Program-made: the position numbers and the translations under genes
In this document: piece after piece, positions 1 through 64,000 of the stretch
Layout of the letters: the number at the start of each line of letters is the position of its first letter
Numbering within the stretch: position 1 is the stretch's first letter
The notes under the pieces: generated by a model
Database searches by the model: none
Told to the model about the DNA's origin: nothing
What the model saw: only the letters and a program-made list of their open reading frames with translations
Assembly: GCA_963835065.1 (NCBI GenBank)
Contig: CAWIEK010000053.1
Span: 64,001-128,000, forward strand
DNA: 64,000 bases
Direction: 5' to 3'
DNA from: an uncultured Chthonomonadaceae bacterium
GTDB taxonomy: Bacteria; Armatimonadota; Chthonomonadetes; Chthonomonadales; Chthonomonadaceae

Positions 1-616
1 CTTGCTTCGCCAACCCGAGACGCTGCGCTGCTTCCAGGCCCATTGATTTTAGATAATCATCAGTAACCACTTGCTGCACCAACCCCAGGCGCAACGCCTC
101 GTCCGCGCCGAAACGCTCGCCTGTCACGAACAAAGCGCGTGACGCGCCCATGCCGATTTTTTGCAGCACATAGGGTGCAATGACGGCGGGAACCAAACCC
201 AGGCGCACTTCACTGAGCGCAAATTTGGTGTCGGATGAAGCAATGGCGATGTCGCAAACCGCCACCAGTCCCGCGCCGCCGCCAATGGCTGCGCCCTGTA
301 CCCGTGCAAGGGTCGGTTTGGGACAATGGGCGATAGCGGCAAACATGCGCTGCAATTTCGCCGCGTCCGCCCGGTTTTCTTCCTCCGAATAGTCCGCCAT
401 GCGCCGCATCCAGTTCAAATCCGCGCCCGCGCAAAACGACTCCCCCACCCCCCGCAGCACAATCGCCCTTACGTTTGTATCGTCACTCAAACGTTCAAAG
501 CAGGCCGTAATCTCCTGTATCAACGTTTCGTCGAAAGCGTTATGTACCTGCGGACGGTTGAGTGTTACATAAGCAACACCATTGCGCTCTTCAACCAGCA
601 AACTCAGTTCATCCAT
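1..616 (-). CDS. Enoyl-CoA hydratase/crotonase family, probably methylglutaconyl-CoA hydratase (3' end runs off the window)
   Basis: Not in the ORF track; translated by hand from ATG at 616: MDELSLLVEERNGVAYVTLNRPQVHNAF...SFCAGADL...AIGGGAGL...FALSEVRLGL. Crotonase motifs; downstream of the MCC beta gene. Confidence 0.9.
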   Translation of the reverse strand, partial: MDELSLLVEERNGVAYVTLNRPQVHNAFDETLIQEITACFERLSDDTNVRAIVLRGVGESFCAGADLNWMRRMADYSEEENRADAAKLQRMFAAIAHCPKPTLARVQGAAIGGGAGLVAVCDIAIASSDTKFALSEVRLGLVPAVIAPYVLQKIGMGASRALFVTGERFGADEALRLGLVQQVVTDDYLKSMGLEAAQRLGLAKQ

Positions 617-652
617 AGTTCCATCTTTCTTACAACTCAAGTATACAGGCGT

Positions 653-946
653 TTAGTCCTGCGCTTCCCATTTGCGCAGCAAGGCATCGAAACGATTTGT
701 CTGTTCTTCCCACCTGTTCAAAATCTCCGAAAAACGTTCCTGATTGCGAGTGGAGAGGGTAAGAAGGTCCGTCTGAATGTCAAGTTGGCGTTTTGAAATC
801 TCAAGTTGAGATTGATGAAGTTCCAGTTGGCTCAAAGAATTTGCGCTTTGCACTTCATGGAGGTCTAACTGACGCTGGACTTGTTCCTGCTGTCGGTTCC
901 ACGCATCCAGTCGCGTTTCGAACTTAGATTTTCTAAAAAGTCCCAA
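653..946 (-). CDS. Hypothetical Q/L/E-rich coiled-coil protein
   Basis: 97-aa ORF with GGAGGAG RBS upstream; heptad-like composition; co-oriented within the operon. Confidence 0.6.
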   Translation of the reverse strand: MGLFRKSKFETRLDAWNRQQEQVQRQLDLHEVQSANSLSQLELHQSQLEISKRQLDIQTDLLTLSTRNQERFSEILNRWEEQTNRFDALLRKWEAQD

Positions 947-1000
947 GATGCTCCTCCGATCCTTTCTTCTTTTTCGTTTTCGTTCGCGTGTTTCGCGGTT

Positions 1001-2609
1001 CTACATCCTAAAGACGCCGAAGCGCGTGTCAGGAAGGGGCGCATGATAGGCGGCGGCCAAGCCTAGCCCAATTGCCGCGCGGGTATCAAGTGGGTCGAGG
1101 ATGCCGTCGTCCCACAAGTCGAGCGGTGCTGAAATAGGGGCTGCCTTCCTGCTCGTAAGTTTCCAGCGTGGGGCGCTTAAATTCCTGCTGTTCTTCCGCG
1201 CTCAGGATTTGACCCTGCGCCGCCAGTTGATCCTGCTTTACCGTCAGCAGCACGCCTGCCGCCTGTTCGCCGCCCATGACGGAAATACGCGCGTTGGGCC
1301 ACATCCACAGTTGGCGCGGGCTGAACGCGCGCCCGCACATGCCGTAATTGCCCGCCCCGAACGAGCCGCCTATAATGACCGTAAACTTGGGAACGCGCGC
1401 ATTGGCGACCGCCATAACCAGTTTGGCGCCATGCTTGGCGATTCCCTCCTGCTCCACTTTCTGCCCGACCATAAAGCCCGTAATGTTTTGCAGGAAGACA
1501 AGCGGAATGTGGCGCTGACAGCAAAGTTCGATAAAATGCGCGCCCTTTACAGCGCTTTCCGAAAACAGGACGCCGTTGTTGGCGATAATGCCGACGGGAA
1601 AGCCGATCCATCGCGCCCATCCGCACACCAAAGTGTCCCCATAGCGCGGCTTGAACTCGTGGAAACGGCTGCCGTCCGCCAATCGCGCAATAATCTCTCT
1701 CGCGTCAAAAGGCTGACGCAGATCGCGGGGCAAAATGCCATAAATGTCTTGCGGGTCGTAAAGCGGTTCTTCGGGCGCGGTCATTTCGGGAACATCGGGG
1801 TGGGGCAGGTTCAGCGTTTCCACCATTTCGCGGACAATGCGCAGTGCGTCGTCTTCAGTTTCGGCGTAATAATCGGCCACGCCGCTCAAGCGGGTATGCA
1901 CATCCGCGCCGCCCAAATCTTCCGCCGTCACCACTTCCCCGGTTGCGGCTTTGACAAGCGGCGGGCCGGCCAGAAAGATGGTTCCCGCGCCTTTGACAAT
2001 CACCGTTTGATCCGACATGGCCGGCACATACGCCCCGCCCGCCGTGCAGCTTCCCAAGACAGCCGCGAGCTGGGGAATCCCCTGCGCGGACATTTGCGCC
2101 TGATTGTAGAAAATCCGCCCGAAGTGATCGCGGTCCGGGAACACTTCCGCTTGCAGGGGCAGGTACGCGCCGCCCGAATCCACCAGATAGATGCACGGCA
2201 GACGGTTTTGTTCGCCGATCTCCTGCGCCCGCAAATGCTTCTTCACCGTGAGCGGAAAGTACGTGCCGCCCTTGACCGTCGCGTCATTGGCGACAAGAAC
2301 ACACGGCTGCCCATGTATCGTTCCAATCCCGGTAACAATTCCCGCGCCCGGCGCTTCGTTCTCGTACAGGCCATGCGCAGCAAGCGGGCTGAACTCCAGA
2401 AACGGCGAACCGGGATCCAGCAGGGCATCAATGCGCTCACGGGGCAGACGCTTGCCCCGCGCCCGGTGTTTGGCAACGGCCTGCGCCCCCCCGCCCTGCT
2501 TTACTTCGGCAAGGCGGACGCGCAGTTCCGCCACAAGCGCGCGCTGATGCGCCTGATTGTCCCTGAAATGGGGTGACGCGGTATCCACCTGCGTTTCCAG
2601 CGTTTCCAA
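1001..2609 (-). CDS. liuB: Methylcrotonyl-CoA carboxylase beta (carboxyltransferase) subunit; one frameshift near 1115
   Basis: [30 protein letters not shown] and [10 protein letters not shown] motifs. The conserved C-terminus WDDGILDP...TRFGVFRM* continues in another frame to TAG at 1001-1003. TTG start at 2609 inferred from GGAAAGG. Confidence 0.92.
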
Positions 2610-3551
2610 GTGTACATGCCTTTCCACTTCATCGGGCAAAGATTGTTTCGCAGAGCAGGAGAGGATTCAAGAATTTACAGGGCGAATCCTCCTGTGTAAC
2701 GAATAACACCCCATGAGAATTATGTGGGGAGGCCGAAAAACCTTTTGGGCGCGCGTATCAAAATAGATGGTATGTAGAGGCAGCGTCGAAATCTTGGCAA
2801 TGCAGCGCTTCCAGCCCGATGTCTCGTTGTATCTGGTTGTAAGAAGAGGCATCGTGACCTCGGCAGCATCAGGGCGGGCGGGAGTGGGGGAACATAGGCT
2901 TGCACCTCCCTTCCTGAGTAAGTAGTTGATAGTTGATAGGAACTACCAACGTTGCGCTTTCCTGTCTTTATAGTAGACGTTTGTTCTAGTGTTTAGACGG
3001 CTGTGTGGGGCAAAGGTTTCTCTTTTTTCGCGTTGCGCGACTCTTTTTTCTATTATCTTGTTTGTGGGATTGTTGCTGTTGACATACTGGGGAACAGAGA
3101 GAGGGCGCTTGTTTCGAGGGATGAGTGTTGCACAAAACAGGGTGATTTCTTAAACCAGAAAATGCCCCGTTTTGTGCAACAAAAGAATGCTTTGAAAATT
3201 TTGTCATGTGGAGCGGCAAATTGCTGGATGGCGTAGAAAGCCTGATTGGGAAGAGAAATTATAGCCTGAAACTGTGTATACTATGCTGTGAACTAACCAT
3301 TACTTGCTGCCCGTCGCGCATATGATTCAAAGTTGCATCTGTTCCTTTTGTTCTGTCGCCATGAAATTTCGTATCGGGTTTATCAACTGCATGAACCTCT
3401 ACCCGGTTGGGTTGAGCGCCCGAAGTCCACAGACTCAGGATGCGCTTGACACACGTATCGCGCAGTTTGCCGCTACGATTTACACGCTTTTCGACGGTAC
3501 GCGACTCGAAATCGCGCGGCGCTGTGAAGTTGCTACAGAAAATTTGGGAAC

Positions 3552-3938
3552 ATGATGAATACGAACGAGTTTGTCGCCATCCTGCGCAATCCCATACCGG
3601 ACAACACACAACCCGCCGTCAGCATCCTGCGCGAAGTGTCGGAAGCCATTGAAATCGCTACGGATCATAAGGTACGCAGTTGGCTCGAAAAAGGCTTTCC
3701 CAATGTGGAGTACGGGCAGGAGTACCGGGTGATTATCAGTTCAAGCGCGCGCAGCTATGAGGAAACCTTGCTTCGCGCCTATGTTCCGCTTTCCGGGAAG
3801 CCGATTCGCGTATTTCCCGGCGGCAATACCATGCAGGAGTGCGCCGACGAGGTGGAACTGAAAGCGACGTTAAAAGAGTTTTTGCAGGCAGAGCCTGTGC
3901 GGACGCTGATTCAGCAATTCAGCAGCCTCAGCACATGA
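3552..3938 (+). CDS. Hypothetical protein
   Basis: 128-aa ORF with natural composition; no recognised motif. Confidence 0.6.
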   Translation: MMNTNEFVAILRNPIPDNTQPAVSILREVSEAIEIATDHKVRSWLEKGFPNVEYGQEYRVIISSSARSYEETLLRAYVPLSGKPIRVFPGGNTMQECADEVELKATLKEFLQAEPVRTLIQQFSSLST

Positions 3939-4265
3939 ATAAGAACCGTAACTGCAACATGGCGCAGGCAAACCTAACGTTTGGTACAAATTCGTGTCTG
4001 TGGGCAGGCCACAAGCACGTATAAAATTAACATCAAAAGGGTGTTGCTTGGTTCATTTTGGCCCGTTTTCTGCCGTTTTCGGCGTTGTGTCCATACCCCA
4101 TGACGGACATATGTTGGAACACCGCAAAACTCTTAAAACAGCTTTCTCTTATGGGCATTTACGAATTTAGCAAGGCTTCGCAAAAATAAGCAAAAAATTT
4201 TGTCTCAAGCTTTGAATGAGCCTGCCGCGTCAATCTCCTGCCATAGAACCGCGATGGCAGAAGGC

Positions 4266-4604
4266 TCAGGCGACGGCGTACCCGGTATGCGGACGCACAT
4301 CAACGGGGTGGAAAGCAGGTACGATGTCCGATTTTGGGACGCCCGCCGCCTCAATTGTATAGCCAACTCCGTCTTCGGTATTGTCGCGCTGAATCCAAAT
4401 CTTTTCGTTGAGAATGTCCACATGAACAAGACAATAATGGACGCGGCGAACCTGCGTTTCCCAGCCAACAGCCATTACAAGATAGCGGTCATTCGTTTCA
4501 TCAAAGACGGCTTCGTGTCTCATTTCCGGGTTGGAATACTTAAAGTCTGCAATCTCCGTCAGAACTTCGCGCACGATGCGGCGATAGCGCTCTAATTTCT
4601 CCAT
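4266..4604 (-). CDS. xisI: XisI family protein
   Basis: FDETNDRYLVMAVGW...VHVDILNEKIWIQRDNTEDGV...AGVPKSDIV.AFHP...R.HTGYAVA matches the XisI pattern; AAGGA RBS. Confidence 0.9.
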   Translation of the reverse strand: MEKLERYRRIVREVLTEIADFKYSNPEMRHEAVFDETNDRYLVMAVGWETQVRRVHYCLVHVDILNEKIWIQRDNTEDGVGYTIEAAGVPKSDIVPAFHPVDVRPHTGYAVA

Positions 4605-4789
4605 TGGACAATTTCCTTAAGGCAGGATTAGCGGGTCGCGTGTGATTGTCCAGCCGTCCTATTGCAAGGCGCGTACAAAGGGTTCGTGGTAGAAGTCTTT
4701 CACTGCTGTATTGTCGCCTGCTCCTGCGTCTTTATACCACGCTGTGTTTCCTCAGAGAACAAAGTTTCCCGACTGCAGAACTGTTCATG

Positions 4790-5194
4790 TCACGGTTTCA
4801 CAACGAAAGCGGAGCCATCCACCATTCGATAGGCGTAGAAATGCTGATCCCGTGTGAAGATTTCATGGGTTCCGAGCATTTCTGCCGCCGCCACAAGCGA
4901 AGCGTCCGCAAGATCGCAGAGAATATCGCGGTACGTAACCATCAAATCGCGAACGCGCTGCAATTCAACCGCGTCGGCAAAGTGAACACGCAATACGCCT
5001 GTCTCGTAAAGGTTCCATAAAGCGAGGACATAAAACCAACCGCCTGCCTTGTTCAAAAGGTAAGTGGTTTCCGTCAGGCAGGGCCATGTCGTAATCATGG
5101 GACGGCGAAGCGTTCGATAAAAGGCGGTACAGACGGCGTGGTGTGTATCGTTCTTATCCACAAGCGCAACGAGTGGGCCGGTATCAATAAGCAA
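4790..5194 (-). CDS. PIN-domain VapC-type toxin
   Basis: LIDTGPLVAL...TTWPCLTE...DLADASLV...IFTRD.HF: PIN acidic tetrad. Confidence 0.88.
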   Translation of the reverse strand: MLIDTGPLVALVDKNDTHHAVCTAFYRTLRRPMITTWPCLTETTYLLNKAGGWFYVLALWNLYETGVLRVHFADAVELQRVRDLMVTYRDILCDLADASLVAAAEMLGTHEIFTRDQHFYAYRMVDGSAFVVKP

Positions 5195-5196
5195 TC

Positions 5197-5487
5197 CTAT
5201 TTTACCTCCGGGACCTCGCAGGCTTCTTCCAGATCAGAGTAATACGTTGTGGGGCCATCCGGTTGCCGCGCCCATATCGTCTCCAAAACATCCTTTGAGC
5301 GTTCCCACAGCGTTGGCGCTTCCGCGTCCGCTTCGGTTTCCGCAAGAGTCTCGGACGGCGCGACCTCTGGCAACGGCGCGTTCTCAACCAGACGGCGCAC
5401 AAAATCAGTCGGTGAAACGCCCTGCCGTTTTGCGTTCCAGTTTATCTTCGCCTCAACTTCCGGCGTCAGGTCAATCATAAGCGGCAT
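5197..5487 (-). CDS. Putative antitoxin (RHH-like N-terminus, acidic tail)
   Basis: MPLMIDLTPEVEAKINWNAKRQGVSP...; GGAGG RBS before ATG at 5487; 2 nt upstream of the PIN gene. Confidence 0.75.
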   Translation of the reverse strand: MPLMIDLTPEVEAKINWNAKRQGVSPTDFVRRLVENAPLPEVAPSETLAETEADAEAPTLWERSKDVLETIWARQPDGPTTYYSDLEEACEVPEVK

Positions 5488-5651
5488 CGTTTTTCCTCCT
5501 ACGCTATTATACGCCAATTCCGCCACAGGCAACAAGGTAACGCGCTCACAAAACCAGAAGGACAGATTGCGCTTCCCGCAAAAACGAAAATTCCGCTTAC
5601 AGAACTTTTGCAGGCGCGGGTACTCAGACAAAGCGTACAAGTTTCGTTCTC

Positions 5652-6248
5652 TCAGCGCAGCATGGAGCAAATAATTCCGACAATCTTTTCCGGTTGAGCG
5701 AGGTAGTAAAGGTCGCCGTCAATCGTTGCCGCCGTTCCCTGAAGGCGCAGGAATTTCCAATCGGTTCCGGTTGTCACGGCTCCGTACAGCGTGTCTATCG
5801 GTTTGTCGGCTCTCGCGTTGAAAATCTGCGCGGCGATAAGTTCGGCAAGGCATTGCGGGATGCCTTTGAGCAGGTCTTCCTTCTTCGCCTCCACAACCGA
5901 AACCACCGGAGCCTCGATCTCTATCGTCAGCGGCGAGAGACTGAACAGGAAATCGCAGAAACCAATCAGCCCCTTGTTCTGATCTACGTTGAATTCCGTG
6001 CCGGAAAAGAGATTGGCGCGTTCGCGCGTTTGCTGATACACTTCGGCGAGAATGGGCGCAATGAGATACTCGGAACGCGCTTTTTCCGAATTGCCGCGCA
6101 GGGCAAGCCCGGAGTTTTGCGCCAGCGTCTGCCGCAGTAAGTCCGAAATCGGAGAGGACGGCACATCGGCGAAAAGCCCTTCCTGCTCGGTGACTTGCAA
6201 GCCAAAGCGCGTTTTCAACTGAACCGTAGTGAACTTGTCGTAGGCCAT
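5652..6248 (-). CDS. Restriction-endonuclease-like PD-(D/E)XK hypothetical protein
   Basis: SEKARSE.LIAPIL...GFCDF...VVEAKK...QCLAELIAAQ...GAVTTG..WKFL: D...EAK nuclease-type motif. Start taken at MAYDKF. Confidence 0.75.
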   Translation of the reverse strand: MAYDKFTTVQLKTRFGLQVTEQEGLFADVPSSPISDLLRQTLAQNSGLALRGNSEKARSEYLIAPILAEVYQQTRERANLFSGTEFNVDQNKGLIGFCDFLFSLSPLTIEIEAPVVSVVEAKKEDLLKGIPQCLAELIAAQIFNARADKPIDTLYGAVTTGTDWKFLRLQGTAATIDGDLYYLAQPEKIVGIICSMLR

Positions 6249-6350
6249 GCCGCGCGTTTCTCCGTCAAGCGGGAAGTGGGGGTATTTCAGTATACCCCAC
6301 GCCCGGAAGGGCCGACTTGCAGGGTTCTTCCTTTTACGGCAGTCTGTTGA

Positions 6351-6554
6351 GCCGGGTATTTTCAACGCTTGCTGTGAAATACCTTCCGAGGATTGAAAAT
6401 CCCCGGCAGGAAAGTGCAAGCGTCTTTCAGACGCGATTCTTTACATCAAGATTCCTGCGTCTGTAAGACGCTTGTTTTGTCCTGCCGGGGATTTTCAATC
6501 TCCGGCAACAGATAGAATACGCCCATCTCACAGCAAGCGTTGAAACTCCCTGGC
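6351..6554. repeat. Nested REP/REPIN-like long palindrome
   Basis: Outer arms TTTCAACGCTTGCTGTGA (6360-6377) and TCACAGCAAGCGTTGAAA (about 6528-6545); inner arms 6391-6434 and 6457-6500 built on GCCGGGGATTTTCAA. Confidence 0.85.
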
Positions 6555-6686
6555 AGCCCAAACGACGTGATTTCCCTAAATTTGAAACGCGCCACTTTGA
6601 TTTATGGGGCAGGAAGAAAACCGCTTCATGCAGAACCATACGAACGTACTCTGAAATCGCTTTTGCATTGGAAAGGAAGACGTTCG

Positions 6687-8440
6687 ATGCCGAACCTGTT
6701 TACGCCTGCTGGGGGCGCGTTTCTGATAGAACATACAAACTCTGAACAGGTGTTTATCCCCGAACACTTTACCGCCGAAGACCTGCTGATCGGCAAAACG
6801 GCGGAGGATTTTCTGAACAACGAAGTTCAGCCGCATGTGGAGCGGATTGAGAGCGGCGATCACGACCTGATGCGCGACCTGATGCGGCAGGCGGGCGAGT
6901 TGGGACTGCTTGGCGCGGACGTTCCCGAAGCGTATGGTGGGTTGGGACTGCCGCAAACCACGTGCGCCCTGATTGCGGAAAAACTGAACCCGCAGCAGTC
7001 GTTTGCGCTCACGCACGAGGCGCATACCGTGATTGCCACCCTGCCGCTTTTGTTCTTTGGAAACCATGCGCAGAAACAAAAGTATCTGCCCAAACTGGCA
7101 AGCGGCGAATGGGTCGGCAGTTTCGCGCTCAGTGAGGCCAATTCCGGTTCGGACGCGCTTGCGATGCAGACCCGCGCCACCCTTGCGCCGGACGGCGGCC
7201 ATTACGCGCTCAACGGCGAAAAAATGTGGATCACCAATTCGGCCTTTGCGCAATTGTTTACGGTTTTTGCGCGGACGGCAGACCAGAGTGGAGATAAAAT
7301 CGGCGTGTTTCTTGGTGGAGCGGGACACGCCCGGCCTGAGTTTCGGCAGGGAAGAACACAAACTGGGGATGCATGGCACATCCACGCGCCGGGTGATTCT
7401 GAACGACGTTTGTATACCGGCTGAAAACGCTTTCGGAATCGGGCAGGGGCATTACGCCGCGTTTTGCGCGCTCAATATGGGGCGGTTCAAACTGGAAGCG
7501 GGCGCGGTGGGCGGCTTGAAGTACCCTGCTTTCCACTTGCGCGAAATACGCCGCGCAACGCAAAACGTTCGGGCGGGCGATTGCGGAATATGGCCTGATT
7601 CAGCACAAATTGGCGGAAATGGCCGCGCGGACGTTTGCCCTTGAAAGCATGGTGTACCGATTGGCGGGCGATCTGGAGCGGGCGTTTGCCGACATTGTTC
7701 CCGACGCGCCGGACGCGCCACAGCAGTACCACCGCGCTTCGGAAGAATACGCCATCGAATGCAGCATCGTCAAGGTGATCGGCTCGGAAACCTACTCCAG
7801 CATGGCGGACGAGGCCATTCAAATACACGGTGGGTACGGCTATACGGAGGAATTCCCCGTTGCGCGGGCGTGGCGCGATCAACGCTTATTGCGCATCGGT
7901 GAGGGCGCAAATGAAATTGTCCGCCTTGCGATTGTCAACACTCTGTTACGCCGCGACAAAGCCGGACGCCTGCCCCTCCTGACAGCGCAGCCGACAGGAA
8001 CAGCGCCAACCGCTTCCGCTCCCGAACCTTTGCAAGGCTTGTGGCAGGCGGCAGAGTATTTCAAACTTCTCGGCGTCACCATGCTGCAAACCGCGCAGAA
8101 CAACATGGGAAGCGATTTAGCCGAAGCGCAGGAAGTTTCCGCCGCGATTGCCGATGTCATCTGTTCCGCGTATGCGCTGGAAAGCATCGCCCTGCGCTGT
8201 ACCCTGCTGCAAACTTCCGGCCATGCCCATTACGACGCGGCGATTGCAGCCGCACAGGTAGCGCGCATAGATTACACCGAGGAAGCTATCCGCGCCGCCA
8301 AATACTTTGCGGACAGCGCGAACGCCTCTCCGCTTCTGCTTGGTTCCATGCCGGAAAATATAAGAATGTGCGGCAATCCCATGCAGTTGCGGCGTGATCT
8401 TGCGGCACGGGCGCTGGAAGCAGGCGGGTATCCGGTTTAA
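6687..8440 (+). CDS. Acyl-CoA dehydrogenase (long FadE-type); two frameshifts near 7310 and 7530
   Basis: FALSEANSGSD, LNGEKMWITN, EEHKLGMHGTST and QIHGGYGY...RIGEGANEI are spread over three frames; AAGGAAG RBS. Confidence 0.9.
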
Positions 8441-8460
8441 TCGTTCTGACCAACGCGGGG

Positions 8461-8697
8461 TTACGAAATAAGAGAGATGTCATCGAAGCGGAGCATAAGG
8501 CGCTTGGGCGTGTGGTTGTTGGTGATGGGCGTGACTTCCGAACACACATACACGCCGCCGGCTTTTTCCTGCGCCAGATACGCTTCCCAATCGGCGGCGA
8601 GGCGATCCAATTCGGCATTTTCAAAATAAAAGATGCCGATGTTTTTGGGTTCGCCCTGTGGATTCTTGAGGTAGATATGAACCGGGGTTTCTTTCAT
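8461..8697 (-). CDS. Hypothetical protein
   Basis: 78-aa ORF co-oriented with its upstream neighbours; natural composition. Confidence 0.55.
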   Translation of the reverse strand: MKETPVHIYLKNPQGEPKNIGIFYFENAELDRLAADWEAYLAQEKAGGVYVCSEVTPITNNHTPKRLMLRFDDISLIS

Positions 8698-8731
8698 AAG
8701 ACTTCTTTCATGGAAGCATCTGTTCGCCTGC

Positions 8732-9121
8732 TTAATGCCCTGGCGTGTCCGCCTTATAAAATTGGGGATTGGGCGTCATATCCCTGGCGGTTTTTCCATT
8801 TGCGCCGAGATTGCGCTGAATCGCGCCGGGATTCAGAGCCTGCGCAGGGACGGGTACGGCCTGCGTCTCGCGTTCGCCCGCAGCCCGGTTATAAACAAAC
8901 AGCCCGCCTCCCAATACCACTATCGTGAAGCAGACGCCGATTAACAAACGTTTTCCCTGCCCGTCGCGTGGGGAAGTAGGCACGTAGGCGGGCGGCGGCA
9001 GCATCGCCGACGCGGACTGCATCGGGAATACCCTGCCACATTGCTCGCACAACGCGGCATCAAGAGGCGCGGGCGTCTGACACTGCGAACATTTTTTAAC
9101 TGCCTGGGACCCTAACTCCAT
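8732..9121 (-). CDS. Zinc-ribbon membrane protein
   Basis: CSQC...CEQCG, a Pro-rich linker and one TM helix (LLIGVCFTIVVLGGGLFVY). Confidence 0.7.
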   Translation of the reverse strand: MELGSQAVKKCSQCQTPAPLDAALCEQCGRVFPMQSASAMLPPPAYVPTSPRDGQGKRLLIGVCFTIVVLGGGLFVYNRAAGERETQAVPVPAQALNPGAIQRNLGANGKTARDMTPNPQFYKADTPGH

Positions 9122-9225
9122 TGGATTGTCCTTTGTATCGGAACTACGCTGCTTCGTGTTCGCCTCATCATCCCTTTTGACAACGGAACGGCAAGACAGT
9201 TACCACAAACCTGACGCTTTCAAAA

Positions 9226-10308
9226 CTACTTGCCCGGCTCGCTTTGCTCCTGCGCGTACTGCAAAATACTGACCTGCGCGGCCAGCGTTCTGGCGATGTC
9301 GCGGAACGACTCGGCGTGAGGAGAATTGGGCGCAGCCAGAATAGCGGGTATGCCATCATCCCCCGCCTGCGAAATCGCGCTGTCGAGCGGAACTCGGCCT
9401 AAAAACGGCACACTCAGGCGCTGCGCGGCGCGTTCCCCGCCGCCACTGCCGAATACGCCCCCGCTCATGTTTTCCACGACGCCAAGTATCGGGATGGCGC
9501 GGTTCTGTCCCTGCCCCACTGTGCGGAACATCTGTATGCTTTTGTTGGCGATCTCCTGCGCTACCTGCTGCGGCGTCATTACCACGACTACGCCCGAAAT
9601 TGGAACCTGCTGCGCAAGCGTCAGAGGCGCGTCGCCCGTTCCCGGCGGCAAATCCACAATCAGATAGTCCTGTTCGCCCCACAGCACGTCGCCGAGCAAT
9701 TGCCGCACGGTTCCCGCCACCATCGGGCCGCGCCAGATGACGGCTTTGTCCGGGTCGAGCAGAAAGCCGAGCGAGATCATCAGGACGCCGTGACTGGCAA
9801 CCGGAACCATTTTGGGGCCTTCCGGCGTTTCTTTCAGCAGGGGCTTTTTGGTGACGCCCATCATCAGGGGCAGGGACGGGCCGTAAATATCGGCGTCCAT
9901 CAGGCCCACTTTCGCGCCCATTTGCGCCAGCGCGACCGCCAGATTAACCGACACGGTGCTTTTCCCCACGCCGCCCTTGCCGCTTGCGACCGCAATCACA
10001 TGCCGCACGCCCGGAATCAACGCCTGCCCGACGTTCTTCTGCCCGCGCACCTGCGCGGTCATTTCCACATTTACCTGCGTCACGCCCGGCAGTTTCGCCA
10101 CCGCCTCACGCGCCTGCATTTTCAGCAAATCTTTCACGGGACACGCGGGCGTCGTCAATTCCACTTTGAACGCGACATTGCCCTCACAAATTTTTATATC
10201 TTTCACAAAGCCCAGCGTCACGATGTCCCGGTGCAAATCCGGGTCTTCCACGACGCGCAGGGCATCGAGAACCTGCTGCTCTGTCACTTCTAAAATCGCT
10301 TCCGCCAT
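9226..10308 (-). CDS. mrp: Mrp/NBP35 (ApbC) Fe-S cluster carrier ATPase with N-terminal DUF59-like domain
   Basis: DPDLHRDIV...LTTPACP; SGKGGVGKST; DADIYGPS; WRGPM; DLPPGTGD; VVENMS. Confidence 0.93.
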   Translation of the reverse strand: MAEAILEVTEQQVLDALRVVEDPDLHRDIVTLGFVKDIKICEGNVAFKVELTTPACPVKDLLKMQAREAVAKLPGVTQVNVEMTAQVRGQKNVGQALIPGVRHVIAVASGKGGVGKSTVSVNLAVALAQMGAKVGLMDADIYGPSLPLMMGVTKKPLLKETPEGPKMVPVASHGVLMISLGFLLDPDKAVIWRGPMVAGTVRQLLGDVLWGEQDYLIVDLPPGTGDAPLTLAQQVPISGVVVVMTPQQVAQEIANKSIQMFRTVGQGQNRAIPILGVVENMSGGVFGSGGGERAAQRLSVPFLGRVPLDSAISQAGDDGIPAILAAPNSPHAESFRDIARTLAAQVSILQYAQEQSEPGK

Positions 10309-10380
10309 ATACTTCTCTCCTTACTCCCATTGTACCTGTCTCCCGCGCGCAAGTCAATCAGTGTAAGGACGGGCAAAACG

Positions 10381-10458
10381 AATCCGGCGGAACTGCCATT
10401 ACAGGCAGTTCCGCCGGATTCCGCGAAACGGCTCAACGGAATGAATTCATTCCGTTGA
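10381..10458. terminator. Long GC hairpin followed by a perfect 28-bp palindrome
   Basis: AATCCGGCGGAACTGCC-attaca-GGCAGTTCCGCCGGATT, then CTCAACGGAATGAATTCATTCCGTTGAG; downstream of the clostripain gene. Confidence 0.65.
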
Positions 10459-10513
10459 GCAACATAACATCTTTGTTAAATCTACACGTTAAATCTACAC
10501 CAGGAAAGCGTTG

Positions 10514-12137
10514 TCACTTCTGCTGGCTTTGCAGGAACGCGGGCCAGTTGGGAGCGGCGTGGGCAAAGCCGAGATTGGCGTACTGCGGGTCGTAGCCCGT
10601 TGTGGCATCCACGCTGCTGGGGGTTTGCGGGCCGGGCAGGAAGATGCTCAGGCCGTTGGCATAGGATTCCTGGCCGTTGCTGTCATGCGCCGACATGAGG
10701 ATCGCGCCACTGGAACCGAGCAGGCTGGTTTGCACGCTGCCTGCCGCGCTTGCCAGGTCGGTGGGAACGCCGGAGCCGGTACGAATCTGGTCGGCAAAGT
10801 CATACAGGTCTTTGTACTCAACAAAGTCAAAGTATTGAGAATTGACTCGCGCCGCCTGTATCAGACTGGCTTGCGAACCGGCGTAGTTCTTCAGGCTGCT
10901 GCCGAAAGCGTTCACCGCGCTTGCAACCGCGTCCATTTTGGTCAAATCCGTCATGGATTGCGTGATGTTGGTTTCGTTCGGGTAGCGGGCAATGGTATCC
11001 GTAATGAGGTTGCTGCCGGAGTCGCAGGGGCCGACGGACGGGTTGGCTTGCAGATAGCCCAGCCAGGCGTCGTAGGGATAGCCGGCTCCGGGCGGGCTTT
11101 CCTCCGTGCCGACGAACACGCGGGCGGAACTGCGCAGGTCATACGCCACTTCTATCGTGCCTTCCAGCGAACAGTCAATCACTACCATATCCAGCGGCTG
11201 CGCCGCGTTCGCCAGGGCAAGGGGGAGTTCCTGCGTGGCGATCTGGCTGCCCGTCTGCGTATCCTGCGACAGGCCGCGCGTCGGCTTGCCCAATTTAGCG
11301 GCTACGCGCCCGTTCATCACCCGGCGCGTGGTGGCGCTGCGTTTGGCACGGGCGGCAGTACGGTTATCCACGCTCAACGCGCCCGAACCATGATCCCAAA
11401 CCACAACGCACATATGGTCGGCGGGATAATTGGTCGTGCCCCACTTCACGAAATCGGCCAGCGTCTGATAGCTGCCCATGTCTGAAGTTGCGTTGCCCTG
11501 ATCCGTCAGCGTATTGGTCGGCGGGTCGGGCAGGCGATCTCCATCCAGAACCGTCGTATCTCCCACCAGGTTCGCGTTGGTATCAATGCCGGGAGGCGCG
11601 ATTCTGTTCTGGTCGGCCAGGCTGTGCTTGCTGATCTTGTAGCGGCGCGTGCCGATAAAGGAGGGCGTGGTGTCCGGCGTGACGCTGCCGAAGTATTTGG
11701 CGGAGCTTGTCGTCTGCTTCCATTGCACTACGATATTGAGATTGGAATCCGAGCCGACCGAAGCCATTTGCGCGATGTTGATCAGGCTGTCGGGCTGCAG
11801 GTTGCTGGCGGCGTTGAGGTAGACCAGCACCGTCCAGGTGGCGCGTCCGGCCTGATGCGCATTCGCCGTACAAACGCCGCGCGCCGCGTTATTGGTGTTG
11901 ACAAACGGCGTTGTGCCGGAAGTGGGGTACGAACCCGTCGAAGCGCCGCCGCTACCGGCGATAGGCGTACTGCCGCTCGTGCCGTCTCGTGCCGGTTGTG
12001 CCGGTTGTGCCGGCGCTTGTAGAGCCGCCGCTCGTGGCGCTGCTGCCACCCCCGCCGCATCCCGACAGGGCGACAACGGCCAGACCTATCAGTCCGGCAC
12101 AGGCCGTCAGACAGCGCGCCGAATTTGAAATGAACAT
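10514..12137 (-). CDS. Clostripain-family (C11) lipoprotein; frameshift near 11990
   Basis: Signal peptide with lipobox LSGC in ORF 11952-12248 (ATG 12137); WTVLVYLNAASNL, VVWDHGSG, IEVAY, GTEESPPGAGYPY and GLSIFLP in ORF 10514-12076. Confidence 0.82.
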
Positions 12138-12395
12138 ACAACAAACTCCCTTCGTGAGAAGACGAACTTTGAAAAAGATAAATGCTGGAAGAGACACAAG
12201 TATTGACAGTATACGAGCGAAAAGTAAATTTTTCGTAAAAAGAGCCACTTCAAAAATAATTATCGCTTTGCTCCATCTTTTACCCCAATTTTATGTTTTC
12301 CCTCCATGCTATTCCTAACGAACCATCGTAACGCGCCACCCGCGTCACCTTACAGGTCTGATGAACAACATTACCGTTCCGAAGGAGATTTCACC

Positions 12396-13325
12396 ATGAT
12401 AGCATTACCGAATACCGAACAGGAAATAGGGAACAGGAAACAGGGAACAGGGAACAGGAACCTGTTACTCAACGCTCAACGCTCAACGCTCAACGCTTTT
12501 ACCTTAATTGAGTTGCTCGTCGTCATCGCGATTATCGCCATCTTGGCGGCGATCCTGTTCCCCGTGTTTGCGCAGGCGCGGGAAAAGGCGCGGCAGACAA
12601 GCTGCCTGAGCAACATCAAGCAGATCGGCACGGCCATGCTGATGTACTCGCAGGATTATGACGAGCAGTTCCCCACCGGGCGCTACAATCCCGCGTACCC
12701 CAATCCCGCCGATTATGGCAAAGGATGGGCCAGCGCCCTGTACTCGTATACCAAAAACGCGCAAATTCTCAAGTGCCCCGATGACGGCACGGCAAACGTC
12801 GCCACGTCCAGCGTTTCGCCCGCGCTGTACCCGGTCTCGTATGTCTACAACTACAACATCGCGCAGCAGCCCGGCATTGCCGGCCAGAACGCGCCCGCCA
12901 GCACGGTGCTGATGGGGGAAGTCGTAGGCGATCAGGCCAATGTAGTCGCATCGGGCGAACTGCCCTCGTCTTCAGTTCCCGTGTACTCCCCTGCCGGCAA
13001 CGGCCTGACGGTGCTGACGGCGATAGACGGCAGCGCCATGCCGGGTGTGGCCGGAGCCGTCAAGTACGACACGGGGCCGATGGGCGGCTACCAATTGGCG
13101 GCAGCGCCGCAGGTTCCGTACCCGTCCCTGTTCAAGAACAGCACGGGGCGGCACTCGGATGGCAGCATCTTCTGCCTGGCCGACGGACACGCCAAGTTCT
13201 TCAAGCCGCAGGCGGTTTCTCCCGGCTATAATGCGGGCAGTTCCGACGCGCCGCAGGACAACTCCGTGTATACGGCAGCGGGAACCGCCGACTCGCGCCA
13301 CGCCGTCACTTTCAGCGCCAACTGA
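12396..13325 (+). CDS. Prepilin-type N-terminal cleavage/methylation protein (DUF1559 / H-X9-DG)
   Basis: [41 protein letters not shown]-terminal [25 protein letters not shown] before ATG 12396. Confidence 0.93.
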
Positions 13326-13483
13326 TAGCCCTCAACTCCTGCCCCTTCTCCCAACCAGCGTGGGAGAAGGGGAAGTTACCTGTAGGTTCTTAGTGCGTGG
13401 GCCAAATGTTCGGGGGCATCTCAACACAATTTACCGCATCAACGCATTTTGGACAGCAGGAAAATTTTGTTCGTCCCAACGCC

Positions 13484-13512
13484 TTGACATTTCCAAAAAC
13501 CTGTGCTATATT
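13484..13512 (+). promoter_or_regulatory. Sigma70-type promoter of the tRNA pair
   Basis: TTGACA-17 nt-TATATT with an extended -10 TG. Confidence 0.8.
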
Positions 13513-13545
13513 ATTCCTGCACGACCTGAGAGTGTCCACTCTTCA

Positions 13546-13626
13546 GGGGAAGTGGTGAAATGGTAGACACGCATGCCTTAGGAGCATGTGCCTCACGGCT
13601 TCAGGGTTCGAGTCCCTGCTTCCCCA
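13546..13626 (+). tRNA. tRNA-Leu (anticodon TAG)
   Basis: Acceptor stem GGGGAAG/CTTCCCC, anticodon arm CATGC-CTTAGGA-GCATG, long variable arm, GGTTCGAGTCC T-arm; CCA not encoded. Confidence 0.95.
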
Positions 13627-13652
13627 TGTGTGAATGCCAATCCGCTGTCTGT

Positions 13653-13724
<72 letters not shown>

Positions 13725-13726
13725 TC

Positions 13727-13768
13727 CGCCCATTCTCAATCCAACTGCTTTGAGAATGGGCGTTTACT
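13727..13768 (+). terminator. Intrinsic terminator after the tRNAs
   Basis: CGCCCATTCTCAA...TTGAGAATGGGCG followed by TTTACT. Confidence 0.75.
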
Positions 13769-13892
13769 TGTAAGTCCTCCGCCCCATCTGTACCAGATTC
13801 TTATCCGTTCTGTACCTGTATACTCTCCCAACTCCTGAAACCCTGAACATCTACTCGTGAACTCAATCGCTCAACACAAAGGAAATTCAGCC

Positions 13893-14378
13893 ATGCGTCT
13901 ACGCACCCCTCTGTTTTGTCTGGCAGGTCTCGGTTTCGTCAGTCTCGTCGGCTGCGGCGGCGCTACTATCGGCACACTCCGCAATGCGCAAGTATCCATT
14001 TATGAAGGCAGTTACGAGGGCGGCTACACAGGTATTCGTGGCGAAAAGGGAGCCATGAAAATCAGCGTAGCCAGAGACGCCTCTTTCCTTGGCACGGTTA
14101 CGGATGGCATAACCGGCAAAACGGGTCCTCTCAGCGGCATCGTCTCGCAGGATGGTCATTTCAAAGCTTCCTACCACTATGTCAACGAAACCACGCAGTA
14201 TTCGGGAACCGGCATTATGACGCCTCCCGTTACCCTTCCTGCCAGCTCGTCAACTGCCAACGGCGTGACAACCACAATCCCTGCCATGCGGGGCTTCAGC
14301 GGCACATGGAACCTGACAACCCCGACGGTCACGACGTACACTTTCTCGATTTCCGGCGAAACAGGCACTGCGCAATAA
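13893..14378 (+). CDS. Hypothetical beta-rich lipoprotein
   Basis: MRLRTPLFCLAGLGFVSLVGC lipobox; AAAGGA RBS; G/T/S-rich; terminator-like hairpin at about 14408-14443. Confidence 0.75.
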   Translation: MRLRTPLFCLAGLGFVSLVGCGGATIGTLRNAQVSIYEGSYEGGYTGIRGEKGAMKISVARDASFLGTVTDGITGKTGPLSGIVSQDGHFKASYHYVNETTQYSGTGIMTPPVTLPASSSTANGVTTTIPAMRGFSGTWNLTTPTVTTYTFSISGETGTAQ

Positions 14379-14509
14379 GGCTGCGCTGAAATCAAAACAT
14401 TAAGCATAATGCCTCTGCGCGAAATTTCCGCGTGGAGGCATTACGCATGTTTCCGGTTTACAACTCTTCCCCGAATTAGAGCCTATTTCAATAGGCCGGG
14501 AAAATGCAT

Positions 14510-17078
14510 TTAAGGAGTAGTTTGCGTTATTGTTTGATATACAGCAGGGGGCACGGGAAAGCCGTTTCTGCCGTCTGCGGGATTGTCGTTGAATAATGGG
14601 CCGAGGCCGATTTGCGCGATATACAGGGCGGCGAACAGATCGGCGTGAGTTAAAGTTGCGTCCGGGTTGAACAGCAGTCTGCCTTCAGGCGTTCGGTGTC
14701 CTAAACCGTCCCACAGTTCCGAGGTAATGTTATGGTCATAAAGCGTTTCCACCGGGGAAGAGGTATTTGCGTCCACATCGGCGTAGTGTGTGGCTCCGGC
14801 GATGCGGGGAGTTTGCCAGTTCAGGACGCGCATCAGCCAATTCGCCACCTCCCGGCGCGTGACAGGCGTATCCCCATTTAGCGTTTGCAGGCACTCGCGT
14901 ACCGCATTGGTATCGGCGGGTGTGCCCATGTACGGATAATAGCCGCGTACAACAGTTTGCAGCGACGTTCCATTCCCCATCTCCACACTGCTCAACAATT
15001 GCTCTCCCGGCGCGGCGCGTTCGGCCAGTTTTTGCAGCATCTGCGCCAGTTCTTTGCCGGTTGTCGGCGCGTCGGGCTTGAAGGTTTCCTCGCCTAATGT
15101 GAAGCCGCGCGCCACGAGGTACTGAATGGCGCGGTAATGGCGGTGTGTGGGCTTTACGTCCGACAGATACGATAGCATCAAATTTGGGTCGGGGTTGAGG
15201 TTGGAAGCGTGGGGCAGCAGTTCTTCCTGCACCTGACGGGCGGGAACGTCGCGCGCGATTTTGTTGTAGCGGATGCCCAAATACGCGCCAATCGCCGCCG
15301 CTTGCCCGAACTCCATGCGTACCGGTTCCAGTCGGTACGTGCCGAAACTGACGTGCGTGGACGATACCGCCGTCGTCACCCACACGTTATCCAATCCCTG
15401 CGGAATCAAAATGCCGAGCGGCAGTTGATGCCAGGGCGTTTCCTTGTACAGCCACCACTCCCCTTCGCCCATGTCCGGGCGATCCCAATCGGTCTTGACG
15501 CGAACGGCATGGGAATCCATCGGGTAATCGCCAATGCCGATGCTTTCCGGGCGAACAAAAGAACGCGCGTCCGTCACGTCGGTTTCGTCCGGCAATTGTT
15601 CCCCCACAATGCGCCGGCCTTCGCGTACATACAGCAGAGGCGGAAAGCCGTTCGTGTCGCGGTACTCATCGTCGGGAGCGCCAAGCTGCTTTTGCCCCAA
15701 TTCCGTTTGTATGTAGTACAGGTAGCCGAGTACATGGTCGCGGTATTGCCGTTCTATCCGATCCCGTGTCGCGTAATCCGTTGTGGGATAGGGGTAGTTA
15801 ATCTCCTGCAAATCGCCGCCCTGTGGATGTTGGTTCAGTTCGTACTTGTTCTGCGGCAGTTTGCCCGACGTAAACGCCCACGAGTCTTTCCAGCCGGGCG
15901 AGTGGATAAAGTCTTCGCGCCTGTATCCCGGCGGCTTTGGAATGGTCTTGTCCACGTTCGCGCCGTAATCCTTGACCACAAACAGGTACGCGTACGACTG
16001 AATCCGCCTGTCGCCTTCACCTGTGCTGCCCGGAAGCGGGCTGTCATGGGCGCGGTCATAATAAATCACGCCATTGTGCGGTTCGCGCTTGCTGCGGGGT
16101 TCCCGTCCCACGCGAAACTTCGCGCCCGCCCATGCCGCCAGATCGCCGCAGTCCGTCGCGTCAATGAACATGGGCGCGGTCAGTTCCATGCGTCGCGCCG
16201 GTCGGCTTGTTCTGCCCGTCAATCTCCTCGATGTCAACGGACGTGACCCGCTTGCGCTCGGAAGAAACACCACTGCGCTCCGTATGCACCCGCGCCAATC
16301 GCGCATGGCGAAACACGGTGATATTGGGCTGCTCGAACACCAGTGACTTCATGGCGTTGTGCGCAATGCGCGGCTCGTAGCGCAGGCCGTCCGTTTTCAC
16401 GCCCTCCGCCGCGTACAACTCCTTCACGCGCTGCGCAAACCGTACCAGAAACCCGCTGGCATGATAATCACGGCGCAGGTCTGTCGCGCTCAGGCCATTG
16501 ACAGGCATCCCGCCCAATCGCGTTGTCGGCTCTATCAGCGCCACTTTCAGCCCCCGCCGCGCCGCTTCCACCGCCGCCGCCACGCCTCCCGAACTCAGCC
16601 TGCATAATGACCACATCGAAGTCGAAGCCCTTGGCCGCGAAAAGACAGGTTAGTTCCGGCTTACGGGATTTAGCTCTTTGCCAGATGAAGCCAGTTTGTC
16701 AACGGGGCGTGGCAGAAAAGCGAAGGTGCAGTCCACGTCCTCGCGGGGCGTGGAAGCGGTGTCGCCCTGCAGAGCCACAATGGAATAATGATGAACTGAG
16801 TAGTGCGCAAGTCCCGTATCCGCATAATCCTGCGCGGTGGCGGGAAGGGTGGCAATGGTTTTGCCGTCGCGCTGCAATCGGTAGCCGGTGGCGTTCTGCG
16901 CGGGCAGCCAGTAGCAGTGAATTTCGCTGATGGAAACGGCAACGGCTTCAAACGAGCGGGGCGCGGGAAGTGTTGCCTGCTGCGCAAACGCGGATAACGA
17001 AGATGCTGCTGTCAGACTGGACACGCTCAGGGCGAACGCAAGGAGTGAAAACAAACGGGAAATCATGCGCAATGCCAT
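14510..17078 (-). CDS. Secreted FAD-dependent oxidoreductase with FN3-like N-terminal domain and C-terminal SLH-like repeats; at least 3 frameshifts
   Basis: Signal peptide and WLPAQNATGYRL...DYADTGL...HYSIVA (FN3-like); FDVVI..SGGVAAAVEAARRG; FIDATDCGDL; LYVREGRR; RLEPVRMEFGQAA; LSDVKPTHRHYRAIQYL...FKPD and FNPDATLTHAD (SLH-like). Confidence 0.82.
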
Positions 17079-17313
17079 AGTGTTGACCTTTGGAAACGAT
17101 GGAAATGTACCCTGACATACGAAAACGAGCGGAACTTGTTGGCATGAAGAACGCGCCTTTTGGCTCATACGAAATCAGACTGTGATTCTATTTTTGAGGC
17201 GATTATCTCACTGCCTCTTGCGAAAATTAATTTGCGTCTATTCGCGTGTATTTGCGGCTACATTCTTTTGAATACTCTGACATGGCGAAAGGAAAGCGCC
17301 GGAGGAAAAGTTC

Positions 17314-18129
17314 ATGGATTGGAACGGACGGGTGGCGATTGTTACGGGCGGCGCGTCGGGTATTGGGGAAGCCACAGCGCGGGAGTTTGCGCGTGAGGGC
17401 ACACGTGTTGCCATATTCGACATCAACGCGGAAGCCGGGGAAGCGATTGCCGCCGAATTGCGTTCTGAGGGCGGGCAGGCGTTTTTCGTGCGCGTGGATG
17501 TTGCCGATGCCGCGCAGTGCCGCGAAGCCGTTCAAAGTTTTGTGGCGCGGCAAGGACGATTGGATTATCTGGTCAACAGCGCGGTCAGCTTTGTAGGCAA
17601 GGGATTGGACGCGACCACGCCGGATTGGGAGCGCAGTCTGGGCGTCAACGTGCAGGGCAACGCGAACATGGCGCAGGCGTGTCACAGCGCGATGAAGCAA
17701 ACGAGTCCGGGGAAACCGAAAGGCGGGGGCGCAATCGTCAACATCAGCAGCATTTCCGCCCATGTCGCGCAGCCCAACCGCTGGACGTACAACGCCTGCA
17801 AGGGAGCCATTCTCGCCTTGACGCGCTGCCAGGCATTGGACATGGCCCCCGACAACATTCGCGTCAACGTCGTCAGCCCCGGCTGGACATGGACGCCCGA
17901 AGTCGCCAAAGCCGCAAACGGCGACAGAGCAAAATGGGAACCAATCTGGGGCCGCTTTTCCATGCTGCGGCGGTGCGCCGAACCCCGCGAAATCGCCCGC
18001 GCCATTCTATTCTTGTGCAGCGACGACGCCAGTTTTATTACGGGTACGGAATTGCCCGTAGACGGCGGCTATCTCGCCTTAGGAAGCGAAGGATTGGGCG
18101 ACAACTCCAATTTCGCCGGAACCGCGTGA
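17314..18129 (+). CDS. Short-chain dehydrogenase/reductase (SDR)
   Basis: TGGASGIG, VNSA, NISS, YNACK, ITGTELPVDGG; GGAGG RBS. Confidence 0.93.
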   Translation: MDWNGRVAIVTGGASGIGEATAREFAREGTRVAIFDINAEAGEAIAAELRSEGGQAFFVRVDVADAAQCREAVQSFVARQGRLDYLVNSAVSFVGKGLDATTPDWERSLGVNVQGNANMAQACHSAMKQTSPGKPKGGGAIVNISSISAHVAQPNRWTYNACKGAILALTRCQALDMAPDNIRVNVVSPGWTWTPEVAKAANGDRAKWEPIWGRFSMLRRCAEPREIARAILFLCSDDASFITGTELPVDGGYLALGSEGLGDNSNFAGTA

Positions 18130-21027
18130 CTACTTCTTCACCGCTTCCGCCGCCGCGCGTCTCACGTCTATGAAGTCACGCGCCTGCAATGCGCCGAACT
18201 GATAACTGCCCGCGTCGTCCGCGTTGCTCTGGTGGAACGCGCCGGTTGTCGTGAGCAGATTGCGCAGAGCCGCCCCGACCTGCTCCCGGTCCCAATGCCG
18301 CGCTTTGCCGAGCAACAGGAGATACTCTACATCCTGTTGGGCGCGGCGCAGGGCTTTCAGGCGCAGGCTTGCCACCGGTCCCGTAATGCCGAAACGCTTG
18401 CCGGGCAGGAGCAGGGCGGTATCTTCGGCGCGGGTGTAGTTCTCGTCACTGCCTACCGTTTGCCAGGGCACGATGGCGTCGGCTCCCGCCAGCCAGGCGC
18501 GAACGGCCCATGCTTCCGCTTCCGTGTTGGAACGGCTGACCGCATTGGCCGTGCCGTAGTTCCACAGTCGAACGCCCTGCTGCTCCTGCATTTCGCGCAG
18601 GCGTGGGCCTTTGGTGAACAACTCGCCACTCACGACCAGCAAATCCACGTTGTTGTCCAGATAATCGCGCTGCCATTGCGGGCGGGAAATGTCCTCGCGC
18701 ATGGGCAGGGATACGCCCTTCACATTCCGCGTTCCCGCCGCGAACAAGTGATTAAAGTAGGCGAGCGCCAGCCAGTCGTCCCGATGGTTCGGCTCGTCGA
18801 GCAGCCACCACGACGTGCCCCTGCCTCCCATTTTCGGGTCTTTGTAGTAGTATTTGTCGTTCTGGTAGAACTGAAAGTCCGTGCGCGTCCATTGCTTCTG
18901 TTGGAAATGTTCGGCAAACTGATGCGCCACATTGGTAAACCCGGCTGCGAATTGGGCGTCTAACGCCTGTTCGATAGGCGGGGCGTTGAGGGCGTGTTCC
19001 GCAATCAGGGCGGGGTAAGCCGTTGTGGTCGCCTGATACTTGTAATGGGCGCGAATGTCACCCGGCCAGGCTTCGTGGAACGGCAGGTAGAAATGCGTGA
19101 TGGGAACGCCGGCGCGGGGCAAATCGGCAAACGCCGTGCCATCCAGATACGGCCCGAACTGCGTATCCCACGCCTGCCAGTCCGCCACGCGCAGGTTCGC
19201 GCCCTCTCCTTCTAACGGCGGCGCGTAATTGGTGGACACATTGCCCGTATGGGAATACCCCATAATCGCCAGCGTACTCCGATGCCGATGCGCCATGCGG
19301 TGATACTCGCGTTCCAACGCGCGGTATTCGGGCGTATGGTCATCCATGCCGAAATACTGCCCCACCGTGCCATACGTGTTGAGGCTGATGTCGAAGCCAA
19401 GCGTATCCGGCAGGGTCAGATCGTTTATGATAATCTCTATGGGAACCTTAAGGGGCGCGTTTCCCTCCGCCGTGACCGTAATCGCGCTTTGATAGGTTCC
19501 CGGCGCGACGTTACGCGGAACCAGAAACTCCATAAACACCGATTGATTGCGCTGACCGGGTACGGCGTTATCCTGGGCGGGAATGTCGAACGGTTTGGCA
19601 AGCGGAACGCATGCTTCGGGATACCAGTTGTTGCCGTCCTTGACATACCAATCCCGGAACAAGTCTGCCTGCGTTTTCCATACCAGTTTTGTATGCGGGT
19701 CCTGAAACCGTAGCGTATTTTGCACGTTCGCCTGCTTCAGCGCAGGCTTGACAGCCTCGATAACCAGATTGAAACCGACGATTTCATTTCGCGCCCCATG
19801 CAAACGTATGGCTTGTCCGGTCCAAACCGCGTTGGCGCTAAGATGATTAGGGCCGGTGTAGCTGGCATACCGCGCCGCGCCCGCATGTTCCAGCAGATTT
19901 CCATAAACGGGGTCGGCTTTTTCGGTATCGGGGTACGCCCACGCGCGCAGCGCGGCGTTGGAAACCGAAAGGGCGTTTGTGGGCTGCCCGATGGGAGGGC
20001 GGGGCAGGGGCGCAGGCTGTGGCTTGGCAGGCGAGGTCGTGCCTGTCACTCGCCTGCGTACTGTATGCGCTCCAATGGCGCTCAACGCGGTCAATTCAAC
20101 CCGGATGGTTTTGGAGGGCGGCAAGTCCGTCAGCAGAAACGTTTGCTTCTGTCCTGGTATGGCAAATGGAAGCACGGAACGAGTCACCGTTTGCCAATCC
20201 TCCGCGTCGTTTGTTTGTATGCGGGCGTCATACGCGAATGTACTCGCAGGCGTGGTAAACGTCACGCGCGCCGCGCCTTTACCAAATCCGGCATGAAGCG
20301 CATCCGGCGCAACAATAATATTAGTCGGGTAATTGATAGTTTTGTCCGTGTCCGGTGAACCCTCAACTGTGAGGTACGGCTGTGAGCTGGACTGTTCCCG
20401 TGAATACACATCATTATTCGCCGCCGTTTGCCCCTTTTCGTCCGAGACCGCCAGCCCGTAAGAAACGTTCGCCACCAGCGCCTGAACCAGTTTCGGCGCA
20501 ACGTTCACGGTAAACCAGCCGTCCTGCCCCGCCTGTCCCGGCTCCATGCGAATATCGGCGTAACTTGCGATTGTATGTCCCGCCGTGTACGACACATCCG
20601 TAAAATCCGTGTCCGGCCCCGCCCAGCGCGTTTTGCCGTTTTCGCTCCACAGGAAACTGGTTTCTCCCGGCTTGGCTTCCTGTACGCCCGTGCCCTCCTG
20701 CCAGGGCGCGCTGATAGTCGAAATACCCAACGTGCGTAATTTGCGGTCCGCATTGGCGTAGCGCAGGTGCAGCGTAGCCTTCGTCACCTTCCACCCGGCA
20801 ATGGGCGCGGTATCAAACTGAAACAGGGCAAGCATCTGTATGCCCTTCAAACGCAGCCGCGTACTCTGCCCATAGTTTGCATTGCGCTCGCCCTCATACG
20901 ACGACACATTGGTATCCGCCACGCAACGCAGTTTCACTTCGTCCGCCCGCGCGATTCGCGTAAAGAATGTTAGAAGCAAACAACAGACACTCACATTTAA
21001 CGAGTTCAAATCGCTAATTCCCTTCAT
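18130..21027 (-). CDS. Large secreted protein: DNRLRE/CBM96-like N-terminus and glycoside-hydrolase-like (DUF4091-type) C-terminus
   Basis: Signal peptide; ADTNV...NANYG...YSRE...PYLTV; LHGARNE; LLDEP; WNYG; SLRLKALRRAQQDVEYL. Confidence 0.7.
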   Translation of the reverse strand: MKGISDLNSLNVSVCCLLLTFFTRIARADEVKLRCVADTNVSSYEGERNANYGQSTRLRLKGIQMLALFQFDTAPIAGWKVTKATLHLRYANADRKLRTLGISTISAPWQEGTGVQEAKPGETSFLWSENGKTRWAGPDTDFTDVSYTAGHTIASYADIRMEPGQAGQDGWFTVNVAPKLVQALVANVSYGLAVSDEKGQTAANNDVYSREQSSSQPYLTVEGSPDTDKTINYPTNIIVAPDALHAGFGKGAARVTFTTPASTFAYDARIQTNDAEDWQTVTRSVLPFAIPGQKQTFLLTDLPPSKTIRVELTALSAIGAHTVRRRVTGTTSPAKPQPAPLPRPPIGQPTNALSVSNAALRAWAYPDTEKADPVYGNLLEHAGAARYASYTGPNHLSANAVWTGQAIRLHGARNEIVGFNLVIEAVKPALKQANVQNTLRFQDPHTKLVWKTQADLFRDWYVKDGNNWYPEACVPLAKPFDIPAQDNAVPGQRNQSVFMEFLVPRNVAPGTYQSAITVTAEGNAPLKVPIEIIINDLTLPDTLGFDISLNTYGTVGQYFGMDDHTPEYRALEREYHRMAHRHRSTLAIMGYSHTGNVSTNYAPPLEGEGANLRVADWQAWDTQFGPYLDGTAFADLPRAGVPITHFYLPFHEAWPGDIRAHYKYQATTTAYPALIAEHALNAPPIEQALDAQFAAGFTNVAHQFAEHFQQKQWTRTDFQFYQNDKYYYKDPKMGGRGTSWWLLDEPNHRDDWLALAYFNHLFAAGTRNVKGVSLPMREDISRPQWQRDYLDNNVDLLVVSGELFTKGPRLREMQEQQGVRLWNYGTANAVSRSNTEAEAWAVRAWLAGADAIVPWQTVGSDENYTRAEDTALLLPGKRFGITGPVASLRLKALRRAQQDVEYLLLLGKARHWDREQVGAALRNLLTTTGAFHQSNADDAGSYQFGALQARDFIDVRRAAAEAVKK

Positions 21028-21126
21028 TTATGAATGTCCTTCCCTACGGGTGGACGCCCGGATACAGCGATTTCCTGTTGCGAAACCGTTCTCTCAGGTA
21101 CGGGCTTTGCAATCTCTTCTTTCTGG

Positions 21127-21199
21127 CTTGACAAACGGTATGTTTGTCTTGACACACTGTACGTTTGTCTTGACACACTGTACGTTTGTCCGGTAACAT
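21127..21199 (+). promoter_or_regulatory. Three tandem 21-bp units forming the putative tnpB promoter
   Basis: CTTGACAAACGGTATGTTTGT plus 2x CTTGACACACTGTACGTTTGT; the last TTGACA is 18 nt from TAACAT, which is 6 nt from the ATG. Confidence 0.7.
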
Positions 21200-21205
21200 T
21201 GTGGT

Positions 21206-22326
21206 ATGTTCCGGCTTACCGTCAAGTACAGACTACTGCCAACCGCAGCGCAGGAAACCATCCTGCGCCAGATGCTTTCCACAGCCCGCGACGTGTACAA
21301 CAGCATGGTGGGCTGGCGCAAGCGCGATTATGAAATACACGGCACAAGTCCTACTTACCTGCAACAGCAGAACGTGTTGCCGCTGTGGAAGCCAAGCCCA
21401 CCCGGAGTTGTGTCAACTCTACTCGCAGGTATTCCAGGATGTGGTGAAGCGCGTGTACCTTGCCTTCCAAGCGTTCTTTCGGCGCGTCAAGAACGGTGAA
21501 ACGCCGGGCTATCCGCGCTTCAAAGGACAGGGGCAGTACGACAGCCTCACCTATCCACAGGAAGGTGGCTTTGTGCTGGAAGAGGGTGCAGTACGGCTGT
21601 CCAAGATCGGCGTTATCAAGGCCGTTCTTCATCGCTCCCTGCCGGGTGTTGCCAAAACCTGCACGATAAGAGTACAGGCCGGAAAGTGGTTTGCCTGCCT
21701 CACCTGTGAAGTGGAACAAGAGCCGCTACCCGCAAGCTCGGAGCAAGTCGGTATAGATGTCGGGCTGGAACACTTTGCCGCCACAAGTGAGGGCGAGTTC
21801 ATTAGCCAATCCTCGTTTCTTCCGCAAGGACGAAAAAGCCCTTGCAAAAGCGCAACGCAAAGTGCAACGTCTCAAAGCCTGCCGCACACAACAGCGCAAG
21901 ACGAGCTTGCGCAAAGCGCGGCGCATTGTGTCATGTATCCATGAGCGCATCCGCAACAGCCGCCATGATTTTGTTCACCAGACCGCTTGTAAGTTGGTCA
22001 ACCGCTTCGGCCTGATTGCCGTAGAAGCCCTCCACATCAAAGGTATGGTACACAACCATTGCCTTGCCAAGTCCATTGCCGATGCCAGTTGGCGTATGTT
22101 CCGCGCTGTCCTTGAAAGTAAGGCTGAAAGAGCCGACCGGAAAGTGATCGCCGTCAACCCCGCATACACCTCCCAAGACTGCTCGGAATGTGGAAATCGC
22201 GCCCAAAAGAAACTTGGGGAGCGCGTTCATGTTTGTTCGTGCTGTGGCCTTGTGCTGCAACGTGATGTGAACGCGGCAAAGAACATCCTCAACATCGGTG
22301 TGGGGCGGCACACCGTTCCGGCTTGA
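21206..22326 (+). CDS. tnpB: RNA-guided endonuclease TnpB; two frameshifts near 21395 and 21805
   Basis: KYRLLPTAAQ, GYPRFK, RuvC-I GIDVG, RuvC-II IAVEAL, zinc finger TSQDCSECG...CSCCG, RuvC-III RDVNAAKNI. Confidence 0.95.
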
Positions 22327-22378
22327 CCGGAGAGAAGCCCCGGCGTTTACGCCTGGGGAGCCGTCACCATGTTCTTCC

Positions 22379-24393
22379 TCAATTCGGAAAACACCGATAC
22401 ATTTCGATGTTGAGCATCATGCCTACAAACGTCCACAGGCTGGCGATCACGTAATCGCCCAGGATCAGGCCGATGAAGAACGGCAGAAAATGGCGGTAGG
22501 CTTTCATGCCGCCGTAGCGCAGCGTGAGCCACTTCGCCAGCCAGCCCAAAAAGAACGGGAACCACAGCAGGTCAGGGATAAACGTGTTCGCAATCGCGTA
22601 CCCGGCGGGATGGAACGGCCAGTTGGGAAACGAAACGCGGGCGGCATGAAGCAGGAGGGTGACAGCCATCCCACGCCAAGCGCGGTCAGGCCGGGCGTGT
22701 CCGTGCCTACGCGGTTGCCCGTTAAATGGCTGTTGGCGACCTGATACGGGATTTTGCCCATGTTGATGCGCCAGGGGTTGACATGGGCGGTACTGGCTCC
22801 ATAAATGTAATACAGGTGCAGCACCGTCCACGACGCGCAAACGATGCCGACGAGCATTGCCAGAACCATCGCCGCCGTCAAGCGCCGCAGGTGCAGTTTG
22901 CCCTGTTCCGCGACCTTGTAGGCTTCAAACAGGTGCGGCGTGGTGATGGAGCGATAGTCAATGTTGTACCACGTATGGTACGCGAGGACGCTCAGGGACG
23001 ACAGGTTCAGCGACATCGGGCCGAAAATCCGCGTCACCATTTCGGGCGCGGTCACGAACGGCCCGAAGTGCCAGGCGGTTCCCGCTTCCGCCCGTATCCG
23101 CGTCAGGGCCAGCATGTACGCGGCGAACAAAACGAACAGCAGGACAGACGCGCCGAGCGGCAGTCCGCCCCACATCGCAAACGCCACAGCGCAGGCAAAG
23201 CAGAAGAGACAGCCGAACAGCGCCAGGCGGTACGACATGGCTTCGCGCGCATCATCCGACGAGGCGGGATGCAGCGCGCCGCGCGCGACCGAAGCGAGAT
23301 GCCGCCGCGCCATCCACAGCGACAGGGCAGCCAGGCACAGCCACGCGCCCACGCCCTGCTCCTGCATGTACGGCATCCGCGAACTCGCGCTGCTTGCGCC
23401 CGGATCGCGGTAGCCCCACATCACGCACACCACATCCAGCAGTTTGCGCGCCAGATAAAAGAACCAGCACGAAAACGACACGTCCGTAGACAGCAGGTAC
23501 GCCAGGCCGATGGTGTTCGGGTGAAAGGCAAGCGGAAAATACCCCAGCGCGTTCCAGGGCGGCGTTTTAATCATCGCGCCGATGTCGAGCGGGCCGTTGC
23601 CAGTCGGCTTGACGGGAATTTCGGGCAGGTTGGGAAACAGCCAGTGGAGATTGTTGACGGTTTGCAGCAGCACGGGGAGCAGAAATCCGATCAGAAATGC
23701 GCGATTGCGCATTAATCCTGCCAGGCCGCCTGCCTGCGCGGTCATGGCGACGGGCAGAATGGTAATCGGGAAACTCAGCCGCTCATGCTCCACCCACTGC
23801 CGGCGCAAAATCACGGCAAAGCACAGCGTCATCAGCATCAGCAGAAACAGAAAGCCGCCCCACGCGACAATGGGAAAAAACCACGCGCGCAGGTGCGGCC
23901 ACGTATACAGCGTACTGTTGCCCAGATAAAAATCGCGGACGGCGTCGGCATCGCGGGGCGACCACCAGGCGGGAACCGCGTCGGAAAAACGATTCCATTT
24001 GTCGTTTGTAAACCATACAGGGTTGGCAATGGCGGGCGTCAAAAAGCCGATCATGCCGATGCCCGCAAGCGAAGAGCCGACGGCAACCAGCACGTACAGC
24101 GTCGCCATTTCGCCGGGAGAAAGCGCCAGGCGCGGCAGCCGCTTTTCAACCAGCGCGTTTAACCCGGCAACCACAAACACGACAAAAATAACCCCGATGG
24201 GCAGCGCCGTGCAGGTGATTTCCGTTGTAGACGTTTTAATTTCGGAGTACGCGATCCACCAGCACATCACGCCGATCAGCAGCATGGAAAGCGCCACGAC
24301 TCGCCCGCTCACGCTGCGCGGAGCCATTGCTCTCGCAGTCGTTGGCGCCGCATCCGTTTCTTTGCCGGTTTGAGAAGTTGTAGGAAACATCAT
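22379..24393 (-). CDS. DUF6785/DUF6784-type polytopic membrane protein (putative transporter); frameshift near 22670
   Basis: RRQWVEHERLSFPI, GLAYLLSTDVSFSCWFF, TRIRAEAG, WPFHPAGY, LRYGG...PFFIGLILGD; many TM helices. Confidence 0.8.
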
Positions 24394-24559
24394 CCTGCGC
24401 CTTTGCCTGTCAGTGCCTTTGCCTCTTTGTTCCCTCCGACACCCGCAAAATCCTGCTTGAATACATTTACGCAGGAAATACCGCCCGAAAACGCGAAACA
24501 AAACGTAGATTAGGGCGTGAGTAGGGTTTTAGGGTTTTAGGCGGGTGAAGGCAGGGGAT

Positions 24560-25831
24560 ATGCACACTACAATTTTAGAGGCAAGCGTTGCGTTTGTGCC
24601 GCAGACATTGCGCGTTCCTATGCGCCTGAGTTCCGGCGTGATTACCGAAATCACCGAAGCGCAGGCGTCTGTTACCGTAGAAGTGGAAGGCCGGCGCGGA
24701 ACAGGGCGGGGAAGTATTTACCTCAGCGACGTATGGGCGTGGCCTGACCCGGCTAAGACCCATGCGCAGCGCGATGCGGCCATGCGCGCGCTGTGTACAC
24801 AAATCGCCGACAATCTGAAGGAACGCTGCGGAAACGAAGCCGCGCACCCGACCGAATTGGGATTGCGCCTCCACGCGAGTTTACAGCAGGAAACCGACTC
24901 GCCCGTGCGGACCATTCTGGCGCGTATTATGTGCGGCAGCCCGTTCGATGCCGCCCTGCACGACGCCGTTGGGATTGCGCTGAACCGTTCCGCCTTTTCG
25001 TTCTATGACGATGCCGATTCTGCTGCCTTCCGCCGATGCTTATTTTCCCGAAACGGGCGCGTGTCGAGCGATTGTCGAAACCCTGCGCCCGCCCCAAACC
25101 CAATTCGATGCCTGGCTGTGCGTGAGCAAGGACGACACACTGGAAGGGGATGTCGCGCCCTGGATACGGGAACGCGGCTATCGCTGCTTCAAACTGAAAC
25201 TAATGGGCAAGGACAGCGCTGCCGATGCCGCCCGCACTGTAGCAGGTATATCATGGCGTACAGGCGTTGGGAGCCGTTCACCCGCGCCTGTCGGTTGACA
25301 GCAACGAGGGCAACCCCGACGCGGCCAGCGTACAGGAGTATCTCGAACGCCTGCAAGCCGACGCCCCGGACGTGTTCGACAAATTGGAGTATCTGGAACA
25401 GCCCACAAGCCGCGACATTCTGAATGTGCCGCAAAACTGGCAGGGCGTTACAAAATTAAAGCCCGTGATTCTGGACGAAGGCTTGACGGGCATGGAATTG
25501 TTAAGCGCGGTGCAAGCGCAGGGGTGGAGCGGCATCGCCATCAAGACGTGCAAGGGGCATAGTTTCTCGCTGGTCGCGGCGGCGTGGGCGCGGCAGAATG
25601 GCCTTCTGGTCGCCTTGCAGGATTTGACCAATCCGGGATTGGCGGCCATTCATTCCCTCCTTGTCGCCGCACACATTCCCACGCTCAACGGCATTGAGTT
25701 AAACTCGCCCCAGTACACGCCGGACGCCAACGCTGATTGGCTGCCCCGCTTGCAGCCCCTCCTTGCCCCAACGGATGGAACCCACCGCCTGCCCGATGCT
25801 CTGCCGGTCGGTCTTTGGCTCGATGTTGTAA
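24560..25831 (+). CDS. Enolase-superfamily (mandelate racemase/muconate cycloisomerase-like) enzyme; frameshifts near 25010, 25250 and 25815
   Basis: SPFDAALHDA, FKLK (KxK), VDSNE, YLEQP, LDEG, KTCKGH, QDLTNP; native end read as GLGSML*. Confidence 0.78.
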
Positions 25832-25893
25832 ACGCTTGCGGTGAGCCGGGGATTTTCAGTACCCGGCAACAGCACTATAAAGTTGGTAACGCC

Positions 25894-26919
25894 ATGAACA
25901 TAATTCCCGATGAGGAAACGCTGGAAGACCTGCTCAGCGCGCCGACGCCTGCCGTTGTGGAAACAATGCGCAATTTGGAAGGCGATATTTTGGTGTTGGG
26001 CGTGGGCGGCAAAATGGGGCCGACGCTGGCGCGTATGGCAAAACGGGCGTCGGAGCAGGCGGGCGTGAACCGGCGCGTTATCGGCGTGTCGCGTTTTGGC
26101 GCGGAGGGGCTGGAAGCGAAACTAAATTCCCATGATGTGGAAACCATTCGATGTGACCTGCTCGATGCCGCCGCCTTAGCGCGCCTGCCGGACGCGCCCA
26201 ATATCGTTTACATGGCGGGAATGAAGTTCGGCGCAACGGGTAATGAAGCCCTGACGTGGGCGATGAACAGCTACCTGCCCGGAATGGTCTGCCAGAAGTT
26301 CAGGCACAGCCGGATTGCGGCGTTTTCTACCGGCAACGTGTACGGGCTGACGCCGCTGCATTGGGGCGGCTCCCTCGAAACGGATGCCTGCGCCCCGGTT
26401 GGCGATTACGCGATGAGCTGTCTGGGACGCGAGCGCATTTTCGCGCATTTCAGTCAAACGCTGCAAATTCCTGTCGCGCTGATCCGCCTGAACTACGCGG
26501 TGGAAATGCGCTACGGCGTTTTGGTGGATGTGGCGCAGCGGGTTTGGGCGGGGGAGCCGGTCAATGTGGGCATGGGAATGGCAAACGTGATCTGGCAGGG
26601 GGATGCCAACGCGCACAGCCTGCTTGCCCTCGGCCATTGCGCCTCTCCGCCGTTTGTCCTGAACGTCTCCGGCCCCGAAACTCTGAGCATCCGGCGCATT
26701 GCGGAACAATTCGGCCAACTATTCGGCAAGCCGCCGCGCTTCGAGGGCGAGGAAGCCGCGCAAGCCCTGTTAAGCAACGCCCAATTGTCGCATCGCTTGT
26801 TCGGCTATCCCCATGTTCCCGTCCAGCAAATCCTGCAATGGACGGCAGATTGGGTACAGCGCAATGGCCCTACCCTGAACAAACCCACGCATTTTGAAGC
26901 GCGCGACGGCAAGTTTTGA
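25894..26919 (+). CDS. NAD-dependent epimerase/dehydratase
   Basis: LGVGGKMG, MAGMKFG, FSTGNVY, YAMSCLGRER, RLNYA, KPTHFEARDGKF. Confidence 0.88.
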   Translation: MNIIPDEETLEDLLSAPTPAVVETMRNLEGDILVLGVGGKMGPTLARMAKRASEQAGVNRRVIGVSRFGAEGLEAKLNSHDVETIRCDLLDAAALARLPDAPNIVYMAGMKFGATGNEALTWAMNSYLPGMVCQKFRHSRIAAFSTGNVYGLTPLHWGGSLETDACAPVGDYAMSCLGRERIFAHFSQTLQIPVALIRLNYAVEMRYGVLVDVAQRVWAGEPVNVGMGMANVIWQGDANAHSLLALGHCASPPFVLNVSGPETLSIRRIAEQFGQLFGKPPRFEGEEAAQALLSNAQLSHRLFGYPHVPVQQILQWTADWVQRNGPTLNKPTHFEARDGKF

Positions 26920-26925
26920 GTCAAT

Positions 26926-26974
26926 CATAAGGTGTTGGCATCAATTAAGATTCTATTGATGCCAACACCTTATG
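26926..26974. terminator. Perfect long hairpin between convergent genes (bidirectional terminator)
   Basis: CATAAGGTGTTGGCATCAAT-taagattct-ATTGATGCCAACACCTTATG. Confidence 0.75.
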
Positions 26975-27000
26975 TCTGACCCTGATTCGGTTCATCGAAC

Positions 27001-27774
27001 TTACTGGCTGGAAGCGGGCGAATCGTCCGGGGACGGGAGCGTATCGCCCGTAGCGGGTTCTTCCAGAATCACGCGGGAGGCAATCTGCTCTTCGCCGGGA
27101 ACGGGCGGCAGCTTGGACAGGTCGAGGCGGCGCGCGCCGTACCAGTGGTTTTTGTGGTAGCCCTCATCCAGTCGGCTGAGAATGACGCCCGTGCGGGCGC
27201 TGGCGGCATGGATAAACCAGCCGTCGCCCACAAAAATGCCGACGTGCGACAGGCCGCGCTTGTAGGTGTTCTTGAAGAAAACCAGATCGCCGGGCTGAAG
27301 GTCGCTTTTGGCGACGGGAACGCCCTTGTTGACTTGTTCGCTGGCGCAGCGCGGGAGGTAAATACCCCATTTGGCGTACACGTACTGCACCAGACCGGAG
27401 CAGTCGAAGCCGCGCTTGGGCGAGGTTCCGCCCCAGACGTAGGGCAGGCCCTTAAACTGCTGCGCGGTGCGGGTGATGTTCATGCCGCGCGACGCCAGCG
27501 CGCTGCCGGTTCCCCGGTCCACCATGCCGCTGCGGTCAATGCCGCCACTGCGGTCAATAGCGCCGCCGCGATCCGGTGTGCTGGAAACGGAAGCCGGATT
27601 GGAAGCATCCGCTTTAGAAGCGGGAGCGGGCGCAGGTTTATGCGCGGCAGTCTTGGCGTGTTTGGCCTTCTGGTCAGCATGGACGAGCAGGGGGAACGTG
27701 GCTGAGGTACAGACAAGGGCGCTTATGGCGCAAAGCAGGGAGACGCTTTTGCGCCGGGTATTGGAAATAAGCAA
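27001..27774 (-). CDS. Secreted NlpC/P60 (C40) peptidoglycan endopeptidase
   Basis: Signal peptide; GLPYVWGG, FDCSG (catalytic Cys), PGDLVFF, SHVGI, FIHAAS. Confidence 0.93.
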   Translation of the reverse strand: MLISNTRRKSVSLLCAISALVCTSATFPLLVHADQKAKHAKTAAHKPAPAPASKADASNPASVSSTPDRGGAIDRSGGIDRSGMVDRGTGSALASRGMNITRTAQQFKGLPYVWGGTSPKRGFDCSGLVQYVYAKWGIYLPRCASEQVNKGVPVAKSDLQPGDLVFFKNTYKRGLSHVGIFVGDGWFIHAASARTGVILSRLDEGYHKNHWYGARRLDLSKLPPVPGEEQIASRVILEEPATGDTLPSPDDSPASSQ

Positions 27775-27789
27775 GGTTCGTTTTTGCCT

Positions 27790-27961
27790 CTCTTTCTAGT
27801 AGATCATTTCGGGTCGCCGCGAGTGTTCGCTTCTACCTTGAAGCGGGATCGTCCTCGATCCCTCCGTGCGGCGCTATAGGCTACTAGCTTCCACCATCAG
27901 GGGCAAAAACCGTTACAGCAGACTAAACTCTTCCGGCCAGCATACGCCGGAATACTTAGCA
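27790..27961 (-). promoter_or_regulatory. Candidate structured 5' leader RNA of the NlpC/P60 gene
   Basis: TATAAT on the minus strand at 27968-27973; the roughly 190-nt UTR folds by eye into at least four helices. Confidence 0.5.
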
Positions 27962-28133
27962 GACTCTATTATAACCGCATTGTTTCGGTTTTTCCACCTC
28001 TTTTCTGTGATATTTTTCACATCGCTTACTGCCCGCCTGCCTCCAATCAGGGTAAATCTGTACAAGACGGTTCTTTTATGGCACAATAAATCAACGGATA
28101 CTGTTCCCAACTTCAAGAGGAGATGCCGCGATC

Positions 28134-28436
28134 ATGGAAACAACGATTGAAACAACTCTCAAGCCGGATACCGATGAAACGCTTGATGCAATCCCTGTCA
28201 CGCCGTTGTCAGCCGCGGAAAACGAACAGGAGTCGTCAAGCGATACTGCCGCTGTCTCGCCTGCGCCTTTGTTGCGCGGACAACAAAGGCCGACACCTAT
28301 CGGTCCGCCCATTCCGAACCATCCGCTTGCCCCATTATTAGGTTCATTCAATGATGAGCCTCTGTGGGACGAGTGGCAGGAAGCGATTCGCGTGTACCGT
28401 CAGCGCATGAATGAACAACAGGATGACGAGGAATGA
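28134..28436 (+). CDS. Putative antitoxin
   Basis: Acidic protein; HPLAPLLGSFNDEPLWDE; stop overlaps the toxin start (ATGA). Confidence 0.75.
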   Translation: METTIETTLKPDTDETLDAIPVTPLSAAENEQESSSDTAAVSPAPLLRGQQRPTPIGPPIPNHPLAPLLGSFNDEPLWDEWQEAIRVYRQRMNEQQDDEE

Positions 28437-28867
28437 CGCCAGGCTATGTTCTCGATTCAGATGTAGCTTCCCTGCTCACACATTATCCGAATCAACAGCC
28501 GCATCTTGTTCAAAAGGTTTCCGCAATGCCAATCCAACAGATGTGGATCAGCATTGTAACTATCGAGGAAGCGATAAAGGGCGCGTTTGCCCTCATCAAC
28601 AACCCGAAAATGCCCACAGCGCAGATACAATCCTGCGAACTCTTACGCCGCATCATGCAGGAGTATTCTCGCTTCCGTATTTTGCCCTATGATGCAACGG
28701 CGCAGCAGGTATACAAGAATATGACGGCGGCGGAAAAGCGCGTAGGCACGAACGACTGCAAAATTGCCGCCATTGCCATGTCGCGCAACTTTGTCGTGGT
28801 CACGCGCAATGTAAGAGACTTTACCCGCATCAACGGCGTCGTTTTTGAAGATTGGACGCAGCCGTAA
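28433..28867 (+). CDS. PIN-domain VapC toxin
   Basis: YVLDSD...SIVTIEE...GTNDCKIAAIA...VTRNVRDF..I.G..EDW; terminator hairpin at about 28897-28935. Confidence 0.92.
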   Translation: MTPGYVLDSDVASLLTHYPNQQPHLVQKVSAMPIQQMWISIVTIEEAIKGAFALINNPKMPTAQIQSCELLRRIMQEYSRFRILPYDATAQQVYKNMTAAEKRVGTNDCKIAAIAMSRNFVVVTRNVRDFTRINGVVFEDWTQP

Positions 28868-29014
28868 TCGGATGTACAAACGTCATCTGAGAGAAACCAC
28901 CCCTTGCAAGAGATTGTCTCTCGCAAGGGGTGTTTTGACATAATAGTTTAGCCCCATCTCGAATCAGAGCCTCTCCCCTCTTCCAGGCTTTTTGGGAGAG
29001 GGCGGGGGTGAGGG

Positions 29015-29239
29015 CTACTCGGTCAGGACAATTCCGCGTGTCGTTTTATCCGTGTGAGCAACGCCATTATTAGCGGCTTTGTCATCGCCATAAATAACGC
29101 CTTTGCTATTGGCGCTGACGGCGCTTGTACCGCCGCCGCAGCCGGCCAGCAATCCGGCCAGCAGGCAGCCCAGGAGAAGAAGCATCGCGCCGCGCGCAGT
29201 GCGGGGACTCGGCGCGGAAGAACGAAGAATGCGAGTCAT
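29015..29239 (-). CDS. Small hypothetical lipoprotein
   Basis: AAGGAG RBS; LLAGC lipobox followed by GGG. Confidence 0.65.
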   Translation of the reverse strand: MTRILRSSAPSPRTARGAMLLLLGCLLAGLLAGCGGGTSAVSANSKGVIYGDDKAANNGVAHTDKTTRGIVLTE

Positions 29240-29350
29240 ATCGGTCTCCTTCCAGAAACAGTTTGTCGCTTGGGCGGCGTTGAGGGGAAACAGCACGCCT
29301 TTCGTATTCTCCCTGCCCGGCGCAAATACCTGCGTCCGTAAGAACTATTT

Positions 29351-29552
29351 TTTCTACCCTCATCCGGCCTCCGGCCACCTTCTCCCTGCAAGGGAGAAGG
29401 CGAAACTAATCAATGGGCGGTTGAACGGGAGATGACGAAGCCTCTAAGCAATCTATAAGTATTCACAAAATCTCTGACCAACCCGCCCGATAAACAAATT
29501 AGCCTTCTCCCTTGCAGGGAGAAGGTGGCCGGAGGCCGGATGAGGGTAGAAA
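29351..29552. repeat. MITE/REPIN-like element with perfect 51-bp inverted repeats
   Basis: 29351-29401 is the exact reverse complement of 29502-29552; 100-bp spacer; related CCCTCTCCC...GGGAGAGGG hairpins near 13340, 28970 and 54045-54158. Confidence 0.88.
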
Positions 29553-29656
29553 CTTCCGCTTTACCGTGACGTAAATAGTGACGCGGGAGGAATGAAAGGC
29601 GTCTGCGTCGAATAACAGGCACAATAATCCAATGTTTCGCAAGGAGAACCCGACCC

Positions 29657-31732
29657 GTGACCACCGATGCAACGCCGCAACTTAATCCCAATAGTAATGC
29701 CGATGCGCAACAGCCGCAGGCATTTCCGCCACCGCCCGATTTTGCGCGACAGGCTAATGCCAACAATTCCGATATTTACGAACTCGCCAATCAGGACACG
29801 GAAACATTTTGGGCCGAGTGCGCCCGCGAATTGACGTGGATTACGCCGTTTCAAAGCGTTCTGGAATGGAACCCGCCTCATGCCCGCTGGTTTGCCGACG
29901 GTCAACTCAACGTCAGCGCGAACTGCGTGGATCGGCATTTGCAGGCGCGAAGTGACAGGCGGGCTATCGTGTGGGAGGGAGAACCCGGCGAAGTCCGAAC
30001 CCTGACGTTTGCTGAACTGTCGCAGGACGTGAACAAATTCGCTAACGTGCTGAAAAGCCTGGGCGTACAAAAGGGAGACCGCGTGACTCTGTACATGCCG
30101 ATGGTTCCCGAAGCCGCGATTGCGATGCTGGCTTGTACGCGCATCGGCGCTCCTCATTCCGTCGTGTTCGGCGGCTTTTCCGCCGAAGCGTTGCGCGAAC
30201 GTACCATTGACTGCGGCTCCAAAGTGATTATCACGGCGGATGGCTACTGGCGGCGCGGCGGCATCGTGCCCCTCAAGCAGACAACGGACGAGGCGGCAGA
30301 AGCCTGCCCAACCGTAGAAAAGATCGTCGTCCTGAAACGCATCGGCGAACAGGCCAATGCCACGATGCAGTCCGGCCGCGACCTGTGGTGGCACGACCTG
30401 ATGGCAGACGCTTCCCCTGACTGCCCGCCCGAACCCATGAACGCGGAAGACCCGCTTTTCATTCTCTACACCTCCGGCAGTACCGGCAAGCCCAAAGGCA
30501 TCCTGCACACAACCGGCGGCTACCTGACCGGCGCTTACATCACCACCAAACTGATCTTCGACATCAAAGACACCGACCTCTACTGGTGTACGGCTGACAT
30601 CGGCTGGATTACCGGCCACTCCTATGTCGTCTACGGCCCCCTTGCCAACGGCGCGACGGTTTTCATGTACGAAGGTTCGCCGGATTGGGGAAAAAGCAAG
30701 GATGAAGGCGGAAGGATGAAGGATGAAAAACAAACTCCTGATTCATCCTTCATCCTTCATCCTTCATCCTTTCAAGATCGTGGGCGTTTCTGGGACATGA
30801 TCGAACAGCATAAGATTACCATTTTGTACACCGCGCCGACGTTGATACGCTCGTGTATGAAGTGGGGAGATGAGTTCCCACACGCGCATGATTTGTCGAG
30901 TCTGCGGCTTTTGGGAAGCGTGGGCGAACCGATCAACCCGGAAGCGTGGCTGTGGTATCACGAGCATATTGGGAACGGCAAATGCCCGATTGTGGATACG
31001 TGGTGGCAGACGGAAACGGGCGCAATTATGATAACGCCCCTGCCCGGCCTGACCACAACGTACCCCGGCAGCGCAACCCGCCCGTTCCCCGGCATTGAGG
31101 CGGATGTGGTGGACGAGAAGGGCAACCCGGTTCCTAATGGGAAAAATGGAATCTTAGTGATTCGTAAGCCCTGGCCGTCCATGCTGCGAACGCTGTGGAG
31201 CAACGATGAGCGGTACAAACAGGTGTATTGGAGCAAGTTCCCCGGCCTGTACTTCCCCGGCGACGGAGCCATGCGGGACGCGGACGGCAATTTCTGGCTG
31301 TTAGGCCGCGTGGACGATATCATACTTGTCGCAGGTCATAACATTAGTACGATGGAAATGGAAAGCGCGCTCGTAGAGCATCCCGCTGTGGCCGAGGCGG
31401 CAGTTGTCGGCAAAACGCACAAGGAGAAATGGCAAGTCCCCATCGCCTTCGTCGTTATCCGCGAAGCCCACGCGCCCGACAAAGACGACAAAGCCGCTCT
31501 CAAAGCCCTGAGCAGCGAACTGAAAGCGTTCGTGGCAACCAAACTCGGCGCGATCTTCCGCCCCGACGACGTGATCTTAACCGCCGATCTGCCCAAAACC
31601 CGCAGCGGCAAAATCATGCGCAGATTGCTGCGCGACATTGCCGAAGGCCGCGTCATGGGCGACACCACCACCCTCGCCGACCCCAACATCATCGCCAGCC
31701 TCAAAGACAAGTACGCCGACGAGGAAAATTGA
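29657..31732 (+). CDS. acs: Acetyl-CoA synthetase, with an in-frame repeat-derived insertion
   Basis: [61 protein letters not shown] start with AAGGAG RBS. Confidence 0.96.
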
Positions 31733-31752
31733 AGGGCACAAATTAGATTACT

Positions 31753-32106
31753 ATGCGAAAGCGTCTGCGCAAAAAACTGCATCGAAGTGAGTTTCAGGAG
31801 TTCGGCTTTCTGATTGTATGGCAGTTCCATGCGCGGCAATCCGAGCCGCAACTGGATACGTTTATGGACGCGCTGATTGCGGTCATTGAAGAAAGAGGCT
31901 TGACGCTGGGCGGCGGAACGGATGCGGCGTCAGGTTCGGGGTTCGTGTGCCGCGCCAAACGCGGTTCCGCGCAGGAAGCAGACCGCGCCCATCTCGAAAG
32001 CTGGCTGCATGGCCGCCCGGAAGTAGCCTTTGTCCATGTGGACGAATTGGAAGATGCGTGGAACCCGGAACCGCGCCAGTATCAGCATATCGTGGACTTG
32101 CTTTGA
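31753..32106 (+). CDS. yggL: YggL/DUF469 family protein
   Basis: MRKRLRKKLH..EFQEFGF...GGG...L.DAW signature. Confidence 0.85.
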   Translation: MRKRLRKKLHRSEFQEFGFLIVWQFHARQSEPQLDTFMDALIAVIEERGLTLGGGTDAASGSGFVCRAKRGSAQEADRAHLESWLHGRPEVAFVHVDELEDAWNPEPRQYQHIVDLL

Positions 32107-32261
32107 AGCGACTCGGAACTCAACAAGCCCACGATTGTTATCGTGCCGCCTGCATCCGGCATATACCATCTAAATTCTTTGCCGAATATTAGGCATTCGG
32201 CCAATCGTCCTGCGGACGCGAATTATACCAAGTTGAAGAGTTTTGCTTATCAGGAGTTCTC

Positions 32262-32810
32262 ATGTCAACATCAGAAAAAGATAATGATGAAGAACTACAA
32301 GATGCTTGTTGGGCATGGGATGAGTCATGGGCTGACAGATGTGAATTCGTAAATAGGGAAACCAAAACCATTCTGCTCATTCCCGCGAACACACTTGGAG
32401 TGCATGCCTTCGGCGGCAGTGGCGGACTTGTGCATGACCGGGTGCGGCAGGAGATGTTCCATATCTACACCTCAACGGAAGTGCCAATCTATCTTGACGC
32501 CGTTGCCCGTGAATTGCTGGCGGAAGGCCGCGCCAATTTCGCCCGTTACGAACTCGACAGGGAGTTTCTCGTTGAACACGGCAACGACACCATTCTATTC
32601 TGCTGGCGCAGCGACCGCGTACTCAACACGATTGCCGCACAATTGCGCATTGCCGAGTATGACGTGGCTTTGGAAGACCACGCGGTGACGATACAAAACG
32701 TATCTCCTGAGCAGATTGCTGAGTGGGCAGGCGCCCTTGCCTTGCTCAAAATCGCCGAACGCAGCGGTCTCTGGCAGCAACGCTTTCCACAAGCACAAGC
32801 CGTTGTTTAA
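32262..32810 (+). pseudogene. Probable remnant of the C-terminal region of an Lhr-like DEAD/DEAH helicase
   Basis: FGGSGGLVHDRVRQEM...YLDAVARELLAEGR...FCWRSDRVLNTI resembles such C-termini; no helicase core is present. Confidence 0.5.
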
Positions 32811-32902
32811 CTCTCAACAGTTTGGGACAGTAAGAAGAATTTTGTCTTCTTTTCGTTTGGTTCGCGGGTTTCGCGGTTTCTAATGTATTCAGGAGGTGTT
32901 CG

Positions 32903-33704
32903 ATGCGATTTGGCGTGTGCGCCGGGCCGGAAAAGGCCGAGGTTCTGGCCGGGGTGGGCTACGATTTTATTGAATTGTCCGTTGCCGGCGATCTTATGGC
33001 GGCAGCGGAGGACGCGGATTGGCAGGCCGTCCGCGCCCGCCTGCTGGCGCTGCCCCTGCCGCCCGAAACGTTCAATTCGTTTGTGCGCGTGGGCAAAATC
33101 GCCGGCCCGGACGTGGATTTCTCCCTGCTGACGGCGGTATGTGCAGACGGCATTGGCGCGGGCGGCGGAAATCGGCGGCAAAATTATTGTGTTCGGCAGT
33201 GGCGGGGCGCGTAATGTGCCGGAAGGCTTCGACAGGGAACTGGCCGCGCGGCAAATTCGGGAATTTCTCGATTTGTGCGCTGATGTTTCCGAGCAGACCG
33301 GGGTTGTGGTTGCCATTGAACCCTTACGCCGCGCCGAATCCAACATCATCAATCTGGTGAGCGAAGGCGCGCATTTAGCGCGGCAGATCGCGCGTCCGGG
33401 TGTGCGCGATCTGGGCGATACCTACCACATGGAGCAGGAAGGCGAACCGTTGTCCGCGCTGGTGGAAGCGCGGGACGTTCTGGCGCACGTCCATGTGGCG
33501 GATACGGGGCGATTGGCTCCGGGAACGGGCATTTACGATTATGTGTCGCTGTTCGGCGCGCTGCGGGATGCCGGCTACGATGCCCGCGTGTCCATTGAGT
33601 GCGGTTTCGGCCCGGATTTTGCAGGCGAAGTCGCTTACGCGCTGACACACCTGCGCGCCGCGTATGATGCCGCCAACAACGGCGAAGTGGAAGACAGTGC
33701 ATAG
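32903..33704 (+). CDS. Sugar phosphate isomerase/epimerase (xylose-isomerase-like TIM barrel); frameshift near 33135
   Basis: GYDFIEL, VFGSGGAR, IEPLRRAE, DTYHM, HVHVAD.GRLAPG, SIEC. Confidence 0.88.
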
Positions 33705-33725
33705 ATTCTTATTGATATAGATTTT

Positions 33726-35332
33726 TTACGGCAGGATGGCCGCGCCCGTGCGCAGCAGCCCGAACTGAAACACTTTCCAGCCGCTCGGACGCTTCACGAG
33801 ATACAATCTGGCTCCCACTTTGTAGTCCTGGCCGTCCTCCTGCCGCGCATCAATCCACGCGAGAACGTTCAGGCCGGGCAGAGTACGGTCAACCTGCCAG
33901 CCGTCCACGCTGAACGGAACCCATCCAGCAGGCGGGGCGCGGCTTCAAACGCGAAGTCTGTTTTCAGCGTGAAGGATTGCCAGCGCGGCTGAGCGCGCAA
34001 GCGCTCCTGCCATGCCTTCTGCCACACGTCCTCACCCGTCAGACCGCTTCGCTTGTCCGGGCGCGTGATTTCCAGCAGCCGCTCCACGTCCACAACGCTT
34101 CGCAATTGCGCGGCATCATGGTGTCGCCACGCCTGAGAAAACGTCCACACGGCTTGCTCAACTTCAGCCTTTTCCGGCTGCGTCATGTCCAGCCAGACCG
34201 GTTTTACAATGCGTTCCGCCGGAAGGGAAGCAGTTTTGGCAGGCAGATTATAGGCCGCAACTACGGGCTTATTTCCAGGCAGGCGCGGGGGATTCACCCA
34301 GGCTGTCGGAAAAGAGGAAGCCGGATTTTGATAGGTGATCGTGCTGTGGCTTCCCCATGGAGAACCATAGCGCGCCCCATGTTCTGCCGCGCTGCTCTGC
34401 AATTTGCCGTTGCGGTCAAACCAGAGTGTAAGCGATTCAGGAGAGTAGTAGTCTGTGAGCTTCCCCGCTCCGGGGGGAAGCTCCCGCTTGAGTTTGCTGA
34501 ACTGCATCCTCAGTATGGTTTCTCCGGCGACCTGTTCTTCAGTATACGAGGCTTCGATTTGCCCCGCTTCCCCACCTTCCAAAACCTCCTTCAGAACACG
34601 GGAAGCCTCGTCCGCCAGCGCTTTGGCCTCATTATTCTCCGGTTGCGCCGGGTCGCAAGGCGTCCAGGTCATCCGCACCCATTTGTTATTATCGCCCAGT
34701 GGTTCCCACTGAAACCACACTCCACCCGGCGTACTGCAAGCGTATGCGGGCACATAATAAGTAGATGGCGTGGCGGCAGACGGTGCGCTCGGGACGGGAA
34801 CCTGGCGTGAAGTTTGCGTGAACGCATAGCCATTTTGCCACCAGGTGTTGGAATAACTCAGGCGTTCCCGATGTGAAGTATCGCTTGCATCCGAGATGGT
34901 GTGTACGATGGAAGGCGCTTCGTTGGGTTGCTCCAGATTGTTGATGGCGGAATACAGCAGCCGTTCCGTCGCGTTATAGGGAAAGAATTTAAGCCAGGCT
35001 GTCCGTCCGGCAATGACAAGCCCCGCCGCGCCCACAGCCAAGCGGGGCAGCAGCCACGCCCACGATACGCGCCCGTTGCTTCGGCCCAAAAACGATCTCC
35101 GCGCCGGGGCTGTGACAAGCCGCTGCTGAAACGCGGCGTACAGGTCGGGCAGGGGAAGTTGGGGCGCGGCAGCGTCGGCTTGCAGCAAGCCCGTGACGCG
35201 CTGCAAGTCCCTGTATTCGGCGTTACAGGCGGGGCAGGCTTTGAGATGCGCCTGTACCTGCGCGTTCGCGGTTGGGGAAAGTTCCCCCTCCGAGTGAAGC
35301 GGAAGCAAGTTGGCGATAGTTTTGCAGTTCAT
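33726..35332 (-). CDS. Membrane-anchored zinc-binding anti-sigma factor (zf-HC2); frameshift near 33910
   Basis: MNC...HLKACPAC, a TM segment and a large extracytoplasmic domain; start overlaps the sigma factor stop. Confidence 0.85.
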
Positions 35333-35919
35333 GCGTCTTTTTCCTTTTCACTCCCCCACATCGGCTTGAGCAGGTTTTTCAAAGCGTTCTTGGCGCGGTG
35401 CGCGCGCATTTTGGCCTGTCCGACGTTGCAGCCCAACACTTCGGCGATTTCCTCGCTCGACAGTTGTTCGTAATACTTTAGAATCAGCGTCATGCGCGCG
35501 TCTGCGGGCAACTCCTGCAAGGCTTGCCGAATCAGTATGCTGTCGGCAGGAGGCAGGGCATCGGGCGCGGGCAACTCCTGCAAGGCTGCCGAAGAAGCGG
35601 AAAACTGCCTGCGCCGCGCCCTGCGCCTGGAACGTTCGCCGCATTTGCGAACCAGTATCCGGTACGCCCACGTTTGAAACGCCGCGCCCCGCCGAAAATG
35701 GCGCAGGCCGTGATAAATGTCCACAAACGTTTCCTGCGTGACATCCTCGGCTTCCTCCTCATCCCCCAGGAACCGCCGCGCCACGCTCAGAAAGCGCCCC
35801 TGATACTTGCGAAACAGGGTTTCAAACGCGCCCGCATCGCCCGCAAGAAATTGGAGAATCAAACTATGATCTTCGCTGTCCGGCGAAACATCGAGCGGCA
35901 GCGCCGCCTCATTGGGCAT
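35329..35919 (-). CDS. ECF RNA polymerase sigma factor
   Basis: GDAGAFETL...EAEDVTQETF...FQTWAYRI; region 4 LSSEEIAEVLG...RAHRAK; GAGG RBS before MPNE. Confidence 0.92.
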   Translation of the reverse strand: MPNEAALPLDVSPDSEDHSLILQFLAGDAGAFETLFRKYQGRFLSVARRFLGDEEEAEDVTQETFVDIYHGLRHFRRGAAFQTWAYRILVRKCGERSRRRARRRQFSASSAALQELPAPDALPPADSILIRQALQELPADARMTLILKYYEQLSSEEIAEVLGCNVGQAKMRAHRAKNALKNLLKPMWGSEKEKDA

Positions 35920-36109
35920 GCAGCACCTCTTGGGATTTTCGATTGATGATTTTCGATTGATGATTAACAATGCAACTTATGCATCTTCCATCTTCCATCT
36001 TCTGCCTTCTGTCTTCTGTCTTCTGTCTTCTTCCTACCATTAGTGTGCGCGAGAAGACAAAACGTAACCGGGCAGGAGAAAATCTTTTTCGCGTCGAAAT
36101 AGAGGCGCA

Positions 36110-36952
36110 ATGAAAGCATCGGCCAGGAACGCGGAAGACTCCGCTTTGAACGAACAACACACACAGGCACAGCAGGAGAGGCAGGCGCGGCAGGCGCATA
36201 CGAGCCGCATTGTGGCCCTGCTGGAAGCGGAATATGGCGTCCCGGAATGGCTGCCCCGGCTTGATCCGCTGGAAGAGTTGGTCGCCTGCATCCTGTCGCA
36301 GCACACGTCGGATGTCAACTCGTTTCGGGCGTTTGCGCGACTGCGGGACAGGTATCCCTCGTGGCGCGCGGTTGAAGAAGCGCCGGCCTCGGAACTCGCG
36401 GACACCATTCGCTGCGGCGGGCTGGCGGACAGCAAAGCGCCCCGCATACAGGCCGTGCTGCGCGCCATAGAAGCCAAACACGGCACTTTGGAATTGACGT
36501 TTCTCAACACAATGCCGGATGCCGACGCCCGCGCTTATCTGATGTCGCTTCCCGGCGTCGGTCCCAAAACCGCCGCGATTGTGCTGTGTTTCGCTATGGA
36601 ACGGAATGTGCTGCCGGTAGACACCCATGTGTTTCGCGTCGCATGGCGCTTGGGACTGATTGACAAGAAAATCGGCGAAGCCAAAGCCCACGACGCGCTG
36701 CAAGCCCAAATCGCCCCGGATTTAACATATCGCTTCCACGTCGCTTTAATTCGGCATGGCCGCCAAACCTGCAAAGCGCTCGCGCCGCGCTGTGCCGCGT
36801 GTCCATTGACGGGGATGTGTGAGTATTATCAAAGGGGTCAGGATTCAGGGATCAGGGGTCAGGAACAAGGCGACAGCGTTTCTGCGCAAATGCCTGCCGG
36901 CAATATGCAGGATGGTAACAACAAAGACAGAGTGGCTGTTCCTGACCGCTGA
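36110..36952 (+). CDS. nth: Endonuclease III (HhH-GPD glycosylase)
   Basis: ILSQHT.D, LPGVGPKTA, PVDTHV.R, and the 4Fe-4S motif C-X6-C-X2-C-X5-C. Confidence 0.9.
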   Translation: MKASARNAEDSALNEQHTQAQQERQARQAHTSRIVALLEAEYGVPEWLPRLDPLEELVACILSQHTSDVNSFRAFARLRDRYPSWRAVEEAPASELADTIRCGGLADSKAPRIQAVLRAIEAKHGTLELTFLNTMPDADARAYLMSLPGVGPKTAAIVLCFAMERNVLPVDTHVFRVAWRLGLIDKKIGEAKAHDALQAQIAPDLTYRFHVALIRHGRQTCKALAPRCAACPLTGMCEYYQRGQDSGIRGQEQGDSVSAQMPAGNMQDGNNKDRVAVPDR

Positions 36953-36974
36953 ATCCTGACACTTCGGAGGTTTT

Positions 36975-38666
36975 ATGCTTCTGCACGACATTATAACCGA
37001 AGGCGCGCAAACGCGCCCGCAGGAAATCGCGCTGATTTTTCGGGATCAGCCGCAAACATTCGCGGAATTGGCCGCGATGGTAAGCCGATTCGGGGCAGGA
37101 TTGGCGGCGCTTGGGATTGCAGCGGGCGATAAAATCGGCCTGCTGCTGCCCAATTGCCCGCCGTTCGTGTGGGCGTACTATGCCGCCTCGCAAATCGGCG
37201 CAATTGTCGTACCCGTCAATCCCCTGCTGAAAGCGGCGGAACTGGAATACATCTGGCGGGACGCGGACGTAAAACTCGTGGTTACGGCAGGCCCCCTGCT
37301 GCCCATCGCGCAGGCCGCGCGCCTCAATTTGCCCAACTTCCGCCACATCGTCAGCATCACGCCCCGCGAAGAACTTGCCGACACATCCCTCGCCGCCCTC
37401 CCCGGCCTGACGTTCCTGACTGATGTGCTGACAGGCGGGGAAGAACAGGGAACAGGGAACAGGAGAGCAGGGAACAGAAGGAACATGCTGAACAGGGGAC
37501 AGTGGATCAGTGAATAGAACGAGCATCCGAAGACAGAAGTCAGCATTCAGCAGCTCATCAATCGTCAATCGGCAATCGACTATCAGCAATCGACTAATGA
37601 CTGCGCTGTCATCATCTACACTTCCGGCACTACCGGGCATCCGAAGGGCGCGATGCTGTCACACCGGAATTTGACGCGGAATGTGGAACAGATACAGGCG
37701 CGCTTGCAGTTTCTGCCCGAAGACCGGTTTGTTACCGTGCTGCCGCTGTTTCATGCGTTTGCCGCAACCGTGTGCATGAACACCTGCCTTGCGGCGGGCT
37801 GCGCGTCCCTGCTGCTGGAAAACTTTACCCCGGCGCGCGTTCTGGAAACTATCTCCAGGCATAAGGCGACCATTTTCCCCGCCGTGCCCGCCATATTCAA
37901 TGCCGTGCTGAATCTTCCCGTCGAACACGCTCCCGATACCTCCAGCCTGCGCGTTTTGGTGTCGGGCGGAGCGCCGTTGCCCGCGCCGACATTGGCGGCA
38001 TTGGAGCAGCGGTTCGGCGTACCCGTTCTGGAGGGGGATGGGCCGACGGAGTGCAGCCCGGTCACGTCCGTCAACCCACTGGATGGGCCGCGCAAAATCG
38101 GCAGCGTCGGCCCTGCCCTGCCGGACGTGGAAATCGCTATTTTCGACGCGCAGGACAAGCCTGTGGAAACGGAAGAGGTCGGTGAAATCGTCGTTCGTGG
38201 CGACAACGTGATGCTCGGCTACCTAAATCAGCCCGATGCCACCCGCGAAGCCATGACAAACGGTTGGTATCACACGGGCGATTTGGGTAAACTGGATGCG
38301 GACGGCTATGTGTTCATCGTGGATCGCAAAAAGGACATGATTATCACGGCGGGGCTGAACGTGTACCCGCGTGAAGTCGAAGACGTATTGCTTTCCCATC
38401 CCGGCGTAGCGGACGTGGCTGTCATCGGAACGCCGGACACCCTGCGCGGCGAGGATGTGCTGGCGGTTGTGGTCGCCCGCCCTGATGTTCCTGCCCCCTC
38501 CGAGCGCGACCTGATCCGCTATTGCCGAGAACGGCTGGCAAACTACAAAGTCCCGCGTCAAATTCTGTTCCGCGCAATGCTGCCGCGCGGCGCAACCGGC
38601 AAAGTGGTCAAGCGCCTGCTCAAAAAAGAACTGGAACTCGAATCCAACCCGCCAACGAGCGAGTAA
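36975..38666 (+). CDS. Long-chain fatty-acid--CoA ligase interrupted by one in-frame TAG (37515-37517) inside a repeat-derived linker
   Basis: ORFs 36975-37517 and 37653-38666 are in the same frame; reading through gives AVIIYTSGTTGHPKGAML, GWYHTGD, DRKKD, YPREVE, GKV. Confidence 0.88.
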
Positions 38667-38757
38667 CCTGCTATAGCGCTTCTTTATCTAAATGCTCTTT
38701 ACTTGATGCTCTTTACTTGGTCGCTGCTCTTCTCCCTGTTGTGAAAGGACGGTTCTC

Positions 38758-39916
38758 ATGCTCAACGATCCCGCCTACTTTTTGAATGAAGGCATGCGTC
38801 TGCTGCAAGCCGGCGATTTTACAAACGCGCTTGCCGCGCTGCAATCCGCCGTTCAGCAAAACCCGCAGGATGGCCGCGCCTATGGCTATCTTGGCATCGC
38901 TTATGCCCGCCTGGGCGATCTGAGCGCAAGCGTGTACGCGCTGCAGGAAGCCGCGCGCTTGCAGCCGCAGGATTCCAACGCGCAATACAATCTGGCTGTC
39001 GGGCTGATGCAGGCGCAGCGAACCGGGGAAGCCCGAACCGCGCTGGAACAGGCGCTGCGCTTGAATCCGGGCAATCAGCGCGCGCAGGCCGCGCTGCAAA
39101 GCCTGGCGACTGCGCCTGCCCCGCCTGCGTCCTATGCGCCGCTTGCCGCGCCTGTCCCACAGCAAACCCTGTATGCGCCGCAAATGCCTGCGCCGCAAAT
39201 GCCTGCGACATCCGCTCCTTATGGCTACGCGCCCAACATGCCTCCCACCGGATACGCGCCGAATACGCCGCCCGGCGGTTATGCGTCCAATGCGCCACCC
39301 GCGCCCATGCCGCTGAAATCAGCCTGCCATGATGCCGCTTAATGGCGGCGCGATGCCCCCGCCCGCTCCGAACTACGCCAATTACACGGTTCCCACTATG
39401 CAGACCCTGCCGTATGCCGCCCAACCCCCATCGGGCTACGCGCCAGGTTATGCGCCCGGCTACGGACCGGGCGTTCCTCCCGGTCCCGGCGCGGGCGGGA
39501 TGCAGTACGCTCCGAAACCGTTCCGGCAGACCGGGCTGCCACCCGCCGCCGGAACGCGCGTTCTGCGCGGATTGGGATGGGGCGCGCTGTTCGGGCAATG
39601 GTGGACGCTGTGGGTGGTCTTTTGGGATTTGATCGCGCACAGCAGCGGCGAACGCGACACCGGCCTGATGATTTTCGTTGCCCTTGTGTTAGGTGTCTTC
39701 TTCGCGGTGGTCGGCAGCGTCATGGGCCTGATTATCGGCATGATAGACGCGATGGAGGATGTGGGAGCCATTGTCGGCGTCGTGTTCGGCGTCCTGATGC
39801 TGGCGCTTGAGTATTCCATCACGCGCAACAGCATGATCTTTGTCAACATCCTCTTCTGGGGCTTTACGGGCCGCTTCATCGGCAGAAACATCGCCCTGCG
39901 CGTCCAGCAGTTTTAG
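38758..39916 (+). CDS. TPR protein with Pro/Tyr/Ala-rich linker and C-terminal multi-TM domain; frameshift near 39320
   Basis: Three TPR-like repeats; the low-complexity linker continues across the frame change; four hydrophobic segments. Confidence 0.75.
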
Positions 39917-40169
39917 GAGAGTTCACCACCCGATACGCTAGAGAAAAGAAGAAGAGAAGAGATTAAGAACCGCGAAACACACGAAACACACGAAAAAGGA
40001 CAAAAGGAGAAAAAGTATTGAATACAACCCTGCGAAATGGCTGCTCTTCTTTGCCCTCTTTGCTCCTTTGCGGTTCTTTTTGGTTTTCCTTTTCCGTTTA
40101 TTTCGTATGTTTCGCGGTTTCTATCTCCTCTTCTTCTCGTATTGGTTTTTCCTCTGTGTCTCTGTGTCT

Positions 40170-40799
40170 CTAGCGCAGCGGGTGGTTCACTTTTAGGCGG
40201 CGGGCGAACATGCCTGCGCTGCACAGGCCAAGCGCGGTCAGGAAGGCGATGTTGCCGGGTTCGGGCACGGCGGCGGACGTGAAGAAACGATAGGTGGCGG
40301 TGTAGGGCACGTCACTGGTTTGTCCCAAAGCAGTCGGAGGCGCAGCGGGCGCGATTCCGCCTACGGTGTTCAGCCGCTGAATGTAGGTTACATCGCTGAA
40401 GATACCCGTGCCGCTATGAGAAGCGGCGCTCAACAGCAATTGGGGAATGGAGTTGGGATTGGGGGAGGTTTGGCTTGCAATGCGCAATCCCACGACAGAA
40501 CTGCCATCCGCGTCGGACATCCACGTTGGCCCGGCAAAGTGCGTACCGACCTGCGTGGTTTCCGTCGCATCGGTGAACAGGCGCGCATCGGGCGCGATAA
40601 AATTCCATACGAACGCGCCGGCATTGCTCGGGTCGGAGGCGCTCTGGTAATCCTGAAAGCCGTCTCCGAAAACGGATAGGGACAGGAGGTTGCCCGGCGG
40701 CGGCGCAATCTGCGCGCGGGCTTGTCCTGCCGGTATCAGGAGGACGCTCCCCATCGCGGCGAGTATGAGGGGGGTGAGATTTTCCGAGTTCAGTTTCAT
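40170..40799 (-). CDS. DUF3455-like secreted protein with PEP-CTERM sorting signal
   Basis: G.Q.Y...W.FIAPDA.L...GTHFAGPTW...IPQLLL...VTYIQRLNTVGG.AP...VPYTATY.F, then VPEPG, a TM helix and RR. Confidence 0.85.
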   Translation of the reverse strand: MKLNSENLTPLILAAMGSVLLIPAGQARAQIAPPPGNLLSLSVFGDGFQDYQSASDPSNAGAFVWNFIAPDARLFTDATETTQVGTHFAGPTWMSDADGSSVVGLRIASQTSPNPNSIPQLLLSAASHSGTGIFSDVTYIQRLNTVGGIAPAAPPTALGQTSDVPYTATYRFFTSAAVPEPGNIAFLTALGLCSAGMFARRLKVNHPLR

Positions 40800-40994
40800 G
40801 TTTCATGCCCTTTCCAGGAATTCTGTCTTGATTGGTCAAAACAGGGCAGCCGCGCTGTGTACGTTTGTTGAGGTTCTGACGGATTCGCGCGGCGCGCTGT
40901 TCTAAGAATATACCAGTACCTTAACAGTATAGTGACATTATCGTGATATTTCAGGGCGAAATCATGATAACTCTGTTCCCGACGATCAAAACCT

Positions 40995-42021
40995 TCACGC
41001 CAATTCCGGTTGTGAAGCAAACGAGTTTAGATGCTGCCGCATTTGCTTCCATATAGTGAGAATACGCTCGTCTTCCCTGATGTCGTCGCTGTTTTGCAGT
41101 TTGTTGTGGGTGATCAGCCAGTCATAAATTTCTTTTGCGCCCTCCGCGATGGGGATGGTATAGCGGAAGCCTAAATCCGTTTTGGCCGCTGTGGGATCGA
41201 AGCAATTGTTGTACGCGAAGTTGATGGCGGAGATATAAGCGCGTTTGTCCAGTTGGTACAAAATGTCCGTTGGTATGGCGACAAACTGCGGGGGCGGAGC
41301 GCCAATGCCTTCCGCAACGCGCGCATGGTACTGCTTCCACGTAACGCACTCGTCGCCGGGCAAATGGTAGCTTTTGCCGAACGTGGCCGGGTTGCCAAGC
41401 GCGTTGACAAAGGCGGGTGCGGCGTCGTCCCGATGCACGGAAGACCACAAACTGCTGCCGTCGCCATGCACGATAATCGGCTTGCCCTTTTTCAACCGAT
41501 CCAGATGGTAATTCGCACCCCCGAAACTATGCACTATCGCGCCCTGCTCGCTGTAGGTATGCACAGGACGAATCACGGTAAACGGCTGTTGTTCCCGCGC
41601 CTGCCACTCCCACAACAAGTTTTCGCAGGCCGCTTTCTTTTGCGCGTACTCCCATGCCGTCGGGCGAAACGGCTCCGACTCCTTTACGGGATAAGTGGAC
41701 GCGGGGCGGGCATACACATCCACCGTACTGCAAAACACAAGATGCCCGCATTTGCCGCCGAACGCGCGCAGCAAACTGCTGCACGTCTTCGGGCGCGTAG
41801 CCGATCATATCCACAACGCCGTCGAAGCGGGGCAGTTCGGCCATTTGCGCCTCGAACGCGGCATGGTCGTAGCGGTTGCCCGTCACCGTCGTCACTCGCC
41901 CCGCGAACTCCTGCGAGCGCTGCCCGCGATTATAGTGCGTCACCCTGTCGCCGCGTTCCAGCAGCAAGCGGGTAATCCCCGCGCTAATCAGTCCCGTTCC
42001 CCCGATAATCAGAACGTTCAC
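40995..42021 (-). CDS. NAD-dependent epimerase/dehydratase; frameshift near 41770
   Basis: IIGGTGLIS, FCSTVDVY, YAQKK, IIVHGDG. Confidence 0.88.
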
Positions 42022-42138
42022 GACAACTCCTTTCAGGATAACCCTCTTGCCAATAGCGCGTATATCTAATGCCTGATGCCTAATGCCTAATGCCTATATG
42101 CCTTCCACATCTCACGCCGCGTCTGTAGTATACTGTGT

Positions 42139-44626
42139 ATGTCGAATTTGCAAACACCTTTACCTATGCGTAATCGCCAGTATACAACTCGCCCGCCATT
42201 CCCTTCGTCAGATGATGCGCCTCCCGTTCCCCACGACGAGCAGGCTGCGCCACCCTACGCCTACAGTAAGAAGACAGAAGAGCAGGGAACAGGGAACAGG
42301 GAACAGGGAACAGAAGCAACTCAATCCACAATCCACAATCCACATTCGGCAATCGAAAATTCCCTCAACCCCTTTAGCGATACGCTGACGGGGGTTTTGG
42401 AGCGTGTCACGTACCATAATGAGGATAATGGGTACACGGTGGGGCGTTTAGCCGTCGAGGGCGCGCGGGATTTGATTACGGTTGTCGGTAATTTTACCAA
42501 CCCGGTTGTGGGCGAGCAACTCGTGTGCGAGGGCAAGTGGACGGCGCATAAAGAGTTCGGGCGACAGTTTGCGGTGGAGCGCTACCAGATGACCAAGCCC
42601 GCCACCGCCTTTGCCATTGAAAAGTATTTGGGCAGCGGCCTGATTAAAGGCATCGGGCCAGTCATGGCGAAGCGCATGGTGGATTTGTTCGGACTGGAAA
42701 CCTTGGACGTGATTGAAACCGATCCGCGCAAATTGCTGCGCGTGGGCGGCATCGGCGAAAAGCGGATCGAGAAAATCCAAAAGGCCTGGCACGAGCAGCG
42801 CGAAATTCGCAACGTGATGCTGTTTTTGCAGGGGCATGGCGTGTCGGCAACCTATGCGGTGAAAATCTACAAGACGTATGGCGACAAGGCGATACGAACC
42901 GTTGAAGAAAACCCGTACCGATTGGCGCAGGACATCTGGGGCATCGGGTTCAAAACGGCGGACAAGATCGCGCAGCAGATGGGCATTGCGCTTGAAAGCG
43001 AAAAACGTCTGGAAGCCGGATTGCTATACACCCTTTCGGAAGCGACGGACTTTGGGCATTTGTTCCTTCCCGAACCGAAACTGCTCACGTCGGCAGCCGA
43101 AATTTTGAGCGTGGAACCCGAAATCATCGCGCCCATCATGGAAAACATGGCCGCATCGGAAGCCGTAATCGCCGAGGATGTGGAAGGCGTCGAAATGGCG
43201 GGACGAGCAATGCGCGCCTTCTACCATCCCGCGCTGTATTATACGGAAGTGGGATTGGCCGCGCAAATACGCCGCAGGTTACAGCAGGACGCGGACAGGC
43301 CCGTGAACCGGGAAAAGATCGCCGCATGGATTACGCAGCAGGAAAAGCAGGCCGATATTACGCTGTCCGAGGAGCAGTCCGAGGCTGTAATGCTGGCTCT
43401 GGAAAAGAATTTTCTTGTGCTGACAGGCGGCCCGGGGACGGGTAAGACCAGTGTCACCAATTTGATTGCCCGCGCTTTCGACGCGCAGCATAAAAAGATG
43501 GTGCTGGTATCTCCCACCGGGCGCGCGGCCAAGCGCTTGAGCGAAGTGACGGGGCGGGAAGCGATGACCATTCACCGCCTGCTCAAGTTCGACCCGGCCA
43601 CGCACAGTTTTCAGTACAACGAGCAGAACCCACTTCCCTGTGATGTGCTGATTGCCGACGAGGTTTCCATGCTGGACGCGGTGCTGGCAAACAACCTGCT
43701 CAAAGCCATCCCGGAAACCGCGCAGGTGGTGTTTGTCGGTGACAGCGACCAACTTCCTTCAGTGGGCGCGGGCAACGTGCTGGGCGACCTGCTGAATTCA
43801 GGCGTGGTTCCGTCCATTCGCTTGACGCAGGTGTTCCGGCAGGCGCAGCAGAGTTTGATTGTGACCAACGCGCACAAAATTCGCAAGGGCGAGTTCCCCG
43901 TTCTGGTTCCGCCCAAGGAGCGCGACGGCAAGAACATGCTGTTTGTCGAAGTGGAGGAGGGGGAGGAGGGCGCGGACAAGGTTGTCGCGCTGGCCCGTAA
44001 GTCCCTGCCCGGCTTGGGCTATCGGGGCGATGATGTGCAGGTGTTGTCCGCGCTGAAAAAAGGCTCGTTGGGCGTGGACTATCTGAACCTGCGCCTGCAG
44101 GACGCGCTCAATCCCGCCGACCCGACAGGACGCGCGCCGGAACTGCTGCGGGGTTCGCGCCGGTTCCGCATCGGCGACCGCGTAATTCAGCTTGTCAACA
44201 ACTACGACAAGAACGTGTTCAACGGCGACATCGGCACAGTCGCCGACATCAAGCCGGAAGACCAAATCTTCTTCGTGCGCTTCGGGGAAGAAACCATCGA
44301 GTACGATTATGCCGACTACGATGAGTTGCAACTTGCATATGCGGTTTCAGCATCCATAAAGGCAGGGCAGCGAGTACAAAGCCGTGATTTTAGTGATGCA
44401 CTCCAGCCAGTACATGATGCTGCAGCGCAATTTGCTGTACACGGGCCTGACGCGGGCGCGCGACTTGTGCGTACTCGTCGGCGACAAAAAAGCCATTGCC
44501 CGCGCCGTCAAGAACGACAAAACCACCCGCCGCTATACTCGCCTCGCCGACCGCCTGCGCGAACAAAACAAGACTGATGAAGTACCAGTAAGCACAGTAT
44601 CTGCAAGTGGAAATCAGAGTTCTTGA
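42139..44626 (+). CDS. recD2: RecD2-type ATP-dependent DNA helicase; frameshift near 44350
   Basis: LERVTYHNEDNGYTV, YLGSGLIKGIG, TGGPGTGKT, PTGRAAKRL, DEVSM, GDSDQLPSVGAG, FNGDIG, LQRNLLYTGLTRA. Confidence 0.95.
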
Positions 44627-45257
44627 AACAAGTGTAGAATGGCCATATGAAACTGTTTGCCCATGCTGAAGATGAAGCTGTGGATACAAATTGGAGGTAA
44701 CTGCCAAAAGTCATTGCTAATGTACTCCACTGTCCCTTTCATCTTGGTAGTTGCTCGCCGTTTTAAGAACAGCGTCCTGCACGAGCGAAACACTTCCGAC
44801 ATATTTACTGTCAATGACAAAGCCCAACATCGCGGCAACTTCATGTCCGAGGCAATATTTCCCGGTGACGAAATCCATCAGGCCTTTGTCACATACTTCT
44901 TTGCCAAGTTCACTTATCAACACTGGTCACTCTTTTACACTCCAAACCGAAAAATTTTGTTCCGCAGAAGAGTACAAACGTAAAGTCAATGAACCGTCAG
45001 GTTTAAGCTTTACTCATTTCTACTTGCGCGCCTTCATGATTATCAACAGTTGGATGCTTTGCCAAGTCACTTCGCTTCTTCGCGTCAATAATTCCCTAGT
45101 ACAAAGCGCCCGCAATAGCTGGTTCGTCACTTAACGATTTTACAATCGGTTCGTAACGAACGGATTTCCATGCCTCTTCAATAAGTTGAAGCACAGTGGC
45201 AACGATGTTTAATCGCGCGGGTACAGGAGGTGTTTCCTGCTGCATTCGTATCGTCAT
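44614..45257 (-). pseudogene. Disrupted PD-(D/E)XK nuclease-like gene coupled to the methyltransferase
   Basis: Start overlaps the MTase stop (ATGA, 45254-45257). Fragments across frames read PDG.IDF...FFGLECKRV...GLMDFVTGKY...AMLGFV. One in-frame TAG and several indels. Confidence 0.6.
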
Positions 45258-48200
45258 CCGGCAGCATTTTGTACCCATGTAGTATCGGACAAGTAATAGT
45301 CGGCGTCATTCAATCCTGCCGAGCGACTCCAAAAACGCTTTTCTGCGGGTTTGACTATGTAAATGTCATTGTCATTGTAAATGCGTAAGTTGCGGCGGGA
45401 GTAGAGACGATCTGCAATGCGGTCAGGAAGTTCACGCGCAATGCTTTCCAGAACGTTTCGCAATTCCTGATGCGGCACGGTTCTCACACTTACATGTCTG
45501 CCTGCTATAGGAACAATGCGGAACTTTACAACTGCTAATGGCGCGTTGCCAACATCAAACACTTCGGCAATGACAGTGTGGGTGTTCATGGCGCGAAAGA
45601 ACGGGCTGAACAATACTGAGAAATCGTTCTCCGTATGCCTCTAATTCTTCATGGTTCGGACGTAGGTAAGCCTGTGAATTCTGACCTCTTCATGTGAAGA
45701 TTAATCGTTAAGTTTGATTGTATCCTCAACCAGGTATCGTTCCGTTACCAGCTTAGACCATAAAGATCAAACACGGCCTCATTCAAATTTTCGCTGCAAT
45801 AGCTGAGATTACCATGTGAAGCTAGTTGCTCGTTCCAGTATTTGAATATCGTTGAAGTGATCACGTTGTTCAATGTGATCAGGAATTGGTATAGGCAGAC
45901 GTAACAAATCGGTAAGTTCAACTTTGCTGCTTTCTACTCCCCACACTAGAACCTGTTAAAAACAAAAGTACGATGCAAATGCGAGTTGAAAATGCCATTT
46001 AGAAAATAGACGTTTATCAGCATTCGATGCCCTACAGGAAAACCAAGATAATCTCTCTGTGTAAAGCACATTAAAATCAACAGTTGAAGCAATAAAATCC
46101 TTTTGTGAGATACCACGAGTAGCTAACAGAACGGCCCGAGTAAATCTTCAGGTCGGCTATGTCCCCGTCGAACATTTAGATTTAGAGTGAGTATCTTCAA
46201 GATCAACGTATCAAAGGTATAAGGAAACATTTCACCAGACGGCAGAAATTTTGTTGGGAATTGGTTGGTTCCTGACCGGTTTCCACTTGCTTCAATCCAC
46301 GCCCTTGCAGGTTTCGCCCATTTCCACTTACCAAGGAGATACCTAACGGAGAAAATAGGGCGTATCGCGCAAACGTTCAATCAAAGCCATATCACGAGCG
46401 TTACCCCATGCTGCCACTTTCAGCATATCGGGGTCAGTGGCAGCGCAATGGACGGGCAAGCGCCTTAACGTTTTCCGGTCCGATTTCGAGAATGCCATTT
46501 TTTCTGAATGCGTCTGACCACTCCACGCTGATGTAGGCGCAGGTATCTTTGTCATTGGCTTTCTGCCCTGTTCCAATATAAACCAATGCAGGGGCAACTG
46601 CATTGGAAACAATTTCTGCTTGTGTAGCTCGGAAAAATTGACAAGTGTATCAGGCTTGAAGCGTTGTAGCAGGGCGCTTTTTGCTGCGTAGGCTTCTTCT
46701 GTATGGCTGAAAAAGGGGGAGGCATGGAGAATCAGGCCGATTCTGTGTCTTCTCAGAAGCAAAATCGCCAACACGCCATAAGAAGGCTTGTGAAAGGTAG
46801 TTTTTGGCTACAGGCCGGTCGGATGACGCTTACAGTATTGACGGCCCGGGCTGCCAATCGGCTCCTGCTTCCAGGGCGGATTGCCAACGATTGCGTCCAG
46901 TTTTTTGCTGAGAAACGGCTCATGTCTGCTAAAATCAGTATCTTTACACTTTCTAAAAAATGAGATAGGAAAACAATACTGCCCATTCGTTTCTCTGTAT
47001 CTCAAAATATGAGAAAGTGCAAAGGCTACTGTCAGTATATGCTTGCTCGTTAAAAACATCGGCAACAAACAGATTACGTCCACGCAAATGCTCGAACTTC
47101 AATGCTTCCGGTGGTTGTGGCACGTCGTCCAATTCCAAAGCGGTCAGGTACAGACTGAAAGCCGCGATTTGAATGGCTTCCGGGCTGATGTCAACGCCGA
47201 ATATCTGATTGTGAAGGGTATCGCGTACCATTTCGCGTGAAATGTTTTCGCCTTCCTCCACGCGCCGCGCTACTAACCGCCGCAATCCCTCCACAAGAAA
47301 CACGCCAGAACCGCAGGATAAATCTGCAATTCTGGCTTTGTTAGGAAGACGCGGGCAAATTTCGGAAAGCACTAAATCCACCAGATTGTACGGCGTGTAG
47401 TGCATGCTTTGCTGCTTTGCTTTATTGGGATTATTTGAGCGAGCGAACATCTCGTAGATAGAACTGATTAGCTCAACCGGAATTACGTCGAACTCATATC
47501 GCCATAAACGTCCCTGCCCCGCTGGATTACCTCGTCCTTCAAGCAGGTTTTGAATTATTTCAAGATGTGCCGATTGAACAATGTTTTCCTCTTGCACAGG
47601 TTGTTTGTTTGATGCCTCATGCGTCAGCGGAAACAAGTCTCCGTTAAAAGTTGTGCGTATCCAGTGAAAGAACTTATAAGCACTGATTTTATCAGCGAGA
47701 ATAGCGGCAACTTCCTCATGACCGAACCGTTCAAACAAGAAGTCAGCAGAAACAATACCCCGATCCTTTAGGTACGCCGCAAAAATGGAACGCCCAAGCA
47801 AAGAGTGTGCCACTGAACTTTTCAGTTCCGGCTCTGCATCCACCTTGATTTCAAGCAGACGCTCTTCGGCAAATTTAAGGTCGCTTAGCAGAGAGTTGTC
47901 AACGCGGTTGTCACGGTTGATGCGTTGGGCTGCTTCCTGTTGCCAGAAACGTCCACTTTCAAATTGAACACGGCCCGCAAAATCATTCAGGCGGCGCAAG
48001 TCCTCTTCTGTCCGTTGAAAAACATCAAGGATAGGTTTGTTGTTCTTGGTATATTTTCCTTTTTGCTGAGGTTTGGCGAAGTTATTATAAATGCGTATTT
48101 CTGTTGGCGTGAAAACCCACATCAAAGGCGCAAGTCCCTGATTCCACGCAGTGTTATGGAGCTTTTCTAATTGATGGGCGGAGGGTTGTGCTTCAAATTC

Positions 48201-48428
48201 TTTGAAGTAAATACAAGGGGAACCTGATAATTCATAAATAGCAGTAGCGCCGATTTTGTTCTCAGCTATAACCGCGCTGTATTTGGCGGCTTTATCTGCA
48301 TAGCCGTTAGCAGGCGTTCGCAAGAAAGCGGCATCAAATACGCCGGGCGTGGGTTTGTCCTCCCGATAAAAACCCGTTCGCTCCATGACTTGCAGGAATG
48401 TTTCGTCAGTAGGCGCTTGTGTACTCAT
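45254..48428 (-). pseudogene. Large N6-adenine DNA methyltransferase (HsdM/type IIG-like); 3' half heavily frameshifted
   Basis: IPVELISSIYE, HYTP..LV, motif I ADLSCGSGVFL, IFGVDIS; motif IV DAIVGNPPW in the next frame; AT-richer than the flanks. Confidence 0.85.
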
Positions 48429-48600
48429 ACTGGCTTCCTTGCGCTTGTGTCTGGCCGGAATCGCAACGAAAGAGACGCAGAATTTGCTTCCGCCTCTCTT
48501 TTCGCCTTATCCTAAAGGTACAAGTATTTGAATTGGGTAGAGTTTAGCACAGAAGCCGACTCTTGTCAACGCAAATTCTACTTATTTTTCCAAATATGTT

Positions 48601-49164
48601 TTAGAACCTTGCGCCGACGTTGAAGGAAAAGCCGCGCAGGTGGTTGTGTTCGCCGTCGTGGTAGGTGAGTTCGAGGAACGGCTGCGTTTGTTTGGGATGC
48701 GACACGCGGAAGTTGTAGCCCAGCAGGTACTCGGTTGCGAAACCGTTGACGTTGCGAAACTCGTGGACGCGCGCCTGCGTGAAGCTATAGCCCAATCCCA
48801 GCCCGCCATACGCGCCCGTGTTGGCGATCCCGTACTTCGCGTTTACCAGAAAGCGGTAGATGTTGCCGTCCGTGTCCGCGCCCGAACGGTTGCTGCCGCC
48901 TAACGTGATGGTCGGCGAAAAGTACACGCAGCCCAGATACTTCACCTTGTGGATAATGGGCAAATCCGCGCCGATTTCAAAGCCTTCCAGATGGTTGCGC
49001 GCGCCGTTGTTGTTGAAGTCGTTGCCCAGATGAAACCCGCCGCGAACGGCAAATTGGGCGGGCAACTCCTGCGCCCGCGCCGCGCTCGTTCCCATCCACA
49101 TCAAGCCGATAAACGCGCATGCCGTTACCCCGGTCACGTTTTTGTTTTTCCATTTACCTTGCAT
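48601..49164 (-). CDS. Outer-membrane beta-barrel-like protein
   Basis: Signal peptide, alternating amphipathic strands (YGGLGLGY, YLLGYNF), C-terminal FSFNVGARF. Confidence 0.75.
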   Translation of the reverse strand: MQGKWKNKNVTGVTACAFIGLMWMGTSAARAQELPAQFAVRGGFHLGNDFNNNGARNHLEGFEIGADLPIIHKVKYLGCVYFSPTITLGGSNRSGADTDGNIYRFLVNAKYGIANTGAYGGLGLGYSFTQARVHEFRNVNGFATEYLLGYNFRVSHPKQTQPFLELTYHDGEHNHLRGFSFNVGARF

Positions 49165-49324
49165 GTCGCTGCCCCTCTCGCGTTTCATTACGCCTGTTCT
49201 ATTCTGCCGCGCGCATCATATTCCGCCGCGCTTGTTTGGCAAACCCTCACAAATATACCCGGTTTCTATCCTTTTCATCGGCGCGGGAACGGCGCGGCGA
49301 CAGGTTAAAATTAGGGAATAGACG

Positions 49325-49465
49325 AAAAATGCCCGATGACCGTTAAACGATCATCGGGCGATGCGCCTGTCCACGCGAGAACGCACGCAGGTTCCCGGAA
49401 TTCCGGCTCCCGTGTCGAGGGGAAGAACACGGCGCGACAGGAAACGCCAACAAAGAGGTGATTGA
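49325..49465 (-). ncRNA. Candidate small RNA ending in an intrinsic terminator
   Basis: Multi-stem fold plus a GCCCGATGA/TCATCGGGC hairpin followed by TTTTT on the minus strand; no ORF explains it. Confidence 0.4.
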
Positions 49466-49658
49466 AGCATTTTGTTTATTAGCGCAAGTCTTTTATTTTA
49501 TTCCTTTTCATAGCAACCGGTTTTCGGCTGCCGGCGGCCTTGTTCTCCTCACCCGCAGACGCCGTTGTCTGCCGGGTGAATGAACATGCCTTAGTATGTC
49601 CTAAAAACGCGGTCTTCGCCGTGAAGCCGGGCACACGCCGCTTGTGAACTGTGTCACA

Positions 49659-49787
49659 GGGGAAGGCATTAGGCATTGGGCATTAGGCATTAGCGGCAGG
49701 GCAGAAGGCAGAAAGCAGAAGATAGAAGCTAGAAAAGGATTGTGCCTCTTCTCTAATGCCTAATGCCCAATGCCTAATGCCTTCCCC
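49659..49787. repeat. Inverted pair of AGGCATT heptamer arrays (perfect 35-bp arms)
   Basis: 49659-49693 is the exact reverse complement of 49753-49787. Confidence 0.92.
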
Positions 49788-49881
49788 CCTGCTTGCAAAA
49801 TAATTGCGGAGGGTTGTAGAAATCGTGAATTTCTAGTATAATAGGCGGGAAGCACATAGCTGCAATTCCGCGGGTCTTGCG

Positions 49882-50643
49882 ATGGATCCACGAAGCCTCA
49901 CATCGCGCCAGACGGTAATCGAAGCAACATATACTCCACGGATCGAGGGCCACAGGGTGATCAGTGACTTGCAGCAACATCTATCCGCCAGCCATATTAA
50001 ATTTTCGGACATGGCGGACCGGGACATAGTCGAGCGGGCGCAGCGCGGCGACGAAACCGCTGCGGAGTACCTGCTCTACAAATATCGTAATCTTGTCCGC
50101 ACCAAAGTCAAGTCGTACTTTCTCGTGGGCGCTGAGAAAGAGGACTTGCTGCAGGTCGGCATGATCGGGCTTTGGCAGGCGATTATAGATTTCCGTTGTG
50201 ACAAGGCGATTTCCTTCCCGGCCTTTGCGAAAGTCTGTATTCAGCGCCACATCATCACGGCTATCAAAACGGCCACGCGCCAAAAACAGATGCCGCTTAA
50301 CTCGTCGCTTTCTCTGGAAAGCCCCGCCGAAGATTCCGGCCCGGACTGGAACCTCTCCGACATCATCCCCGCGACGGAAACACAGGACCCCGAAGACCTC
50401 GTGATTCAGGGCGAAGACACCAAAGTGCTGCACGAAATGCTCCAGCAAGTGCTTTCGGATTTCGAGTGGAGCGTCCTCGCCGGGTATCAAATCGGGAAAT
50501 CCTATCGGGAAATCGCCTGCGAACTGCATTGCAAAACCAAGTCCGTAGACAACGCCCTTGCCCGCATCAAGCGCAAAGTCTCCACCGTGCCGCTCGGCCT
50601 TGCCAACCTGAGCGAACTGCTCGTCAATTCGCCCCTGCGCTGA
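49882..50643 (+). CDS. sigH: SigH-like RNA polymerase sigma factor
   Basis: YFLVGAEKEDLLQVGMIGL, IITAIKTATRQKQMPLN, SYREIA.EL....KSVDNAL.RIKRK. Exact start uncertain. Confidence 0.88.
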   Translation: MDPRSLTSRQTVIEATYTPRIEGHRVISDLQQHLSASHIKFSDMADRDIVERAQRGDETAAEYLLYKYRNLVRTKVKSYFLVGAEKEDLLQVGMIGLWQAIIDFRCDKAISFPAFAKVCIQRHIITAIKTATRQKQMPLNSSLSLESPAEDSGPDWNLSDIIPATETQDPEDLVIQGEDTKVLHEMLQQVLSDFEWSVLAGYQIGKSYREIACELHCKTKSVDNALARIKRKVSTVPLGLANLSELLVNSPLR

Positions 50644-50976
50644 CACAACATTGTCGGTATTCGGTATTCGGTGTTCCGGTGTTCGGGTATTCAGGTGGTG
50701 GATTTTCGATTGCCGATTGTGAATGCGGCTTCTGTCTTCAGTCTTCTTCCCTAATGCCTGATGCCTAATATCTTCTGCCTCTCACATCTTAATTTGCAAA
50801 CAGCAGCGCGCGGAACATCGGTACAGAGTTCCGCGCGTTGTTGTTACGGCTCCCAGCAGGGCTTATTCTTCCTCATTATGCCTTGCTTGCGCAAACAGGT
50901 TACGGCTCGAAAACGTATAAATAGTGAGTGCCATTAGTCCTCACGCAAGCCCGCAGACAGGGGAAGGAGCCGCAAA

Positions 50977-51285
50977 ATGCGCTTTGAAGGCTACGATGAT
51001 GATGTGCCGGATGAAGAGACAGTTCTGGATGAATTTCTGGGCGAAAACCCTCGCGCCCGTGACCTGCGCCTGATGCGCTCCGCCCTGGAGCAGCGCCGCG
51101 CCATGTTTACGCGGGACAAAGCGCGTGGCAGGGACGAGCGCGAACAAGCTGCCATGAGCGTCAAAATCGCCGAGTTGGACAAGCAGATCGCCGCCCTGCG
51201 ACAAGAAGAAGAGATCACCTCGTTCGTGGAAAGTTCGGTGCGCGTCACGCTGCAAAGTGTTCCCCTCAGCGACTCCGGCGAGTAA
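50977..51285 (+). CDS. Hypothetical coiled-coil protein
   Basis: AAGGAG RBS; charged helical composition. Confidence 0.7.
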   Translation: MRFEGYDDDVPDEETVLDEFLGENPRARDLRLMRSALEQRRAMFTRDKARGRDEREQAAMSVKIAELDKQIAALRQEEEITSFVESSVRVTLQSVPLSDSGE

Positions 51286-51428
51286 GAAGAGAAGAAAAAG
51301 AGAGAAAAGGAGACGGCATGCCCAATTCCTGAACACCCGAACACCTGAACACCGAACACCGAACTCCTGAATACCCTAACCACATAGAACCCTGAAACCC
51401 TGAAACTCTAAAACCTATTACCGGATCA

Positions 51429-51638
51429 ATGACTATGGCAAAAGCAAGAAAACCGAATTGTCACTCGTGCGGGCAGGCGCTGCGGGAGGAAGAAACGCAA
51501 TGTTCGCGCTGCCATGTGGCGCGACGCGGCGACGCTAACCGGCCCATGATGGCCGCGTATGCCCTGTTTCTGCTCATCGCGTTTGTGGCGGGCACAATCA
51601 CCATTAGCTACCTGCGCAACACCCTGCACATTCAATAA
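51429..51638 (+). CDS. Small zinc-ribbon membrane protein
   Basis: CHSC...CSRC plus one TM helix. Confidence 0.6.
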   Translation: MTMAKARKPNCHSCGQALREEETQCSRCHVARRGDANRPMMAAYALFLLIAFVAGTITISYLRNTLHIQ

Positions 51639-51710
51639 ACTGTTTGCTGCTTGAATTCTGCCGATGTTGACCGTTTCTGACAAGCCGTTTTAGACTGTTG
51701 AGCAACCATT

Positions 51711-53133
51711 ATGAGCGAATATGACGCGGTGGTGGTGGGATCGGGACCGAATGGACTGGCGGCGGCGATTGTGATGGCGCAGGCGGGGCGTTCAGTTCTC
51801 GTGCTGGAAGCCGAACACCAGTTGGGCGGCGGCGCGCGCACGTTCGAGCTGACCCTGCCCGGATTTCGGCACGACATTTGCTCCGCCGCGCATCCCCTGG
51901 GCTTCGCTTCTCCCTTTTTTCGCCGACTTGCCGCTTGCCGAACACGGCCTGGAATGGATACATCCGCCATTTTCGCTCGCGCATCCGCTGGATACCGGCG
52001 AAGCGGCCATTTTAGATCGCTCGGTAGACGCTACGGCGGCGCGGTTGGGCGCGGATGGGCGCGCGTACAAGCGCCTAATGACGGATTTCGCCGCGCATTG
52101 GGATGACGTTCTGGAAGACGCGCTTGCGCCGCCGATTCATGTTCCCAAACATCCGCTTCTCATGGCGCGTTTGGGCTGGTACGCGGCGCGTTCGGCGGCA
52201 GGGCTGGCAAAGTCGCTGTTTCGTACCGATCCGGGGCAGGCTTTGCTGGCGGGCATTGCCGCCCATGCCGGTACGCCGCTCACCAATCCCATTTCCGGCG
52301 CGTTCGGCCTGATGCTCGGCGTCACGGGCAATGCGACGGGCTGGCCGATTGCGCGGGGCGGGTCACAGTCCATTTCCGACGCGCTGGCCTCGTACCTGCG
52401 TTCGCTTGGCGGCAAAATCCAGACGGATACCCGCGTCACATCGCTGGACGAACTGCCGGCCAGCAAAACGGTCTTCCTCGATTTAACGCCGCGTCAGGCG
52501 CTCAAAGTGGTTGGCGACAAAATGCCCCTCGAATTCCGGCGTCAGCTTGGCCTCTACCGCTACGGCCCCGCGTCCTTCAAAATAGACTGGGCGCTGGACG
52601 GGCCGATCCCGTGGAAAGCGCCCGAATGTGCCCAGGCGGGAACCGTGCATCTCGGCGGCACGCTGGAAGAACTGATCGACTCGGAAAACAAGCCTATCAA
52701 CGGCGAAATTCCTGACCGCCCGTTCGTGCTTGTGGTGCAGCAAAGCGCGTTCGATTCGACCCGCGCCCCGGAGGGAAAGCATACGGGATGGGCGTGGTGT
52801 CACGTCCCTCTCGGCTGCAAGGAAGACATGACGGGACGCATCGAAGCGCAAATCGAGCGGTTCGCGCCCGGTTTCCGCGACCTGATTCTGGCGCGCGCAA
52901 GCATCAAGGCCACGGAAATGTCCGCCCACAACGCCAATTTAGTCGAGGGCGATATTGGCGGCGGCACGGTAGACATACGGCAATTGTTCCTGCGCCCCAC
53001 GCCGCGCATCAACCCCTACACAACCCCGATGAAGGGCGTCTATCTCTGCTCGTCCTCCACGCCTCCCGGCCCCGGCGTCCATGGCATGTGCGGCTACAAC
53101 GCTGCCCAAACCGCGTTGCATGACGGCTTCTAA
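51711..53133 (+). CDS. Phytoene-desaturase-family FAD-dependent oxidoreductase; frameshift near 51930
   Basis: [47 protein letters not shown]. Confidence 0.9.
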
Positions 53134-53262
53134 ATATCGGTGTTCAGGTGTTCGGTATTCAGGTGTTCAGGAGGTTGGATTTCCGGCTGCAAAGCATGAA
53201 AGCGAATGTTGACAGCCTCCTTTCGTTCTGATATACTCCCTGCAACAAGGAGGAATAAGAGT

Positions 53263-53541
53263 ATGACTGTACGCATGCCACGCTACTCCAAAGAGGAGTT
53301 TACGCAACGCGGCAATGACATTTACAACGGAAATATTCGCGCGCAAGTGGAAACGGAGCAGAATAAAGGCAAGTTCGTCGCCATTGACATCGAAACGGGC
53401 ACATGGGAAATGGACGCCGACGCTCTTACTGCTTGTGATCGCCTGGAAGCGCGTATCCCTGATTGTCAAACATGGCTTGTGCGCGTAGGCTACGCTTACC
53501 TGCACCGCATGAGCAGCCTTCGCCGTAAAGTGGCGGCATGA
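53263..53541 (+). CDS. Small hypothetical protein (cyanobacterial-type)
   Basis: PRYSKEEF..RG..IY...GKFVAIDIETG...W.VRVG; GGAGG upstream. Confidence 0.75.
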   Translation: MTVRMPRYSKEEFTQRGNDIYNGNIRAQVETEQNKGKFVAIDIETGTWEMDADALTACDRLEARIPDCQTWLVRVGYAYLHRMSSLRRKVAA

Positions 53542-53570
53542 TTACCCGTTGTAAAGAAGGAGAACGTTCT

Positions 53571-54011
53571 ATGTTTCGTTATCGCATGATTGCCGCAATG
53601 GTGGCTGTTCCGCTTGCTGTGTTCGCTGTTGTCGGGGTTGTGGCGCAGGCGAAGCCGCAAAGTGACCCGCCGCCTGCCGAAACGCTTTATGTTCGTACTG
53701 CGGACGGGCAGTTTGTGCCGAAAGTCGCCGGCGTAATTAATGTGAACGCAGGAACGATTGTGGTCAATGTGGGAACGCGGGCCGGGTTCAAGCAGGGCGA
53801 CAAAGTGGTTTTCGCGCATCGGACGAAAGCGGGCTTGCTGTTGAAGGGGTTCGGCACCGTGACCCGCGCCTATGCCACCGACTCGGAGTGCGATCTTGCG
53901 AAGGGCATGGAGGCCGGCAGCATCAAGCCCAACGATGAGGTGTACAACGTCAGCCGCGACGATACGCGCTACAGCCTCGCCAAAGCGGAACTCAAGCCCG
54001 CCGGCGAGTAA
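53571..54011 (+). CDS. Secreted hypothetical beta-rich protein
   Basis: AAGGAG RBS, signal peptide, VNVGTRAGFKQGD. Confidence 0.7.
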   Translation: MFRYRMIAAMVAVPLAVFAVVGVVAQAKPQSDPPPAETLYVRTADGQFVPKVAGVINVNAGTIVVNVGTRAGFKQGDKVVFAHRTKAGLLLKGFGTVTRAYATDSECDLAKGMEAGSIKPNDEVYNVSRDDTRYSLAKAELKPAGE

Positions 54012-54177
54012 AACGGAACCTACACATCTTAGAGCAACAAGAAGCCCTTCTCCCGGCCAGGAACGAGCGGCCAGGAGAGGGTTGCAACAAAATAGCCCCT
54101 CTCCTGGCGCGTTGCGCGGCAAGGAGAGGGTGTCCATAAATGGACGCCCGGGGTGAGGTCAACACAAGGACAACACA

Positions 54178-54684
54178 ATGGACGAAGAAGATGACAAACC
54201 CAAACCCCGCCGTTTCCGCCTTGTCGCCTGGCTGCTGGTGGCGATGCTGGTGGTCGGCATGACCACGCTTTTTCTGTCGCCGCCACCACGCGGCGACAGC
54301 AAGTACGGGTTTGTCACCGACCATCCCATAGAAGTCATGTCGGACAGCACCGGGCGGTGGTTCTTTTATGGGCCGGCGCCGGTCACGGGAGGAACGCCGC
54401 AGATTGCGGCAACCGTTCGCAAAGAATTGCTGCCGCAGGGCTTTACGGAAGACGTTTCCAGCAAGCCCTGGTTCCGCTTTATAAAGGGCAGCCGCGAAGT
54501 GATTGTTTGCAACCACAACGAAATCGCCTGGAATCCCGTGTCTCCCAACATCGGCGTCATCCACGAAAAGCCTCCCAAAACACCCGGCAGTACCCTGTGG
54601 CCGGCCTTATGGGTGCATCAGCCGGGATCGGACACGACTGGCGTTGCCGCATTTCAGGTCAAGAAGCTGGTGATGCGCTGGTAA
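54178..54684 (+). CDS. Membrane-anchored hypothetical protein
   Basis: AAGGA RBS; basic patch followed by a TM helix. Confidence 0.65.
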   Translation: MDEEDDKPKPRRFRLVAWLLVAMLVVGMTTLFLSPPPRGDSKYGFVTDHPIEVMSDSTGRWFFYGPAPVTGGTPQIAATVRKELLPQGFTEDVSSKPWFRFIKGSREVIVCNHNEIAWNPVSPNIGVIHEKPPKTPGSTLWPALWVHQPGSDTTGVAAFQVKKLVMRW

Positions 54685-55900
54685 GGGCTGCGGCATGGCG
54701 GGCTTCCACGCCGTACCAGTCCATCTGCTCGTTTTCTTCCGCTGCGGGTACGCACCGGACGACGAATTGGGGCGCATTTTGCCAGTCGCGCCCGCTTTCC
54801 TGCTCCAGCTTTTGCATCGTCTTCATATCCGCGCCGTGCCACAACACCTGCCCGTCGAACAAAGCGAGATAGCGGCTGCGGTGCGCCTGCGCCAATCGGT
54901 CCTGCTGGTCGCGGTAGCGTTCCACGCAGACGGCTCCCCGCGTTAATTGCTCGTCCCGCTTCGTCTCGCCCTCATGCGGTTCCACTTTGAACGGTTCGCA
55001 AATGGACTCCGGCGCTGGCCCGATGACTTCGATTTCGTCCGTCTGGTTCGGTCCCAATCCGATTTCCGCCGCCAGTTTGATGGCGTTACGGCGGTAAAAG
55101 TAGGGATGGTTGGGGTAATCGTCTTCAGGGTCGAAGCCCATCACGCGCGCTCCAACGCTGTCGGTCGCCACGCAGTTGGTTCCCGCAAGGATAACGCCGG
55201 GGCGCATCGGGGTTCCGTGCCATTCGCTTTTGTTGGCGGCGACAATGCCGTCTACCACGTTCAGGCAGGGGCGCATCCACGCGGCCATGTCTACGAGAAC
55301 GCGGGGCAGGCGTATCAGGTGGTCGTGCAGATACTGGCGGGGCGACCCGTAAACGGACGTGGGCATCCAGCCGAACAGGTTCTTGATGCACAGCGTACAT
55401 CCCAGGCTGACATGCGCCTTCATTTTCGCCAGCGATACAAAGGCATCCGCTTCAGCCAGTTCGCGCGGCATCTGATACTCGCGAAACATCGCCTGCGGGT
55501 GCGGCATGGACACGCTCACCAATTCACTCTGGTTGAAGTCCACAAGCCGGACATTGGCGTACTTCGCCAGCCGCTCCGGGTAGCCCAACTTGGCGTACAG
55601 GCCGAACGAGTCGCCGTCCGTCGTGCCGTCGCCAATGAGAATAGGCGCGTCCGTCACGTCGCGTATGGCGTGAATGGCCCCTTCCACCACTGCCGGGTCG
55701 GTCAGTTCCGTTTGCTTGCCGTCGGTCAGCGTGATGCGGTGAACGCCCGCATTGATCTTCACGGCAATGCAGTTCGCGTTCCGCAAGCCTTTGCCATAAT
55801 CGCCCAATTGCTGTATCGCCGCCTGCGCCTGCCGTACAACGTCGTCATCCGAAGCCGTAGACGCGCACGAAACCAAACTCACCCGTTCCCGTTCTGCCAT
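54659..55900 (-). CDS. DUF362-domain protein with extra C-terminal domain
   Basis: AVKIN, TDPAVV, SLAKMKAH...TLCIKNLFG, VVDGI, VATDSV.ARVMG; AAGGAG RBS. Confidence 0.85.
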   Translation of the reverse strand: MAERERVSLVSCASTASDDDVVRQAQAAIQQLGDYGKGLRNANCIAVKINAGVHRITLTDGKQTELTDPAVVEGAIHAIRDVTDAPILIGDGTTDGDSFGLYAKLGYPERLAKYANVRLVDFNQSELVSVSMPHPQAMFREYQMPRELAEADAFVSLAKMKAHVSLGCTLCIKNLFGWMPTSVYGSPRQYLHDHLIRLPRVLVDMAAWMRPCLNVVDGIVAANKSEWHGTPMRPGVILAGTNCVATDSVGARVMGFDPEDDYPNHPYFYRRNAIKLAAEIGLGPNQTDEIEVIGPAPESICEPFKVEPHEGETKRDEQLTRGAVCVERYRDQQDRLAQAHRSRYLALFDGQVLWHGADMKTMQKLEQESGRDWQNAPQFVVRCVPAAEENEQMDWYGVEARHAAALTSASPAS

Positions 55901-55927
55901 TTTACTTTCTCCTTACCAAACTTAACG

Positions 55928-56413
55928 CTATTCCATGTCCCACTCTTGGGCTTGCTCCGCCAACTCGCGCAACGCCTGACGTTGCTCTTCCCGCTTTCGG
56001 TTTTTATAAAGCATCAGATCCTTAAAGTAAATGCGCCGATGCGTACCGACAGAATGGTACGGGATTTCTTTGTTTTCAACCAGGCGGATAAGGTAAGGAC
56101 GCGATACTCCCAACAAATCAGCGGCCTGTTGGGTCGTTAGTTCCGCAAATATGGGAATGACCGTCACGGCATTCCCATCCGCCATTTCCTTCAGCATCCG
56201 CGTGAACATGCGCAGGGCGCGGACGGGAACGCGCAGAACTTCTGTAGTGCCGTCACCGGCAACAATCTGAATTTGGGCTTCACCTTCGCTGGAAAGATGG
56301 GCTGCAAGTTGACTGCTCGATTCGCGCGCAAGTATCTGATCCTGTTCGCTAGGCGAAGTAAGGTCGTCTCGCTCTTCTAGTTCCAGTGGCATAAGGGTCT
56401 CCTTTGATGACAC
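55928..56413 (-). CDS. Excisionase-family HTH protein (antitoxin-like)
   Basis: ELTTQQAADLLGVSRPYLIRL...VGTHRRI; the true start may be the ATG at 56392. Confidence 0.85.
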   Translation of the reverse strand: MSSKETLMPLELEERDDLTSPSEQDQILARESSSQLAAHLSSEGEAQIQIVAGDGTTEVLRVPVRALRMFTRMLKEMADGNAVTVIPIFAELTTQQAADLLGVSRPYLIRLVENKEIPYHSVGTHRRIYFKDLMLYKNRKREEQRQALRELAEQAQEWDME

Positions 56414-56518
56414 GATTGCGCAACCAAGTCAACCCTATTATGCCACACAAACGAATCAGTTGTCAATAATCGAAATATCCGAAACGGCGGAATTGAACAC
56501 CTTTGTGCGTTCGCAAAA

Positions 56519-57079
56519 TTACGCCTCAAACGGCCAGCCGGTGATTTGGGCGAGCAGAGCGCCTAATTGCTCTGCCCAGGCGGTACGGTCTGCTTGTTCA
56601 AAATCAGTCAGAAAATGTTTTTGCCCGCCTTTGTGCAGGGTCAGAGCCGCGCTGACATACACGCTTCGTTGGATCATCTGCATTTGCAGCGTCGCGCCTG
56701 CGTACCGCTTTTTCCAGCGCAGGCCCAGGAGGGTATGCGTAATTTCCAGGCTGTCCGGCCCCGCAGTCCATTCCACTTTGCCGACAGTTTTCAGCAGAAA
56801 TTGCGCCAGCAAATACCCGGCCAGGCCAATCACGAAAATGCCCATCAGCAGCAGGGCGGTACGGTCATTGCGCCGCAAAAACGACAACACCGCTCGCCCG
56901 GAGCCAAGCGCAAGCAAGCCGCCAAACACGACCACGCCAAGCGCCAACTCTTCCACAGCCTTGCGCGTTTGTGGCGGCGGTAATACGATCTGCGTTCTCC
57001 CATCCGGCAGGGGCATAATCATCACGCCGGCTGGGGGCACAACCGGCAGGTTGTCGTCAGAGTCAACATTGGTTTCCAA
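56519..57079 (-). CDS. Hypothetical membrane protein (two TM helices)
   Basis: TTG start inferred from a GAGG RBS; two hydrophobic segments. Confidence 0.6.
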   Translation of the reverse strand: METNVDSDDNLPVVPPAGVMIMPLPDGRTQIVLPPPQTRKAVEELALGVVVFGGLLALGSGRAVLSFLRRNDRTALLLMGIFVIGLAGYLLAQFLLKTVGKVEWTAGPDSLEITHTLLGLRWKKRYAGATLQMQMIQRSVYVSAALTLHKGGQKHFLTDFEQADRTAWAEQLGALLAQITGWPFEA

Positions 57080-57457
57080 AGAACACCTCGCAAGATTCTC
57101 TGAAGGATTTAGAAAAGACAAAAAGACACAGAAAAAAGAGCAAAATAACGCGAAAAAAGGCGAACCTTTTGCTCCACACAATCGTCTAAATAGTAGAATA
57201 CAGTCTACTATTCAAATGTTAGACACCGGAAGGGAGGTGCCAGTCCTATGTTTCACCCCTCCCGTTCGCCCTGACGCCGCTGAGGCCCTGATGCCTCTCT
57301 CCTACAACCAGACACAACGAGACATCGGGCTGGAAGCGCTGTATTGCCAAGATTTCGACGATGACTCTACATATCTTTTTTCTACCTGCCGCTTTCCCAA
57401 CGCTTCCAAGATTTCCCGTTAGCAAAGGTTGAGTTCCCCGCTGGTTCGAAAACTTAA

Positions 57458-57576
57458 AGATTTACAAACCCTGAGAGCCTGTCCCAACAGGCGCGGCATT
57501 TGCGTCCGCAGGACGCTTGTACTTTCCTGCCGGGGATTTTCAACCCCCGGCCTGAGATAGATTTACAAACCCTGAG
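57458..57576. repeat. REP-like unit flanked by an 18-bp direct repeat
   Basis: AGATTTACAAACCCTGAG at 57458-57475 and 57559-57576 encloses GCGTCCGCAGGACGC...GCCGGGGATTTTCAACCCCCGGC. Confidence 0.82.
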
Positions 57577-58342
57577 CGCCCTCCGTATTTGTGTAGGGCA
57601 TGAGGAAGCGTATCGCCTCCTGAATGTGTTCGTCCCAATACTCCCAGGTATGCGCGCCGGGAAATTCGTGGTACTCGTGGGCAAATCCCAATTGATTGAG
57701 ATGCGCGTGGAAGGCGCGGTTGGATTCGATGAGAAAATCATCCACGCCGCAGTCAATGCGCAGGCCGGGGCGTTGCGCAGGGGCAAGTTTGGCGGCAAGC
57801 GCGAACAGGTCATGCGGCCCGCCCACCGGGTTTTCCCCGACAATCCGCGCAAACTCCCGATTAAACCCCGGCCTGATTTCCTCCCCGGAAATGGGAAGCG
57901 GAAAATTGCCGAAACTCATGGCTCCCGAATGGCTGACCGCCGCGCAGAACAGATCGGGATATTTCAGGGCGAACTTGGCCGCGCCGTACCCGCCCATAGA
58001 AAGCCCCGCCACCACGCGCCCGGTTCGCTCCGCCCGCGTCTGAAACATCGCGTCCACATAGCCGACCAAATCTTTTACAATGGCCGACTCCCACGCCATG
58101 CCCTGCTCCGCGTCGCTGTAGAACCCCCTGCCGCCGTCCGGCATCACCACAATCAGGGGCAGGCCGGCGACATAGCGCTCGATGCTTGTCCGGCGCTGCC
58201 AGACCGTATTATCATCCGACAGGCCGTGCAGCAGGTACAAAACCGGAAACGGCCCCTGCGTGTGCTGTTCCGGCAGCAGAATATCGGCAGCCGTCGCTTT
58301 TTGCAGCGCGTTGCTGTAAAATTTCAGTTCACAAAATGCCAT
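57563..58342 (-). CDS. Esterase, alpha/beta hydrolase (tributyrin esterase/S-formylglutathione hydrolase-like)
   Basis: YLLHGLSD, GLSMGG nucleophile elbow, DCGVDD, GAHTWEYW. Confidence 0.92.
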   Translation of the reverse strand: MAFCELKFYSNALQKATAADILLPEQHTQGPFPVLYLLHGLSDDNTVWQRRTSIERYVAGLPLIVVMPDGGRGFYSDAEQGMAWESAIVKDLVGYVDAMFQTRAERTGRVVAGLSMGGYGAAKFALKYPDLFCAAVSHSGAMSFGNFPLPISGEEIRPGFNREFARIVGENPVGGPHDLFALAAKLAPAQRPGLRIDCGVDDFLIESNRAFHAHLNQLGFAHEYHEFPGAHTWEYWDEHIQEAIRFLMPYTNTEGAQGL

Positions 58343-58508
58343 GAGGTTAAATTTTCCTTTGCTCTGTGCAGTGTCGTACCAACATTGCGCTCGCGCAAAC
58401 CATGCGTAAACGCGCTATGTCCGCGCAGGCGGACATTAGGCCGCAGGCTCTACAGCAAAGCAATGCATTTCGTTGCTTCCTGCCGCTGCTGCGAAATAGG
58501 CTGGCGTT

Positions 58509-58955
58509 TCAGGGCACAAGGGGGGGCAGGGCTTTGTCTTCCGTCCATCGCTGCTGCAGCGCCACCATAATGCACGGCCCGCCCGACACGACCTGCATGG
58601 AACTGGCGCGCGCCATATTGAACGCCGCCGTAGACTCGCTGCCCGGCTGCATCCAGACATAGGGAACCTTTAAGTGCGCCGCGCTGCGGATGGTTTCTTC
58701 CGTCACTTCGGGCGGCGTCACCGTCACCACGCAGTCAATGGGTTCGGGGATGTTGTCCAGTGAGGGGTAGCACGGTTCGCCGTCAATGGCATCCGTGTTG
58801 GGGTTGACGGCATAGACCGTATACCCGTACTGCTGGGGGGCGTTTTGCAGGGCTTTGAAAACTTTGTAGCCGTACTTGTTCGGGTCGCGGGACACGCCGG
58901 TAACGGCAAACCGCTTTTGATCCAAAATGTGTTCCATCAGAGCGCGCGTAGACAT
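58509..58955 (-). CDS. CoA-binding protein (YccU-like)
   Basis: AVTGVSRDPNKYG, VNP, YPSL, VWMQPG, PCIMV. Confidence 0.9.
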   Translation of the reverse strand: MSTRALMEHILDQKRFAVTGVSRDPNKYGYKVFKALQNAPQQYGYTVYAVNPNTDAIDGEPCYPSLDNIPEPIDCVVTVTPPEVTEETIRSAAHLKVPYVWMQPGSESTAAFNMARASSMQVVSGGPCIMVALQQRWTEDKALPPLVP

Positions 58956-59162
58956 AAACAGCCTTTTCTTTCCGCATCCTTATTAAAGCGCTAAATTAAA
59001 GCGCTAAGGCGCGTTGGAGATTGGTTAAAACCTGAGTTTAGTAGGTAGGCATTAGGCATTAGGCATTAGAACAACCCTTGTTCTCTCTTGCTGCACAGCA
59101 AAAGGTACGCAAAGCAGTTCCTAATGCCTGATGCCTAACGCCTAATGCCTGATGCCTGATGC

Positions 59163-61250
59163 CTACTTGTTATTCACCGTGACGCCCGGCCAGGTATCGG
59201 TGCGGAAGGGGGATGCGGGCAGGCCGGCTTTGTTATACAGGTTGGCAACCGGGTTGATGTGCCAGGCGTAGCGGACGGCAACCGGATTGGAAACCTGCGC
59301 GGACGAAACGACGATGCTGTCGCCCTCGATTTTGGCGTCCGCCCACGCGAACTTGTGATCCTCGCCCGCGATGGCAAAGCCTTTGAGCGGTTCGCCGTTC
59401 GGGGTTGTCAGGCCACCACTGTGCGCGAATGTCAGGCGAATACGATTGCCTTCCACCTTCATAGACTTGTACTCCGGGCCGGAATACTCGATCTTTTCGC
59501 CGTATGTTTTCGCAAGGGCGACCAGGGCGAGGCGCTTGCCCACGTCCTGCTTGTTTTTGGGGTGGATGTCGCCCGCGTCGCCGATGTCCGTTGTGACCGC
59601 AATGCCCGCGTTCGGCAAATGCTGCGCCGTCATAGATTGGGCTTCGCGCAGTTCCGCCCACGCATCCTCAACCGGGTTGGGATTGGGCTGCTGCCAGTTC
59701 GCCAGTTGCACGATATAAAACGGGAAATCGCCTTCCTTCCAGCGGCTCCTCCAATCCGTAATCATCGCCGGCAGCAGGGTACGGTACTGGTACGCCTTGC
59801 CCGCGTTGGACTCGCCCTGATACCAGATGGCTCCCTTAATGCCCAGGGGGATGAGGGGCGCAATCATGCCGTTGTACAGCACGGTGGGGGCGTTGGGATT
59901 GTTATCAATGGGAGTCGGGAGCGGCTTGGCTTTGGGCAAGGGTACGCCCACTTTGTATTTCCACGCGCCCGTCAGGGGGATTTTGCGCCCGTCCGTCACT
60001 TCCAGGTACATCTGTTCCGGCTTGCCCGTGAAGCCCCCCGCCCCGCCCGTGTCCAGCACTCGCACGGCGATCTCGTTTTTGCCTGCATGCAGCGCGCCGA
60101 GCGGAAGCGTATAGGTCCGTTCTGCCGTCGCCGCGTCTGTGGCTCCCACCAGCCTGCCGTTGACCCATGTGGTATCGCGGTAATCAATAATTCCCAGGTG
60201 CAGAATGCACTGGCGGCTTTCCTCCCCCTCCGCCAGTTCAAATGTGCGCCGATACCACATCACGCCGTCAAAATTCGCCAGTTCGGGAACGCCGGATTGC
60301 TCCCACGCGCCGGGCAGGTTCATCGTCTGCCAGTTCGCGTCGCTGAAATCCATACCGTTCCAGATTTGCGCCGTGCCAGGATCGTTGGCAATGTACCAGT
60401 CGGTCATCATCGCCAGGTAGGGGCGTTCGCCCCGCGCCATGCGCGTCCGCACTTCCGCCATCCGTTCCACCGCCGGGGCATACTCCGGCACTTTCTGCGC
60501 CAGGGCTTCCCCGCTCGTCCACGCTTCCGCCGGGGTTCCGCCCCACGAGGTATGAATCAGGCCGATAGGCACTTTCAGGTTCTCATACAGATCGCGGCCA
60601 AAGAAATAGCCGACAGCCGAAAAGCCGTTCCAGCCGCCTGCCCGCACCGTTTGCGGGGTACACACGTCCCACTTGCCCGTGGGAACGGCGCGGGGTTCCA
60701 TAGCAATGTCCTTCGTCACCGTGAACAGGCGGATTTGCGGGTAATTGGCGTTTGCCACTTCCTGCGCGGCGTTGTTGACGTTGCCGATGCCCATTTCCAT
60801 ATTGGACTGCCCGGAGCAGACCCACACGTCGCCCATGAGAATGTTGCTCAGTGTCACGGTTTGCGGGCCGGTTATGCTCAGGGTGTACGGCCCGCCGGCG
60901 GGCAGGGGCGGCAGTTTCGCCGTCCATTTGCCGCTGGCGTCCGCTTTGGTTTTGGCTTCGTGGTCGCCAAGCTGCACGGTCACGGCCTGCCCCGTTGTCG
61001 CCCAACCCCAAATCAAAATGGGACGGTCGCGCTGCAGCACCATGTTGTCGCTGAACAGGGGGCTGAGGAAGGGCAGGTTGGCAGGAGCGGCAATGGCGCT
61101 GTTGGGCGCGGCAGCCGTCAGCCCAAGCGTGGCAGCGCCCGTCAGAAAGGGTGCAACGCCCATTGCCAGCGCCAGCCGCAGCAGGGAAGTTCCCGGTTTA
61201 CGGCAAGCGCGAAACGTTGTGGTTTTGCTGGATTGCATCGTGTTCAGCAT
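59163..61250 (-). CDS. Secreted sialate O-acetylesterase-family (SGNH) protein
   Basis: FSDNMVLQR, CSGQSNM, SWGGT, WYQGESN, DIHPKNK, PASPFRTD. Confidence 0.92.
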   Translation of the reverse strand: MLNTMQSSKTTTFRACRKPGTSLLRLALAMGVAPFLTGAATLGLTAAAPNSAIAAPANLPFLSPLFSDNMVLQRDRPILIWGWATTGQAVTVQLGDHEAKTKADASGKWTAKLPPLPAGGPYTLSITGPQTVTLSNILMGDVWVCSGQSNMEMGIGNVNNAAQEVANANYPQIRLFTVTKDIAMEPRAVPTGKWDVCTPQTVRAGGWNGFSAVGYFFGRDLYENLKVPIGLIHTSWGGTPAEAWTSGEALAQKVPEYAPAVERMAEVRTRMARGERPYLAMMTDWYIANDPGTAQIWNGMDFSDANWQTMNLPGAWEQSGVPELANFDGVMWYRRTFELAEGEESRQCILHLGIIDYRDTTWVNGRLVGATDAATAERTYTLPLGALHAGKNEIAVRVLDTGGAGGFTGKPEQMYLEVTDGRKIPLTGAWKYKVGVPLPKAKPLPTPIDNNPNAPTVLYNGMIAPLIPLGIKGAIWYQGESNAGKAYQYRTLLPAMITDWRSRWKEGDFPFYIVQLANWQQPNPNPVEDAWAELREAQSMTAQHLPNAGIAVTTDIGDAGDIHPKNKQDVGKRLALVALAKTYGEKIEYSGPEYKSMKVEGNRIRLTFAHSGGLTTPNGEPLKGFAIAGEDHKFAWADAKIEGDSIVVSSAQVSNPVAVRYAWHINPVANLYNKAGLPASPFRTDTWPGVTVNNK

Positions 61251-61613
61251 TAAATCTCCTTGTATTCTGAATAGCTATTTTGAATAGCGGCGGCAAGGCT
61301 CTGTTGGAGCGCGCCGGAAAGGTGTTCAGCATAGCCTAAAGTCCGTATTGCGGGTAGAATTAGTTTCACTTCCGCAACGTCAATTTCCTCTTTAGGGTTT
61401 CAACGTCGTTTCCAATTTAAAGCAGTCTCCTGAGCCGGGATTTTTCAATTCTCAGCGCGGAATGGCGCTTGTGACGTAGTTCACACAATAAATGTGGCGC
61501 ATGGTATTGCAAAATACAAGCGAATATGCTATGTTCCTTTAGATTATAGCGCGGTGAAAATACCGCGGTGATGCGCGCGCCACGCTAACAAGGCGAGTAT
61601 AAAGGAGAGGGAC

Positions 61614-63513
61614 ATGAGCTTATTTATCCGCGTTTTTCACAACAGCGACCATGCCTGCGTCGTGTGGGGGCCGGACGATCCCCGCGAGGCTTTGCCCGGC
61701 TGTCTGGGTTTCGCGATCCGGCGGCGCAAAGTGGGAGATACCAGTGAGGGAGAAGCGCTGCACAACTTCACCAGCTTCGATCTGGACAATCAGAAGCCGG
61801 GAACGTCGGCGGAAAGCACGGTCTGGCCCGTGCAGCGCTTCAACTGGTGGGACTACGCGCCCAACAGCCAGGACGCGACGGTGGCCTTCGAATATAAAAT
61901 CGTTCCTCTGACCAAAGGGGAAGCGGGGTTTGCGTACGGCGAGAAGCCCCTGCCGACAATGACTAACCTGGCAACGGAATGGAAGGGGCCGCTCAATGTC
62001 AGCCAGGATTGCGGCGACGGCATTTCATGCTACTTCAATCGGGGCATTGTCGCGGCGGAGTGGGTGTCCCGCGCCCTGAAAGCCAAAGAAACGCCCGGTG
62101 AAGCGCCGGGCAAAGCGCTGGCAGAGGCGATCAAAACGCCGGGGGATAAACTGCGCGACGAACTGGGCGGCGTCCTGAAAACCAAACTGCTTGATGTGCT
62201 GAAAGACGTAGATGCGAATGGCGGCACGATTTTCGCCGCGCTGTACGAACTCAACGACCCGGAACTGATGGCGGCCATTCTCAAGTTGGGCATGAAGGCC
62301 AACATCATTCTTGCCAACGGCGCGTTTTCCAAAGAAAAGCCGGACGAGAACAAGGAAGCGCGGGAAGCCCTGCGCGGCAAAGTGAACCTCTTTGACCGCA
62401 TGGTGTCGCAGGGGCATTTCGCGCATAACAAGTTCATGGTTATCTGTGACGCCAAAGGCAAGCCGCAAAGCGTGTGGACGGGCAGCACCAACTGGTCGGT
62501 GACGGGGCTATGCACCCAGGCCAACAACGGCATCCTGCTGCAAGACCCGGCGGTGGCGAATGCGTTTGTGGAGCAGTGGCAGCGCCTGCACGAGGCAGGC
62601 AACGGTTTCCCGGACGCGCTGAAAAGCGCGAACTCGCAGCAAAAGCAGTTTCTCATGGGCGGCAAGGAAGTGAAACGGCAAAACGCAGGGCGGCAGCCTG
62701 GTCACGCCCTGGTTCGTGCCCACGCTGCATCAGGAGGACTTGCAGCACGCGCGCCGCTTGATTAACGGGGCGCAGGACGGCATTCTGTTTCTGATGTTCG
62801 AGCCGGGCAGCTTCGAGGCCGAGCCGGCCAAGTGGACGCTGCTGCAATCCATTCTGAATCGGCATCAGCCCGCGCCCAATCCGTACCTTAACCTCAGCCT
62901 GTATATTCGCGGCGTGGTCAACCAGGATGTGCCGAGCCTGACGGAAGAACCCAAAGTGACGAAGCCAACGGATGCGGCGGCGGCAGGCCAGGCGGGCGAC
63001 GGAACCGCAGCGGAAGCAACCCACCGCGCCATGGGGCATGAACTCGATCCGTCCGCGCCCACGCATACCACCACGCTGTTCAGTTCCGGCAATGCGTCTC
63101 CCGTCCGCACTACCGATGATGTGCTGACGCCCAAAGCCATTAAAGCAGGCTTCGGCCCCTGGGTTCCCGAACTGCTTAATCAGGGCGTGAAGATACACAG
63201 CAAGATGATCGTGATTGATCCATTCGGCGAGCATCCCGTCGTGATGACCGGCTCGCACAACATGGGCTACAAGGCCAGCACGATGAACGACGACAACCTG
63301 GTTATCATCGAAAACAACCCGGCGCTGGCGCAGGCGTATGCGGCCAGCGTGATCGCCGTGTACAACCAGTATCGCACCAACCTGCTGGCGGGACAGCCGG
63401 GCGCGGCGACAGGCTTCGCGCTGAAGAAGGATGACAGTTGGCAAAAGAACCACTTCGTCAATCCCGATCTGGAAGAACTGAACTTCTGGCTGAAGGTGAC
63501 GAAGGAGGTGTAG
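61614..63513 (+). CDS. Phospholipase D superfamily protein with two HKD-type motifs; frameshift near 62700
   Basis: HNKFMVICD...WTGSTN and HSKMIVID...TGSHN; AAGGAG RBS; TTGCAA/TATGTT promoter-like site near 61507-61535. Confidence 0.88.
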
Positions 63514-63794
63514 GGGGTTAGGCAGTAGGCAGTAGATATTAGATATTAGATGGGAACCCGTATACTGCGCTGAATATCTTAATTTATAATCTGATGCCTA
63601 ATGCCTACTTGAAGAAAGGCCATCTCGTAGAGCGAGATGGTCCTTTTTATGCTTTACTTAGAAGTGCCGGGGGTTGAAAATCCCCGGCATATAAACTATT
63701 TTCGCCATGCCTTGAACCCTTTCTGCGCGCAATGGCTCCATACTAACAGACACGAAATCCATTTATTGGAAATGCTCTTCGAGGACGGCTATTT

Positions 63795-64000
63795 ATGCCC
63801 TGGAACCCGTTTGAAGCGGTTTGTATGCACAAAAACGCGCGCAAGAAAAACGCGCCTGACCGTGCCTGGGTGCGCCTGCTGTTGAGTAATGACAGGGACG
63901 CCGGGGAACGCTTTGTGACCGCGTATTACCCGCGCATCGAACGGATGCTGCGCTATCTCACGTCGAGCGCCGACATAGCGCATGACCTGACGCAGCAAAC
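63795..64000 (+). CDS. ECF sigma factor, N-terminal part (runs off the window)
   Basis: Translated by hand: ...DRAWVRLLLSNDRDAGERFVTAYYPRIERMLRYLTSSADIAHDLTQQ; region-2-like; GAGG RBS. Confidence 0.7.
   Translation, partial: MPWNPFEAVCMHKNARKKNAPDRAWVRLLLSNDRDAGERFVTAYYPRIERMLRYLTSSADIAHDLTQQ

Follow-up and report, generated by a model that had tools for sequence, protein, structure and literature searches.

The window analysed here is a 64,000-nt stretch of a contig of an uncultured Chthonomonadaceae bacterium (genome G000). A preliminary description placed tandem arrays of period 7 at 15 sites in it. All 15 arrays are present and 11 have period 7; the others are not purely heptameric, with period 8 at 24522 and 53137 and a mixture of periods 7 and 8 at 50655 and 51325. 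A strict scan of the window returned 12 clusters, against the 15 sites of that description, and an Rfam search of the window returned only two tRNAs. The sites are as follows, with the strand in brackets where one is assigned and with the state of the site in related genomes (G001, G002 and G015) where it was compared:

2923..2953: short intergenic AGTTGAT arm with a decayed partner.
12417..12497 (+): non-complementary pair, an AGGGAAC arm then an AGCGTTG reverse arm, with no fold (z -0.10), in frame within a type IV pilin-like gene, in its leader (the start is probably at 12397).
24522..24541: period-8 arm AGGGTTTT, with no partner detected.
30690..30780 (+): AAGGATG hairpin (z -8.36) inserted in frame into acetyl-CoA synthetase at a variable loop; at these codons G002 has an AGGGATG element, G015 an AGGGAAC element and G001 a short loop.
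35934..36031: non-complementary composite separating an ECF sigma gene from a divergent endonuclease III-like gene, with a GATTTTC arm and two reverse arms (CATCTTC and TCTTCTG).
36833..36960 (+): the 3' end of the endonuclease III-like gene carries an AGGGGTC element, through which the ORF reads to a TGA at 36950-36952; in G002 this 3' end has a GGTGATT-type element.
37443..37596 (+): acyl-CoA ligase gene with a non-complementary composite in its linker, keeping one frame on both sides yet with an in-frame TAG at 37515-37517, reflecting either a broken gene or an assembly error; the inserts at these codons are different ones in G002 and G001.
42066..42103: solo reverse arm of the AGGCATT family.
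42269..42362 (+): non-complementary pair, an AGGGAAC arm and a GATTGTG reverse arm, folding weakly (z -1.44), in frame in RecD2 within the N-terminal linker.
49659..49790: matched AGGCATT hairpin of five cores (z -8.96) that contains a GGCAGAA module on its inner side and one variant unit that is mirrored; in G002 the site is occupied by an AGGGAGT hairpin.
50654..50769: composite non-complementary element beginning 10 nt past a sigH-like stop codon; missing at this site in G002 and G001.
51287..51415: composite element with period-7 and period-8 reverse arms, beginning 2 nt past a stop codon; the site is empty in G002 and G001.
53137..53171: period-8/7 arm AGGTGTTC, 4 nt past a stop codon; G002 has a related arm at this site.
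59046..59165: matched AGGCATT hairpin with a 50-nt loop (z -6.97), whose outer end supplies the TAG stop (59163-59165) of a minus-strand gene.
63519..63606: composite AGGCAGT/AGATATT element with a decayed reverse arm (z -2.75), 5 nt past a TAG at 63511-63513.

Across the genome, period 7 is enriched over its neighbours far more than chance would allow: exact lag-match runs of at least 20 numbered 816 at period 7, none at periods 5 and 6, 73 at period 8 and only 2 at period 9, and a fifth-order Markov control gave no such runs at any period. A mismatch-tolerant scan found 2,172 period-7 arrays, using 106 words, compared with 10, 47 and 473 arrays at periods 5, 6 and 8, respectively. Inverse pairing was observed for 980 of 2,634 arrays, compared with 78 ± 11 when words were shuffled. 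The genome contains 1,616 clusters (1,288 intergenic, 311 in ORFs and 17 at contig edges, as classified by our own gene caller, which returns 6,590 genes at 75% coding and misses genes). Element sites number approximately 1,600, and an element is approximately 115 bp, with a typical length of 100–130 nt. The assembly carries single-base insertion errors, and approximately 11% of 100-nt control stretches were broken in a paralogue test. Short-read contigs of related strains end at arrays and one contig spans an array, indicating that this assembly did not create the arrays; no empty site was found in these contigs, since they break at the arms.

An arm consists of tandem non-palindromic words forming a module of up to five AG-type cores, spaced at 7 nt and sometimes at 8 nt. 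The G-rich strand always runs from the flank to the interior of the element, so that the arms point inward. The first arm had been described as purine-rich; G-richness is the rule, with G at least equal to C in 493 of 493 matched pairs, and purine-richness is not, the first arm being pyrimidine-majority in 42 of these pairs. No word belongs to both orientation sets. Two-arm clusters are forward-reverse (FR) in 618 cases and reverse-forward (RF) in 2, and a reverse arm precedes a forward arm in 12 of the 748 clusters having both forms. Complementarity of the arms, also proposed at the outset, is seen in the inverse pairing above and in 450 FR clusters; the remaining 168 are non-complementary, and in non-complementary pairs the G-rich form again comes first (168 vs 2). 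In-gene two-arm elements are non-complementary in 73 of 84 cases. The non-complementary pairs tested (12417 and 42269) do not fold or fold weakly, respectively, and both polarity and the five-unit cap persist in non-complementary, non-folding pairs. This persistence, together with a loop orientation that is independent of transcription (28 vs 27), does not support a protein reading RNA hairpins, as suggested earlier, as the general rule.

Among 1,639 arms of 13 heptamer words, those with 2, 3, 4, 5, 6, 7 and 8 cores numbered 96, 367, 338, 796, 36, 4 and 2, respectively, so that 796 arms have exactly five cores and 42 have more. The 22-fold drop from five to six cores is seen in 7-mers and 8-mers alike, and the octamer AGAAAAGG also peaks at five cores (34/63), indicating that units are counted, not bases. 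Peaks below five cores were found for AGTGATG, CGATTTT and AGGTGTTC. A fixed core count could also reflect a founder effect, as the GxxExxY-type word AGAGACAC may illustrate with three cores in 81 of its 82 cases. The ratio of six-core to five-core matches was 0.17–0.27 in G000, G001, G002, G032, G043, G015, G062 and G041, and 0.49–0.76 in G046, G044, G055, G051, G058, G022, G029 and G026; the five-unit cap is lineage-limited and fails in some relatives.

The loops had been regarded as unique spacers, a description contradicted by the 156 of 364 loops that have a relative elsewhere in the genome scoring above all 80 shuffled controls. The 859 related loop pairs sit in unrelated flanks, and the closest relative lies within 10 kb in 8 of 67 best hits, compared with 0.4% expected. 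Whole elements, arms and loop together, are found at unrelated loci, more often nearby. No target duplication was detected in 364 elements at k = 3–8, where observed values equalled shuffled ones; a short duplication has possibly been lost in old insertions. Shared loops, local hopping, fixed polarity and the five-unit cap support the earlier proposal of dedicated spreading over plain slippage. In the 69 AGTAGTC elements, a family almost confined to G000 (57 motif matches vs 1 and 0 in two other genomes), median loop identity is 50% and, outside the search anchors, the arms deviate from the ideal word by 1.4%. Whole elements nested simply inside one another were not supported, with mirror-nested FFRR clusters in 0 of 13 cases.

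In sister species, elements lie at the same junctions, often with different words, and between species the words change in all units together. The best match of the G002 rpoA-rplQ loop among 364 loops is its G000 orthologue (36/61 identical, 59%, beside 62% at four-fold sites), and the word differs. Of three loop pairs tested, one ranked first, one seventh and one was unrelated. At truA-rplM, G002 and G000 have the reverse arm in common and differ in the forward arm. Across species an element may stay at its junction; the loop meanwhile drifts at roughly the neutral rate, and the arms can change word together or be replaced singly. Hypermutable loops, suggested by the 50% identity of the AGTAGTC family, were rejected on the rpoA-rplQ comparison. 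In G001 the arms are sparser (11 vs 21–49 per 100 kb) and none of 19 is perfect, compared with 20 of 83, a difference that is not significant (p = 0.085).

Surviving elements occupy either protein loops, in frame, or the stretch from a stop codon to the ribosome-binding site that follows, and 176 clusters are deep within ORFs and in frame in proteins. In the paralogue test, in-gene elements were open in 54 of 61 cases and controls in 134 of 150 (broken, 7/61 and 16/150); without a frame constraint, two thirds would be shifted. This test rules out introns or splicing, the in-gene elements being translated. The in-gene inserts combine arm peptides of 10 residues that can stand in for one another, and palindromes are a minority among them. 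AGGGAAC provides 98 in-gene forward arms and AGGCATT, AGTTGAT and AGTAGTC none, against 217, 169 and 147 intergenic copies of these three, counts that are partly circular because a stop-containing arm would break the ORF used for the in-gene call. In-gene words are exclusively stop-free and hydrophilic; neither the paralogue test nor the hydrophobicity bias suffers from this circularity. The stop in the acyl-CoA ligase gene of the window is an exception among open inserts, inseparable from assembly error.

A candidate protein encoded outside the window had been anticipated, together with a link to four-helix-bundle and GxxExxY genes. Heptamer or AG-octamer inverted arms flank each of the genome's three four-helix-bundle genes, which lie at G000:C8:32017-32325, C25:14102-14416 and C33:57207-57524; this supports such a candidate, and all three cassettes lie between protein-coding genes; the three GxxExxY genes have other inverted arms (armed genes, TIGR02436 and TIGR04256). 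Across the class, the flanks of four-helix-bundle genes have period 7 in 18 of 24 cases and are inverted in 23 of 24. For GxxExxY genes the flanks are inverted in 25 of 30 cases and have periods 8–10 in 17 of 30 and period 7 in 0 of 30, so that the period-7 link stands for the four-helix-bundle family alone; the control count was 1 of 41. Across phyla, TIGR02436 genes have period-7 arms in 58 of 80 cases and inverted arms in 61 of 80, with the G-rich strand upstream in 34 vs 1, a modal arm of 31 nt and arms above 35 nt in 16 of 81. At least 40 five-core matches were found in 18 of 26 class genomes with the gene and 4 of 35 without it (kin not being independent), and 8 of the 26 have few arrays. 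Arrays without a four-helix-bundle gene detectable by Pfam or our own profile were found in G001 (97% complete in 3 contigs) and in the fragmented G043, G015 and G003. We know of no activity for TIGR02436. The genome's four-helix-bundle protein matches PDB 2GSC and 2RLD, with five chains each, and the Xanthomonas protein is described as a toroidal homopentamer (PMC4990558). A RAYT helper was ruled out, as none of four PF01797 (Y1) genes has an array within 700 nt. The two reverse transcriptase (RT) genes of the genome lie outside the cassettes; the neighbours of one resemble cas genes on reading of the sequence. No paper in the literature covered (mostly open-access main texts) links the arms to either gene family.

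We lean towards the view that the arrays are the ends of gene-less copies of four-helix-bundle cassettes and that the predicted pentamer binds a five-core arm. The small inserts would likely be non-autonomous copies of a full form enclosing the TIGR02436 (Avd-like) gene. On this view a single arm of five heptamer cores would be the binding site of the predicted ring of five subunits, which probably reads phased cores on single-stranded nucleic acid and not the whole word; such reading would account for a constant period despite free sequence, for the limit of five and for a polarity that does not need base pairing. The pentamer would bring the arms together, after which elements might be copied whole, or their arms exchanged, by host repair or recombination enzymes. 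Effects on mRNA processing, if any, are probably secondary. More tentatively, the pentamer could itself be the engine of an undescribed, transposase-free mobility, in which each subunit takes one AG core at 7-nt phase, the ring measures arms of five units, and copying and exchange of arms as modules are independent of the word.

It is unlikely that no dedicated protein is involved and that polymerase slippage makes and homogenises the arrays, template switching mirrors them and ectopic gene conversion spreads them, with small genes caught between arms. Heptamer excess is widespread and a polymerase-footprint explanation has been published (Rehm 2015, PMC4692102, citing Mrazek 2007). The joint shift of all units between species, the mirroring of variant arm positions on both arms (110/387) and the four genomes with arrays and no gene also suit such a process, but it leaves unexplained the polarity of non-complementary pairs, the 22-fold drop in both unit lengths and the period split between the two passenger families.

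The suggested link to stop codons was confirmed: 67% of 504 co-directional multi-arm elements begin within 12 nt of the upstream stop, and in 133 long gaps 66% do so, compared with 21% expected. The ribosomal protein operon has 12 clusters in 19 kb (3.8 expected); the same junctions are filled in several species and the tightly coupled ones are empty. Occupancy rises from 7% to 20% with increasingly ribosomal-protein-like codon use, a trend confounded with gene age. Intergenic pairs are mostly matched (434 vs 94), and matched pairs fold strongly. These observations would suit host selection that keeps RNA hairpins after stops, as RNase III sites, decay barriers or ribosome-coupled signals of the kind proposed for REPs, with pairing keeping the arms perfect. 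We consider this account improbable, since polarity and core count are unchanged in non-folding pairs, transcription has no bearing on loop orientation, G005 has no elements in its ribosomal protein operon, and divergent gaps are occupied in 176 of 849 cases, beside 946 of 3,516 co-directional gaps (by our own gene calls, which miss genes); it would explain retention, not origin.

A retro-element, in which the Avd-like protein and an RT add or copy G-rich repeats on 3' ends at DNA breaks, telomerase-fashion and five per round, is very improbable: Avd is a pentamer working with RT (PMC6182149), the match to the DGR Avd model is weak (E 3.4e-6, 27 bits vs a cut-off of 80), and G-rich strands running 5' to 3' from both flanks without target duplication suit 3'-end addition, but loops are inherited with arms without transcription bias, both RT genes lie outside the cassettes, one near cas-like genes, and even conservation of consensus A, C, G and T columns in the 69 AGTAGTC loops (62, 59, 63 and 69%) shows no adenine-specific changes and rules out DGR-type mutagenesis.

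The best reading is a REPIN-like modular element served by an Avd-like pentamer; no catalytic mobiliser was found. The excess of heptamers in bacteria was noted by 2007 at the latest and still lacks a tested cause; the TIGR02436 family is widespread, with pentamer structures solved but no function assigned. With this genome the loose association becomes a quantitative prediction (a phase of 7 nt, five cores, the G-rich strand, pairing unneeded), for which a single protein and a handful of oligonucleotides would suffice as a check. At least 176 protein loops, and most of the ribosomal protein operon junctions that are loosely coupled, have been rewritten by the element, which is therefore relevant to annotation and to the origin of new protein sequence. 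If the pentamer is the engine, it would explain the long-puzzling heptamer excess, give TIGR02436 a function and show how peptide modules of 10 residues come to be written into protein loops in their hundreds.

Cyanobacterial STRRs are heptameric repeats. Long heptameric SSRs are described for Xanthomonas (GGGAATC) and Nostoc (GGGGA(C/T)T) (Rehm 2015, PMC4692102) and a TAACTGA repeat for Beggiatoaceae (MacGregor 2015, PMC4679880), with 70 and 75 convergent inverted pairs in two xanthomonads (PMC4692102), and sets of two to six units in a Beggiatoa genome and some SSRs inside ORFs (PMC4679880, PMC4692102). The period-7 excess, mostly intergenic location, convergent inverted pairs and occasional ORF copies are shared with the present arrays. 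The main texts of these two papers describe one word per genome, propose G-quadruplexes, slippage or regulator binding, and contain no occurrence of 'four helix' or 'helix bundle'; here, in contrast, there are 106 words, shared loops, hybrid arms, a five-core cap and a gene link. REPINs have inverted conserved arms and a poorly conserved spacer of typical length, in hundreds of copies (Bertels and Rainey 2011, PMC3337134), and the REPIN-RAYT system likewise has an arm-flanked small gene as candidate helper. Unlike palindromic REP arms, the arms here are tandem heptamers; the gene that they flank does not encode an HUH transposase, numerous copies sit in frame within genes, and hybrids, absent in SBW25 REPINs according to PMC3337134, are common. 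Class II MITEs are similarly short and non-coding with terminal inverted repeats (450 matched two-arm elements here), but the target-site duplication is lacking in our elements. The 23S rRNA IVS with an S23p ORF (28-bp stem in the described case, PMC4990558) has the same protein family inside terminal inverted repeats, whereas the present cassettes lie outside the 23S rRNA gene, and have hundreds of gene-less copies, of which those within genes are translated and probably not excised. Rickettsia palindromic elements (palindromes of approximately 150 bp with a conserved peptide, 44 insertions; PMC10969869) are also selfish repeats in frame in unrelated enzymes or genes, whereas the inserts here number at least 176, carry interchangeable arm peptides and are mostly not palindromic. 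DGR Avd (PMC6182149) is a related four-helix-bundle pentamer, from which the present protein differs in falling below the Avd cut-off and in having no adjacent RT and no adenine mutagenesis. Heptamer excess and inverted pairs are thus already published; the five-unit cap, pairing-independent polarity and arm swapping are the contribution of this genome.

The genome (G000; 8.0 Mb, 57% GC, 71 contigs; window at C53:64001-128000) was scanned for tandem arrays. All sites listed in the preliminary description of the window proved real; their supposedly constant period of 7 did not stand, two sites having period 8 and two being mixed. The expected enrichment over neighbouring periods was found: exact runs of at least 20 lag matches numbered 816 for period 7; periods 5, 6, 8 and 9 had 0, 0, 73 and 2, and a Markov control had none. 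With mismatches tolerated, the genome-wide scan identified 2,172 arrays of period 7, spread over 106 words, and 473 of period 8; the merged catalogue holds 2,634 arrays in 1,616 clusters, or 1.5% of the genome. The text available for two earlier papers already describes a heptamer excess with inverted pairs in bacteria (PMC4692102) and intergenic heptamer sets (PMC4679880). Frameshift findings in this assembly call for caution: inserted single bases at window positions 39314, 41781 and 42039, absent from related-strain contigs, are assembly errors, genes are split at 6540-8440, 42139-44577, 51711-53133 and 61614-63513, and 16 of 150 control stretches within genes are broken.

The arrays form small elements whose arms point inward around a loop. 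Inverted pairs hold 980 arrays, against 78±11 with shuffled words. Each word always has one and the same of its two forms in first place (493 versus 0 matched pairs); this form (F, its complement being R) has at least as much G as C in all 493 pairs and contains AG in 449. Polarity is independent of pairing, since 168 of the 618 F-R two-arm clusters carry non-complementary words and R-F order was seen only twice; R precedes F in 12 of the 748 clusters containing both forms. In the window, folding is strong for the matched pairs examined (z -7.0 to -9.0) and lacking in two pairs with non-complementary words (z -0.1 and -1.4). Loop length in matched pairs peaks at 52-63 nt.

Arm length in G000 is, with few exceptions, capped at five cores. 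Among 1,639 arms of 13 heptamer words, 96, 367, 338, 796, 36, 4 and 2 had two, three, four, five, six, seven and eight cores; the search required two exact units, so that short arms are under-counted and long arms unaffected. The cap is not accounted for by unstable hairpins, because AGGGAAC arms have five cores in 215 of 253 cases, many within non-pairing elements; nor is the assembler responsible, as there are arrays of 80 and 95 nt. The octamer AGAAAAGG likewise peaks at five cores (34/63), and 81 of the 82 AGAGACAC arms have three. The cap does not extend to all relatives: six-core matches divided by five-core matches gave 0.17-0.27 in eight genomes, G000 among them, and 0.49-0.76 in a further eight, most of which belong to another family.

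Our own gene caller placed 311 clusters within ORFs and 17 at contig edges; of the intergenic ones, 946 lie between co-directional, 166 between convergent and 176 between divergent genes. The reported overlap with stop codons was borne out: 67% of 504 co-directional multi-arm elements start 12 nt or less from the stop codon upstream, and 66% do so in long gaps (21% expected). Among 385 arms close to a stop, the commonest arrangement, seen in 67, has the first AG completing a TAG. An empty site in the comparison genome G032 places the insertion point between stop and ribosome-binding site. Occupancy climbs from 7% to 20% with ribosomal-protein-like codon use, which may reflect gene age.

At least 50 codons separate 176 of the 311 in-ORF clusters from both gene ends, with coding signal on either side. 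The reading frames show that in-gene elements are translated: 54 of 61 elements lying in genes with a paralogue were open (controls, 134/150), with a median of 24 residues added. Splicing was rejected, the elements being open like controls. Non-complementary two-arm elements account for 73 of 84 in genes versus 94 of 528 between genes. This excess follows from word choice: in-gene forward arms consist of AGGGAAC in 98 cases, purine octamers in 26 and AGAAGAC in 18, and none has a word with a stop (AGGCATT, AGTTGAT, AGTAGTC); the hydrophobic reading LSSVFCL never occurs among in-gene reverse arms. The acs forward arm (window 30698-30727) has the same second-unit variant in G000 and its sister species G002; it avoids an in-frame TGA, which points to selection on translation.

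Elements are copied. A relative elsewhere, beating all 80 shuffled controls, was found for 156 of 364 loops; 859 related loop pairs have unrelated flanks, 13 lie inside duplicated segments, and identity stops at the outer arm ends. Strong best loop matches lie within 10 kb in 8 of 67 cases (0.4% expected). Target duplication was looked for at insertions and none was seen. In 69 AGTAGTC elements median loop identity is 50% and arm deviation 1.4%, and loop orientation is unrelated to the direction of transcription. Arm words are also swapped, one loop sometimes bearing quite different words on both arms, and the sister species G002 and G001 often hold other words at sites occupied in G000.

Window sites with another word in G002/G001
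acs loop
acyl-CoA ligase linker
36833
49659
59046

Neither sister species has an element at site 50654 or 51287. In the ribosomal protein operon, elements with differing words occupy several junctions in three to five genomes and spare those that are tightly coupled; the operon of comparison genome G005 has no elements. The rpoA-rplQ loop is orthologous between G000 and G002, the two being the best match among 364 loops (36/61 identical, comparable to 62% at 1,538 four-fold sites), and its word has changed. At truA-rplM these genomes have the reverse arm in common and not the forward arm. In the element set as a whole, 110 of 387 variant arm positions are mirrored on both arms. These comparisons suggest that elements can be old, their loops drifting about neutrally and their arms being refreshed as modules.

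All three four-helix-bundle genes (TIGR02436, Avd-like) and all three GxxExxY genes (TIGR04256) of G000 are enclosed by inverted arms. The four-helix-bundle genes are flanked by words abundant in the genome:

AGTAGTC
AGAAAAGG
AGGGAAC/AGGTTAC

Across the class, the suggested gene-family link held for four-helix-bundle loci, with period-7 flanks in 18 of the best-scoring 24 of 30 (weak or partial matches left out), and not for GxxExxY loci (0/30; periods 8-10 in 17, no period in 12, period 12 in 1). Of 329 cross-phylum relatives the best 80 were examined, and 58 showed period 7 and 61 inverted flanks; their arms have the polarity seen in G000 and a modal length of 31 nt, 16 of 81 exceeding 35 nt. 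Array-rich genomes make up 18 of 26 in the class with a four-helix-bundle gene versus 4 of 35 without; a profile search of those four likewise gave no match. Heptamer arms are absent at both RT genes and every Y1 transposase gene of G000. We found no paper, in main texts, linking the arms to either gene family.

Other repeats and elements
Window 21127-21190: 21-bp unit, three copies, directly ahead of a frameshifted TnpB-like gene
Window 29345-29565: 200-bp palindromic element without tandem words, missing from the orthologous G002 site, with many copies elsewhere in G002; its arm type presumably resembles that around DUF559 genes
Window 38692-38719: 14-bp tandem duplication, of which contigs from three runs have a single copy
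Window 39935-40195: gene-less element with nested arms of AGAGACAC and a 9-mer, the arm type flanking the GxxExxY gene at G000:C19:8329 (82 such arms genome-wide)
Window 57100-57400: intergenic repeat of 160-300 bp, many copies in G002
G000:C42:76532, C51:103107 and C49:523763: Y1 transposase-like genes, each in its own inverted arms (tandem 14-nt units at the last), possibly a RAYT-REP system alongside the heptamer system
G000:C49:679208-683817: RT gene amid cas6-, cas2- and cas1-like genes, adjoining the ribosomal protein operon
L034 (G042:C51:18999-19313): decayed four-helix-bundle cassette with heptamer arms, which appears from translation to interrupt a DNA methyltransferase-like gene

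The G000 four-helix-bundle protein matches 2GSC and 2RLD, and Avd is a weak relative. In the text available, PMC4990558, referring to Lin 2006, presents 2GSC as a toroidal homopentamer, and PMC6182149 presents Avd as a positively charged pentameric barrel. We slightly favour a REPIN-like non-autonomous element whose arms would be bound by the four-helix-bundle pentamer. Each subunit would take one core, in the manner of ring proteins such as TRAP; the pentamer would count cores, and a DNA cutting and joining step would presumably move the element. Production of the arrays by polymerase slippage plus template switching is unlikely, and retention of RNA hairpins by host selection somewhat more so. 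RT-driven repeat addition is improbable, as all four bases mutate alike in the 69 AGTAGTC loops. For the REPIN-like element, S23p cassettes in rRNA, REPINs and RPEs, as described in the text available, each supply part of the picture.

Follow-up and report, generated by a model that had tools for sequence, protein, structure and literature searches.

In-frame heptamer-repeat insert in the acetyl-CoA synthetase of an uncultured Chthonomonadaceae bacterium: a probable tolerated loop from a genome-wide repeat class

The window analyzed here, a stretch of 64,000 nucleotides from the 8.0-Mb genome of an uncultured Chthonomonadaceae bacterium (hereafter G000), carries on its forward strand, at 29657 to 31732, the acs gene for an acetate-CoA ligase of 691 amino acids, its GTG start being the one picked by the ORF caller. 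The product scores 935.6 bits against TIGR02188 (cut-off, 724.95), is the sole close AcsA match in an assembly that is 92% complete, and keeps the AcsA core motifs intact, PKTRSGK included. A structural model built from a 95-sequence alignment (pTM 0.87) is well folded apart from residues 350 to 368, where pLDDT falls below 50, and agrees with the solved Acs structure 5u29 at a TM-score of 0.87. Residue 592 (window 31430 to 31432), at the KGQ motif of the C-terminal domain, is Trp instead of a nearly invariant Gly, and full Acs activity is therefore uncertain. Directly 5' of acs, an intergenic inverted repeat (29351 to 29552) has 70-nt arms that are 89% complementary, with a 23-nt palindrome within each arm and the look of a REP- or MITE-type element. 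A PIN-domain gene and a small ORF upstream of it (28134 to 28867) are likely a toxin-antitoxin pair, and a YggL-family gene follows directly 3' of acs (31753 to 32106). A search for phage matches found none.

The subject of this study is the 29-codon, 87-nt insert between EGSPDW and DRGRFW (30689 to 30775, residues 345 to 373), which occupies a variable slot of Acs, is predicted to be disordered at residues 350 to 368, and represents a net gain of about 23 amino acids over a short family allele. On the forward strand, it consists of an AAAAGC leader (30692 to 30697), a G-rich left arm of 4.3 GGATGAA units (30698 to 30727), a 14-nt spacer forming the loop (30728 to 30741), and a C-rich right arm of 4.3 perfect TTCATCC units (30742 to 30771), each arm encoding 10 residues. 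The 30-nt arms are complementary at 28 of 30 positions and the reading frame is open across the insert. For the arms, the loop, the pairing, and the open frame we arrive at the same picture as a preliminary description made from the sequence alone, save that the left arm had been taken as pure (GGATGAA)n and its second unit is GGCGGAA; the two mismatches (30709 and 30710) lie within this unit and abolish an in-frame TGA. The hairpin has a predicted RNA folding energy of −51.6 kcal/mol (z −6.74), equaled by none of 200 shuffles. Parts of the insert recur elsewhere: the 14-mer GGATGAAGGATGAA has six matches in the window against 0.31 expected, the leader is shared with eight further loci, AAAAGCAAGGATGAAGG occurring nine times in the genome, the leader hexamer also ends the short allele of the relative G001, and the last 8 nt of the spacer, ACTCCTGA, abut TTCATCC at four further loci, a MetRS insert among them. 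The insert flanks, with dN/dS of 0.12 to 0.13 against three relatives, are under purifying selection.

When the insert is placed into genomic context, it proves to belong to a large class. G000 contains 2,667 period-7 arrays, against 22 in a shuffled genome and 108 at period 5, and 543 inverted array pairs within 120 nt; merging yields 1,580 heptamer elements from many unit families, which are mosaic in their arms and have no fixed ends. In 542 of the 543 hairpins the G-rich arm leads, and it precedes the C-rich arm in 735 of 744 multi-arm elements that have both kinds, whether or not the arms match. Perfect runs become steeply rarer from four to five units in 15 of 16 families: GGATGAA runs of two, three, and four units number 48, 32, and 60 (64 in a separate count of perfect four-unit runs), with none longer, and the commonest family, GATAGTT, which lacks GG, drops from 95 four-unit runs to 3 five-unit runs. 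In-frame internal elements number 199 and lie in 181 of about 4,317 coding-like ORFs (about 4% of genes), ORF counts that are estimates from our own hexamer coding model rather than annotation. Eighteen of 20 hand-picked insert ORFs match NCBIfam models, MetRS, LeuRS, ValRS, ProRS, GlmS, TopA, DnaG, UvrA, and MetH among them. Within its genome the single acs insert is ordinary, and it is probably near-neutral.

Outside genes, the hairpins of G000 have a near-constant geometry of 30-nt arms around a 40- to 70-nt loop (peak, 50 to 59) of lower G+C content (45%), and 298 of 348 such loops are matched nowhere else in the genome. The window holds five other heptamer elements (12428 to 12497, 37443 to 37580, 42280 to 42347, 49664 to 49782, and 59046 to 59167), none scored as in-frame internal and several of them cassettes of mixed G- and C-rich arms. 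Lone GGATGAA arms, as at C33:14399, C45:119638, and C48:2254, are often joined to a different conserved repeat that is not heptameric.

Close known systems are the heptamer repeats of Xanthomonas and Nostoc and the cyanobacterial STRR. The first two are built on GGGAATC and GGGGA(C/T)T, respectively, and two Xanthomonas species have 70 and 75 convergent inverted pairs (Rehm et al. 2015, PMC4692102, here and below to the extent of the sections available to us). They resemble the G000 class in their 7-nt units, four-unit preference, convergent inverted pairs, dispersed and mostly intergenic location, and fast turnover between species. Unlike them, G000 has dozens of coexisting unit families that form mosaics, and G-tracts of at least three are not a feature of its units, as the longest G run in GGATGAA is GG and several major families lack even that. 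The heptamer class is thus shared, but ours is not a G-quadruplex-forming family because such tracts are absent. Nor can quadruplexes be the general reason for the length ceiling, since GATAGTT shows it without GG; the idea fails for families that lack G-tracts. Read-through in frame within core genes and persistence of sites with swapped content are features that those sections of PMC4692102 do not describe for the Xanthomonas and Nostoc repeats.

The distribution of stop codons bears on whether the insert is translated. No frame of a perfect four-unit GGATGAA arm is free of stops; the partner arm of the acs insert, taken from the other strand in the acs frame, would give KDEG*RMKDE, and the left-arm mismatches sit exactly on that TGA. 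A census of 72 four-unit arms comprises 11 of the GGCGGAA allele, 59 perfect ones, and 2 other variants. Nine of the 11 are read through in sense in coding frames, compared with none of the 59 and neither of the 2. There are 13 copies of the variant motif in G000 and 14 in the same-genus genome G002, and it was not found in G001, G016, or G023; the TGATGAA family has a parallel stop-free allele, read RGMMNDE. Across the top 32 families, none of 436 arrays from families with stops on both strands lies in a gene, against 236 of 798 arrays from stop-free families, and one-strand-stop families have their open strand read 118 times and the other 26. As the stop-removing allele is read through while perfect arms never are, the insert is likely translated and not excised, a stop filter being expected if ribosomes read the insert and not if it were removed. 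A comparable exclusion of the stop-bearing strand from gene interiors is known for the TAACTGA repeats of Beggiatoaceae, dispersed arrays of two to six copies; these, as far as the accessible part of that report goes, are almost all direct, lie 5' of start codons, and have their coding copies at protein ends, whereas those of G000 are paired and internal (MacGregor 2015, PMC4679880).

Judged from sequence and predicted structure, the acs insert is therefore likely translated as a tolerated, disordered surface loop. The preliminary description had proposed that a palindrome is tolerated as a loop in a core enzyme and had suggested a structural model as a check. The proposal is supported by the low-confidence stretch at 350 to 368 in an otherwise well-folded model, by dN/dS of about 0.12 in the flanks, and by a score above the AcsA cut-off. 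Its analogy with the palindromic elements of Rickettsia also fits, in that in-frame inserts lie in unrelated housekeeping genes. According to the portion of a review available to us (PMC10969869), those elements are about 150 bp long and fall into ten families, each encoding a conserved peptide. Like the acs insert, they are palindromic repeats that sit in frame in unrelated housekeeping genes, whose fold seems to accommodate them. The acs insert departs from that description: it is 87 nt long, is pieced together from tandem heptamer arms without a conserved body or peptide, and occupies a type of site that outlives its contents.

The variable slot can be followed in 115 of 120 Acs homologues, the number that could be parsed. 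The canonical short turn is present in 34, while the loop is longer by 4 to 6 residues in 35 and by 9 to 55 in 46. The earlier view that the slot of Acs is normally just a few residues long is true of canonical Acs, which is 28 residues shorter, but not of those 35 and 46 homologues. About 20 of the long loops are, by eye, repeat translations from at least six families, the DNA of repeat-type loops having been seen for four (G000, G002, G023, and G015). A FastTree phylogeny without the loop (98 sequences, made up of 85 best matches, 7 of 35 more distant ones, and 6 genomes), whose deep nodes are weakly supported, distributes repeat alleles over about five separate branches. Long alleles surround short ones in two places, each with support of 1.0: G001 and P0018 beside P0006, and P0049 beside P0031. 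An alignment of orthologues, suggested earlier to define an empty allele, recovers short alleles and shows the slot to be a pre-existing variable loop with at least six repeat families.

Comparison between genomes extends this to other genes. At the acs slot, G002 has a GGATGAG/CTCATCC version, and because the right arms of both genomes are perfect despite a dS of 0.57 between them, these arms appear to have been written recently. Of 14 variant-arm loci in G002, 12 were run (two in short frames being left out) and 11 are internal; the best G000 match carries an insert at the identical position in 11 of 11 and from a different family in 9, with the proviso that 4 of the 11 belong to paralogue-rich families, where orthology means best hit. 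In the reverse test, five chosen G000 sites (LeuRS, two in ValRS, TopA, and MetRS) have an extra loop in G002 in all five cases, filled with other repeats at four and short at one. G001 has repeats at two of them and, with its repeat inserts in ValRS, is not repeat-free, and G023, from a different genus, has repeats at three of the four sites where the anchor was found. Independent hits at shared sites are implausible because only about 4% of genes carry any insert. As far as these sequences can tell, variability of the loop at the Acs site is family-wide and older than the present repeats, which appear to have been replaced time and again.

Some further observations concern these loci. In G002 acs (L019), the stem runs outward and replaces the conserved Trp-Gly after EGAPD; its product sits on a long branch, with several changes at conserved positions. 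The topA gene of G002 is split with stops, possibly through an assembly error. In L033, L039, L057, and their kin, HPELLDWLA paralogues and WTLEAAE paralogues carry different cassettes at the same position, from which it follows that slots persist through gene duplication too.

These findings are best accommodated, with a probability that we put at roughly 70%, by a translated and tolerated loop that is renewed at the DNA level, through template switching or gene conversion between arms scattered over the genome, with selection for open frames; the copying itself is what we infer. An ancestor of the family would have opened the Acs loop, and later lineages would have filled it with arms. Existing cassettes could be recut or could mispair, and repair that draws on arms elsewhere, again by template switching or gene conversion, would then exchange or collapse the content of the slot but leave the slot in place. 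Selection would retain only in-frame, stop-free alleles, in acs the GGCGGAA variant, and both acs arms may have been drawn from one family by chance, which would make the hairpin incidental. Repeat modules are indeed common to unrelated loci. Against rewriting stands the independently assembled homologue P0001 (92% identical), which keeps 28 of the 29 insert residues, the non-repeat spacer included; its near-identical insert fits neutrality only if the arms were re-templated. The Trp at residue 592 and the start of the slot only two residues past D343 also count against our reading.

Genes of the four-helix-bundle family PF05635 may be linked to the elements. All three such genes in G000 are bracketed by G-then-C arms, as are, by eye, 19 of 22 strong-hit loci in G000 and its kin, and the best solved relative of the product is Xcc0516 (E 6e-18). 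This family of 23S rRNA intervening sequences, with the Xcc0516 fold, resembles the Avd protein of diversity-generating retroelements (DGRs), according to the part of PMC10053308 available to us. The arm-bracketed gene is a likely coding version of the heptamer element; the acs insert shares such arms but encodes no such gene. Array density is 2 in 440 kb for seven genomes without a strong PF05635 hit and 22 in 280 kb for four genomes with one, 15 of the 22 coming from G002. Evidence against a causal role comes from G021 (no array in 60 kb) and G005 (one in 80 kb), in which presence of the gene does not predict density, and from G001, which has no such gene and yet has repeat inserts in ValRS. 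The reverse transcriptase family RVT_1 was considered as repeat maker and rejected: it is present in G000, G001, and G002 and was not found in G023 or G005, and so does not track the repeats.

It could be speculated from this that many bacteria have a dedicated repeat-writing system, in which an Avd-like four-helix-bundle protein and a host polymerase would add or swap a G-rich arm of fixed length (about 30 nt) on each side of a break in the fashion of a telomere, after which the ends would be rejoined. Occupied sites would be recut and rewritten, which would keep renewing the diversity of hundreds of core-enzyme loops out of a limited set of peptides, pre-adapted stop-free alleles among them. 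Such a system would fit the strict polarity, the four-unit ceiling, the absence of target duplication, and the persistence of slots. Neither the occurrence of RVT_1 genes nor, as regards array density, that of PF05635 follows the repeats, and we consider it a speculative and rather improbable proposal.

The refreshed loop has to be weighed against a model proposed for the Rickettsia elements, in which entire elements transpose, like MITEs and independently of one another, into a loop that is a permissive hot spot. The five or so branches of the Acs tree with repeat alleles would fit such transposition, as would a small gene (PF05635) bracketed by arms in the manner of terminal repeats and the recurrence of 41 of 348 intergenic loops at other loci. 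However, the 16-nt flanks of 461 hairpins have no excess of direct repeats (mean shared word, 3.44 versus 3.41; a 2-nt duplication would fall below detection), and a mosaic lacks the fixed ends of a mobile element. Terminal inverted repeats are present in the acs insert and in 447 of 549 non-coding two-arm elements but in only 14 of 73 coding ones, and the sole gene tested and found between such arms, PF05635, is not a known transposase. As occupancy of the same site in 11 of 11 cases, against about 4% of genes, would need inheritance or the targeting of existing elements, transposition of this kind is unlikely.

The hairpin could also be a functional RNA element, either an RNase III-type cut site or a ribosome pause, that sets Acs levels. 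The 30-bp stem at −51.6 kcal/mol and the still stronger G002 stem at the slot (z −10) would be in line with this, as would the preference of intergenic elements for matching arms, where 62 of the 549 would be expected by chance. In coding inserts, by contrast, arms match merely at the chance level (14.2 expected for the 14 of 73), and the hairpin is thus not conserved in genes. When 135 multi-arm coding inserts were folded, 21 had z below −4 and 101 were above −2; among 13 acs alleles folded, strong hairpins (z below −4) were confined to the alleles from G000 and G002, and that of G015 has z +0.5. An Rfam scan gave no family at the gathering score and no intron family, only sub-threshold matches to miRNA hairpins. 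The hairpin in genes is likely incidental, and there is no case for a conserved processing or pause site. The role in mRNA processing, pausing, or excision raised by the preliminary description is not upheld, given that the slot holds non-folding repeat alleles in kin, arms in coding inserts match at the chance level, and the stop-avoiding allele implies read-through. A functional element of this sort we regard as quite unlikely, although a side effect of the hairpin on acs mRNA is possible.

Local origin, in which polymerase slippage makes an arm and fold-back template switching makes the second without any copying between loci, would account for the G002 stem, whose outward extension covers the conserved Trp codon in the way expected of a local template switch, and for a slight enrichment of long outer-stem extensions in G000 (2.8% versus 0.9%). 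It does not sit well with the presence of one two-base variant arm at 13 loci in G000 and 14 in G002, with a spacer module common to four other loci, or with GGATGAA runs that never exceed four units where slippage would leave a tail. Since the variant arm and the spacer module are found at unlinked loci, this origin is already largely refuted, and it seems very unlikely.

More doubtful still is an adaptive role of the loop in the protein, by which access of CoA or the binding of partners would be modulated. The slot begins two residues past D343, which aligns with Salmonella N335, a residue that we take to be a CoA contact; no such contact is mentioned in the available portions of PMC10455477 and PMC11255334. 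That the longer loop is fixed across the family and the peptide is conserved in P0001 would also speak for adaptation. Against it, close kin vary freely in loop sequence and length, from 10 to 60 residues, identical peptides recur in unrelated proteins, and pLDDT in the loop is below 50.

Removal of the element from DNA or mRNA in the manner of an intron, or an assembly artefact, is the least probable of all: four DNA runs, each covering at most 38% of words, gave no piece that spans the site, and one X3 contig, probably from a relative, joins across it with 27 letters on its short side and unknown letters between, but stop avoidance and frame conservation are sensible only if the insert is read, no intron family is among the Rfam matches, and the separate assembly P0001 carries 28 of the 29 residues, which disfavors an artefact. 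Contigs of a strain in X1 that is about 95% alike end at 30696 and resume at 30782, with unmatched ends.

In a literature search of partial coverage, we found nothing on in-frame heptamer cassettes in Armatimonadota, on cassettes at persistent sites, or on arms flanking PF05635 genes. The small dispersed repeats of Nostoc treated by Elhai in 2008 reportedly include in-frame copies and may bear on novelty.

In conclusion, the heptamer class is more interesting than the single acs insert. For the convergent heptamer pairs of four units in bacteria, this lineage supplies testable rules in strict polarity, the length ceiling, the lack of target duplication, and an allele lacking stops by which arms can enter genes. 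A further rule is that in Acs, topoisomerase I, and aminoacyl-tRNA synthetases the loop sites are retained from genus to genus even as the DNA within them is swapped, and these loops also map insertion-tolerant sites in core enzymes. If the exchange is driven by an enzyme, it would, if true, be an unrecognized route to new protein loops.
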